Source: Raja brachyura (taxonomy: Eukaryota). Taken from it: DNA of 64,000 bases. Made by a program: the position numbers and the translations under genes. Location of the stretch: NCBI GenBank assembly GCA_963514005.1, contig OY740827.1:2852001-2916000 (forward strand). The letters are read 5' to 3'. Positions within the stretch are counted from its first letter, which is position 1, and every line of letters starts with the position of its first letter. This document shows, one piece after another, positions 1 through 64,000 of this stretch. The notes beneath the pieces are model-generated. The model ran no database searches. It worked only from the letters and a program-made list of their open reading frames with translations, and was not told the DNA's origin.

Positions 1-199
1 TTTGGTTTTTGCCGTTTAGGCGTCCCGCCCTTTCGGTTAGTTTGCATTTAGGTATCCCATCCTTTCGGTTAGTAGGCGTTTTGTTTTCGAACTCTTTCGG
101 TTCATTGCCGTTTTGGCCTGGTTTCTATTCAGTTCTTTGGCTTCGGCTTCTTTGCTTCAGCCTCTTGTCTGCCGGCGCTGCGTCCGGGTACCATTTTAT

Positions 200-1240
200 A
201 CATCTCTATAAGATTACCCCTCATCTTCCTGCGCTCCAAGGAATACTCATGCTCTCCCTATAGCTCAGACAATAGAATCCTGGCAACATCCTCATAAATC
301 TTCTCTGTTTGCTTTCCAGCTGAAAACATCTTTCCTATCACACGGAGCCCAGAACTGAACGCACATATTCTAAATGCGCCTCATCAACGTCTTATACAAC
401 TGCAACATGACCTCCCAACTTCTACACTGTGCGGACTGTGTGAGCAGGTGTGAACGGGTCAAAGCCTGGCAAGTGATAGGTGGATGCAGGTGAGGGGGTG
501 ATCGGCGGATGAGTAGACTAGGCGGGAGAGTCCAGGACCAGAGGCACAGCCTCACAATTGAAGGACGTTCTTTTGGGAAGACGATAAGGAGGAGTTTCTT
601 TAGTCAGGGGTGGCAACTCTGTGGAATTCTTTCCCACAGAACGCTGTGGAGGCCAAGTCCATAGATATTTTTAAGGTACGAGATAGATAGATTCTTGATT
701 AATACGGGTGTCAGGGGTTATGGGGAGAAGACAGGAAAATGGGGTTGAGAGGGAAAGATAGACCAGCCATGAATGAATGGCGTTGATGGGTCGATGGCCC
801 AATTCTGCTCCAAACATAAGGTCATAAGGAATAGTAGTAGAATGTTCTTTAATTCTGAAGGTATGACCTCTAGTCCTAGACTCTCCCACTAGTAGAAACA
901 TCCTCTCCACATCGACTCTATCCAAGCCTTTTACTAATCTGTATGTTTCAATGAGGTCCCCCCCTCATTCTTCTAAACTCCAGCGAGTACAGGCCCAGTG
1001 TTAACAAATGCTTATCATAGGTTAACCGACTGATTCCTGGGAACATTCTTTTAAGCCTCCTCTGGACCATCTCCAGAGCCAGCACATCCTTGCTCAGATA
1101 CGGTGCTCTAAATTACTCACCCTATTCCAAAAGCGGCCTCACCAGCGCCTTATAGAGCCTCAGCATTATATCCCTGTTTTTGTATACAAGCCCTATTGAC
1201 ATATATGCTAGCATTGAGTTTGCTCTCTATAGTACCTTTA
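200..1240. mobile_element. Cluster of CR1 3' fragments in both orientations
   Basis: GESRTRGH and SQRVVNLWN-like remnants with 3' tails. Confidence 0.8.
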
Positions 1241-1530
1241 TCACTATAACTTATGAAGTGGCAGAAACTCGAGAGGCCCAGTGAACTCTTGATAAATGAG
1301 GAAGTAGACAGAAGTTGTGACAGGAAATTTAGTGCTAAAAATGAAAATGTTCTTTCACAGAATGAAGGGAAATGTATCACAGAGTTCTCCAAAGCTGAGG
1401 GTTCAAAACACTTCCTTTATTCATCGGGAAAACAAATGCAGGAGGAACTCAGCGGATCTGGGGGGGGGTAAGACACAAAGGGCTGGAGTAACTCAGCAGG
1501 ACGGGTAGCATCTCTGGAGAGGAGGAATGG

Positions 1531-1562
1531 GTGACGTTTCGGGTCGAGGCCCTTCTTCAGAC
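1531..1562 (-). ncRNA. Minimal hammerhead ribozyme motif (Penelope terminal-repeat type)
   Basis: Reverse complement reads gtCTGAAGAaGGGcctcgaCCCGAAACGTCac. Confidence 0.6.
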
Positions 1563-2649
1563 AGATGGTCAGGTGAGAGGGAAACAAGAGATATGGACGG
1601 TGATGTAGAGAGATATAAAACAAATGAATGAAAGACATGCAAAAAAAGTAACAATGGTAATGGAAACAGGCCGTTGTTAGCGGTTTACTATGTGAGAACG
1701 AGAAGCTGGTGCGACTTGGGTGGGGAAGGGATGGAGAGAGGGGGAACAGAGGGGTTAGTTGAAGTTAGATAAATCAATATTCATATCAGACCGAGAGGGG
1801 GCAAGGGAGGCGGTGCCAAAGCATCGCCATTAGTCGGCAGGTCCGTCCGACAGAACTAAAATCTGTCATGAAGTGGTCCGTTATCACGAGGGTTTACGGT
1901 TGAGAGGGTAAATTTAGTTGAAGATGGAACCGCAGATGCTGGCTGAAACCAAAGATAGACACAAAAAGCAGGAGTAACTCAAAGGGTCAGTTTAGTTTAG
2001 TTTAGAGGTACAGCGCGGAAACAGGCCCTTCAGCCCACCAAGTCGCAACGACCATCAATCACCTGTTCACACTAGGTATGTGTTTAGTTTAGAGATGCAT
2101 CGTAGAGACAGGCCCTTCGGCCCACCGTGTCTGCGCCGACCAGCAAATATTCTCTGCATTAGTGCGGCAGCGCGGTAGCGTAGCGATTGAACTACTGCCT
2201 TACTGCGCAGGTTCAATCTTGGTTATGGGTGTTGTCTGTACGGAGTTTGCACGTTCTCCCCGTGGCGGCGTGGGATTTCTCTGGGTGCTTGGGTTTCCCC
2301 CCAAACTGCAAAGACGTACAGGTTTGTGGGTTAATTGGCTTGGTATAAATGTCCAATTGTCCCCAGTGTCCTGGGGCAGTGTTCATGTGCCAGTATCGCA
2401 GGTCGCCGTGTACTCGAAGGGCCGAAGGGCAGGTCGCCGTGTACAGGGCTGAAGGGCCTGTTTCCGCGCTGTAACTCTAAGCTAAATTAAACTAACAAAT
2501 AACACGACACAAATAAATTGCTCTCACATTTATATATGAACACCAAAAAAAACATGTTTAATGTTATAAATTTAGTTTAGTTTAAGGATCAACATGGAAA
2601 CCAGCCCTTCGGCCCACCGAGTCTGCGCCGACCATCGGTCCCAGCACTA

Positions 2650-4158
2650 TCTATATTATTAAAAGTATGACCTTGACCAGTTTTGGCTCGCTGTGCTGTG
2701 ATTTCCGAGAGAACGCCGCCACCTACAGCCGTAATTGTTGGCCAGTTCGCACAGATCCCCCCTCCACCTCTTGGACCAGAGGATTTTTCCCATCAATGAA
2801 AAATCAGAGAGATATTAATGTTTTTAACAAATTCCCCATTCTCTCTTCTGCCCCTGCTGAAGGGAGGGGGAGGGACTATAAAAGCAGGAAGTGGTGTGCC
2901 TCACTCAGTCTCTGCAAGATGGAGGATTCAGAGGGTCATGTCTCTCTGAGCTCTGAACAGCACTGGACACATGTCTACTCAAATGTGAGTGCCCTTAATG
3001 TGGTTTGAAATTGAAAATATGGTTGGTTTGAAGTAAAAAGGCACTGCCTGCAAATGTTTGTTTGGGTGCTTTGGCTTGAAGTTAAAAGGCACTGCCTGCA
3101 AATGTTTGTTTGGGTGCTTTGGCTCGAAGTGAAAAGGCACTGCCTGCAAATGTTTGTTTGGGTGCTTTGGCTTGAAGTGAAAAGGCACTACTGCAAATGG
3201 TGGCTTTGGCTTGAAGTGAAGAGCCACTACTACAAATGATGGCTTGCGTGCTTTGGCTTGAGGTGAAGAGGCACTACTGCAAATGGTGGTTTGGGTGCTT
3301 TGGCTTGAGGTGAAGAGGGGCACTACTGCAAATGGTGGCTTGGGTGCTTTGGCTTGAGGTGAAGAGGCACTACTGCAAATGGTGGCTTGGGTGCTTTGGC
3401 TAACTTCCTGTTTGCACTGTATATTGATTTTAGATAAAATGCTACCACTTACGGCTGTGGTTTTTGGCCATCTTACTTAGTTCCCCTCCGCTCAGCATGT
3501 GCAGAGGATTCTTCCCATCAATGAAAAATAAAAGTGTTATTAGTGTTTAAAAAATGTTGATAATCTCTCTCCTGTCATGAACACCACACCTTTTCCGGTG
3601 GGAGGGGGAGGGGTTATAAAACCCGGAAGTTTGGGTGTGGCTCAGTCTCTGCATGAAGTGGTATGAAACTGCACTTGAATTTGGTGGCCTTGGATCCAGC
3701 TTGAAGGGTTATGAAGCTGCACTTGAATTTGGTGGCCTTGGATCCAGCTTGAAGTGTTATGAAGCTGCACTTGAATTCGGTGGCCTTGCGCCCTGCTTGA
3801 AGTGGTAGGAAACTGCACTTGAATTTGGTGGCCTTGCACCCTGCTCAAAGTGGTAAGAGACTGCACTTGAATTTGGTGGCCTTGCACCCTGCTTGAAATG
3901 GTAGGAAAATGAATTTGAATTTGGTGGCCTTGCACCCTGCTTGAAATGGAATTTCAAGGAATAGCCATGAGTTAACTGCCAGCCCACCAGCCATGAGTGA
4001 GTTGCCAGCACATCAGGCTTGAGGGACTGAGCTGCCACCCCAAGAACCCATACCAGCGCTCCAGAAAGCCCCCCCACACACCACCAATATTGGAATTGGT
4101 GTAGAGGTGGAATATTGTGTCGTGTGAACATGGGACCCAAAGGGTCCACCTAGTCTAG
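2650..4158 (+). mobile_element. Non-autonomous Helitron (copy 1) with two 48-bp tandem arrays
   Basis: 5' TCTATATTATTAAAA; 3' hairpin GGACCCaaaGGGTCC followed by CTAG; inserted at A^T without a TSD in a SINE (gcacta|tcct); arrays at ~3020-3400 and ~3655-3950. Confidence 0.8.
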
Positions 4159-6480
4159 TCCTTTATATTTATATTGAGCCAGTTGTACCAATTTACATTT
4201 ATACCTAGCCAATTGACCTACAAAACTGCTGTGGGAGGAAACCGAAGATCTCGGGAAAAATACACGCAGGTCACGGAGGGAATGTACAAACTCCCTACAG
4301 ACAAGCACCCGTAGTCAGGATCGAACCCGGGTTTCTGCCGCTGTTCCACCTTGCCTGCTGACCCAATGCACTGAATGGTTTAACCCAAAGTACGGGATTC
4401 AAGAACCAGAGGACTTGGGTTTAACGTGAGCAGATAAAGATTAAATAGAAACTTGAGGAGCAACTTTTTCACTCACTAGGTGGAGGGTATGTGGAACGAG
4501 CTGCCATTATATGCATTAATTGGCTTGGTAAAGAAGTAAAAATTGTTCCTAGTATAGAATCGTGTTAGTGTGTGGGGATCGCTGGTTGGTGCGGTCTCAG
4601 TGGGCTGGATGGTCTGTTTCCACGCTGTATCTCTAAACTAAACTAAACCATTAACAGTGTAGGAAGGAATTGCAGATGCTGGTTTAAACCGAAGATAAAC
4701 ACAAAATAACTCATTGAGACAGGCATCATGTCAAGGAATGGGTGACGATTCAGGTCGAGACACTTCTCCAGACTGAATCAGGAAACGAGAGATATAGATG
4801 GTGATGTAGAGAGATATAGAACAAATTAATGAAAGATATTCAAAAAATATTTTGATGATAAAAACGATGATTAAGGAAACAATGCTGGCTACGTGCTGGC
4901 TGGGAACGAGAAGCTGGTGCGACTTGGGTGGGGGAGAGATGGAGAGAGAAAGAATGAAGGGGTTACTTGAAGTTAGAGAAATCAATATTTATACCAGACT
5001 GAGAAGGAATGGGTGACGTTTCGGATCGAGACCCTTCTTCATTGACAGCATTAATATGCAGCGGGATCCAGGAGTCCAGGTTCACAGCTCAATGAAGGAG
5101 GCAGCATGAGTAGATAGGGTGCGTGGCATTGAGAGAGAGCCGGTTTCGGCAGTAACCACTCTGACATTCACAGTAACACGGTGAACTCGGGTGCTTTATT
5201 CTATTTACAGCGGCAAAAATGTCCAGGACTACATGGGGGCGCTGTCCCTCACCGTCAGAGCGCATGTGTGAAGATGCTGGCGATCTGTGGCTGAGTGGGT
5301 TTGCTGATGACACCAAGATTGAAGGAGTTGCAGACAGTGAGGAAGCTGTCGGAAAATACTGCGGGCTGAAGATTAGATGCAGAAAGGGGTGGAGAAATGG
5401 CAGACGGAGTTTAATCCGAGCAAGAGTGCGTTGTTGCGATTTGGGAGGATGAAGGCACAAGGAGAGAGTGTAGAGTTAATGGCAAGTCCATTAACAGCAT
5501 TGATTTTTTTTAGTGTGGAAACAGGCCCTTCGGCCCACCTAACCCTGACCGACCATCAATCACCCGTTCACACAGTTCTAGGTTCAGTTTAGATACAGCG
5601 TAGAAAAAGCTGACAAGCGATCCCCGATTGCCCGCACTATCCCACACACGCTGGGGACAATTTACATTTATACCAAGCCAATTAACCAACAAACCCGTAC
5701 GTTTTTGGATTGTGGGAGGAAAGTGAAGATCTTGGGGAAAGCACATGCAGGTCACTGGGTGAACGTACAAACTCCGTACAGACAAACACCCGTAGTCGGG
5801 ATCGAATCTGGGTGTCTGGCGCTGTAAGGCGGTAGCTCTACTGCTCCACCAACGACTACGGTTGCTGTCTGGGGCCTGGATCCGTGCTATATATCTAAAC
5901 CAAATATAGAACGAGTGTGTGAACGGGTGATTGCTGGTCGGCACAGAATGGGTGAGATTAAAGGGCCTGTTTCCACGCTGAATCTCTGAACTAAACTAAA
6001 ACTAAACTAGCCGGGACGCATCCCACTGTCTTTTTTTCTGTCTTCATTCTTGTCTTCTCCCAGTCTGTCCATCGGGCGAGAATGCCTGGGTTTCCGACAG
6101 GGGCACTGATGAGAGAATACTGTGCTGTGGGTGGGGTGGTGAGGCAGGAGCACTGCGCTGTGGGAGGGATAGTGAGTAGGGAGCACTGCCGGAGGAGCAG
6201 TGAGGAGGGAGTGCTGTGTTGTGGAAGTGATGATGATGAAAGAAGCACTGTTCTGTGAGAACAACTGTTCACCCCTTACTCACCGACACCACCTGTCCGT
6301 CAGTCTACCTCACTTCCCCTCAAATCCTCCTCCCTCACAACACAGATCGTCCTCCCGTCGGTTCCTCACAAGTCCCTCCTCCCAGGGTCTCAACCCGAAT
6401 TGGTGCCTATCCATGTCCTTCATAGATGCTGCCTGACCCGCTGAGTTACTCGAGCATTTAAAAAAAAATTGTAATCCATC

Positions 6481-6775
6481 ACGGTGGCGCAGGGGTAGAG
6501 TTGCTGCCTTACAGTCAATGCAGCGCCGGAGACCCGTGTTCCATCCCGACTACGGGTGCTCTCTGTACAGAGTTTGTACGTTCTTCCCATGACCTGCGTG
6601 GATTTTCTCAGAGATCTTCGGTTTGCTCCCACACTCCAAAGACGTACAGGTTTGCGGGTTAATTGGCTTGGTAAATGTAAAAATTGTCCCTAGTGGGTGC
6701 AGGATAATGTTAATGTGCAGGGATCGCTGGTCGGTCCGGACCCAGTGGGCCGAATGGTCTGTATCTCGAAATAAA
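6481..6775 (+). mobile_element. HE1-type tRNA-derived V-SINE (representative copy)
   Basis: A/B-box-like head and central GGAGTTTGTACGTTCTCCCCGTG-type domain. Other copies at ~2165-2495, 4160-4345, 5600-5850, 32440-32730, 36340-36635, 41150-41420, 50288-50420, 62300-62660 and 63280-63830. Confidence 0.8.
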
Positions 6776-7193
6776 AACAAAACATCTGCAGTTCCTTGAG
6801 TCTTGCCTCCATTTCCTGACGATGCCCTCGCCCTCCCTCCTACCCACACTCACTAGGGTCCCACACACACATGCACTCGTTGCCCACCTCGGGAACCTCA
6901 CGGTGGCCAGAGGAGCAGGAACCACGTTGCAAATGCATCGGATATAGACTGGGGAAACAACTCGCATGAGCCGTGTATTGATGCAGCGCTGCAGAGGGTG
7001 AAGCCGGCCGGCCTCAGTCACATTCTCAAAATATACCAGAGGAGTGTAATGGAAGGTGGAAGGATCTAACCAAGGACGTGCTCTCAGAAAGCACATATCT
7101 ATTTAGATTTCATGTGGGGAAAAAACTCATGTCAGCATGCATCATTAGAAAAGGGCAAAAAGGAAAAATAGGCAAGTAATATTTTCTACAAAC

Positions 7194-7311
7194 CAAGTAT
7201 GGCTTCATAATTCCGCTTCATGTTCGTATAAAGGAGCTTCTCACAGTCACTTATTTCTTCAAACTCTTCCCTGGAAAAATAGCCAGCAATGTCTTTGAAA
7301 TGGTCAGAATC
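7194..7311 (-). CDS. aKRAB gene copy A: PRDM9/SSX-type KRAB-A exon (open)
   Basis: DSDHFKDIAGYFSREEFEEISDCEKLLYTNMKRNYEAIL(G) resembles the PRDM9 KRAB ([40 protein letters not shown]); tttttccag|...G|gtttgt, phase 0-1. Confidence 0.8.
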
Positions 7312-7459
7312 CTGGAAAAACAAACATTGAACCTGATACATGCTGGTGCATAATCTGTAATCATCAGATATTAATTCCAAAACAGATTTTAAAATATCAT
7401 TTATTTATTTAATATCGGCAATTCCAGGATATTGAATCACAACTTAAAATTAACAGGTA

Positions 7460-7637
7460 GACAAAAGTGCTGGAGAAACTCAGCGGGTGCGGCATTATCT
7501 ATGGAGCGAAGAAGTAGGTGATGTTTTGGCCCAAAACGTTGCATATCTCCTTCGCTCCATAGATGCTGCCACAACCGCTGAGTTTATCCAGCACTTTTGT
7601 CTACCTTCGATTTTCCAGCATCTGCAGTTCCTTCTTA
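7460..7637. mobile_element. Short fold-back (Penelope-terminus-derived) insertion with 19-bp target-site duplication
   Basis: AACTTAAAATTAACAGGTA at 7441-7459 and 7638-7656; empty site in the right arm (~10846-10864); internally palindromic. Confidence 0.75.
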
Positions 7638-8369
7638 AACTTAAAATTAACAGGTAACTTCTTCAGCATAAAAACTTCTTCAGTATTTCTTCACTCAGAA
7701 TATAGTGATTTTTTTTCTAGGGTTGAAATAAATCTGTTGTTAATTGCATTGCAGCAAGATCAAAATATTATTGATTCAAATAATTAATAAACCATATCAC
7801 AGCATAAGAGGAAACTGCATTTAAAGTGCAGGTTAGGAGTGAGCTGCCTGAAAGGTCCAGACCCATAATGTTGCCTGTCAAGATTCAAGATTGCAGCTTC
7901 CAGCCAACAGACATCAGTGTCTACATTTCTGGCAATGAAGACAGTGACTATCATGGGCTTCCCCCACACTGAAGTCAGGAGCAGCACTCAGTGGCTGCGA
8001 CAAAACCACTACTTAAAAAAAGAATAAATTGTCCGTGGTAATCAGCAAGCCAGGCAGCAGCTGTGGAGGTAGAAACTGAGTGAATGTTTCAGGTTAATAT
8101 TCTTTCCTCACAGCTGGGGAAGTTGCCAGATGGAGACAGACAACTAGAAGGATGAGGGAGATGGTCTAAATGGCCTCCCAGATCAATATTAATGTCCGTG
8201 ATCCACTCCAGTGCCCAGGGAACTCATCCACTCCTCACTGACACCAATTCCTGGGGTTGTGATGGTCTGAGAAGGAGCAGCAGCATCTTCCCCGTTCCCA
8301 GGCCCCTGAGAGGACATTTATCCGGCATCTGCTGCCCGTTCTCCATGTCAAAGCTCCCTGGAGTCTCAC

Positions 8370-8393
8370 CTCTGGGCCCTGCATCCCAGACAT
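8370..8393 (-). CDS. aKRAB gene copy A, first coding exon (MSGMQGPE)
   Basis: accATG...GAG|gtgaga phase-0 donor matches the phase-0 KRAB exon; conserved in the inverted copy. Confidence 0.55.
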
Positions 8394-8749
8394 GGTCTTG
8401 TCTCCTTCAGCAGCTCCTCGGTCTCCCTTCCTGAGCTCAGACACCCACTTCTCCTCACCTATGCTCACTTACGCCTCAATTAAACCCCTCGCCTCAATTA
8501 AACCCCTCGCCTCAATTAAATCCCTAACCTCACACCTCACTACTAAAGGTAGACAAAAATGCTGGAGAAACTCAGCGGGTGAGGCAGCATCAATGGAGCG
8601 AAGGAATAGGTGACGTCTTCAGTCTGAAGAAGGTTCTCGACCTGAAACTTCACCTATTCCTTCGCTCCATTGATGCTGCCTCACCCGCTGAGTTTCCCCA
8701 GCATTTTTCTCTACCTTCGATTTTTCCAGCATCTGCAGGTCTTTCTTAA

Positions 8750-9130
8750 ACCTCACGACTAAACCTCGCCTCGACTAACCTTCACCTCACACCTAACCCT
8801 CAACTCACTAAACTGTGCCTCAACTAAACTTCACCTCAACTAAACCTCACACCTGGACTGAATCCTCACCTCGACTAAACTTTACCTCAACTAAACCCCT
8901 CAATCACCTCGACCAAACTTCACCTCAGCTAAACCTCAACTACATTTCACACCTCACTAAACATTACTTCGCTTCAACTAAACCTCACATCTACTAAACC
9001 CCACACCTCACTACTAAACTAATCCTCACAGCTGAACCTCACTTCGATTAAACCCCTCGCCGCAACTAAACTCCACCTGAACTGACCCTAACCGTCACCT
9101 CAATAAACTCCACCTCGCGACTAAACTATT
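8750..9130. repeat. Degenerate (ACTAAACCTCACCTCA)-like short tandem repeat, mirrored at ~9455-9750
   Basis: Recurrent actaaac/cctcacctca units; reverse complement in the other arm. Confidence 0.75.
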
Positions 9131-9460
9131 TATAGCCCCTCCCCTCCCCCCCCCCGGCCGTTGGCGGCGCCTCACGTGAGCGGAGCGGCTCCACCCAGAG
9201 CGCGGGTCACGTGGACAACTCCAGCCCTCGGCGGGAAAAGGCGCTTCTCACCCCCTCCCCGGCGCCTGCGCCTGCGCCGCTCTCCACGTTCGCCCCCCCC
9301 CCCCGGGCGAGCATGGCGGGAGACTCGCGACCAAAGATTCTACAGCAGCTCCTCCAGTATCTTTGCTCGCGACAGCTTTTGGCGCCTTTTCCCGCCGAGG
9401 GCTCGAGTTGCCCACGTGACCCGCTGGGGCGGGGGGGGCGGGGAGAAGCGGCGATTAGTT
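9130..9460. promoter_or_regulatory. CpG island / bidirectional promoter at the centre of the inverted duplication
   Basis: High GC and CpG density; E-boxes at 9172-9179, 9206-9213 and 9413-9420; E2F-type GGCGGGAA at 9230-9237 and its reverse complement at 9389-9396. Confidence 0.7.
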
Positions 9461-10124
9461 GAGGGGTTTAGTTGAGGTTTAGTTGTGAGGAGTAGTTTAG
9501 TAGTGAGGTGTGAGGAGTAGATGAAGCCAGGCGTTTAATCGAAGCAATGTTTAGTGAGGTGTGAAATGTAGTTGAGGTTTAGCTGAGGTAAAGTTTGGTC
9601 GAGGTGATTGAGGGGTTTAGTTGAGGAGGTAAAGTTTAGTTGAGGTGAGAATTTAGTCGAGGTGTGAGGTGAAGTTTAGTCGAGGCACAGTTTAGTGAGT
9701 TGAGGGTTAGGTGTGAGGTGAAGTTTAGTCGAGGCGAGGTTTAGTAGAAATGCAGATGTGACGTTTGAGACCTGCAGAAGCTGGGAAAATCGAACGTAGA
9801 CAAAAATGTTGGGGGAACTCGGCGGGTGAGGCAGCATCTATGGACCGAAGGAATAGGTGACATTTCGGGTCGAGACCCTTCATCAAACTGAAGACGTCAC
9901 TTATTCCTTCGCTCCATTGATGCTGCCTCACCCGCTGAGTTTCTCCAGCATTTTTGTCTACCTTTAATAGTGAGGTGTGAGGTTTGGTTGAGGCGAGGGG
10001 TTTAATTAAGGCGATCGGTTTAGTTGAGGCGTAGGTGAGGAGAAGTGAGCGTAGGTGAGGTGAGGATAAGTGGGTGTCTGAGCTCAGGAAGTGAGACCGA
10101 GGAGCTGCTGAAGGAGACGAGACC

Positions 10125-10148
10125 ATGTCTGGGACGCAGGGCTCAGAG
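10125..10148 (+). pseudogene. aKRAB gene copy B, first coding exon (MSGTQGSE)
   Basis: Inverted paralog of 8370-8393 with the same GAG|gtgaga donor. Confidence 0.55.
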
Positions 10149-10947
10149 GTGAGACTCCAGGGAGCTTTGACATGGAGAACGGGCAGAAGATGCCGGATAA
10201 ATGTCCTCTCAGGGGCCTGGGAACGGGGAAGATGCTGCTGCTCTTTCACAGACCATCACAACCCCAGGAATTGGTGTCAGTGAGGAGTGGATGAGTTCCC
10301 TGGGCTCTGGAGTGGATCACGGACATTAATATTGATCTGGGAGGCCATTCAGACCATCTCCCTCATCCTTCCAGTTGTCTGTCTCCATCTGACAACTTCC
10401 CCAGCTGTGAGGAAAGAATATTAACCTGAAACATTCACTCAGTTTCTACCTCCACAGATACTGCATGGCTTGCTGATTACCACTCACAATTTATTATTTA
10501 TTACAATAGTGGTTTTGCAGCAGCCACTGGGTGCTGGTCCTCACTTCAGTGTGGGGGAAGCCCATGATAGTCACTGTCTTCATTGCCAGAAATGTAGGTG
10601 CTGATGTCTGTTGGCTGGAAGCTGCAATCTTGAATCTTGACAGGCAACATTTTGGGTCTGGACCTTTCAGGCAGATCACTCCTGACCTGCACCCTAAATG
10701 CAGTTACCTCTCACGGTTTATTACTTCTTTGATATGGTTTATTACTTCTTTGAATCAATAATATTTTGATCTTGCTGGAATGCAATTAGAAAAAAAAGTT
10801 ACTATATTCTGAGTGAAGAAATACCTAATTTCTATCCTGAAGAAGTTACCTGTTAATTTAACTTGTGATTCAATATCCTGGAATTGTCCTATATTAAATG
10901 AATAAATGATATTTTAAAATCAGTTTTGGAATGAATATCTGATGATT

Positions 10948-11472
10948 TGGTAGCCTAATTATAGGAAGGATGTCAACAAAATAGAGAGAGTACAGAGGAG
11001 ATTTACTAGAATGTTGCCTGGGTTCCAGCAACTAAGTTACAGAGAAAGGTTGAACAAGTTAGGTCTTTATTCTTTGGAGCGCAGAAGGTTATGGGGGGAC
11101 TTGATTGAGGTCTTGAAAATGATGAAAGGGATAGACAGAGTTGACGTGGATAAGCTTTTCCCATTGTGGGTAGGGAAGATTCAAACAAGCGGGCATGACA
11201 TGAGAATTAAGGGACAGAAGTTTAGGGGGAACATGAGGGGGAACTTCTTTACTCAGAGAGTGGTGGCTGTGTGGAATGATCTTCCAGCAGATGTGGTGGA
11301 GGCAGGATCGATTTTAACATTTAAAAGTAAAGTGGATAGGTATATGGACGGGAAGGGCATGGAGGGGTATGGTCTGAGTGCAGGTAGATGGGACTAGGGG
11401 AAAATAAATGGTCGGCACGGACTGCAAGGGCCGAGAAGGCCTGTTTCCATGCTGTAATTGTTAAATGGTTAT
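10948..11472 (+). mobile_element. 5'-truncated CR1 LINE 3' end
   Basis: ORF2 C-terminus ([16 protein letters not shown]...FFTQRVV); ATGATT TSD at 10942-10947 and 11473-11478; absent from the left arm. Confidence 0.9.
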
Positions 11473-11525
11473 ATGATTACAGATTATGCACCAAAGTATA
11501 TCAGGTACAATGTTTGTTTTTCCAG

Positions 11526-11649
11526 GGTGCTGACCATTTCAAAGACATAACTGACTATTTTTCCAAGGAAGAGTGTGAAGAAATAAGTGACTAACAGAAG
11601 CTCTGTTATAAGAACATGGAATGGAATTATGAAGCCATACTTGCCATTG
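11526..11649 (+). pseudogene. aKRAB gene copy B: KRAB-A exon with premature stop
   Basis: GADHFKDITDYFSKEECEEISD*QKLCYKNMEWNYEAILAIG; in-frame TAA at 11592-11594; splice sites intact. Confidence 0.8.
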
Positions 11650-11829
11650 GTTTGTACAAAATATTATATCCCTTTTTTTCACTTTTCTATTGATACATGA
11701 GTTTTTTCCCCCATATGAAAACTAAATAGATATGTGCTTTCTGCGACTAAGTCCTTGGTTAGATCGTTCCATTTCACTCCACAGGTATACTTTGACAATA
11801 TGTCTTAGGATATTGTACATTCCTGTTCC

Positions 11830-12760
11830 TTGATAACATAACTTCTAATGGCTCCTTACTGAACACTCACAGCCATGATGACCTTGTGATCTCGGTCTCT
11901 GAAGTCAATGTCACATCTTCCTTCAAGAAGATGAGTTCACATCAAGCACCCAGCCCAGACAGTGTTCATGGCTGAGTACTAAAAACCTGTGTTGAGTAAC
12001 TACTTTGAGGGTTCAAGAATATCTTCAACCTCTCACATCTGTGGTCAAGGTTCAAACCTGCTCCAACAGTGGATCTATCGTTCCCATGTTGAAGAAGACC
12101 ACTGTGATCTGCCTCACCGACTACCATCTGGTAGCACTTTGATTCACGGTAATAAAGTGCCTACAGAGGTTGGTTTGGGTGCAAATCAACTCTTGCCTCA
12201 CAAATAACTTGGATCCACTTCAGTTTGCTAACCGTCACAGCTGATCAACAGTATATACTATCTCACTGGCTCTGCACTCTGCTCTAGACCATCTAGAATA
12301 CATGTCAGGCAGCTATTTATCAACTACGGCTCGGCATTCAACACTATCACCCCCTTCAAATTACCAGTGAGGTCCAATACCTGGTTCTCTGTACCTTCCT
12401 TTGCAACTGGATGCTACAGAGAGAGGGAAACTCTGGTTGAGTGGTGCTGCAACAAGAACCTCTAGCTGAACTCTTAACAAACTTGTACAGATGTACTGTG
12501 TAAAGTAAAGTACCCAATGTACAAGAATGCAAGAGGCTGAATGGTGCGGTGGGCCTGGCCCAGTTCACCACAGGCACACTCCTACCCACCATCAATAGCA
12601 TCTACATGAGAACCCACCACAAGAAGGCCGCATCGGTCATCAAGGTTCCCATTCATCCGGGCCGTTCACTCGTCTCGCTGCTAAATCAGGTAGGAGACAC
12701 TGAAGCCTGGAGTTCCACACCACCAGGTTCGGGATCTGCTACTTTCCTCTTGCACTACCA
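11830..12760 (+). mobile_element. Degenerate Rex1/Babar-type LINE RT fragments
   Basis: Remnants QAPSPD, IFNLS, LDPLQFANR..ST...ISLALH; a further KFADDTTV fragment at ~13335. Confidence 0.65.
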
Positions 12761-14775
12761 TGGACTTTTCATAACAACATGATTTGATTGATGCCTTGTA
12801 ACAGTTTTAGAGAATGACCGTATAATTAATGTTTCATGTGAATCCGTCTCTAAGCCTGGGATGCTTCTGCAAAGTAACCTTTCATTGTATCTACATCATA
12901 CATGCATACAACAATAAACTTGACATGATTTGGAAAAAATGTGTTTGGGATCATTCAAGCCTGTGTCATTACTTGTGCATGCCTGAGACTGTTATTCCAG
13001 CACTTTGTGTTTTATCCTTGAAGTTCCTCTCTTAACTTGTCATTGCTCCCTCAAGTACAGCACACTCCAGCAAAACATTTCCATAATGAGCCTTGGAAAA
13101 TGTGAATATATTTCCATATGTCTTGAGAAACCCATTAGAGGAAAACACAGGCAGTGATTTCTGTTTTATGAAGGCATGGCTAATTGAAGATACAGACTCC
13201 AGTCTGTGACTAATTGTTTGGTCCACTGTGCAACTAATTCCTGCCCTCCTTAATGTCTCGGAGACATGTACTACTTGCAACAGGCTCCACAAATTTGTAG
13301 ATGCTTAATCAAATGTGTCACTAATGACGTATCTATAAGTTTGCAGATGACACCACTGTCGGATCGTGAACAATGATGAGACAGAGTACAGGAAGGAGAG
13401 AGTATCTCGTAACTTAGTGTCAAATTAACAACATCCTCCTCAATGTCAGCAAGATGAAGAGCTATTTCTCGTCTTCAGGATGGGTGGTGGAATACATGCC
13501 CCAATCATAGTGCCGAATATCAAATGATCCTTCGGTGTAAGATTATCAGCAATTTTTAATGGACCGATCTCACTGAAACAGCCACTGTTCCCCACAGTTT
13601 TCAGACTACTGAGTGGTCCTTCGATGAGCTAGGTACAGTCCCGATTCTCCAACCTAGCTCATTTTCTCTGGAACAGTTGCATGACAATACTGAGAAATAT
13701 ATTTTGCAGTCTGCCATCTTTCCCTTCACTCTACCTTTTATACTTGTGATGTATTGTATTATGTGGTTTGACTGAATAGCATGCAAGTTAAAGCTTTTCA
13801 CTGTACTGCACACACGTGACAACAATAAACATAAACCGACTGCTATCTGTTAAATCTTGCTAAATACTTGACAGGATTAAATCAACCATAGGCATTGGTT
13901 TCTCCCAGATGAACAAAGTGGCATCAAGGCTCAAGATTTTGCAGAAAAGGCTTAATGGCCGTCCTTTATGAAACAGCATAAAGCATAATGAATGTGTGGG
14001 AATCCTTGATCTGCGGCTGTTCAAAATGGAGGAGGACCACCTGGAAGGCCATTTGACCCAGAAGTCTCATCAGGAAATCAAAGAGTCTCAAATATATTCT
14101 CATAAGCCATTCACTCATATAGACATTCAGTAGCAGAATCTTTACCTTACTCCAAGGCCTAAAAAATCAGTTCTCTCAAAACTGACAGAACTGGAATGGG
14201 AGCAGTGATCCTCTACACCGCGAGATTGCCCATAAATAAGGGATATCAAAGTGGGCAGTTAAATATATCTCAACATCCCCGGAGGAGATCATCCACAACA
14301 CTCAAGAAGCTTGGCACTCTTAATTCCAAAATAAACTGGTTTTGCAAGCTCACACCTGCCTTGAAATGTGCGCCGTGTGCGGGAATGTTTCAATCAGCCA
14401 TGATCACAATGAATGGCCTCCTGCACCTATTTTCTATGTTTCTAATGTCTTTGAGGACTCAGCTGCTTTCACTGTTCACCCTTGCACCGTGCCTGAAGTG
14501 GTATGAAACTGCACTTGAATTCGGTGGCCTTGCACCCTGCCTGAAGTGGTAGAAAACTGCACTTGAATACGGCGGCCTTGCACCCTGCCTGAAGCGGTAG
14601 GAAGCTGCACTTGAATTCGGCGGCCTTGCACCCTGCCTGAAGTGGTTGGAAACTGCACTTGAATTTGGCGGTCTTGCACCCTGCCTGACCTGGTAGGAAA
14701 CTGCACTTGAATTCGGCAGCCTTGCACCCTGGTTGAAGTGTTAGGAAACTGCACTTGAATTCGGCGGCCTTGCAC

Positions 14776-17775
14776 TAGCAATGTTACAAAATTTTGTGAT
14801 TTAAAAAATCAAGTCTGCAATTTATCCCATCAGATAAAGCATAAAAAGAAGTTTAATTTGACACCTAATTTACTTTCATATAGAAACATAGAAACATAGA
14901 AATTAGGTGCAGGAATAGGCCATTCGGCCCTTCGAGCCTGCACCGCCATTCAATATGATCATGGCTGATCATCCAACTCAGTATCCCGTACCTGCCTTCT
15001 CTCCATACCCTCTGATCCCCTTAGCCACAAGGGCCACATCTAACTCCCTCTTAAATATATCCAATGAACTGGCCTCAACTACCCTCTGTGGCAGAGAATT
15101 CCAGAGACCCACCACTCTCTGTGTGAAAAAATTCCTTCTCATCTCGGTCCTAAAGGATTTCCCCCTTATCCTTAAGCTGTGACCCCTTGTCCTGGACGTC
15201 CCCAACATCGGGAACAATCTTCCTGCATCTAGCCTGTCCAACCCCTTAAGAATCTTGTAAGTTTCTATAAGATCCCCTCTCAATCTCCTAAATTCTAGAG
15301 AGTATAAACCGAGTCTATGCAGTCTTTGTTCATAAGACAGTCCTGACATCCCAGGAATCAGTCTGGTGAACCTTCGCTGCACTCCCTCTATGGCAATAAT
15401 GTCCTTCCTCAGATTTGGAGACCAGAACTGTACGCAATACTCCAGGTGTGGCCTCACCAAGACCCTATACAACTGAAGTAGAACCTCCCTGCTCCTATAC
15501 TCAAATCCTTTTGCTATGAAAGCTAACATACCATTGGCTTTCTTCACTGCCTGTTGCACCTGCATGCCTACTTTCAATGACTGGTGTACCATGACACCCA
15601 GGTCGCGCTGCATCTCCCCTTTTCCTAATCGGCCACCATTTAGATAGTAGTCGGTTTTCCTATTTTTGCCACCAAAGTGGATAACCTCACATTTATCCAC
15701 ATTATACTGCATCTGCCAAACATTTGCCCACTCACCCAGCCTATCCAAGTCACCTTGCATTCTCCTAGCATCCTCCTCACAGCCAACACTGCCCCCAGCT
15801 TAGTGTCATCCGCAAACTTGGAGATATTGCCTTCAATTCCCTCATCCAGATCATTTATGTATATTGTAAATAGCTGGGGTCCCAGCACTGAGCCTTGCGG
15901 TACCCCACTAGTCACTGCCTGCCATTGTGAAAACGACCCGTTAACTCCTACTCTTTGCTTCCTGTTTGCCAGCCAGTTCTCTATCCACATCAATACTGAA
16001 CCCCCAATGCCATATGCTTTAAGTTTATATACTAATCGCTTATGTGGGACCTTGTCGAAAGCCTTCTGGAAGTCCAGATACACCACATCCACTGGTTCTC
16101 CCCCATCCACGCTACTAGTTACATCCTCGAAAAATTCCACAAGATTCGTCAGACATGATTTACCTTTCGTAAATCCATGCTGGCTTTGTCCAATGATTTC
16201 ACCACTTTCCAAATGTGCTGCTATCCCATCTTTAATAACTGACTCTAGCAGTTTCCCCACTACCGATGTTAGACTAACTGGTCTGTAATTCCCCGTTTTC
16301 TCTCTCCCCCCCTTCTTAAAAAGAGGGGTTACGTTTGCTACCCGCCAATCCTCAGGAACTACTCCAGAATCTAAAGAGTTTTGAAAGATTATCACTAATG
16401 CATCCACTATTTCCGGAGCTACTTCCTTAAGTACTCTGGGATGCAGCCTATCTGGCCCTGGGGATTTATCGGCCTTTAATCCATTCAATTTACCCAACAC
16501 CACTTCCCGACTAACCTGGATTTCACTCAAGTACTCCTTTGACCTGCGGTCCCCTGCTATTTCCGGCAGATTATTTATGTCTTCCTTAGTGAAGACGGAA
16601 CCAAAGTAGTTATTCAATTGGTCCGCCATATCCTTGTTCCCCATGATCAACTCACCTGTTTCTGACTGCAAGGGACCTACATTTGTTTTAACTAATCTCT
16701 TTCTCTTCACATATCTATAAAAACTTTTGCAGTCAGTTTTTATGTTCCCTGCCAGTTTTCTTTCATAATCTATTTTTCCTTTCCTAATCAAGCCCTTTGT
16801 CCTTCTCTGCTGGTCTCTGAATTTTTCCCAGTCCTCTGGTAAATATCTTCAGTATTAAGAAAGTTATGGCCATTTTCATACTCGGAAATGAGCTTCTTGC
16901 TTCCCATTGCCTTTCAATTGACTTAACTCAAAAGCTGTGATCTGGAAAAGTTAAAAGTCCATAACATTCTTAAAAATTAAGAGAACTCAATGACATTTTC
17001 AGTTATTATAGATTGAAGCATTCTGAAACAAATATGAAACAATCTTACTTGGATTACCTGAAATTAAAGCATATAATTAGTTAGTTATCTAATTGTAGCT
17101 AATTACAAAATTCAGTGAGTAGATCTAAACATCTATCAATTTCTTAAGAAAAGATAAACTTTTTTTTAATTGCCTAAGTGTCCAAATAACATTCACACAA
17201 TAATCCACAATATAACATAATTTTTAAATCTAATTTTCATGAATTTCTGGGCCAAATGGAAGGAATTTAGTGTTTTATGCTGTAAATTAATGGCCATTTA
17301 AATCAACTAGCGAGTGGGTTTTAGTGGAATGCGGTGGATTAGAACGTTGCGGTTAGCGGTGAAGTCGGGGGGGAAAAATACTGGGGGTTCATACATTTTT
17401 TGGGGACCCCATTTCGCAACATAAAAATATTATTAATGCCTCCCGAAAAACCAACTTTTAATATAAAAATATAGTATTTACCTTTTTTTCTCCCCTACGC
17501 AAAATGCTTCCGGTTGTCTGTGCTCACGGCTTTTGAAAGTGATTTTTAAATTGTTCTAGTTAATAAATAATGTAGAGTAATTTAAAAATACCACCATTCA
17601 TGAAATGTCGGAGTGATTTTTCTTCAGCAACCAAATCGCCCGACATTGATCGATTTGTCCTGCCTGTTGAAAAACGGCACTTTAAGCCTGCCCCCCTCTG
17701 CAAGGCGCGAAAGTCACGCACACGGGGAGCGGCAGAAGTGCAGCGCCGGTAAAGGTACGTTTTGTAACATACCTA
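14776..17775. mobile_element. Non-autonomous TIR DNA transposon (TAG...CTA ends)
   Basis: TIRs TAGCAATGTTACAAAA / TTTTGTAACATACCTA; 7-bp TSD CTTGCAC on both sides; AT-rich non-coding interior. Confidence 0.75.
14881..16840 (-). mobile_element. Young 5'-truncated CR1 LINE (RT domain)
   Basis: ORFs 15640-16791 and 14978-15760 encode CR1 ORF2 ([38 protein letters not shown]) with one frameshift; (TTTCTATG)n tail. Confidence 0.95.
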
Positions 17776-18092
17776 CTTGCACCCTGCCTGAAGTGGTAGG
17801 AAACTTCACTTGAAGTTGGCGGCCTTGCACCCTGCCTGAAGTGGGATGAAACTGCACTTGAATTTGGTGGCCTTGCACCCTGCTTGAAATGGAATTTCAA
17901 AGAAGAGCCGTGAGTCAACTGCCTGCCCACCAGGCTTGAGTGACTGAGCTGCCAGCCCGAGAATCCATTTGGCCCACAATGTCCATACTAGCACTCCAAA
18001 AAGCCCCCACACCCCCACCAATATTGGTATTGGTGGAGAGGTGGAATATTACATTGGGAGACCAGCCCTCCTGTGTGAACACTTAGTCTAGT

Positions 18093-19510
18093 ACTAACTA
18101 GCGTAGGCAAGCACTTGATAATATAAAGCACATAATAGGCGGAGTCACTACTAACAAGCACTATAATTGGCTAGTATGAAATAGGCAATCTATATCTTCC
18201 CTTGTAGAAACGAAAGAAACATCGGTGGCTAAGCAATATCGGTGGAATGTCAATAACACATTTGGGATAGTTTGCTAAATGACACAAAATCACCATATCT
18301 AACGGGTGGCCTGCAAACCCGTCCGGCCCGTGTGCGGTACGAGTCCGCCTCACCTCCTTTCACTGGAGAAAATACCGGGCAAGGAATTGGGGACATGACC
18401 GGCGACCCGACAGGCAGGGAGGGTGACAAGATAGGCGAGCTGGTCGCCAAGCACCGTGGGGAGGCTGCGGTGGAAACTATAGTTGGCAGTGGGGCCGCGG
18501 GACCTACCATGGGAGGGTATACGAAACGCGAGACATCTGGATACGGAGTCGCAGGAAGCGGTTCCTTCACCGGAAGGATATGTTGACGGTTGCGTCTGTA
18601 GATGGCTCCATCCACTTCAACCAGATAAGAACGCGGTTCTTTGGCAGGGCCGTGGATGTGACCCAGATGTGCATGGCCCTTGTTGGTCTGGAGACAAACC
18701 ACTTGCCCACGTGCGAGCGGTTTAAGTGGCTTGCTGGATTTGTCGAAGAAGCGCTTCTGCGTGTAGTTGTTTCTGAACTGCAGGCGGGGAATGAACTTGT
18801 GGCTGCAAAAGCTGCTGGGCCACAGGCAGGGGAGCACTGGTTTGGCGAGACATCAGTCGTTGGGCTGGAGAACCCAGTTTGGGATCCCGTGAAATATTCT
18901 GTATGCCATGTGTGACAGCATACACAATGAACTCAAGCGCATGGTCTCCATGGGTTTTATGTCTGAAGTTACCGACCCATCTGACTGGGTTTCCACCATG
19001 GTGGTCGCAACAAAGAAAACAAGGAGGAGATCCATAACTGCATAAGCCCCAGAGATCTTAATGCCTGCATTACCCAATGTAAACAACAGAAGATGTTGCT
19101 GCCCAGATAGGCAACGCATCAGTATTCTCCGTTCTAGATGCCAAAGGCACGTTTTGGCAGATTCCACTGGAGCCAATCTCGTCCAATCACACTACATTCA
19201 TCACCACCCTTTAGCCGATACAAATGTCTGAGATTGCCCTTTGGCATCAACTCTGCCAGCAAAGTTTTCCAGTGCACTACAGAACCACTTCAGAACCATG
19301 ACACCATGTAATGAGCTGACTCGAACACATATCAAGATACAATACATGTTTATTAAATCTACTTACAGCAAGGAACTGCAGACATTACATTTCCTAGCTG
19401 CTACTCATACTAACTAGCATAGGCAAGCTCTTGATAATATAAAGCACATAATAGGCAGAGTCACTACTAACAAGCTTTATAATTGGCTAGTATGAAATAA
19501 CCAACCTACA
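18093..19510 (-). mobile_element. Internally deleted Gypsy/Ty3 LTR retrotransposon
   Basis: 5' LTR 19510-19307 (TGT...ACA), then PBS-like TGGTGTCA; PPT-like AAGGGAAGA before the truncated 3' LTR (18194-18093); integrase C-terminus (PAQRLMSRQT...PRSYLVE...YRRNRQHI) on minus; RT fragment on plus. Confidence 0.85.
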
Positions 19511-19718
19511 AACAGTAAACGGGGAGAGGGGGAGTGAGAGTATATAGTACACAGGGGCAGGGGCAGTAGAGTAACAGTCCACAGGGAGAGGGAGAGTGAG
19601 AGGAACAGTACATGGAGAGGGAGAGTGAGAGTAACAGTAAACGGGGAGAAGGGGAGAGGGGGAATGAGCAGGAAAGTAGGAATAAACGACACGAGACATG
19701 AAGGACAGTTAACTACTC

Positions 19719-19724
19719 TTTATT
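19719..19724 (-). terminator. Candidate poly(A) signal of the Siglec-like gene
   Basis: Minus-strand AATAAA in non-repeat sequence, followed by a GT/T-rich tract. Other AATAAA at ~21012 and ~20036 lie inside repeats. Confidence 0.4.
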
Positions 19725-20016
19725 AACATGCAAGCAATAACTGGTCAGGTGAGGGGAACAGTCGATCAAGACTACTCTTCAAACTCAAACCATGCAGACT
19801 TTTAAAATCATATTTGACAGGTGAAAATTGAAGTGGGCCACGTAGGATTGTTCACATGGTTACCCACTGTTATCCAGTATTCTGTATTTTTCCCTTATCA
19901 ATGGGTGGCACGGTGGTGCAGCGGTAGAGTTGCTGCCTCATAGCGCCAGAGACCCGGTTCAATCCTGACTACGGGTGCTGTCTGCACGGAGTTCTCCCTG
20001 TGACAGCATGGGTTTT

Positions 20017-20752
20017 GAATTTAATTGTATTTCCTTTATTGTTATTTAACCAAGTTTGAATGAAATTTTGTACCATGCAGTCATGACAAAAAAAAGCAAC
20101 AAAACACACAATGAACACAATTTAACACAAACATCCATCACAGTGAATCTCCGGGCACCTCCTCACTGTGATGGAAGGGAAAAAGTATTAATCTTATTTG
20201 CTTGTGCTCCCGCTGCATCGAGGCGATCGAGGCTCTCGATGTTGAAGACCCCGCCGGGTGATGGTAAATCCCGCGGCCGATTTTTAGCTTCGCGAACGGG
20301 CCGATTCAAACTCTGCGATTCGGGCCAGATGAAGCTGCTGTTGCGGGAGCTCGCATAAATCGGTCACCAACCAGAGACCAGCGAGCTCCCGAAGTTACCG
20401 TCCACAGGGCTTGCGGCCAAAGTCTCCGAAGTCGGGTCGCAGCCACAGCACCACCACAGCCTCCGAAGTCAGCCAGCTCCGCGATGGTGAGTCCACATGC
20501 TCAGCCACCGGAGTCCCCGAGGTCGATTCCAGTTGGAGGCCGCCAGCTCCATGATATTAGGCCTCAGCACAGACGGAGACAAAGAAAATTTGCATCCCCA
20601 TTGAGGGAAGAGAATGAAAATTCCCCCACCCCCCACATATACACAACTAAAAATAGACTAAAACATACATCTAACAAGACAAAAAGAACAAAAAAAGGAA
20701 TGACAGGCGGACTGCAGGCGAGCCGCAGCTGCTTGGGCGGCGCCACCACTTC
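20017..20752 (-). mobile_element. Non-autonomous LINE-derived insert splitting a V-SINE
   Basis: SINE halves at 19905-20016 and 20753-20915 rejoin at GTTTT; the insert has a GC-rich 5' end and an AATAAA-containing 3' end. Confidence 0.6.
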
Positions 20753-21185
20753 CGTTTTCCCGTGTGCTTCCCACACTCCAAAGATGTACATGTTTGTATG
20801 TTAATTGGCCTGGTATAAATATCCCTAGTGTGTGTAGCACAGCCTTATTACGCGGATTTCGCTGGTCAACGTGGACTCGCTGGGACAAAGGGTCCAATTC
20901 CGCGCTGTATCCCAAAACACAGTTCTGTCACTAAAAAACAAAACATGCAGGTGTTCAAGTTGTTGACTTTGTGGATCAGTGTGACCGGACGTGTTTACGG
21001 TACAATAAAACTTTATTCATCCCAGGAGGAAAATTGATCAGCCAACAGCCATAAAAACACAAAATACATGAGGTGCACATGGAGTCAATGGAGGGGAGGT
21101 TGGTTGCAGAGAGTGAGGAAAGAGAGAGATGAGCAGAGAAAGTGGGCGGAGGGAGGGTGCGCACCGAGAGGGGTTGAACTGGGGC

Positions 21186-21242
21186 TCATTTTGATCTGAG
21201 CTGGAGCTCGCTGTACAGATCCCGGTCACCGACATTCAGCTC
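21186..21242 (-). CDS. Siglec-like gene exon 10: [18 protein letters not shown]-stop (completes the ITAM)
   Basis: Strong acceptor tgtttctctcctcacag, phase 0; gives YQEL-x7-YSEL. Confidence 0.82.
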   Translation of the reverse strand, partial: ELNVGDRDLYSELQLRSK

Positions 21243-24200
21243 CTGTGAGGAGAGAAACACAGGTTACAGGAATAGAATAAACAGCCCACAATGTAGGGGC
21301 CGGAAGGGACGGGTTTACTGAGACACAGGGGGGTGTAGGGGCCAGAGGGGAGGGGATTATGGAGACGGGGGGGGGGGGTGTAGGGGCCAGAGGGGAGGGG
21401 ATTACGGAGACAGGGAGGGGTGTAGGGGCCGGAGGAGAGGGGATTACAGAGAGGTGTAGGGGCTGTGGGGGTGCGAGGGGGATACAGAGACAGGGAAGTG
21501 TGTTGGGGCCAGAGTGGATGGGCCAGAGGGGAGATGGGGTTATACAGACAGGGAGGGGTGTAGGGGCCGGCGGGGAGGTGGTGACAGTGTCTGGGTGTGG
21601 AGGGACTTTCACTGAGCTAAGGGAGGAGGGGGATACATGGGAGTGAATGTTGGGGTGTGGAAAGCACAGGATAAGGTTCTAGCTGCAGGGGAGTGGGGCA
21701 GGGACAGGGTCGGTGATGTTCAGTACGTGGAACGGGATAAAGTGGGGAAGTGGGGTCCGAGGATGTTTCCACTAGTGGGAGAGTCTAGGACCAGAGGCCA
21801 CTGCCTCAGAATTAAAGAATGTTCCTTTAGGAAAGAGATGATGAGGTATTTCTTTCATCAGAGGGTGGTAAATCTGTGGAAATAATTGCCTCAGACGGCT
21901 GTGGAGGCCAAGTCAGAGGATATTTTTCAGGCAGAGTTGGATAAGATTCCTGATTTGTGCGGGTGTCAAGGATTATGGGAAGAAGGCAGGCGAATGGGGT
22001 TGGGAGCGAGAGATAGATCAGCCATGATTGAACGGCGGAGTAGACTTGATGGGCTGAATGGGCTAATTTTACTTCAGAGTCACGTGAGTGACTATGTGAA
22101 GAAGCCCGCCTGGCGCTTGATCGGCATTACGTCGATGCTGTCGGTATGGAAAGAGCTGCAGAGCGCAGCTCCAACACAGCGGTAAGGAAACGGCCCGCAG
22201 GTAAGTAAATTACTTTTACTTCCAGGGCGTTTTTAAAACTCCGTAGGCTGGTGGGTAAACCAGGAGGAGTTTAAAAATAAAATGGAAAAAGTTTAAAAAA
22301 AAAAAAAAAAAAATCACGGGTAAAACGTGCGTCCCGGGGTGGAGAAGAAAAATAGTCGGGACAGCAGATTATTGCAGAGCCGGTTCCGATACCGGTGGCC
22401 GTTGAAATACCCGTTAGTGAGCCTTCGGTTGCTCCACAAACAGGATCCACGGAGGAAAACCCAGTGCCTAAAAAATGTAAAAGAAAATCTGAAAGGCCTG
22501 TGGGTTCTGATGAATCTGATTCTGAAAGTCCTCCAGAGAGAAAATAGCCTTATGGCTTAGAATGGAATACAAATGGAGAAAATACTCCAAACAATCATCA
22601 ACCAAGGGTCTAAAAACCAAGAATATTCCCAGGCAGCTCCTGAGGGGGTTCCATATCATGATTATGGTGCCAGTTTGAATTGGGAATTTGAAACTCCAGA
22701 GCCTGGGATTGGGCTGGAGAATATTCTTGAGCAAAGTCTCAGGAGTACCAGGGCTGCATGAGACTGATCCTGAAGGTGGTGATTTCGGTCATGAGTACCC
22801 ACCACAATACAAAAATATTTTTCCAGGTGTGTCTGATGTGGCACAACGTTTTCTATACCTGGAGGCGGCGGTGAGGCCATGGAAGAAACCTGGCGGCCAA
22901 CATAAATTATTTGGTCTCTCACCAGCTTCAAGAAGCTGTTATGGTTGATACAGCAGAATTATTATACCTCACTGAAGGTACCTACGGGAAATTCGGCTTT
23001 TTGGCGCCAATGTCATCAATGATGCAGGCGCAGGAAATATGATTTTGGCTGGGATCACTGCTTTTGGAAAGCAAGTGGAAGATTGTGGAATGACCAAAGT
23101 TCAGAAGGATATGTTGGCATTATTCTGCAACTCAATATTTAAGATTAATTGTATGAGGGAGATTGCCATTTGGCCTATTTTACATCCAAGATTTGCAGGT
23201 TTGTGCAGATCAAGCAATGTTCAAGCTCCTGGTTATTTGTTCGGAGAAAATCTGTTTAAATAAATAAAGAGGTTGATAAAGAGGCAAAGACCTCATTGAC
23301 CTCATGAAACCCTTCGGTTTGGCCAAAGAAAGGGCCGGTCAAACAAGAAGGGGATTTTGATTTGGAGCTGGAACAAGCCGAGGCAGGAGTATGGTAAGGA
23401 AATATTACCAACCAGCACAGCCGAATGTTACCCATATGTTGGGAGAATGTGACCACCATGTCCGGTTGGAGAGGTACAAAAACTTTATCCTATTATAGAA
23501 GAATCTTTGGATGAACCTCAGATTGGTGGTAGTCTATAAATGTTTTATGATAAATGGAACTGTATAACATCTGGCAGTGTTATATTAGGTACTGTCTTAG
23601 GATCAACCATTGATTTTGTAGAAGGTATTGATCCACCAGTACAGAATAAGCCTAATTGTATTTTGGTGTAAGAAAGGAGGTATCGAGAAATCAAGTGAGG
23701 ATCCACAACAATTTGTATCAAATATTTTCCCCAGACACTAAGAAAGATGGGGGTTGTAGAATCATTTTGGACCTCACACTTTTAATACGTTTGTCCAGAA
23801 GGATGCATATTATTCAGTACCAATTCATCATCACATTCGCAGGTATTGAAATTTAATTGGATGGGACAGCTGTGGTAATACAAAGCATTACCTAATGGAT
23901 TAAGCTCAGCTCCTCGGTTGTTCACTAATTGTTGAAACCAGCATTTGCACTGCCCAGGGCACAAAAACACATCGTTGTGGCTTATCTAGATGACATTTTA
24001 ATTGTCAATGCTAATCAGGAGTCAGCTGAAAAATCAGTCTCGGTGACTACAAGCCTGTTTGTAAGGCTAGGTTCCTGATTCATCCAACAAAATCTAAAGT
24101 TACAGCCATCCCAAACTATTGAATATTTGGGGTTTGTGATTAATTCAGTTACCATGTTAGTAACTTTACCAATAGACAAGATTGTTGATATTACAAATTT

Positions 24201-27200
24201 TTGATGATGCCTTATTGACAAACCTTATCCCTCCATCCGAGAAGTTGATAATGTTATTGGGAAGTTACTAACAGCATTCCCTGAGTAGAATTTGGTCAAC
24301 TGCATTACCAAAATCTCAAAAAGGGTAAAAACACAAGCTAATACAGCGAGCAGGCCATTTTGTTGGGCCCATGCAATTGCCAAAGGAAGCTTTATTAAAA
24401 TTGTGTTGATGGATTGAGAATGTTCCACAAGCTGTTAAAAACATTTTGGTTCAGCAGCCAGCAGTGATTTTGCAAGCTGATGCAAGTTCTCTCGGATGGG
24501 GTGCTATGGATAATGATACCAGCTGTGGGGGCAGATGGACTGTCCAAGAGGATGTATTTCTCCAAACATATGGTATAAATTATTTGGAGTTACTGGGAGC
24601 ATTTTATGGATTAAAAGCTTATTGTTCTACTATGAAGGATTTGCATGTCCAATTACAAGTAGACAATACCACAGCTGTGGCATATATCAATCACATGAGT
24701 GGAGTAAGATCATTATCATGTGTTCATCTGGGTAACCAGGTGTGGCATTGGTGTATTGGTAAGAATATTCGGGTTTCAGTTATTTATCTCCCAGGGGGAG
24801 ACAATATTGTGGCAGACATAAGATCACAAAAATTTTAAGACAATACAGAATGGATGTTAAATCCAAAAAAAATTCAAGAATATTGTCAGTCGGTTGGAGT
24901 ACCGGACATTGATCTGTTTGCATCTAGATTTAATCACCAATTGCCCAAATACGTGTCTTGGGAACACGATCCAGGGGCAGTAGTGGTGGATGTTTTCTCG
25001 CTACACTGGGGGAATACGTTCTTTTATGCCTTTCCCCCATTCTGTCTGATTGGGCAATGTCTCAAGAAAATAGCGCAAGACACTGCCAAGGGCATTTTGG
25101 TGGTGCCAAATTGGCCTACACAGTCATGGTTCCCGTTGATGCTTAAAATGATTATTGAACCATGTATGATGATTCCTAGTTGCAACAATTGTTGATACAA
25201 CCAGTGACAAAAGAAATTCATCCATTGCAGGATCATATAAATTTGTTAATCTGCAGCTTCTGACCAGACCATTGCAAGAGCTTGGACTGTCGGATAGGAC
25301 CATGGATGTTATAGCTGCAGCTTGGAGAAATAGCACTTAAAAACAATATATGTCGCATATAAAGAAATGGGAAGTCTTCTGTAGACAGTCAAAGATGTCT
25401 TATTATACTGCGAACATATCAAATGTATTGGAGTTCCTTGCTGGGTTGCATTTTGATGAGCACTTAAGTTATAGTGCCATTAATAGTGCTCGTAGTGCTT
25501 TGTCGTCCTATTTAGGACAAATTTCTGATCGAGATTCAATTGGGTCTCACCCATTAAATATCCCGGTTCATGAAAGGAATTTTAATAAAAATCCTCCCAA
25601 GCCCAGTGATACAGAAATTTGGGATGTTAGCATTGTTCTCACTTTGCTTAGGTAATGGACTCCAATTACTTCAATGTCTTTGCAAAGGTTAACATTCAAG
25701 GTAGTAATGTAATGGCATTAGATTCAGCTCAAAAAGTACAAACTTTGCAATTGTTACGGTTAGATTGCATGCATGTGGCTTCAGATAACATTGTGTTTTA
25801 TGTTTATGATCTGACCAAACACAGCAGACCAGGAAAAACTGGAGTCAAGGTAATTTTTAAAGCATATCCTGTCAATGAAACATTGTGGGTAGTTAAGCAT
25901 TTAACTAAATATATTGAAGTTAAGTTTTCATTGTACCATTTTATCATTGAACCACTGCTGACAAATTCATTCACTTGCACTTTGTGTGCAATGTGACGAA
26001 TAAAACTGATTGATTGATTGATTGATTGAAGTAATCAAAATCTCCGAGGTGCTGAGACAGCGTTACTGATAATGCACAAAAAACCACATACAAAAGTTGC
26101 AGTTCAAACCATTTCTAGATGGTTAGAACAGGTTTTGGATTTAGCAGGAGTGGACACTGATGTGTTTAAGTTTCACTCCACTAGGGCTGCAGCTTCGTCC
26201 GCTGCGAAGGTACAGGATGTACCACTCGATAAAATTTTAGAGGCCGCAGGGTGGTGTAAAGAAGAAACTTTTTCAAAGTTCTATGATAAACCTGTTGTCA
26301 CGGTGCCAGGATTTGGACACACAGTGTTGGGTTCGCTTTAAATGCTTGCTTTGTTTTATATTATCGATTTATTGTATCGATTTATATTATCATTTGATAT
26401 CATTATCACTTTTGTTGAAATATTTTCCCCTGGGATAGAATTGTTCTTTTTATGATTAAAAGACTTATTACATAAATTGAAACAATGTTTTAAAAATATT
26501 ATTTACTCACTACTGTATTGACTAAACAGAGTGTCGTATGGAATGAATCTACGACATAAAAAACACAGAGCTTTAAAATCTTCACGTAGTCACTCACGTG
26601 ACTCCGAAGCAAAATAGTAAGATTAAACAAGAACTTACCTGTTCGAAGTTTGATCTTTATTTTATGAGGAGTTACGATGAGGGATTACGTGCCCTCCGCT
26701 CCCAACCCTCATAATATAAATGATCATCTGGTAGTTCTAGTCTATGTTGAGCCTTACTATCTTACTCCGGCTATTGGTTCTGTGTTTTTCATGCCGCTGC
26801 TTTGAAGTATGCCGATCAAGCGCCAGGTGGGCTTCGTCACGTAATCCCTCATCGTAACTCCTCATAAAATAAAGATCAAACTTCGAACAGGTAAGTTCTC
26901 GTTTAATCTTACTATTCTGCTCCCATCACTTATGAACATCGTGGGTCAGTCTCAGTGGGCAAAGTGGGATATGATGGAGAGATTCAGTGTGTTGAGGGGG
27001 GTCAGTATCCTGGGGGACAGGGGGTGGGGACGGTGATGTGGGTTTGGTGGACAGGAGTGGGGGGGGGGGGGGTGGTTGGTGGCCGACACTGGGAGGGGGA
27101 GAGTTTAGTTCAGTTTAGCTTATTGTCACAAGTACCGATGTATGGTGAAAAGCTTTTATTGCATGTTAACCAGTCAGCGGAAAGACAACACATGATTACA

Positions 27201-30200
27201 ATCGAGCCATTTACGGTGTAGAGACGCATGATAAGGGAATAACATTTAGTGCAAGGTGAAGCCAGCAAAGATAGTCCGAGGGGCACCAATGAGGTAGATA
27301 TTAGTTCAGGACCGCTCTCTGGTTGTGGAAGGATGGTTCAGTTGCCTGACAGCAGCTGGGAAGAAACTGTCCCTGAATCTGGAAGTGTGTGTTTCTACAC
27401 TTTTGTACCTCTTGCCTGATGGGAGAGGGGAGAAGAGGGAGTGGCCGGGGTACGACTGGTGCTTGATGATGCTGCTGGCGTTGCCGAGGCAGCGTGAGGT
27501 GTAAATGGCCGAGGTCATGGAGTTAGTATCCATGGGGCAGTGCTAGTGTGGGGGGGACAACAAGGAGACAAACGCTGATCTGCCTCTTTGCCACAACAGT
27601 ACCAACCTGATAGGGGGACTCCACTGGCCCATCTTCAACTTTCTGTTCCATCCGCTGCATCACAGAACTTTCTGGAAGACATAATTTCATTCAGACCACA
27701 CACTTTCCTCTTTGCCTCAGTCTCCTTTCTCTCATTCTTCGGAAATTCCTTCATTCATCCTTCTCTCTCCCTCTCACTCTTCCACATTCCTTTCGTCATT
27801 CATTCTCCGTACACATCTTACTCATTCAACCTCTTTCACACCAGCACGCCTCAATCTCTCCCTCCCTCCCTCCCTTCCTCACACATTCATTCTCTGACAC
27901 ACACCTTCCATTTCCCTATTTCTCCTCCCTTCCATATCTTTTGAGGATAAGGGGGAAATCCTTTAGGACCGAGATGAGAAGGACTTTTTTCACACAGAGA
28001 GTGGTAGGTCACTGGAACTCTGCCACAGAGGGTAGTTGAGGCCAGTTCATTGGCTATATTTAAGAGGGAGTTAGATGTGGCCCTTGTGGCTAAGGGGATC
28101 AGAGGGTATGGAGAGAAGGCAGGTACGGGATACTGAGTTGGATGATCAGCCATGATCATATTGAATGGCGGTGCAGGCTCGAAGGGCTGAATGGCCTACT
28201 CCTGCACCTAATTTCTATGTCTATGTTTCTATCTTTTCCCATTCATTAGTACTGGTGTCAGTGGTTATGGGGAGAAGGCAGGAGAATGGGGTTAGGAGGA
28301 AGAGATAGATTAGCCATGATCGAATGGCGGAGTAAATTTGATGGGCCGAATGGCCTAATACTCCTCCTATCACATGACTTCACCCTTTCTCCCACTGTAA
28401 ATGTCCTCGGATCATCTCTCTGGGAAGGGGTTTGGCTCGACTGAAACTGTGGAGGGGTAATTCTTGTGACCTATTGATACATGGAAGTGAATGGGAAAAG
28501 GATGGGGTGTATGAGGAGTGTAGGGAGTGGGGAGAGAGTGGGAGGGAGTTTCAGTCTATTGGGTGTGTGGGGAGAGGGAGCGAATGGGGAGGGAATTGTG
28601 GTGTATTAGGAGTGTGGAGGGAGGGAATGAGGAAGGGTTTGGGTTGATGGGGTGTGTGGGCAGAGGGAGAGGTTGTGGAGCTGTGGGTGGTGACAGGGAA
28701 TGGGGAGGAGGATGGGTCCATTGGGAGTGTGGACAGTGAGAGGGAATGGGATTGTGAGCGGCACTGAGATTGTTCCCAGATTATGTAGTTTTTGCTGATG
28801 TAGATGAGGTATAAATATCAGCTCAAGGATGCTTGGAAAATCTGCCCTGCCTCTCTTTTCAAACACGGTGGTGGCAGTGGGGCGGGTGGGGATGTTATGT
28901 TTTGGAGAGGGCCCTGTTTTAAGGTTGATGCTGTGTGTACCTCCTCTCCCTCTCCCTCTCTCTACCTCGCCCCTCTCCCTCTCTCTATCTCGCCCCTCTC
29001 CCTCTCCCTCTCTCTCCCTCTCCCTCGTGAATAAATGGCAGTGAAGACATTCAGACAATTTCCAGATCATCTCGCACCTCGCTTGTTGCGACAACGCGCT
29101 GCCCAGAAGATTGCGGTGGTGATGACGGAGACAGTAACGACACCAAGGACGACGGCAAGAACGATCACGGCCACGACGTATTTCCCAGTCCTGTCCCGGC
29201 CATTTACTGAGGGGTGGAGAGAGGAGTCAGTGAGAGCCCAGACACGACAACTTAACCCCAAGTCCAGCCCAGACAGAGCAGCGAAAGAGATTCTGCAGCA
29301 CGCACCACTGCATTGGATTACACTGGAATTACAGAACGGAAACAGGCCATTCGACCCATCTTGTCCTGCTGACCCTACTTTCCTCATCTATCAGAATGTT
29401 CTACCTCCCTCTAAATCTACTTCTACTGTGGCCTCAACGCGCCCTGAGGGCAGTGAGGTCCACCACTCACCTCTCTCTGAGCAAAGGCTTGTCCCTCTGA
29501 GGTCCCAACGGCTGTTTATTGCTGATGGCCTCCACTCCTGCTCTTCCCCACAGCCATTCCATCCTCACCCTTCATTGTTTCAGTCGTGGAGTAGTACAGC
29601 ACGATAGAGGCCCTTCGGCCCAACCCGTCCAATCCAACCAAGACGTCCGATCTAGGTCCCATTTGCCCATATTTGGCCCATATCTCTCTGAACCTCTCCT
29701 ATCCATGTATCTGTCCAAATGTTGTTATTGTACCAACTTCAACTACACCCTCTGGCAGTTCGTTCCCAAATACCAACCACACTTTGTGTGAAAAAAGTTG
29801 CCCCTCAGTTTCCTATTAAATCATTCCCCTCTGCCTTCTAGTTCTCGATTACCAAATCCTTGGGAAAAAAACAACTGTGCATTCACCCTATCTATTCCTC
29901 TCATGATTATATTCACCACGAAAAGATCACCCACCCCTCAGTCTCCTGTGCTCCAGAATAAAGTTTGTGTCTGCCCAACCTCTCCCTATTGCTCAATCCC
30001 GCAGGTCCTAGTAGCATCTTTGAAAATCTGCTCTGCACTCTTTCCAGCTTAATAGCATATTTTCTGTAGCAGGGTGACCAAAACTGAACTGTCAAAACGC
30101 AAAGTGGAGGAACAGCATCTCATATTTTACTTGGGTAGCTTACAACCCAGTGGTATGAATATTGATGTCTCTAATTTCAAATAGCCCCGGCATTCCCTCT

Positions 30201-33200
30201 TGCTCTATCCCTCCCCCACCCAAGTCTCACCAGCTTCTCGTTTTCACCCAACAAACAGCTAACAATGGCCTGTTTCCTCTATCCTTACTTTTTTGCATAT
30301 CTTTCATTCATTTTTATCTCTTTTTTTTGTCAATTTTTTAAAATTAGAAGTAACTACATAATAAAAAGTAATTTGTTCATCGTAGACATAATAAAAAGCA
30401 TTTTGTTCATTGTAGATATACATTATCAATATTATTTTCATTAACAATTGCATAGTAATTGTACTTCTATATATTTTTTCCTGTTTTTATAAAGATAGAA
30501 ATTAATAGAGAGAGAGTAAACAAAAAAGAGGAGGAAAAGTTGAGAAAGAATGGAGTGTTCAATAGATTATGCATTGTTGGAGATGTAATTGTTCTTTATT
30601 TCTTTACAGGTATGTCATCCACTACATCTCTCGTCTCCCTTTCCCCTGACTCTCAGTCTGAAGAAGGGATTCGACCCAAAATGTCACCTATTCCTTTTCT
30701 CCAGAGATGCTGCCTGTCCCGCTGAGTTACTCCAGATTTTTGTGTCTATCTACAAATACTCCAAGTGTGGCCTCACCAATGTACAGCGACGCCCCCCCCC
30801 CCCCCCCCCCCCCCTCAGTTGTTGGTCCCAGAACAGCTCATATCTTCACCAACCACTATATTTCCTTGCTCCCCTCTCCCCCTTCACCCGGCTTAACCCC
30901 CAGCACGTCAGTGCAGACGGCAATGGCTCTGTTGTAAATGGTGTCTTCAAGGAGGTGGCGATGGAAGACAGAGAGACTCCCATTTCATCAGCACCTTTCA
31001 CCATCCCAAAGTTCTGCCCAACCAAGTTGTCCATTTGTCGACTGGTCACAATTGTAATGTGGGAAATGTGGCAGCCAGTCTGAGCGCAGCAAGTCCCACA
31101 AAAACCAATGTGACAATGACCCAGATCATCTGTTGAAGTCACATGAGATGAGGGGTAAGCATTGTCCCCAGGACACTGGGATGAACTCCCTGCACTGGCC
31201 GTGGGGTCTTTAACCCACTTGAGTGAGGAGGTGGACCTTCATCAGATTGATCTGGAGAGGTCGAGGGAGGGAATTCCCGGGTTTGGGAGTCTGGACAGTG
31301 AGCGGAAATTTGGCATTTCTCCAAAAGTAACCAATCTACATCTTTCCTTGCAAGAATAAAAGTGAAACACATCTACAATAAAGTGATATATATGTATAAG
31401 CACGTTACTAGATGCTGACTGATTAATAATGTAACCAAAACGCTAATAGCGCATACAGGGAAGTACTGATGGTTCAAGCCTAATGCCCGTATCTAAGGGG
31501 CGGCCTACAACCCCGTCCCGCATGCGTACGGTACAGATCCGCATCTCCTCCTGCCAGTACCGCCATTCAATATGATCATGGCTGCTCAACCAAAATCAGT
31601 ACTCCGGTCATGCTTTCTCCCCATCTCCCTTAATTTTGTTAACTGTAAGAGCTATATCACACTCTCTCTTGAAACATCATTGAAAGGGCGCACCACCAGA
31701 CCCAGGAACAGCTTCTTCCCCTCTGTGATCGGCCACTGCACGGTCCTTCCATAAAGCTTGGGTACTGTCTGATTCACGTGGTCTCCAATGTAGACATTGG
31801 ACTTTGTCTGTGGAATTATTGCGATACAATGCAGAGAACTATATTCTGCGCTCTGCATCTTCCCCTTTGCTCTGCCTGTTGTCTTTGTTTGGCTTGATTG
31901 CATTTAGATATAGTATTTGATTGGATAGCATCCAAACCAGAGCGTCTCACTGTACCTTGGTACACATGGCAATAATAAACCGAAGCCTGAACTTCACATG
32001 AATGGATAGCGTTCCCACAGAAGCGTTCTCACCTTCCACCCACAGATACACCTTGAACATGGCTTTCCTCCCCCTCCCTCTCCCAGAGAGATGTCCTCAC
32101 CTTCCATCAACACCGTCAACATGGCTTCCCCGTGGCGGTTTCGGACTAAGCACAAGGCCGTCACGTCCTCCCCTTCCTCACCCCTTCTCAGGGTCAGGGT
32201 GCCATTCACCAGATGCCCGCCTGCCACCTGCCAGGTGTGGAAACGGCCGTGGGATTGGTTCCCGCTGAGATGGGCGAGGGGGAGGCGCCAGGTTAGCTCT
32301 CCGGGTGGGTTGCTCCTGGCTGCACAAACGCAGGTGACACTCTCAAGTATCCGAGAGCATCCTGATTCCTGAGAAATCTCCGGCGCATCTGGAGAGGGAG
32401 GAACAATACACAAGAGATGCTGTAGCAACAATACAACTGGGCGGCACGGTGGCACAGCGGTAGAGTTACTGCCTCACAGCGCCAGAGACCTGGGTTCAAT
32501 ACCGACTATGCGTGCTGTCTGTACAGATTTGTACATTATCCCCGTGACCTGTGTGGACTTTCTCTGAGAACTTCAGTTTCCTCACGCACTTCAAAGACGT
32601 GCGGTTTTGTAGGTTAATTGGCTTTGGTATAAGTGTAAATTGTCCCTAGTGCGTATATGATAGTGCTAATGTGCAGGAATCGCTGGTCGGTGGACCAAAG
32701 GGCCTGTTTCTGTGCTCTATCTGTAAACGACACAAAAACTAAGCTCACTGTAAGAAAACAACGTAACCCTGAACCTATCAGCAGCATCGGACTATCTCAG
32801 CACTATCTCCCCAAATCTTCCCATCTCCACCCCTTTCCCCTTTCCTCAGAGCTCTTTCCCTCCGCAACTCCCTGAACAACTCATCCCTTCCCACCCATTC
32901 ACCCCCTCCCTGGGTACCTTCCCCTGCAACCGCAGGTGACGCAACAACAGTCCCTATAACTCCCTCCTCGATTTGTCCCAGGACCCCGTCAATCTTTTCA
33001 AATGAGGCAAAGGTTCACTTACCCCTCTTCCAACCTAATCTACTGTATCCACTGTTCCAGGTGTGGAATCCTGTATATTGGCGAAACCAAGCGTAGGCTT
33101 GACGATCGTTTCGCTGAACACCTCTGCTCAGTCTGCCTAAACCTACCTGATCTCCCGGTTGCTAAACACTTTAACTCCCCCTCCCATTCCCATACTGACC

Positions 33201-36200
33201 TTTCTGGCCTGGGCCTTCTCCATTGTCAGAGTGAGGCCCAGTACTAATTGGAGAAACAGCACCTCATATTTTGGTTGGGCAGCTTATACCCAAACGGTAT
33301 GAACATTGACTACTCTAACATCAAGTAACCCTTGCTTTCTCCGTCTCTCTCAAACCCTCCCTCTTCCCAGTTCTCCGACCAGTCATAATGTCTCCAACCA
33401 CATTTTGTCTCTGTTTGCTTTGTTGTTACCTTCTCCCAACTAATAATGATCTACTCTACATTTTCCTTGACCTCCATTCCCTTTTTCCTATTTTCACATC
33501 TCACACTTCCTTATCTATGTATCTCCCTCTCCCCTGACCTCGGTCAGACGAAGGATCTCGACCCGAAAACGTCACCCATTCCTTCTCTCCAGAGATGCTG
33601 CCAGACCTGCTGAGTTACTCCAGCATTTACACCTTCAGTTTAAACAGACATCGGCAGTTTCTTCCTACACTCTTAACCCCAGTTCATTGGAGAACATTCA
33701 ACACTACTCTCCTTTGGGCTGAGCTTTTTCTGTTCCAGTTCAACTATTATCCCATCCATCATTGTTCTGCACAGCTCCCTGTCCCCAGACCATTCAATTA
33801 TCATAAGATCATAAGTGATAGGAGTAGAATTAGTCCATTCGGCCAATAAAGTCTACTCCACCATTCAATCATGGCTGATCTATCTCTCCCTCCGAACCCC
33901 ACTCTCCTGGCTTCTCCCCATAACCCCTGACACCTGTACTAACCAAGAATCTATCTACTGTATCTGTCTTAAATATGTCCACTGACTTGGCCTCCACAGC
34001 CTTCAGTGGCAACTAATTCCACAGATTCACCACACTCTGACTAAAGAAATTCCTCCTCATCCTCCTTCCTAAAAAATGTCCGTTAATTCCGAGACTATGA
34101 CCTCTAGTTCAAGACACTCCCACTAGTGGAAACATCCTCTCCACATCTATTCGATCCAATCTTTTCACGATTCTATACGTTTCAATGAGGTCCCCCTCAT
34201 TCTTCTAAACTCCAGCAAGTACAGGCCCAGTGCCGTCCAACGCTCAGCATATGTTAACCCACTCTTCCCGGGGATCATTCTCGTAACCCTCCGCTGGACC
34301 CCCTCCAGAGCCAGCACATCCTTCCTCTGATATGGGGCCCAAAATTGCTCATACAATGATCAAATTGCAAAATTCCAGCTTCTCACTTTTACCGTAACAT
34401 GGAACTACCGCACAGGAACAGGCCTTTCTGCCCACAATGCCCGTGCTGAACATGATGCCAATATAAACTAATCTCTTCTGCCTGCACATGCTCCACATCC
34501 CTCCATTCCCTGTATATCCATGTGTCTATCTCAAAGCCTCTTAAACATAGAAACATAGAAAATAGATGCAGAAATAGGCCATTTGGCCCTATGAGCCAGC
34601 ACCACCATTCAATATGATCAGTGCTGATCATTCAAAATCAGTTCCCAGTTCCTGCTTTCTCCCCATATCCCTTGATTCTGTTAGGCTTAAGACCTGTATC
34701 TAACTTTCTCTTGCAACATCCAGTGCATAGGTATCCATTGCCTTTTGTGGCAGAGGATTCCACAGATTCACAACTCTCTGGGTGAAAAAGTTTTTCCTCA
34801 TCTCAGTCCTAAATGGCCTACACTTAATTCTTAAACTGTGACCCCTGGTTCTGGACTCCCCCAACATCGGGATCATTTTTCCTGCATCTAGCCTGTCCAA
34901 TTTTACATGTTTCTATTTGATGCCCGCTCATCCTTCTACATCTATAGCTCAGACCCCTTAGTCTTAGCAGCATCCTCATTAATCATCTCTGAACCAGTTC
35001 AAGCTTGACAATATCTTTCCTATAACATGGTGCCCAGACTTTATACGATATTCTAAATGTGGTCTCACCAACGTCTTATACAACTTCAACATGATCACCT
35101 AACTTCTATACTTGATACTCTGACTGATGAAGGCCAGTGTGCCAAAAGCCTTTTTGACCACCCGATCTTCCTGCGACTCGATCTTCAAGGAACCTTGCAG
35201 CTGCACTCCTAGATCCCACTGCTCTTCATCACTCCCCAGAGGCCAACCATTAACTGTGTAGGTCCTGCTCTTGTTAGATATCCCAAAATCCAACATCTCA
35301 CACTTCTCGGTATTAAACTCCACTAGCCATTCCTCAGCACATCTGGCCAATTGATCAAGATCCTGCTGAAAAAGCAGGAACTGGGGTAGTGATTTTAGTA
35401 GATCAGCCATGATCATATTGAATGGCGGTGCTGGCTTGAAGGGCCGAATGGCCAACTCCTGCACCTAATTTCTATGTCTATGTTTCTATCTCTTCCCATT
35501 CATTAGTACTGGTGTCAGTGGTTATGCGGAGAAGGCAGGAGAATGGGGTTAGGAGGAAGAGATAGATTAGCCATGATCGAACCACACTGGTCAACCTGAG
35601 GAGCACCTTCAGCAACAGACTGGTCCCACCAAGATGCAGCACAGAACGCCACAGGAGATCCTTCTTCCCTGTGGCTATCAAACTGTACAACTCCTCCCCC
35701 TTCTGTCCTGGGGTAGACTGAGACTGTCTCCCCTCCCCATCCCCCTCCCATGTAATCTTTGCACATCCCCCAAGCCTCTCCACTCGCCACTTTAATTTCA
35801 TGTTTCATGTATTTTGTGTTTTTATGACTGTTGGCAAATCAATTTCCCTCCTGGGATGAATAAAGTTGTATCATGTCGTGTCGTATTGTAAAACTTGCCC
35901 CGCGCGTATCCTTCACGATTTTCCCCTCACCTTAAAGCTCAGCGCTCTCAAACTTGACATGTGTACCATGGGAAAAAGATTCTGACCGTCTACCTTCTCA
36001 ATGCATCTCATAGTTGTATATATTTCTATCAGGTCTCCGCTCAACCTTTGAACTGGGTTGTGAACCTGTGGAATTCATTGCCACAAACGGCGGTGGAGGC
36101 CAAGTCAGTGGAAATATTTAAGACAGAGATAGATAGATTCTTCATTAGTGCGGGTGGCAGGGGTTATGGGGAGACAGGAGAATCGGGTTAGGAGGGAGAT

Positions 36201-39200
36201 ATAGATCAGCCATGATTGAATGGCGGTGTAGACTTGATGGGCCGAATGGACTAATTCTGCTCCTTTCATTAATGACCTTATGAACTTATCAACTCCATAA
36301 AAAACAATACAAATCTTTCCAACCTCTTTAGTTTAGTTTAGTTTGGAGGTAAAGCAAGGAAATAATCCCTTCGGCCCACCATGTCCGTGCCGACCAGCGA
36401 TCCCGCATACATGCACTATCCCACACACACTAGGGACAATTTACAAATATACCAAGTCAATTAACCTACAAACCTGTACGACATGAGTGCAGGAGGAAAC
36501 CGGAGCACCCGGAGAATACCCACGTAGGTCATGAGGTGAACTTACAAACTCCCGACAGACAAGCACCCGTAGTCAGGATCGAACCCAGCTCTCTGGTGCT
36601 GTGAGGCAGAACTCTACCGTTGAACCACTGTGCCCCCCTTAAAACTCCTTATTGCTAATACTCTCTCATCCAGGCAGCATTCTGCATCCTGACCGCATCC
36701 TTCCTGTAATGTGGTGACCAGAACTGCACACAATGCTTCAAATAACTTTAACTAATCTTCCTCATCTCAGAAGAGGAGAGAGGAAATAGGGGAAAGATGT
36801 TGTCAAGCAGGAAAGGGGACAGAGAAGATTTACGAGGATGTGGCCAGGACTTGAGGCCCTGAGCAATAGGGAGAGGTTGAGCAGGTTGGACTCTTGGAGC
36901 GCTGGAGGATGGAGGATGAGGGGTGGTCTTACAGAGGTGTACACAATCATGAGAGGAAAAGATCAGGTAGACGCACAGAGCCTCTTGCCAACGTAGGTGA
37001 ATCGAGGACCAGAGCACACAGGTTTAAGGTGAAGGGGAAAACATTTAATAGGAATCTATGTGGTGACGTTTTCATACAAAGGGTAGTTGGTGTATGGAAC
37101 GAGCTGGCAGAGGAGGTAGTTGAGGCAGGGTCTATTCCAGTGCTTAAGAAACAGACATGGATAGGTACATGGATAGGACAGGTTAGGAGGGATATGTGCC
37201 AAACGTGGGCAGGTGGGACTAATATAGCTGCGACATGTAGGCTGTTGATAGTAAGTTGAGCCGAAGGGCCTGTTTCCACGCTGGATCACTCTCTTTGACT
37301 ATGACTGGCTCTATAACTATGGCTCGATGAGAAGGCAGAAGAATGGGATTAGGAGGGAAAGATAGCTCTGTCATGAGTGAATAGCCAACTTGGCCATTCG
37401 GCCACCTAATTCTGCTCCTATCACTTATGACCTTATGACATTTTGAGGGACGTGTCAGTGTGTGTCTACTCACATTCTACAGTGAGGGTCACATCCCTCT
37501 CTGCTGTCCCGTGTTCATTCTCCGCCACACACTGATAAACCCCAGCATCCTGATGTGTCAGCTGAGGGAACTCCATCCACAGCTCATTGTTGGAACGTGT
37601 TGTGCTCAGCGTGACACCGAGATGTTCCCACGTCAGGTTAGACGCTGGGAAACTCTGGACGGAGCAGAGGATCGCTGCAGAGTTTCCTTCCTTTGCACTG
37701 ACCCGGGAACTGTTTGCGTCGCCGTGGGAAGTGATTGAGAGATTCCATGGAGCATCTAAATACAAACAAAGGTTTAAATGTGTTCACTCGGCAGAATCCC
37801 ACGCGTCAAACAGGACAATACGGAGAGAAAAGATGAACTACGAATGTAGCCAGCCTGAAGAAGGGTCTGGACCTGAAACGGCACCCATTCCTACTCTCAA
37901 TGGACAATAGAAAATAGGTGTAGGAGTAGGCCATTCGGCCCTTCGAGCCAACCCCGCCATTCAATGTGTTCATGGCAGATCATCCTCAATCAGTACTCCG
38001 TTCCTGCCTTCTCCCCATATCCCCTGACTCTGCTATCTTTAAGAGCCCTATCTAGCTCTCTCTTGAAAGTATCCAGAGAACCGGCCTCCACCGCCCTTTC
38101 TAAGGCAGAGAATTCTACAGACTCACAACCCTCCGTGAGAAAATGTGTTTCCTCGTCTCTGTTCTAGCTGGCATACCCCTTATTCTTAAACTGTGGCCCC
38201 TGGTTCTGGACTCCCCCAACATCGGGAACATGTTTCCTCTCCTTAGCATTTCCAAGCCCCTAATAATGTTATACGTTTCAATAAGATCCTCTCTCATCCT
38301 TCCACATTCCAATGTACAAGCCCAGCCGCTCCATTCTCTCAGCATATGACAGTCCCGCCATCCCGGGAATTAACCTTGTGAATCTACGCTGCACTCTCTC
38401 AATAGCAAGAATGTACTTCCTCAAATTATGGGACCAAACCTGCACACAATACTCCAGGTGTGGTCTCACTAGGGCCCTGTACAACAGCAGAAGGACCTTT
38501 TTGCTCCTATACTCAACTCCTCTTGTTATAAAGGCCAACATGCCATTCACTTTATTCACTGCCTACTGTACCTGCATGCTTACTTTCATAGACTGGTGTA
38601 CAAGGACCCCTCAGATCCCGTTGTACTTCCCCCTTTCCCAAATTGACGCCATTTAGGTAGTAATCTGCCTTCCTGTTTTTGACCCCAAAGTGGATAACCT
38701 CACATTTATCCACATTAAACTTCATCTGCCATGCATCTGCCCACTCCCCCAATCTGTCCAAGTCACCCTGCATTCTTATAGCATCCTCCTCACAGTTCAC
38801 ACTGCCACCCAGCTTTGTGTCATCTGCAAATTTGCTAATGTTACATTGAATCCCTTCATCCAAATCATTGATGTATATTATAAATACCTGCAGTCCCAGT
38901 GCCTTGAGGCCCCCCACTGGTCACTGCCTGCCACTCTTAAATGGACCCGTTAATCCGTACTCCTTGTTTCCTGTCTGCCAACCACTTCTCTATCCATGTC
39001 AGCACTGTACCCCGAATACCATGTGCCATAATTTTGCCCACTATTCTCTAATGTGGAACCTTATCAAATGCTTTCTGAAAGTCCAGGAACAGTACATCCC
39101 CTGGCACTCCCTTGTCCATTTTCCTAGTTACATCCTCAAAAGATTCCTGAAGATTACTCAAACATGATTTCCCCTTCGCAAATCCATGCTGACTCGGAGT

Positions 39201-42200
39201 GATCCTGTTACTGCTATCCAAATGTGCGGCTATTTCATCTTTTAAAATTGACTCCAGCATCTTCCCCACCACCGATGCCAGGCTAACTGGTCTATAATTC
39301 CCTGTTTTCTCTCTCCAGCCTTTCATTAAAAAGTGGGATAACATTAGCTACCTTCAAATCCACAGGAACTGATCTATGGAAAATTGGAAAATTATCACCA
39401 ATGCATCCACGATTTCTCGATCCACTTCCTTAAGTACCCTGGGATGCAGACCATCAGGCCCTGGGGAATTATAAGCCTTCAGTCCCATCAGTCTACCCAA
39501 CACCGTTTCCTGCCTAATGTGAAGTTGCTTCAGTTCCTCCGTCACCCCAGATCCTCTGGCCACTACTATATCAGGAAGATTGTTTGTGTCCTCCTTATTG
39601 AAGACGGATCCACAGTACCTGTTCAACTCGTCTGCCATTTCCTTTTCCCCCATAAAAAAATCACCTTTTTCGGTCTTCAAGTGTCCTACTTTGGTCTTAA
39701 CTATTGTTTTCCCCCTCACATAGCTAAAAAAGCTTTTACTACCCCCCTTTATATTCTTGGCCAGCTTACCTTCGCACCTCATCTTTTCTCCCCGTATTGT
39801 CTTTTTAGTTGTCTTCTGTTGCTCTTTAAACATTACCCAATCCTCTTGCTTCCCGCTATCTTTGCTACGTTGTACTTCTTCTCTTTTATTTTTATACTGT
39901 CCATGACCTCCCTTGTCAGCCACGGTCGCCCCTTGGAATCTTTCTTCCTCCTAGGAATGAACGGATCCTGCTCCTTCTGTATTATTCCTAGAAATAGCTG
40001 CCATTGTTCCTCCACTGTCATCCCTGCTAGGGTATATATCCACTCAACTTTGGCCAGCTCCTCCCTCATGGCCCCATAGTCCCCTTTATTCAACTATAAC
40101 ACTGACACCTCCAATCTACCCTCCTCCCTCTCCAATTGTAGATTAAACATGACCTAACTACCTTCTAATGGCTCATTAACCTCGAGTAAACGTGGTTAAC
40201 TCCAGAGATGCTGCCTGGCCCACTGAGTTACTCCAGCTTGTTGTGTCTATCTTCGGTTTAAACCAGCATCTGCAGTTCCTTCCAACACATTTCGTCTGCT
40301 CCACTGCAAAATCTCCTCGTGGTATGTCTACTTTAAATAAGTTCTCCTCCTCTCTCTGACGAGAGTTAGAGCCATAGAGTGATAGTGTGGAAACAGTCCC
40401 TTCAGCCTAACTTGCCCTCACTAGCCAACATGTCCCAGATACACTAGGCCCACCTGCCCGCATTGGCCCATTTCCCTCCAAACTTGTCATATCCATGTAC
40501 CTGTTAAACAGTTTCTTAAACATTGGGATAGTCCCAGCCTCAACTACCTCCTATGGCATCTCGGTCCATACACCCACTACCCCATGTGTGAAAAAGTCAC
40601 CCCTCATATTCCTATTAAATCCTTTCTCCTTCATCTTGACCCTATGTCATCTAGTCCTCGATTCCCCTAATCTAGGAAAGAGACTCTGTACATCTACTCG
40701 ATCTATTCCTCTCAAGATCTTTTCATCACCTCAAAAAGATCACTCCTCATCCCCCTGCGCTTCAAGGAATGGACACCCAGCCTATGCAACCTCTCCCTAT
40801 AGCTCTAGTCCTGTCTACATCCTTGTAAAACGTACCTGAACACTTTCAAGCTTGACAAGGCCTTTGCTATAACATGGTGCCCAGAACTGAACACAATATT
40901 CTCCATGCGGCCATACCAATGTCTGATACAACTGCAACGTGACCTCCCATCTTCTAAACTGAATACTCTGACTGACAATGGCCAGTGTGCCAAAAAGAAG
41001 GAGAATGGGGTTAGAAAGGATAAATAGATCAGCCATGAATGGATGGCGGTGTGGGTTTGATGTGCCTAATGGTTAATTATGATCCTATCACTTATGACCT
41101 GATGAACTTGGTAGAAAACAAACCAAATCTTTCCATCCTCTTCGTTAGTGTAGTTTACTTTAGAGATACAGCGCGGAAATGTATTGTGTTCAGTTTTTGT
41201 CCACGCCGACCAGCGATCCCCGCACACGAACACTATCCTACCCACACTGGGGACAATTTACAAACATATGTCAAATAACCTACAAATCTGTAAGAATTTG
41301 GAGTGTGGGCAGAAACCGGAGCACCCGGAGAAAACTCACGCAGACAACACCTGCAGTCAGAATCGAACCCGGCTCTCTGGCGCTGTGAGGCAGCAACTCT
41401 ACCGTTGAACCACTGTGTGCCCCCCTTAAAACTCCTTATTGCTAATACTCTCTAAAGCAGGCAGCATTCTGCACCCTGGCCACATCCTTCCTGTAATGGG
41501 GTGGCTAGAACTGCACAAAATACTTCAAATAACTTTAACTAATCATCCTCAGAAGAGGAGAGAGGAAATATAGGAATAACTGGACTAAGCAGGACCTGTT
41601 GGGTCCCATTCCCACACGGGAGGCCTGGTCCCCGATCACAATATTGCATCTCTCCACCAATTCAAATATTCCACCACTCACGCATCGCCCCTAACTGCAC
41701 AGGCGCAGCTGACGGGTTTTCCATTGTGACGACCCTCATTCCCCCTCCTCCGCTACCCCCCCCCCCCCCACTCTCCACCCCTTGTACTTCCATCCCCCCA
41801 CACACTCACTCCATCCCCCCCCAACCTCCTCCCCATCTGCTCATAGCAGCTCTCCGGCGGCGCAGCCATTGCGTCCCATTGCGTTCGCATTGTGATATTA
41901 AGCAGGTATTATTGAGCAGGTGCAGCTGACGGGCACGGCAAGTGGAAAATGGATTTATTAAAGCTTGAAATGTGAATAATTCTGGAAATATAACAACAAT
42001 TTAAAATTTAAAAAGAAGATTTACCCAGTCCATTCTTTCTTGTTGCATCTCTTGTAGCGTTTCGCAGCCGGGGGAGGGGGTCGGCTTCCGGTGGGGGTTG
42101 TCGTGGGCCGGTGGGGGGGCCAACCTGTAGCCAGGGTGGGGCACGGCTTCAGGCAGAGCTGCTGGGGGCCGCTGGGGCAGTGGGGAGGGTCCTGCTGCTG

Positions 42201-45200
42201 GGGGAGAGGGCAGCTTCAGGCGGTGGCCAGTGGGGGACTTTCTGGAGGGCTCGTATTGGGGTTGTGGGCCGAAGGGACTGGTTTCCAGAGGGCTAATATG
42301 GACATTGTGGGCCGAATATTGGATTCACAGTTCAGTCACTCACGGCTGGTGGACTAACAGTTCACTCGCTCACTGCGGTGGTCTCACAGTTCAGTCACTC
42401 ATGGCTGGTGGACTCACAGTTCACTCACTCGCGGCAGTGGACTCACAGTTCACTCTCCCATGGCTGGTGGACTCACAGTTCCCTCACTCACGGCTGGTGG
42501 ACACAGTTCACTCACTCACGGCGGTGGACTCAGTTCACTTACTAACGGCGGTGGACTCACAGTCCAATCACTCACGGCTGGTGGACTCACAGTTCACTCA
42601 TTGACGGCTGGTGGATTCACAGTTCACTCATTGATGGCTGGTGGACTCACAGTTCACTCACTCACGGCTGGTGGATTCACAGTTCACTCGCTCACGGCTG
42701 GTGGACTCACAGTTCACTCACTCGCGGCTGGTGGACTCACAGTTCACTCACTCACGGCTGGTGGATTCACAGTTCACTCGCTCATGTCTGCTGGACTCAG
42801 TTCACTCAGTCACGACTGGTGTACTCACAGTTCACTCAGTCAATGCTGGTGGACTCACAGTTCACTCAGTCACGGCTGGTGGACTCACAGTTCACTCAGT
42901 CATGGCTGGTGGAATCACAGTTAATTCACGCACGGCTTGTCGACTCAAAGTTCATAGCCATGGCCTGTGGACTCACAGTTCACAGCCATGGCTTGAGGAC
43001 TCACAGTTCACTCAGCCACGGCTTGTGGATTGAGAGTTCACTCAGCCACGGCTTGTGGACCCCGGACTCAGGCTCGACTTCCGGACTCTAGTGCGACTTC
43101 CGGGCACCAACGGGACTTCCGGACTCAGCAAGGCTTGTTGACTCACAGTTCAGTCACTCACGGCTTGTGGACTCACAGTTCAGTCACTCACGGCTTGTGG
43201 ACTCACAGTTCTGCATTCAACTCTCGCTCACGGCTTCAGGGCTGACTGATTTACACCCGGAATCTGGGACTTTATTCTCCTTGCCCCCAGAAGGGGCTTT
43301 ACCTTCATGGTGATTGACAGGCGAGAAGACCAATCTGCTGATTGCTGATCACAATTTTTTAAACCTTCATAACTTTTCTAATATTCCACCAATCGGAATA
43401 AAACTTAAAGCAGAGGAAAACGGTGAGTAAGGTGGTGTAAAAATCCTTGCGATATACGGTACCGTTTTTGTGCACATTTTCAAAAAACGCAGACCGGAAG
43501 TGGTCAGCATGAGAGTTTTAGTAATAGTATAGATGTTGTCAAGCACGAAAGGGTAGAGCGAAGATTTACGTGGATGTACCGTTTACCCGAGGGCCTGAGC
43601 TGTGGGGATAGGTTGAGCTGGCTGGGACTCTATTCCTTGGAGCGCAGGAGGATGAGGGGTATACATATAGAGGTGTATAAAATCATGAGGGGAATAGATC
43701 GGGTAGACGCAGAGTCTCTTGCCCAGAGTAGGTGAATCGAGGACCAGAGGACATGGGTTCAAGGTGAAGGGGAAAAGTTGTTTGGAATCTGAGGGGTAAC
43801 GTTTTCATACAAAGGGTAATTGATCCACGGAACAAGCTGCCAGAGGAGGTAGTTGAGGCTGGGACTATGCCATCATTTAGGAAACAGACAGATACATGGA
43901 TAGGACAGGTTTGGAGGTTTTGGTCCAAACGTGGGCAAGTGGGTCTAATGTAGCTGGGACATGGAGATCATTGAAAGCAAGTTAAGCTGAAAGGCTTGTT
44001 CCCACGCTGGGTCACTCTCTATGACTATACTCTATGGCTCTATTACTCTATGGCTCTATGAGTAGGGAGGTGAATGGGGTTAGGAGGGAGAGATAGATCA
44101 GCCATGATTGAATGGTGGAATTGTAAAGGGCTTGGACACGCTAGAGGCAGGAAACATGTTCTCGTTGTTGGGAGAGTCCAGAACCAGGGGCCACAGTTTA
44201 AGAATGAGGAGTAAGCCATTTAGAACGGAGACGAAGAAACACTTTTTCTCACAGAGAGTGGTGAGTCTGTGGAATTTTCTGCCTCAGAGGGCGGTAGAGG
44301 CCGGTTCTCTGGATGCTTTCAAGAGTGAGCTAGATAGGGCTCTTAAAATAGCGGAGTCAGGGGTTATGGGGAGAAGACAGAAACGGGGTATTGATTGGGG
44401 ATGATCAGCCATGATCACATTGAATGGCGGTGCTGGCTCTTTCAGGGCCAATTGGCCTACGCCTGCACCTATTGTCGATTGTCTAGACTTGGCCATTCAG
44501 CAATCTAATTCTGCTCCTATCACATATGACCTTATGACATTTTGAGGGACATGACACTGTGTGTCTACTCACATTCGACAGTGAGTGTCACATCCCTCTC
44601 TGCCGTCCCGTGTTCATTCTCCGCCACACACTGATAAACCCCAGCATCCTGCCGTGTCAGCTGAGGGAACTCCATCCACAGCTCGTTGTTGGAACGTGTT
44701 GTGTTCAGCGTGACACCAAGATGTCTCCACGTCATGTTAGATGCTGGGAAACTCTGGATGGAGCAGAGGATCGCTGCAGAGTTTCCTTCCTTTACACTGA
44801 CCCAGGAACTGTTTGCGTCGTCATGGAAAGTGATTGAGAGATTCCACGGAGCATCTAAAGACAAACAAAGGTTTAAACGTGTTCGCACGGCAGAATTCCA
44901 TGTGCCAACCAGGACGGGACGGAGAGAAAAGATGAAGTACGGATGTGAATAGTCTGCAGAAGAGTTTCGACTCGAAACGTCACCCATTCCTTCTCTCTAG
45001 AGATGCTGCCTGACCCGTTGCGTATCTCCAGCTCGTTGTGTCTGCCCTTGGTTTAAACGAGCACCTGTGGTTCCTTCCTACATATTTTGTCTGCTCCATT
45101 GTAAATTCTCCTCAAGACATGTCTACTTTGAAGAAGTTCTCCTCCTCTTTCTGACGAGAGTTGGAGTCATAGGGTGATCGTGTGGAACCTGTCCACACTG

Positions 45201-48200
45201 GCCATCATTTCCCAGATACACTAGTGCCATCTGCCCGCATATGGCCCATATACCTCCAATCCTGTCCTATCCATGTACTTGTCTAACTGTTTCTTAAACG
45301 CTGAGATAATCCCTACCTCCTCTGGCAGTTTGTTCCATACACCAACTATCCTTTGTATGAAAAATTCACCCCTCAGATTCCTATTAAATCTTTTCCTCTT
45401 CACATTGAACCTATGTCCTCTGCTCCTTGATTCCACTACTCTAGGCATGAGACTCTGTGCATCTACCCGATCTATTCCCCTCATGATCTATATGCCTCTA
45501 TAAGATCACCCCTCATCCTCCTGCGCTTCAAGGAATAGAGACCCAGCGTACTCAACCTCTCCCTATAGCTCAGACCCTCTAGTCCTGGCAGCATTATCAT
45601 TAATCTTTGAACCATTTCAAGCTTGACAATATCTTTCCTATAACATGGTGCACAGACTTTACACAATATTCTAAATGTGGTCTCGCCAACGTCTTATACA
45701 ACTTCAACATGATCACCTAACTTCTATACTGAATACTCTGACTGATGAAGGCCAGTGTGTCAAAAGCCTTTTTGACCACCCGATCTTCCTGCGACTCGAT
45801 CTTCAAGGAACCTTGCAGCTGCACTCCTAGACCCCACTGCTCTTCATCAGTCCCCAGAGACCTACCATTAACTGTGTAGGTCCTGCTCTTGTTAGATATC
45901 CCAAAATCCAACATTTCACAGTTCTCGTTATTAAACTCCACCAACCATTCCTCAGCTCATCTATCCAATCGATCGAGGTCCTGCTGCAATCTTTCACAAC
46001 AATGCAGTTCTGCCTCATCCTCTCTCCCTGCTCCCCCTCTGTGATGCCTCCTGTTCTCCGACCTTACATTCATTGTTCTTTATCTCTCGACATCATCGTC
46101 TGTATCCATTGTTTACCTTATCCCTAACCAGTCTGAAGAAGGGCCTTGACCCGAAACGTCGCCCGTTCCTTCTCTCCAGAGATGTTGCCTGTCCTGCTGA
46201 GTTAGTTCAGCTTTGTTGTGTCTATCTTCAGTACGAATGTAAGCTGGCCAATAATGTAAAAGAGGACAGCAAGTGTTTCAATGGACATATAACGAGTAAA
46301 AAATAGAGGCAAGAGAGGATGTTGGGCCGCGGGAGAATGATGCAGGAGAAATCAAGGAATGGAAGAGGAATTGAATAACTTTTTTGCATCAGTCCTCACC
46401 GTGGAGGACACCAGCAGTGTGCCTGCAATCCTAGAGAGCCAGGGGTGGAAGTTAGTGGAGTGACGATTACTAAGGAGAAGTTACTGGGAAAACTGAAAGG
46501 TCTGAGAGTGGATAAGTCACCTGGACTGGATGGACTGCACCACCGGGTCCTGAAGGAGATAGCCTCGGAGATTGTGGAGGCATTAGTTGTGATATTTCAA
46601 GAATCACTAGAGTTAGGAGTGGTTCATGAAGATTGGAAATTTGCGAATATCGTCCCGCTGAACAAGAAAAGAGTGAAGCAGAAGAGTGGAAACTATAGGA
46701 CGGTTAGCATGCTACGGTGGTTGGTAAGATTTTTGGTCAATTGTAAAGGAAGAGGTTACGCAGTACTTAGATGTTCACGAGAAAATGGGCCGAAGTCAGC
46801 ATGGTTTTGTGATCTTGCCTGATGAATCTGTTGTAGTTCTTTGTGGAAGTTAATACCAGAACAGACAGAGGTGTGGCTGTGGATTAAAGAAAGCAGTGAA
46901 GAAGGCAAATGGCATGTTGGCCTTCATAGCGAGAGGATTTGAGAAAAGGAGCAAGGTGGTGCTATTGCAGTTGTACAGGGCCCTGGTGAGACCGCACCTG
47001 GAGTATTGTGTGCCGTTTTGGTCACCTAATTTGAGGAAGGACATTCTTGCTATTGTGGGAGGGCAGCGTAGGTACACGAGGTTAATTCCCAGGATGGCGG
47101 GACTGACATATGATGAAATAATGGATCGACTGGGCTTGTATTCCCTGGAATTTAGAAGGATGAGAGAGGATCTTAAAGAAGCATATACAATTCTCAAGGA
47201 TTTGGACAGGCTAGATGCAGGAAAAATGTTCCTGATGTTGGGGGAGTCCAGAACCAGGGCTCACAGTTTAACAAAAAGGGGTAGGCCATTTAGGGGACTG
47301 AGATGAGGAAATACTTTACCCAGAGAGTTGTGAATCTGTGGAAATCTCTGCCACACAAGGCAGCGGAGGCCAATTCACTGGATGTTTTCAAGAGAGAGAT
47401 AGATATAGCTCTTCGGGCTAACGGAATCAAGGGAAATGGGGGGAAAGCAGGAATAGGGTACTGATTTTGGATGATCAACCATGATCATTTTGAATGGCGG
47501 TGCTGGTTGGAAGGGCCGAATGGCCTACTCCTGCACCTATTTTCTACGATTCTTTACATAGACTTTCAGAATGTCTTGAATAAGGTGCCGCACGTCAGGC
47601 TGCTGGGGCAGATGATAACCTATGGTATTAAAGGGAAGATACTGGCATGGATAGCGGATTGGCTGGATTTGCAATAAAGATTTGCAATAAAATGAGCATT
47701 TTCATGCTGCCAGCGAATAGTGAAGTTCCTCAAGGGTCGGTGCTGGGGCCGTCTCTCTTCATGTTGTATATTAATGATTTGGATAAGGGGATTGAAGGCG
47801 TTGTGGCCAGGTTTGCAGATGATACTGAGGTAGGAAGCGTAGAGAAAGCAAGGACTCTGCTGAAGGACTTGGACAGGTTGGGAGAGTGGGCAGAGAAGTA
47901 GCAGATGAAATTCATTATTGCAAAGTGTTGAGTCATGCATTTTGGTATTAAGAGTAAGGCGTAGAGTATTTTCTAAATGGAGAGAGAATCCAGAAATCGG
48001 AGATGCAAAGGGGCTTGGGAGTGCTGGTGCAGGAATCCCAAAAAGTTAATTTGCAATTTGAATGGGCAGTAAGGAAGGCAAATTCAATGCTAGCGTTTAT
48101 ATCAAGAGTGCTAGAATACACAAACAGGGATGTAATGCTGAGGCCCCATAAGGCGCTGGTCAGGCCGCATTTGGAACACTGTGAGCAAATTTGGGCCCCA

Positions 48201-50986
48201 TATCTGAGGAAGGATGTGCTGGCTCTGGAGAGGGTCCAGAGGAGGTTTACAAGAATTATTCCAGGAATGAGTGGGATAGCATATGATGAGCGCTTGACAG
48301 CACTGGGCTTGTGCTCGCTGGAATTTAGATGGTGGGGGGTCATTGAAATTTACAGAATAATTAAAGGCACGTGCATGTTGAAAGGTTGTTTCAACTTGTG
48401 GGAGAGTCTAGCACCATAGCTTCCGAAATAAATGCCCCTCTTTTAGAAATTAGGTGAGAAGGAGCTTCTTTAGTCAGAGGGCAGTTAATCTGTGGAACTC
48501 ATTGCCACAGAGGGTTTTGGAGGCCAAGTTATTGGATATTTTTAAGGCAGAGATAAACAAGTTCTTGATTAGAACAATTGTCAAGGGTTATGGGGAGAAT
48601 GCAGGAAATGGCATTAGGAGGCAGAGAGCCATGATTGCATTGCGGAGTAGACTCGATGGGCCGAATGGCCAAATTCTATTCCTATAACCTGTGATATTCT
48701 AAACTTGAACCACCTGTTTGAAGTCTAAAGGCAATCCTATATCACTTTCTCATTTGGAACAAGATACTATAGGTACAAGGTACAAAGTGCTGCATTAACG
48801 CAGCGGGTCAGGCAGCATCTCTGGAAAAAAGAAATAGGTGGCGTTTCGCGTCAAGACCCTTCTTCAGACTGAGTCGAAGAGCGGGAAATACGAGATATCG
48901 ACGGCACAAATGAAAGATATGTTAAAGCAACGATGATCAATAAAGATGTCGAGCCCACAATGGTCCATAACGAGTAGGTGATAACGAGTTATACAGGAAA
49001 TGAAACTCAAGAGGACAACAGTAAATAAACGATCCTTGTCACCTACCTTGTTCTCCAGGATTGGAGGCATGAGCTACAGGGAGATGTTGGGGCAGGCTGG
49101 GACTCTATTCCTTGGAGGGCAGGCGGATGAGGGGTGATCTTATAGAGGTGATCAAAATTATTGGTAGGAATTAATCGGGTGGACGCAAAAAGTCTCTTGC
49201 CCAGAGCAGGGGAATCGAGGACCAGAGGACTTAGGTTTAAGAGGAGAGGAGAGAAGATTTAATGGAGCCTGAGGGGTAACATTTTTCCACACAAAGGGTG
49301 GTGGGTGTATGGAACAAGCTGCCGGAGGAGGTAGTTGAGGTTGGAGGGATATCGGCCAAACGCAGGCATGTGGGACTAGTGTAGATGGGGCATGTTGGCT
49401 GGTTGACTCTATCTACACCTCACGCTGCCTTGGTAAGGCAGGCAGCATAATCAAGAACGGGTCGTTCCCCAGCCACTCCCTCTTCTCCCCTCTCCCATTG
49501 GGCAAGAGGTACAGAAGTGTGAAAATGCACACCTCCAGATTCAGGGACAGTTTCTTTCCAGCTGTTATCAGGCAACTGAACCATCCTACCGCAACCAGAG
49601 CGCAGTCCTGAATTACTATTGTGCTATCTTTGAAGGGACTTTACTGGATTTTTCTTGCACTAAACGTGATTCCCTTTTCTTGTATGTGTACACAGTGGGT
49701 GACACTATTGTAATCAAGTAGACACAAAAAGCTGCAGCAACTCAGCGGGACAGGCAGCATCTCTGGAGATAAGGAATGGGTGACGTTTCGGTTCGAGACC
49801 TTCTTCAGACTATAGGGAGAGGTTGAGCACGCTAGGTTTAAGATGAGAGGGGAGAAGATTTAATAGATCCTGAGGAGTAACTTTTTAGTGGTGGGTACAT
49901 GGAACGGAGCTGCCGGAGGAGGGAGTTGAGGCTGGGACCATTGCAACGTTTAAAAAATAGTTGAACAGGTAACATGGATAAGACTTGTTTGGATGGATAT
50001 GGGCTGAAGTAGGGCAGGTGGGACTAGTGTAGATGGGGCTCGTTGGCTGGTGTGGGCAAGTTGGGCCGAAGGGCCTGTTTCCGCGCTGCAAGACTCTATG
50101 ACTCCAAAGATGTTGCCTGCCCCACTGAGTTGCTCCAGCACTTTGTGTTTTAAGCAACGTGAGGAGTGACGATACATAGAGGGAGGCTTTGAGGGTTTCT
50201 GGGTAGAAAGCCCAATATGATCCAACAATGTCAGGCAGAGGTCAGACAGGATACATACAGGTGGGGAACACAAAAGATTGTAGATGTGGGCAGCACGGTG
50301 GCGTAGTGGGTAGAGCTGCTGCCTCACAGTGCCAGAGACCCGGGTTCCATCCCGGGTTCGTGCCTGTCTGTACGGAGTTTGCAGGTTCTCCCCGTGACCT
50401 ACGTGGGGTTTCTCAGAGATCTTGAGGATGTGTGTGTGTTTGAGTGAGCGCGTGTGCGTGAGAGAGAGCGTGTGGTTGTGCGATTGTATGTGAGAGAATG
50501 TGTGCGTGCGTACGTGTGTGTGTGCGTGCGCGTGTGTGCGTGTGTGCGTGCGTGTGTGTGTGCGTGGGAGGGTGAATGTGTGTGCGTGATAGATGTGTGT
50601 GAGAGGGAGAACGCGTGTGTGTGTGTGATGGTTTGTGAGAGAATGTGTGTGTGTTTGAGTGCGTGTGTGTGTGCGAGAGAGGGAGATTGTGTGGTTGTGC
50701 GATTGTATGTGAGAGAATTTGTGTGTGTTTGAGTGAATGCGTGTGTGCGTGTGTATGTGTGTGTGTGTGCGAGGGAGGGTGAATGTGTGTGCGTGATAGA
50801 GGGTGTGATAGAGGGTGCGACAGAGAGCATATGTGTGTGATGGTTTGTGAGAGAATGTGTGTGTGTGAGTGGGTGTGTGTGGGAGTGAGTGAGTGTGAGT
50901 GAGATAAGGAGGGCGTGCGTGTGTGTGTGATAGATGGTGTTTATGTGTGAGAGCGAGAATGTGTGTGTGATGGTTTGTGAGAGAAT

Positions 50987-51020
<34 letters not shown>

Positions 51021-54000
51021 TGGTGTTCATGTGTGCGACAGAGAGAATGTGTGTGTGAGAGAGAAGGAGAGTGAGTGTGTGAGAGCGTATGCGATGAATT
51101 CCAGTATCTCTCATGGGCCAATAATCCATCTGCCTTTATAGACAGTCAGATGACAGTGTGTGTCCACTCACATTCTACAGTGAGGGTCACATCCCTCTCT
51201 GCTGTCCCATGTTCATTCTCCGCCACACACTGATAGACCCCGGCGTCCTGCCGTGTCAGCTGAGGGAACTCCATCCACAGCTCGTTGCTGGAACGTGTTG
51301 TGTTCAATGCGACACCGAGATGTCTCCACGTCAGGTTAGACGCTGGGAAACTCTGGACGGAGCAGAGGATCGCTGCAGAGTTTCCTTCCTTTACACTGAC
51401 CCAGGAATTGTTGACTTTGTCGGGGGAAGTGGTTGAGAGATTCTGGGGAGCGTCTGCAAACAGATAAAATTCAGCAACTAGTTTTGTGGCACTTTCGGTG
51501 ATCCTTGGATTGTAAAAGACTTTAGAGATACACTGCGGAAATAGGTCCTTCAGCCCACCGAGTCCGCGCCGACCATCGAACACGCGTTCACGCACTAGTT
51601 CTATGTTTAGGGAAATGAGAGATATAGATGATGGTGTAGAGAGATATAGAACAAAGAATGAAAGATATGCAAAATAGTAACGATGATAAAGGAAACAGGC
51701 TATTGTTCGCTGTTTGTTGGGTGAGAACGAGACGCTGTACGACTTGGGTGGGGGTGGGATGAAGAGAGAGGGAATGCAGGGTCCTGCCCAATATATGAGA
51801 TCCTGTTCCTCCAATTTGCATTTAGCCTCACTCTAACAGTGCAGGACATAAAGGTCAGTGTGGGAATGGGAAGGAGAATTAAAGTGTTTAGCAACCGGGA
51901 GATCAGGTAAGTCCTACATCTCTCTACATCATCGTCTATATCTCTCGTTCCCCTTTCCCGTGACTTTCGCTCTGAAGAACGCTCTCGACCCGAAACATCA
52001 CCCATTCCTTCTCTCCAGAGATGCTGCCTGTCCCGCTGAGTTACTCCAGCTTTTGGTGTTGATTTGATTAGTACGGGTGTCAGAGGTTATGGGGAGAAGG
52101 CAGTGCAATGGGGTTATGAGGGAGAGATAGATCAGCCATGATTGAATGGTGAAATAGACTTGATGGGCCGAATGGCCTAATTCTGCTCCTTCCACTTATG
52201 ACCTTATGTACCAGCACTGCTGATAGATTATTGCTGTTCCTGCACAATAAACGATCTCCGTACTTACATTGCACAGTCATTGTGAGGATCTGCTCCGATG
52301 AGACAGTTGGGTATCTGACTCTGCAGGTGAGGTTTTGCCCGTGATGTTTGAGCACTGGGGTCAGGGACAGAACAGAAGTATATGTCAGAGTGTCTCCCCG
52401 CTGAGTTACGCTGTGTGAGGCTGACGTTGGTTCATCAGCGGGGGTGACCCAGGTTAAGGTGGGTGCCGTTCCATCACACGTGGTGTTGAAGATGCAGGTC
52501 ACGGTCACAGGCTGACCTGCCACCATTTCAGCAGGGAATATCGTGGGGTTATCTGTGAAATCTAACACACACAGAAACAGATACTGTTAGTTAAATATCA
52601 CGAGATACATCGGTTCACATCACAATCCCAGTCCCACATGAGGAAGGATGTTTTTACAAGGTACAGAAGTGTGAAAACGCACACCTCCAGATTATCAAGG
52701 ACCAGTCTCATCCCCGGCCACTCCCTCTTCTCCCCTCTTCCACCGGGCAAGAGGTACAGAAGTGTGAAACTGCACACCTCCAGATTCAGGGACAGTTTCT
52801 TCCCAGCTGTTATCAGGCAACTGAACCATTCTACCACAACCAGAGAGCGGTCTTGAACTACTATCTACCTCATTGGTGACCTTCAGACTATCCCTGATCA
52901 GACTATGCTGGCTTAACCTTGCACTAAACGTTATTCCCTTATCATGCAGCTGTACACTGTAAACGGCTCGATTGTAATCATGTATTGTCTTTCCGCTGAC
53001 TGGATAGCACGCAACAAAAGCTTTGCACTGTACCTCGGGACATGTGACAATAAAATTAACTAACTAAACTAAACTAAACTAGGATGATCCCTGAACAAGG
53101 AGGTACAATGGTCAGGGGAGGTTGAAAAGGTCGGGGATCAGGAATGTCATGATGACCTGTGATCGGGAAGATGGGGACAGAGTTCTCCACTAAGGGCAGT
53201 AAGGATAAGACAGTCATTGTTTAGTTTAGTTCAGGCTGTGTGAAGTGTAGATGGAGTCGATATTAGGAGCATATATGGGCAATGAAAACCTGGTAATAAC
53301 AGTGCAAAAACTGGAGGTGTCACGATGATCCAGAAATGAACCAGAAGGATCCTGATGCTGTGGTGTGTGTGTGAATAGGGAATGTGTACAGTCCAAAGTC
53401 CGATCAAGGATAGTCCGAGGTTCACCAGTGAGGCTGATGGTAGTTCAGCACTGCTCTCTGGTTGTGGTAGGATGGTTCAGTTGCCTGATAACTGCTGGGA
53501 AGAAACTGTTGAGTGAATGAGTGAATTATCCAGAGCACTTACCAGTAACACTGAGCCGTGTTACAGGGTGGTAGTTGAAACGATTTCCCCCTCCAAAATC
53601 AACTCTGAAAAAATAAGGACCTGCATCTTGCAGCGTGACGTTGTCTATAACCAGGGAACAGTCGTTGTCTCTCAGGATTCCTGACAGCCGGGTCCGATGC
53701 TGAAACTTTGTTGATTCTAGACTGGGATCCACGGAGTGGAAGGCCACAGAATCTTCTTTGTTCTTCTCACTGTTATACCAGATTCCAGTCCGTGGTTTAT
53801 TGTTCAGATGCGACGAGTGCCTGTAGTGACACGGAATCCGTGCACACAAACCATTCTGCGCTGTCACATCTGGTGGAGTGTCCGCACTCCACTGTCCCGA
53901 CACCACGGCTGAGGAGAGAAGGACCAATCTTTAGCAGTGAACACCCTGTCAGTTCACTGGACTCACTTTCCCCACCTTTTATCCTGCGCTGTGGACCTGG

Positions 54001-57000
54001 TGTGTACAGAGCGTAGAAGAGCGGCATGGTGGTGTAGGGGTAGAGCCTTCCTCCTCACCGCCCCTCCCACAGTGTGTCACTCCCTCCTCACCGCCCCTCC
54101 CACAGTGCATCACTCCCTCACACAATGTGTCACTCCCTCCTCACCGCCCCTCCCACAGTGCATCACTCCCTCCCATAGTGCATCACTCCCTCCTCACCAC
54201 CCCTCCCACAGTGTGTCACTCCCTCCTCACCGCCCCTCCCACAGTGCGTCACTCCCTCCTCACTGCCCCTCCCACAGTGCGTCACTCCCTCCTCACCGCC
54301 CCTCCCACAGTGTGTCACTCCCTCCTCACCGCCCCTCCCACAGTGCGTCACTCCCTCCTCACCGCCCCTCCCACAGTGTGTCACTCCCTCCTCACAAACC
54401 CTCCCACAGTGTGTCACTCCCTCCCACAGTTCATCACTCCCTCCTCACCGCCCCTCCCACAGTGCATCACCCCCTCACACAGTGTGTCACTCCCTCCTCA
54501 CCGCCCCTCCCACAGTGTGTCACTCCCTCCTCACCACCCCTCCCACAGTGCATCACTCCCTCCCACAGTGCATCACTCCCTCCTCACCACCCCTCCCACA
54601 GTGTATCACTCCCTCCTGACCGCCCCTCCCACAGTGCATCACTCCCTCCTCACCGCCCCTCCCACAGTGTGTTACTCCCTCCTCACCGCCCCTCCCACAG
54701 TGTGTCACTCCCTCCTCATTGCCCCTCCCACAGTGTGTCACTTCCTCCACACAGCCCCTCCCAGAGTGTGTCACTCCCTCCTCATTGCCCCTCCCACAGT
54801 GTGCCACTTCCTCCTCACCACCCCTCCCAAAGTGTGTCACTCCCTCCTCACCGCCCCTCCCACAGTGTGTCACTCCCTCCTCATTGCCCCTCCCAGAGTA
54901 TGTCACTCCCGCCTCATTGCCCCTCCCACAGTGTGTCACTTCCTCCTCATCGCCCCTCCCACAGTGTGTCACTCCCTCCTCATTGCCCCTCCCACATTGT
55001 GCCACTTCCTCCTCACCGCCCCTCCCAAAGTGTGTCACTCCCTCCTCACCGCCCCTCCCACATTGTGTCACTCCCTCCTCACCGCCCCTCCCACAGTGTC
55101 ACTCCCTCCTCACCACCCCTCCCACATTGTGTCACTCCCTCCTCACAACCCCTCCACAGTGTGTCCTCCCTCACTGCCCCTCCCACAGTGCCACCCTCCT
55201 CACCGCCCCTCCCACAGTGCATCACTCCCTCACACAGTGTTTCACTCCCTCCTCACCGCCCCTCCCACGGTGTGTCACTACCTCCTCACCGCCCCTCCCA
55301 CAGTGTGCACTCCCTCCTCACCGCCCCTCCCACAGTGCATCACTCCCTCCCATAGTGCATCACTCCCTCCTCACCACCCCTCCCACAGTGTGTCACTCCC
55401 TCCTCACCGCCCCTCCCACAGTGCGTCACTCCCTCCTCACTGCCCCTCCCACAGTGCGTCACTCCCTCCTCACCGCCCCTCCCACAGTGTGTCACTCCCT
55501 CCTCACCGCCCCTCCCACAGTGGGTCACTCCCTCCTCACCGCCCCTCCCACAGTGCGTCACTCCCTCCTCACCGCCCCTCCCACAGTGTGTCACTCCCTC
55601 CCACAGTTCATCACTCCCTCCTCACCGCCCCTCCCACAGTGCATCACTCCCTCACACAGTGTTTCACTCCCTCCTCACCGCCCCTCCCACGGTGTGTCAC
55701 TACCTCCTCACCGCCCCTCCCACAGTGTGCACTCCCTCCTCACCGCCCCTCCCACAGTGCATCACTCCCTCCCATAGTGCATCACTCCCTCCTCACCACC
55801 CCTCCCACAGTGTGTCACTCCCTCCTCACCGCCCCTCCCACAGTGCGTCACTCCCTCCTCACTGCCCCTCCCACAGTGCGTCACTCCCTCCTCACCGCCC
55901 CTCCCACAGTGTGTCACTCCCTCCTCACCGCCCCTCCCACAGTGTGTCACTCCCTCCTCACCACCCCTCCCACAGTGCATCACTCCCTCCCACAGTGCAT
56001 CACTCCCTCCTCACCACCCCTCCCACAGTGTATCACTCCCTCCTGACCGCCCCTCCCACAGTGCATCACTCCCTCCTCACCGCCCCTCCCACAGTGTGTT
56101 ACTCCCTCCTCACCGCCCCTCCCACAGTGTGTCACTCCCTCCTCATTGCCCCTCCCACAGTGTGTCACTTCCTCCACACAGCCCCTCCCAGAGTGTGTCA
56201 CTCCCTCCTCATTGCCCCTCCCACAGTGCGCCACTTCCTCCTCACCACCCCTCCCAAAGTGTGTCACTCCCTCCTCACCGCCCCTCCCACAGTGTGTCAC
56301 TCCCTCCTCATTGCCCCTCCCACAGTATGTCACTCCCTCCTCATTGCCCCTCCCACAGTGTGTCACTTCCTCCTCACCGCCCCTCCCACAGTGTGTCACT
56401 CCCTCCTCATTGCCCCTCCCACAGTGTGCCACTTCCTCCTCACCGCCCCTCCCAAAGTGTGTCACTCCCTCCTCACCGCCCCTCCCACATTGTGTCACTC
56501 CCTCCTCACCGCCCCTCCCACAGTGTGTCACTCCCTCCTCACCACCCCTCCCACAGTGTCACTCCCTCCTCACAACCCCTCCACAGTGTGTCCTCCCTCA
56601 CTGCCCCTCCCACAGTGTCACCCTCCTCACCGCCTCTCCCACAGTGTGTCACTCCCTCCCGCAGTGCATCACTCCCTCCTCACCGCCCCTCCCACAGTGC
56701 ATCACTCCCTCACACAGTGTTTCACTCCCTCCTCACCGCCCCTCCCACGGTGTGTCACTCCCTCCTTCCGCCCCTCCCACAGTGCATCACTCCCTCCCAC
56801 AGTGCATCACTCCCTCCTCACCACCCCTCCCACAGTGCATCACTCCCTCCTCACCGCCCCTCCCACAGTGCATCACTCCCTCACACAGTGTGTCACTCCC
56901 TGCTCACCGCCCCTCCCAAAGTGTGTCACTCCCTGCTCACCGCCCCTCCCACAGTGTGTCACTCCCTCCTCATTGCCCCTCCCACAGTATGTCACTCCCG

Positions 57001-60000
57001 CCTCATTGCCCCTCCCACAGTGTGTCACTTCCTCCTCATCGCCCCTCCCACAGTGTGTCACTCCCTCCTCATTGCCCCTCCCACAGTGTGCCACTTCCTC
57101 CTCACCGCCCCTCCCAAAGTGTGTCACTCCCTCCTCACCGCCCCTCCCACATTGTGTCACTCCCTCCTCACCGCCCCTCCCACAGTGTGTCACTCCCTCC
57201 TCACCACCCCTCCCACAGTGTGTCACTCCCTCCTCACAACCCCTCCACAGTGTGTCCTCCCTCACTGCCCCTCCCACAGTGTCACCCTCCTCACCGCCCC
57301 TCCCAGTGTGTCACTCCCTCCCACAGTGCATCACTCCCTCCTCACCGCCCCTCCCGCAGTGCATCACTCCCTCACACAGTGTTTCACTCCCTCCTCACCG
57401 CCCCTCCCACGGTGTGCCACTCCCTACTCACCGCCCCTCCCACAGTGTGCACTCCCTCCTGACCGCCCCTCCCACAGTGCATCACTCCCTCCCATAGTGC
57501 ATCACTCCCTCCTCACCACCCCTCCCACAGTGTGTCACTCCCTCCTCACCGCCCCTCCCACAGTGTGTCACTCCCTCCTCACTGCCCCTCCCACAGTGCG
57601 TCACTCCCTCCTCACCGCCCCTCCCACAGTGTGTCACTCCCTCCTCACCGCCCCTCCCACAGTGCGTCACTCCCTCCTCACCGCCCCTCCCACAGTGCGT
57701 CACTCCCTCCTCACTGCCCCTCCCACAGTGTGTCACTCCCACCCACAGTTCATCACTCCCTCCTCACCGCCCCTCCCACAGTGCATCTCCCCCTCACACA
57801 GTGTGTCACTCCCTCCTCACCGCCCCTCCCACAGTGTGTCACTCCCTCCTCACCACCCCTCCCACAGTGCATCACTCCCTCCCACAGTGCATCACTCCCT
57901 CCTCACCACCCCTCCCACAGTGTATCACTCCCTCCTGACCGCCCCTCCCACAGTGCATCACTCCCTCCTCACCGCCCCTCGCACAGTGTGTTACTCCCTC
58001 CTCACCGCCCCTCACACAGTGTGTCACTCCCTCCTCATTGCCCCTCCCACAGTGTGTCACTTCCTCCACACCGCCCCTCCCAGAGTGTGTCACTCCCTCC
58101 TCATTGCCCCTCCCACAGTGCCACTTCCTCCTCACCACCCCTCCCAAAGTGTGTCACTCCCTCCTCACCGCCCCTCCCACAGTGTGTCACTCCCTCCTCA
58201 TTGCCCCTCCCACAGTATGTCACTCCCTCCTCATTGCCCCTCCCACAGTGTGTCACTTTCTCCTCACCGCCCCTCCCACAGTGTGTCACTCCCTCCTCAT
58301 TGCCCCTCCCACAGTGTGCCACTTCCTCCTCACCGCCCCTCCCACAGTGTGTCACTCCCTCCTCACCACCCCTCCCACAGTGTGTCACTCCCTCCTCACA
58401 ACCGCTCCCACAGTGTGTCCTCCCTCACTGCCCCTCCCACAGTGTCACCCTCCTCACCGCCCCTCCCACAGTGTGTCACTCCCTCCTACAGTGCATCACT
58501 CCCTCCTCACCGCCCCTCCCACAGTGCATCACTCCCTCACACTGTGTTTCACTCCCTCCTCATCGCCCCTCCCACGGTGTGTCACTCCCTCCTCGCCGCC
58601 CCTCCCACAGTGCATCACTCCCTCCCACAGTGCATCACTCCCTCCTCACCACCCCTCCCACAGTGCATCACTCCCTCCTCACCGCCCCTCCCACAGTGCA
58701 TCACTCCCTCACAGTGTGTCACTCCCTGCTCACCGCCCCTCCCAAAGTGTGTCACTCCCTGCTCACCGCCCCTCCCACAGTGTGTCACTCCCTCCTCACC
58801 GCCCCTCCCACAGTGTGTTACTCCCTCCTCACCGCCCCTCCCACAGTACGTCACTCCCTCCTCACCGCCCCTCCCAGTGTGTCACTCCATCCTCATTGCT
58901 CCTCCCACAGTGTGCCACTTCCTCCTCACCGCCCCTCCCAAAGTGTGTCACTCCCTACTCACCACCCCTCCCACAGTGTGTCACTCCCTCCTCACTGCCC
59001 CTCCCACAGTGCGCCCCTCCCACAGTGTGTCACTCCCTCCTCACAACCCCTCCCACAGTGTGTCCTCCCTCACCGCCCCTCCCACAGTGTGTCACTCCCT
59101 CCTCATTGCCCCTCCCACAGTGTGTCACTTCCTCCTCACCCCCCTCCCACAGTGTGTCACTCCCTCCTCATTGCCCCACCCACAGTGTGTCACTTCCTCC
59201 TCACCGCCCCTCCCACAGTGTGTCACTCCCTCCTCATTGCCCCTCCCACAGTGTGCCACTTCCTCCTCACCGCCCCTCCCAAAGTGTGTCACTCCCTCCT
59301 CACCGCCCCTCCCACAGTGTGTCACTCCCTCCTCACCGCCCCTCCCACGGTGTGTCACTCCCTCCTCACCGCCCCTCCCACAGTGTGTCACTCCCTCCTC
59401 ACCGTCCCTCCTACAGTGCGTTTCTCCCTCATCACCGCTCCTCCCACAGTGTGTCACTGCCTCCTCACAGCCCCCATACAGTGTGTCACTCCCTCCTCAC
59501 CGCCCGTCCCACAGTGCATCACTGCTTGTGACCAATAGAGTGTCCCTTATAGTCAGGGTCCGGAGCCACTCCACCTAAGGTCCGTAGGGGGAGGAGTGAC
59601 TCTGCTGTCAGCGACCGAAGGTCTGGTGACGGGATCTAGCGAGTTGGCAGGGCCGAAGATGGCCTGGTTGGGTTGCTCCGTCCGCCAGTCAGGGCGCCAG
59701 GCAGAAGAGGGCTTTGCCCGAGCCAGTTGGTTGCATCATTAACAGGGTTACATCCGTGCCTGGGTGGTGTTAGAGAGGGACATGGTTATATAGTGGTTTA
59801 TTAGTGTATCTGTAGCATAGTTGTTTGGAAATGTAGTGTCTGAATAATTTGGTGATTTTGTAATATTGTGGAGGGTGGGTCACCACGGTTTGGGTTTTTT
59901 GGGGTTTTGTATCGTGATCGTAATTGAATACATTATTTTTGATGCATAAAATCAGTGCGGCGCTCACTCCTTTGCTACAGTACATTCCATCTGCCACTTC

Positions 60001-60846
60001 TCTGGCCACTCTCCCAACGTGTCCAAGTCGGCCTGCAGAGTTCCTGCTTTCTCTACACTACCTGCCCTTCACCTGTTTCCCTATCATCTGCAAACCTGGC
60101 CACACATCTGTCAAAAACCTTTGTCTAAATCTTTAATATACAACGTGAAAAGGAGTGGTGTGTAGGAAGGTACATGCTGGTTTAAACTGAAGATAGACAC
60201 AAAAATCTGGAGTAACTCAGTGGGACAGGCAGCATCTCTGGAGAGAAGGAATGGGTGATGTTTCGGGTCGAGACCCTTCCTCAGACTGTAAGTCACGGGA
60301 AAGGGAAACGAGAGATATAGACGATGATGTGGAGAGATACAGAACAATGGATGAAAGATATGCAAAAAAGTAATGATGATAAAGAAAACAAGCCATTGTT
60401 AGCTGTTTGTTCAGTGAGAACGAGAAGCTGGTGCGGCTTGGGTGGGGGAGGGATGGAGAGAAAGGGAATGCAGGATTTACTTGAAGTGAGAGAAATCAAT
60501 ATTCATACCACTGGGTTGTAAGCTGTCCAAGCAAAATATGAGATGCTGTTCCTCAAATTTGCATTTGGGCTCACTCTGACATCGGAGGAGAACGAGGACA
60601 AACAGATCAGTGTGGGAATGGGAAGGGGAATTAAAGTGTTTGGCAACCGGGAGATCAGGTAGGTCCAGGCGGACTGAGCGAAGGTGTTCAGCGAAAGGAT
60701 CGTTGCGGCCCCAGCACCGACCCCTGCGGAACTCCGCTAGTCACTGGCAGCCAACCAGTAAAACCCTCCTCACCCGTAAACACTTGTGAGTTGCTGCTGA
60801 TGGTACCTTGGAGAAGGGAGAGGAGGAAGAACGATCTCCCGATCAT
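21186..60846 (-). CDS. Spliced gene: Siglec/MAG-like Ig-superfamily receptor (signal peptide, V-set, 5 C2-type Ig, TM, DAP12-like ITAM tail); 10 coding exons, predicted 694 aa
   Basis: Exons 60846-60807, 53908-53543, 52561-52268, 51453-51172, 44854-44573, 37755-37474, 32388-32101, 29206-29078, 27671-27607 and 21242-21186 have canonical AG/GT boundaries and compatible phases (1,1,1,1,1,1,1,1,0). They sum to 2085 nt = 695 codons with no internal stop. Confidence 0.85.
21290..21600. repeat. G-rich ~41-bp tandem repeat next to the last-exon acceptor
   Basis: Repeated ggtgtaggggccagaggggaggggattacggagacaggg units. Confidence 0.8.
23640..24838 (+). pseudogene. DIRS RT/RNase H (frameshifted)
   Basis: [39 protein letters not shown] and RNase H motifs, with several stops and frameshifts. 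Confidence 0.85.
24854..25195 (+). pseudogene. DIRS DNA N6-adenine methyltransferase-like domain
   Basis: [19 protein letters not shown]...YAFPPF...[14 protein letters not shown]. Confidence 0.85.
25300..26341 (+). pseudogene. DIRS tyrosine recombinase (disrupted)
   Basis: [27 protein letters not shown]...FHSTRAAA...AAGW...TFSKFY; frameshifts plus a ~105-bp insertion at ~25921-26024. Confidence 0.85.
27607..27671 (-). CDS. Siglec-like gene exon 9: cytoplasmic [22 protein letters not shown] (first ITAM Tyr)
   Basis: Acceptor tgtcttccag, donor CAG|gttggt, phase 1-0. Not in the ORF track; found by manual reading. Confidence 0.8.
27940..28380 (+). mobile_element. CR1 3' ends (two tandem fragments)
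   Basis: Near-identical to the 3' end of 14881-16840; TTTCTATG tail. Confidence 0.85.
29078..29206 (-). CDS. Siglec-like gene exon 8: transmembrane segment
   Basis: [43 protein letters not shown]: hydrophobic span followed by a basic stop-transfer stretch. Acceptor ctccacccctcag; donor G|gtgcga is weaker than consensus. Confidence 0.85.
30950..31230 (-). mobile_element. Old Deu-domain SINE (SacSINE1/AmnSINE1-related) remnant
   Basis: tgtaatgtgggaaatgtggcagcca..gcgcagcaagtcccacaaa..caatgtgacaatgaccca matches the Deu central domain as I recall it. Confidence 0.6.
32101..32388 (-). CDS. Siglec-like gene exon 7: membrane-proximal MAG-domain-5-type Ig domain
   Basis: [12 protein letters not shown]....[17 protein letters not shown]...[10 protein letters not shown]; the S-x-C...C-x-C...SNP pattern resembles MAG domain 5; ctctccag|...G|gtgagg. 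Confidence 0.9.
32790..33670 (+). mobile_element. Penelope-like element 3' fragment: GIY-YIG endonuclease plus terminal repeat
   Basis: [32 protein letters not shown]; downstream terminal repeat with a degenerate hammerhead motif at ~33543-33573. Confidence 0.85.
33800..35480. mobile_element. Cluster of CR1 3' fragments
   Basis: ORF2 C-terminal peptides in ORFs 34165-34356, 34700-34900 and 35099-35464. Confidence 0.8.
37474..37755 (-). CDS. Siglec-like gene exon 6: C2/I-type Ig domain (copy 3 of 3)
   Basis: 282-bp open exon nearly identical to the other two; atttag|...|gtgagt. Confidence 0.9.
37905..40190 (-). mobile_element. Decayed CR1 LINE (~2.3 kb)
   Basis: Successive ORF2 fragments (39833-40093, 39354-39923, 39048-39344, 38552-38917, 38278-38559) with RT motifs and the CR1 3' stem-loop. 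Confidence 0.92.
41580..43533 (-). mobile_element. Non-autonomous Helitron (copy 3) with a 30-bp tandem array
   Basis: Minus-strand 5' TCTATACTATTACTAAAA; 3' hairpin GGACCcaacaGGTCC then CTTAGTCCAG|T; array ctcacggctggtggactcacagttcactca at ~42320-43230; empty site in the paralogous segment at ~36797. Confidence 0.8.
44573..44854 (-). CDS. Siglec-like gene exon 5: C2/I-type Ig domain (copy 2 of 3)
   Basis: 282-bp open exon nearly identical to 51172-51453; ctttag|...|gtgagt. Confidence 0.9.
46131..46165 (+). ncRNA. Minimal hammerhead ribozyme motif (Penelope terminal-repeat type)
   Basis: CTGAAGA-aGGGccttgaCCC-GAAAC-GTC: CUGANGA core, stem II, GAAA, then a GUC triplet. Confidence 0.6.
46232..48700 (+). 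mobile_element. Nested decayed CR1 LINEs (a 3' fragment at ~46880-47550 inside an older copy)
   Basis: DKSPGLDG and NYRTVS, then a complete 3' end, after which [18 protein letters not shown] resume. Confidence 0.85.
50428..51090. repeat. Compound (GT)n/(GA)n microsatellite
   Basis: Interspersed TG and GA runs. Confidence 0.95.
51172..51453 (-). CDS. Siglec-like gene exon 4: C2/I-type Ig domain (copy 1 of 3)
   Basis: YAPQNLS...[23 protein letters not shown]...[14 protein letters not shown]; 282 bp, tttgcag|...|gtgagt. Confidence 0.92.
52268..52561 (-). CDS. Siglec-like gene exon 3: first C2-set Ig domain
   Basis: DFTDNPTI...[20 protein letters not shown]...[17 protein letters not shown] has the extra Cys typical of Siglec domain 2; AG/GT boundaries, phase 1-1. 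Confidence 0.92.
52655..53080 (+). mobile_element. Rex1/Babar-type LINE 3' end
   Basis: [36 protein letters not shown] followed by AATAAA and an (AACTA)n tail. Related copies at 27100-27510 (minus), 49405-49715 and 35580-35885. Confidence 0.7.
53543..53908 (-). CDS. Siglec-like gene exon 2: sialic-acid-binding V-set Ig domain
   Basis: QW...GLCARIPC...W...[30 protein letters not shown]: Siglec Cys pattern plus the F-strand essential Arg (YFFR). Acceptor ttctctcctcag, donor G|gtaagt. Confidence 0.93.
54047..59525. repeat. 5.5-kb C-rich minisatellite, 33-bp unit TGTGTCACTCCCTCCTCACCGCCCCTCCCACAG with 20-bp sub-units
   Basis: Direct tandem repetition; the 11-aa periodicity of the spurious ORFs ([11 protein letters not shown]) confirms the 33-bp unit. 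Confidence 0.97.
60807..60846 (-). CDS. Siglec-like gene coding exon 1: signal peptide [13 protein letters not shown]
   Basis: ATG at 60846; phase-1 donor CAAG|gtacc; upstream acceptor ctttctcttgcag opens the exon at 60887. Joins the V exon as [21 protein letters not shown], a plausible cleavable leader. Confidence 0.75.
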
Positions 60847-60959
60847 TGTCCGATCCCAGATATCCCTCAGTTACCCGATCTCCCGGTCTGCAAGAGAAAG
60901 TGCTTGCAGTAAAACTCCAGATACCAATATACATTAAACGACATGGATGCAATGCTAAG

Positions 60960-62225
60960 CTCTATAAGGTGCTGGTCAGGCCACATATGGAATATTGTGA
61001 GCAATTTTGAGCCCCGTATCTGATGAAGGATGTGCAGGCTCTGGAGAGGGTCCAGAGGAGGTTTACAAGAATCGTCCCAGGAATTAGTGGGTTTACATAT
61101 GATGAGCGTTTGACGGCACTGGGCCTGTTCTCGCTGGAGTTTAGAAGAATGATGTGGGACCGCAATGAAACTTACCGAATAATGAAAGGCTTAGATAGAG
61201 TGGATGTGGATAGGATATTTCCACTAGTGGGAGAGGTCAAAGCCTCAGAATTAAGGGACATTCTTTTAGGAAGGAAATGAGGAGGAATTTCTGTATTCAG
61301 AGGGTGGTGAATCTGTTGAATTCTTTGCCACAGAAGGCTGTGGAGGCAAAATTCAAGCTTTCAAGGTCAGTTTATTGTCACATGTACCAGTTAAGGTACA
61401 GTGAAATTCGAATTTACCAAAAAAAAGCAACAAGAGACACAACTACATAAAAGTTAACATAAACATCCACCACAGCGGACTCCCCACGATCCTCACGGTG
61501 ACGGAAGGCAATAAAGTCCAAACTTCTTCCTCTTTTATTCTTCTGTGTTCGGGGAAATCGAACCATCCGCAGTCTGGGGGATTGAAGCTCCCGCAGCCAG
61601 CGGTCGAAGCCCCCCGCGTCAGGGCGATCGAAGCTCCTGCGGCTTGGAGTTTTCAGAAGTCTAACCAGAGACCACAGGCTCCGCGATGTTAAAGTCCACA
61701 GCACCAATGGATGGAGCCCCAAAATCGACCCCCGACAGGGATCGCAAGCTCCGTGATGGTAAGACCTGCAGGCACCCGGGGTGGAGCTCTCGAAGTCGGA
61801 CTCCAGCAAAGGCCACCAACTCCTCGATGTTAGGCCGCAGTGCGGACGGAGATATGATATGAAAGAAAATCGCATCTCCGTCGAGGTAAGTGATTAGGAA
61901 AAGTTTCCCCCAACTTCCCACATAAAACAAGCTAAAAAACACTAAAAACATACATTTAACACACACAAACAGACAACAAAAAAGGAAGGGACAGACAGAC
62001 TGTTGGCGAGGCAGCCATTGCTGACGCCACCTGGTGGTTAAGTCAGTGGATATTGTTAAGGCAGAGATAAATAAATTATGAATTAGTATGAGTGTCAGGG
62101 GTTCTGGGAGAAGGCAGGAGAATGGGGTTAAGAGGGAGTGATAGATCAGCCATGATTGAATGGGGGAGTAGATTTGATGGGCCAAATGGCCCAATTATAC
62201 TCCAATCACTTATGTCCTTATGAGC
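60960..62225 (+). mobile_element. CR1 3' fragment interrupted by a ~690-bp non-coding retroelement (~61350-62040, minus strand)
   Basis: CR1 peptide [10 protein letters not shown]; CR1 resumes at aagtcagtgg (62041). The insert resembles 20017-20752. Confidence 0.7.
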
Positions 62226-64000
62226 AATCTAGTTGCCTCCTTTTGGTTTTTAAAAGCTTCCCAATCGTTAGACTTCCCACTAAAGTAACATGATGGTGCA
62301 CAGTGGCGCAGTGGTAGAGTTGCTGCCTCACAGCGCCAGAGACCCGACTTCGATCCTGACTACAGCTGCTGTCTGTATGGAGTTTGTACGTTCTCCCTGT
62401 GATCTGCGTGGATTTACCCGCGATCTCCGGTTCCTTCCACGCTCCAAAGACGTACAGGTTTGTAGGTTAATGAGACTTTGGTTAAAAAAAATTGTCCGAA
62501 GTGTGTGTAGGACAGCGTTGGTCGCAGGTCGCCATTGGCCGAAGGGCCTGTTTCTGCACAGTATCACTGAACTAAACACAGAACTAGTGTGTGAACGGGA
62601 GATCGCGGGTGGGCGTGGACCCGGTGGGCCGAAGTGCCTGCTTCCGCGCTGCATCTCTAAACTATACATAGAAGTAGTGTGTGAACCGGTGATCCACATT
62701 TACCAAACAGTGAAAGGCTTGGATTAAGTGGATTTAGAGATAATATTTCCACTAGAGGGAGAGTCCGGGACTAGTGGTCATAGCTTCAGAATTAAAGGGC
62801 ATTCCTTTATTAAGTAGATTCTTTAATCAGAGGGTGGTGAATCTGTGGAATTATTTGCTACAGCAGGCTGTGGAGGACAAGTCACTGGATATTTTTAAGG
62901 CAGAGATAAATAGATTGTTGATTAGTGCGGGTGTCAGGGGTTATGGGGAGAAGGCAGGAGAATGGGGTTAGATAGATCAGCCATGGTTGAATGGCGGAGT
63001 AGACATGATGGGCTGAATGGCCTATGTCTGCTCCTATTACTTATGACCTTAAGACCGTAAATATCACCAACAGCATAACCTGCACCAACTACATTGAAGC
63101 TGTGGTCAATAAGGCACACTAATGTCTCATCTTGTTCAAAAGATGAAGGAAGTTCGGCATTTCCCCAGAGACTCACACCAACTTCTCCACGTGAATTGTG
63201 AAAGAACACTGTTGGATTACTTCACACCTTGGTTTGACAACAGTTCTGCTCAAGGCCCAAAAAACTTGCTGAGAGCTTAGTTTAGTTTAGAGATACAGCA
63301 AGGAAACAGGCCCCCTCGGCCCACCGAGCCTATGCCGACCATCGATCACCGGTCCACACACTAGTTCTATGTTTTGTTTTTGAGATACAGCGTAGAAACA
63401 GGCCCTTCGTCCGCGCCGATCATCGATCACCGTTCACACACTAGTTCTGTGTTTACTTCAGAGATACAGCGCGGAAACAGGTTCTTCGGCCCACCCAGTC
63501 CGTGCCGACCAGCGATCCCCACACACTAGCACTATCATACACACACTAGGGACAATTTACAATTTTGCCAAGCCAATTAACCTACAAACCAGCACATCTT
63601 TGGAATGTGGAAGGAAACCAGAGAAATCCAAAGCAGGTCAAGAGTCCAGATTCAAGAATGTTTTATTGTCAAATGTCCCAGATTACAGAATGAAATTCTT
63701 ACTTGCAGCAGCACAACAGAATATGTAAACGGGCAAACTCCATACAGACAAGCACCCAAAGTCAGGATCAACCAGGGTCTCTGGCGCTGTGAGGCAGCAA
63801 TGCTACCGCTGCGCCACCTTGCCGCCCCTAACATGTATATCGCCCAGTCCATCACACAAAGCAGTCTCCCCATTCCACCCCCTGAAGGGTCTGTTAGAAA
63901 GCATTTTATCAGGATGCATCACAGCTTGGTTTGAGAACAGTTCCATCCACACAGCAACATGCTCTTCGGCCCACCACCTCCATGTCAGCTCTTTTTTGTC

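Follow-up and report, generated by a model that had tools for sequence, protein, structure and literature searches.

The window analysed here is a stretch of 64,000 nucleotides from the skate Raja brachyura (contig OY740827.1, positions 2,852,001 to 2,916,000). Direct reading of its minus strand from 60846 to 21186 revealed ten exons of about 694 codons, in which all junctions are phase-compatible. They encode a signal peptide, a V-set domain, a C2-set domain, three I-set domains, a membrane-proximal Ig domain, an uncharged transmembrane (TM) segment and a cytoplasmic tail of ~45 residues ending in one ITAM. The exons and the polyadenylation signal behind them are listed below; homology and profile searches were run exon by exon.

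60807..60846, minus strand: leader exon, with the ATG at 60846, a hydrophobic signal peptide and a GT donor, in phase 1 at its end
53543..53908, minus strand: Siglec-type V-set Ig exon (Pfam V-set, 6.9e-13), with the LCARIPC...DCSLVI cysteines and the YFFRVD arginine; splice sites read
52268..52561, minus strand: C2-set Ig exon (Pfam C2-set_2, 9.9e-10), with the extra cysteine of NTTCDG, typical of Siglec domain 2
51172..51453, minus strand: I-set Ig exon 1 of 3 (Pfam I-set, 6.1e-12), with phase-1 splice sites
44573..44854, minus strand: I-set Ig exon 2 of 3, an internal duplicate (Pfam I-set, 8.7e-12)
37474..37755, minus strand: I-set Ig exon 3 of 3, an internal duplicate (Pfam I-set, 4.4e-12); splice sites read
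32101..32388, minus strand: membrane-proximal Ig-like exon, with weak Pfam Ig matches and homology to the equivalent domain of relatives
29078..29206, minus strand: transmembrane exon of 129 nt, with AG before and GT after, entered and left in phase 1
27607..27671, minus strand: cytoplasmic exon A of 65 nt, with AG at 27673-27672 and GT at 27606-27605, phase 1 in and phase 0 out
21186..21242, minus strand: cytoplasmic exon B, with a strong polypyrimidine tract and AG upstream, encoding 18 residues and then a stop
21012..21017, minus strand: polyadenylation signal AATAAA, 168 nt past the stop codon

The leader exon was matched by homolog N-termini in tblastn, for example over 11 of 13 residues (84.6%) with the models P0005, P0185 and P0238. 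The acceptor of the C2-set exon was set at 52561 because homologs read D-FTDxP at this point, and the exon reaches up to 89% identity to skate models. The first I-set exon is 92% identical to the Leucoraja model P0233, and the second shows 90–93% nucleotide identity to the first and the third; the three I-set domains are recent duplicates. The membrane-proximal exon is 73–74% identical to its equivalent in P0193, P0240 and P0198, and is homologous to domain 3 of the Pristis model P0013. Among the splice sites, the exon A donor (CAG/GTTGGT) is of moderate strength only.

The ectodomain displays the characters of a Siglec. In a search of PDB sequences, the V exon matched MAG (9e-14), sialoadhesin and CD33 best, followed by Siglec-15, -5, -8, -10 and -7. 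In phmmer alignments to 5lf5 and 5lfr, GPYFFRVD of the V-set domain aligned with GKYYFRGD of MAG, and the aligned F-strand arginine corresponds to the essential residue of Siglecs that binds the sialic-acid carboxylate. LCARIPC and DCSLVI aligned with MAG cysteines as well, and the C2 exon carries three cysteines, including that of NTTCDG; the extra cysteine of the V-set domain would pair with the extra one of domain 2, following the Siglec pattern. An N-terminal V-set domain, C2-type domains, a single TM segment and type I topology complete the Siglec layout. The Pfam domains, the matches to MAG, sialoadhesin and CD33, and the conserved arginine and cysteines all agree with the original prediction of a Siglec/MAG-like gene, and judging from its sequence the skate receptor may bind sialic acid.

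The cytoplasmic part departs from the receptors that the V-set domain resembles most. MAG (Siglec-4) and the CD33-related inhibitory Siglecs share the conserved arginine and the three-cysteine pattern but contain no classical ITAM, and the CD33-related receptors carry a long tail with an ITIM and an ITIM-like/ITSM motif. In the skate gene, the hydrophobic core of the TM exon (29206-29078) lacks D, E, K and R, and reading through its donor gives ...CRNKRGAR* in the sequence; both features, an uncharged TM and a GAR* end on read-through, had been noted before. Exon A ends in ...VESPYQ, the first half of an ITAM, and exon B holds the second half. Read in phase, the two give ExxYxxL-x7-YxxL with a phase-0 intron between YQ and EL, and the splice sites, phases and homology support the proposal that two small exons splice in frame after the TM exon to yield a full ITAM. 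Classical ITAMs follow the published consensus D/E/NxxYxxL/I-(x)7-YxxL/I and are interrupted by an exon boundary within their first tyrosine module (PMC4536121), and the skate tail fits both the consensus and the boundary rule. On its own the motif is no rarity: unspliced matches to it number 4 in the six-frame translation of the window vs 5.0 ± 2.1 in shuffles, and the significance of this ITAM therefore rests on homology and not on the motif. The Pfam ITAM profile PF02189, a 20-residue model with little power, gave 19.6 bits for exon B alone vs a cut-off of 22.2; on full-length relatives the same underpowered model scored 18.7 for P0013 and left P0209 and P0240 unlisted at E<=0.01. Searches of the PDB with the exon A and exon B pieces (blank at E<=10) and of the Atlas with the P0209 tail (no usable match) are uninformative with peptides this short.

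Inhibitory motifs were considered for the same tail. By tblastn with 274 relatives, including the ITIM tails of P0214, P0234, P0251 and P0269, no ITIM-type tail exon was found in the window, and an alternative ITIM tail exon within the gene was rejected accordingly. The earlier statement that the tail has no separate inhibitory motifs holds to this extent, but SPYQEL, which forms the first ITAM module, agrees with the loose ITIM pattern (S/I/V/LxYxxI/V/L) as well. Human DAP12 likewise fits this pattern with its TESPYQEL, as printed in PMC10265101.

A Siglec with an ITAM in its own chain is already present in public gene predictions of two other rays. At least nine full NCBI models of Rhinoraja longicauda (P0208, P0209, P0212, P0240, P0264, P0266, P0268, P0270 and P0271) combine a Siglec ectodomain, a TM segment and an ITAM tail, accompanied by the ITAM-type models P0265, which is partial, and P0193, which uses an alternative donor. 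Two NCBI models of Pristis pectinata, P0013 and P0157, have the same architecture. These supporting relatives are automatic gene predictions (NCBI Gnomon; XP_078251090, XP_078251517, XP_078251627, XP_078251460 and others in R. longicauda, XP_051901316 and XP_051901315 in P. pectinata). They share with the skate gene the leader, the Siglec V-set, C2 and I-set domains, the uncharged TM type and the two-part tail /EL…RDLYS[D/E]L, and differ in having 2–5 Ig domains vs six in the window gene. The TM exon finds its matches only in the TM exons of R. longicauda models with an ITAM tail (61–71% identity), exon A is 77–87% identical to the residues before the ITAM in P0208, P0209, P0212, P0240 and P0193, and exon B shows 60–73% identity to the C-terminal ends of models from R. 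longicauda and P. pectinata; among the proteins retrieved, all three exons match ITAM-type models only. An identity of only 60–87% between the window exons and these models indicates a different species or paralog.

The relatives also place the gene in a paired system. The ITAM-tailed P0212 and the ITIM-tailed P0269 are 93% identical over 423 ectodomain residues and then diverge, which is the pattern of paired receptors; P0013 (ITAM) and P0151 (ITSM-like) fall in one 90% cluster, and tail type is not monophyletic in the V-set tree. The skate gene is likely the activating partner of near-identical inhibitory receptors with an ITIM/ITSM tail. The predictions in other batoids show the uniqueness of the architecture to have been overstated; the gene is one arm of a paired ITAM/ITIM family and no one-off chimera. 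We consider it probable that the region 60846-21186 is a single ten-exon gene for a type I Siglec-family membrane receptor, the activating arm of batoid paired Siglec-like receptors.

This reading depends on the join between the receptor exons and the ITAM exons, for which two other accounts were weighed. Exons A and B might be the last two exons of a separate downstream adaptor gene, an ortholog or paralog of TYROBP/DAP12, with the receptor join an annotation artefact. TYROBP is linked with the Siglec genes MAG and CD22 on human 19q13, and DAP12 is a small disulfide-linked dimer with an Asp in the TM and a minimal ectodomain without Ig domains. DAP10, DAP12 and CD79a map to 19q13, and DAP12-family adaptors have a negatively charged TM residue (PMC4536121). 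The skate tail resembles human DAP12 in its ESPYQEL-x7-YS[D/E]L ITAM (PMC10265101, PMC11335228, PMC7226588) and in being encoded by the last two exons, with the break falling within the first tyrosine module, as in every classical ITAM (PMC4536121). This resemblance is limited to the last ~18 residues of the tail, and the skate gene differs from DAP12 in having six in-phase Ig exons upstream and no D/E in the TM core. A six-frame search of the 1.4 kb that separates the TM exon from exon A, and of the rest of the window, found neither an adaptor leader nor an Asp-bearing or otherwise acidic TM exon and returned only repeat-derived hydrophobic stretches; a separate adaptor gene was rejected for this reason. 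Moreover, the phase-1 start of exon A exactly complements the phase-1 donor of the TM exon. The tail recurs behind the same TM-exon type on at least nine R. longicauda scaffolds and, in P. pectinata, in two models on a single scaffold, implying that it was duplicated together with the receptor, and an independent adaptor is thus very improbable. The other account accepts the gene and supposes that its main or only product stops after the membrane (…CRNKRGAR*) by donor read-through or intronic polyadenylation, so that the ITAM exons are rare or relics and the receptor is tail-less, signalling-dead or a decoy. Such products exist in the family, since the read-through frame supplies the end of the R. 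longicauda model P0198 and a sister subfamily ends after the TM exon: three Logan contigs (1378–1550 nt; P0230, P0273 and P0274) stop right past a closely related TM exon, as do the models P0232, P0233 and P0243. A related-species contig (X1 record 6), 607 nt long and of depth 117, aligns with 92% identity to 29134-29032 across the donor at 29078, but it comes from another species and may represent genomic DNA or the tail-less subfamily. In the window itself, the last TM codon is intact (CGA, no stop) and followed by the donor GT, and the two ITAM exons have open frames behind consensus acceptors, with an AATAAA nearby. Skates and a sawfish have kept the two tyrosine modules and the 7-residue spacer, a sign of selection acting on the tail as a translated product, and we regard a product confined to the tail-less form as unlikely. 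A search of sequencing runs listed no RNA run from R. brachyura. Contigs of four candidate runs, all from other species, were compared with 26700-32600; they matched interspersed repeats (27882-28472, 30640-30836), and none showed a joint at a predicted exon boundary. Splicing of the ITAM exons in R. brachyura is predicted from the genomic sequence.

With an uncharged TM and a classical ITAM of its own in one chain, the ten-exon receptor should signal without an adaptor, as the original prediction had also reasoned. Ligand-driven clustering of the receptor would let Src-family kinases phosphorylate both ITAM tyrosines, and the tandem SH2 domains of Syk/ZAP-70 could then dock directly on the receptor tail, with no need for an adaptor of the DAP12/FcR-gamma type. 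Syk would be the putative partner of the skate tail.

Mammalian Siglec-14, -15, -16 and -H are short-tailed and recruit the separate adaptor DAP12 through a Lys/Arg in the TM, and mammalian activating Siglecs have inhibitory counterparts whose ectodomain is nearly the same, as in the pair Siglec-5/14. The skate receptor resembles them in coupling a Siglec ectodomain to a DAP12-type ITAM and in the paired design seen in P0212/P0269, but differs from the Siglec-14/15/16 type in its uncharged TM and in bearing the ITAM in the same chain. The shark relatives sampled follow the mammalian design: P0220, P0228, P0006, P0201, P0205 and P0246 have an Arg in the TM, and the activating arm of the sampled shark models is a short tail with this Arg. 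Every Siglec characterised so far, to our knowledge, is either inhibitory by way of ITIMs or activating in trans by way of DAP12; a classical ITAM within the Siglec chain itself would add a third signalling design to the family. No description of a Siglec with an ITAM in sharks, skates or teleosts was found in the open-access literature searched. Elsewhere in the IgSF, single-chain receptors that carry an ITAM or ITAM-like motif themselves include Fc-gamma-RIIA, teleost NILT1 and hagfish NICIR. Human CEACAM3, whose inhibitory partner is CEACAM1, and the Xenopus CEACAMs likewise combine an Ig ectodomain, an uncharged TM and a cis ITAM and are often paired (PMC5112662). All these receptors belong to other Ig families, and several of their motifs are non-canonical compared with the classical ITAM and exon structure of the skate gene.

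The origin of the tail is a separate question. The intron between YQ and EL had been taken as a pointer to DAP12, and this argument fails because the Yx/xL exon boundary is universal among classical ITAMs (PMC4536121). Identities were counted by hand against human motifs taken from PMC7226588 and PMC10265101. The 15-residue ITAM core shares 8/15 residues with human DAP12, 8/15 with CD3-zeta ITAM1 and 4/15 with FcR-gamma; with the ESP flank included, identity is 11/18 to DAP12 vs 8/18 to zeta ITAM1, and the R. longicauda tails reach 13/19 to DAP12. DAP12 is thus favoured only by the ESP flank and the YS[D/E]L module, while the core ties with zeta, and the proposed derivation of the tail from TYROBP is plausible but unproven. 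It is quite possible, if short of probable, that the tail is not TYROBP-derived and goes back to a generic ITAM cassette of two exons, either of the zeta/FcR-gamma type or from an older cis-ITAM receptor, that moves among IgSF genes of cartilaginous fishes, the DAP12-like residues reflecting shared SH2-binding constraints. The universal exon boundary, the equal distance of the core to CD3-zeta ITAM1 and DAP12, the zeta-like N-x-G-x-R spacer (sequences from PMC7226588) and a TM unlike that of DAP12 are consistent with such a cassette. Set against it are the exact seven-residue run ESPYQEL shared with human DAP12, in which four positions are free of the ITAM consensus, the YSDLN common to DAP12 and the R. 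longicauda tails, and the higher overall identity to DAP12 than to zeta once the flank is counted. We tentatively put forward, as possible but doubtful, that in batoids a Siglec gene took over the two terminal ITAM exons from a neighbouring TYROBP, replacing the adaptor-dependent Arg-in-TM arm that sharks still use. Exon shuffling or gene conversion would then have carried the TM-plus-ITAM cassette into several ectodomain lineages, whose ITIM partners remain ~93% identical in the ectodomain.

If the TYROBP capture took place, it gave rise to a natural, CAR-like single-chain activating Siglec, and the family would exemplify paired receptors whose activating arm arose through exon capture and not through a charged TM. 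Since, in the gene models sampled, sharks have the charged-TM design and skates and sawfish the cis-ITAM design, the switch is datable in principle and the source exons are traceable. The analysis also flags a batoid subfamily whose predicted proteins are automatically named Siglec-13, MAG-like or CD33-like, names that hide a likely activating function.

The putative Siglec-like receptor is encoded on the minus strand by ten exons between 60846 and 21186, whose features are as follows:

60846-60807, minus strand, leader exon
53908-53543, minus strand, V-set exon (Pfam V-set, 6.9e-13)
52561-52268, minus strand, C2-set exon (Pfam C2-set_2, 9.9e-10)
51453-51172, 44854-44573 and 37755-37474, minus strand, three I-set exons (Pfam I-set for all three, about 1e-11)
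32388-32101, minus strand, membrane-proximal Ig exon, the sixth domain (weak Pfam Ig signals only)
29206-29078, minus strand, transmembrane (TM) exon of 129 nt, AG before and GT donor after, phase 1 in and out
27671-27607, minus strand, exon A of 65 nt, after tgtcttccAG and ending CAG/GTTGGT, phase 1 in and phase 0 out
21242-21186, minus strand, exon B, preceded by a long pyrimidine tract and AG and ending in a stop
21017-21012, minus strand, AATAAA, 168 nt beyond the stop of exon B

The upstream exons, from the leader to the membrane-proximal Ig, are all phase 1 with AG/GT boundaries, and the C2-set acceptor at 52561 was picked because the homologs read D-FTDxP. The exon lengths total 2085 nt, corresponding to 694 codons and a stop. 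The TM exon encodes a hydrophobic core without any D, E, K or R, and its frame runs to GAR* if the donor is not spliced. The junction of exons A and B reads in phase, with ESPYQ at the end of exon A and the rest of the ITAM in exon B, and the tail fits the consensus D/E/NxxYxxL/I-x7-YxxL/I (PMC4536121) with the exon boundary within the first tyrosine module. Direct reading thus confirmed in every detail the claimed exons, in-frame junctions, YxxL-x7-YxxL ITAM, uncharged TM and GAR* read-through; the gene model is right and the feature is real.

Among all PDB sequences, the best matches of the V exon were MAG (9e-14), sialoadhesin, CD33 and Siglec-15, -5, -8, -10 and -7, with non-Siglec Ig domains first appearing at 3.6e-05. 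The F-strand arginine of the V-set domain aligns onto GKYYFRGD of MAG, at the arginine that binds sialic acid there, and LCARIPC and DCSLVI align onto MAG cysteines. The V-exon matches and the aligned arginine and cysteines bear out the predicted Siglec/MAG-like ectodomain. In addition, the C2 exon carries an extra cysteine (NTTCDG), as expected for the inter-domain disulfide. At the level of sequence, the candidate gene has the defining features of the Siglec family. At the DNA level, the I-set exons show 90-93% identity to one another, which indicates real internal duplications rather than assembly copies. The duplicates (37388-37898 versus 44487-44997, and 51172-51453) are spaced by about 6.6-7.1 kb, and their amino-acid identity (85-90%) is below the nucleotide identity, a hint that selection on the I-set domains is relaxed or diversifying.

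The window contains four copies of the bare, unspliced ITAM motif, and shuffled sequences contain 5.0 +/- 2.1; being common by chance, the motif leaves the weight of the finding to homology. Searches were run exon by exon without the joined protein. With the V exon as query, a representative search gave 884 relatives, among them P0013 (XP_051901316, "myelin-associated glycoprotein-like", from the sawfish Pristis pectinata), which has an uncharged TM followed by the C-terminus …VESLYQELRAGNRDLYSELKPSYN. P0013 and, in turn, P0209 served as queries for further ITAM-type models, which comprised P0157 from the same sawfish and P0208, P0209, P0212, P0240, P0264, P0266, P0268, P0270 and P0271 from the skate Rhinoraja longicauda, the C-termini of the latter being nearly the window TM, exon A and exon B products; P0265 stops exactly at …ESPYQ. 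The window TM, A and B exons were 61-71%, 77-87% and 60-73% identical to the ITAM-type models, the only ones they matched among the proteins retrieved, and the Ig exons matched ITAM-, ITIM- and short-tailed models alike. The window exons were at most 84-92% identical to the best Amblyraja radiata, L. erinacea and R. longicauda models, which points to a skate-like batoid as the source and to a gene that either lacks annotation or belongs to a species other than these. The R. longicauda models are spread over at least nine different scaffolds, so the tail exons have been duplicated along with the receptor genes many times. From skates to a sawfish, both tyrosines are kept, as are the ITAM motif and its spacing. 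At several loci, isoforms X1 and X2 have an unchanged tail; such isoforms from the NCBI pipeline usually reflect transcript support.

In the R. longicauda model P0193, the exon A donor lies 27 nt further on. The corresponding stretch of the window (27580-27606) reads VGTVVAKRQ in frame, and its insertion in P0193 destroys the first YxxL module. No GT is present at the window position equivalent to this downstream donor.

Exons A and B were also considered as a separate adaptor gene, and this was rejected: repeats fill the 1.4-kb gap from the TM exon to exon A, no leader or TM with an acidic residue was found in this gap or anywhere in the window, and the phase-1 start of exon A is the one that the TM donor calls for. 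The window was also free of any tail exon of the ITIM type. Another possibility is that the main product is tail-less, and the family does make such products. Six related proteins, P0232, P0233 and P0243 together with P0230, P0273 and P0274 (encoded on three Logan contigs of 1.4-1.5 kb), end directly after a very similar TM exon with …CR[NS]K, and P0198 reads through the TM-exon donor. Moreover, a contig (607 nt, depth 117) from sequencing run X1 of a related species matches 29032-29134 at 92%, crossing the donor position 29078; it may represent a related gene in the form of an unspliced or tail-less transcript or of genomic DNA. No run recorded as RNA contained the stretch, and four candidate runs from other species matched repeats only. 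In the window, however, the last TM codon is intact, the TM donor is present and exons A and B are open, making a mainly tail-less product improbable and the ITAM-tailed receptor the product to be expected with good confidence.

The six proteins form a skate subfamily ending …CR[NS]K where the window has …CRNKR/G. A stop replacing the last CGA codon would give this end, and the subfamily looks like a repeated loss of the ITAM tail.

The tail had been proposed to derive from TYROBP. It shares the exact ESPYQEL run and the YS-x-L module with DAP12, whose human ITAM sequence has been reported (PMC10265101, PMC11335228, PMC7226588), and the R. longicauda tails also share YSDLN. By hand count against the motifs in PMC7226588, the 15-residue core matches DAP12 and CD3-zeta ITAM1 equally (8/15 each), zeta ITAM3 at 6/15 and FcR-gamma at 4/15; with three flanking residues, DAP12 reaches 11/18 versus 8/18 for zeta-1. 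Classical ITAMs are, as a rule, all split by an exon boundary within their first tyrosine module (PMC4536121), and this boundary is therefore no DAP12 signature. The TM differs from that of DAP12. PDB and Atlas searches with short tail pieces were blank, the pieces being too short for a blank to count. Capture of the last two TYROBP exons is thus a reasonable hypothesis with roughly even prospects.

R. longicauda P0212 (ITAM) and P0269 (ITIM; …VYANLRDL…VEYAELWF) show 93% identity across a 423-residue stretch that comprises the leader, V, C2 and two I-set domains, after which they diverge completely. Likewise, sawfish P0013 (ITAM) and P0151 (…TEYAEIRF) fall in the same 90% cluster. Judged from their sequences, both couples are paired activating and inhibitory receptors. 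Among 144 elasmobranch models with hand-labelled species (the 120 top-ranking of 170 hits, together with cluster members), ITAM tails occurred in R. longicauda (nine) and P. pectinata (two) only, and ITIM tails in most sampled species of sharks and rays. Short-tailed shark members (Scyliorhinus, Carcharodon) carry Arg within the TM (…ILGIRAVIF…), the classical adaptor-dependent design, so that sharks with Arg in the TM apparently contrast with cis-ITAM batoids. On a weakly resolved V-set tree (133 rows, 121 columns), the skate sequences formed a starred clade with all tail types, and the ITAM label required at least three changes. The window V domain lay outside the R. longicauda ITAM cluster, and its neighbours were A. 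radiata, L. erinacea and R. longicauda sequences bearing other tail types. This mixing suggests that tails and ectodomains have recombined.

Clustering of the receptor by a multivalent, probably sialylated, ligand would lead Src-family kinases to phosphorylate both ITAM tyrosines, and the tandem SH2 domains of Syk/ZAP-70 would then dock on the tail and activate the cell, a sequence described for ITAM adaptors (PMC4810170). An ITIM-tailed partner with the same ligand would counterbalance this activation. Like its DAP12 counterpart, the first tyrosine module is in addition compatible with the loose ITIM pattern SxYxxL, and inhibitory "ITAMi" behaviour may occur at low avidity.

The combination of a Siglec with a cis-ITAM already exists in public databases, where the automatic annotations of two batoids list it by names that say little. 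Fc-gamma-RIIA, NILT and NICIR are single-chain ITAM receptors of other Ig families. CEACAM3 and the Xenopus CEACAMs are further such receptors (PMC5112662). Searches of an open-access library gave no paper on a Siglec that carries its own classical ITAM, nor any on the apparent shark-batoid contrast.

Intron 1, which separates the leader from the V exon, consists largely of a 5.5-kb minisatellite (54050-59523) with about 160 copies of the 33-bp unit CCCTCCCACAGTGT.TCACTCCCTCCTCACCGC, 60-64% GC and a strong C-over-G skew; it gives rise to very large spurious ORFs on either strand. Its translation is matched by the C-terminus of the public model P0018, pointing to a related repeat that is annotated as coding in some elasmobranch. 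The intron that separates I-set exons 2 and 3 contains a second minisatellite (42320-43060; 30-bp unit, 25 copies, 83% matches), and a CA/TG-rich low-complexity tract (50399-51121) directly downstream of I-set exon 1 holds a 240-residue spurious ORF of THTHS repeats. LINE-type reverse-transcriptase ORFs (RVT_1, 2.5e-28) occupy 14978-16791 on the minus strand. Related fragments lie at about 38.3-40.1, 46.4-47.3 and 47.6-48.7 kb, both within the gene and in its surroundings. In the last intron, a plus-strand ORF run (24446-26341), the last ORF of which gave a weak tyrosine-recombinase match (Phage_integrase, 7.4e-4, below the cut-off), may be a DIRS/Ngaro-type retroelement inserted between both ITAM exons.
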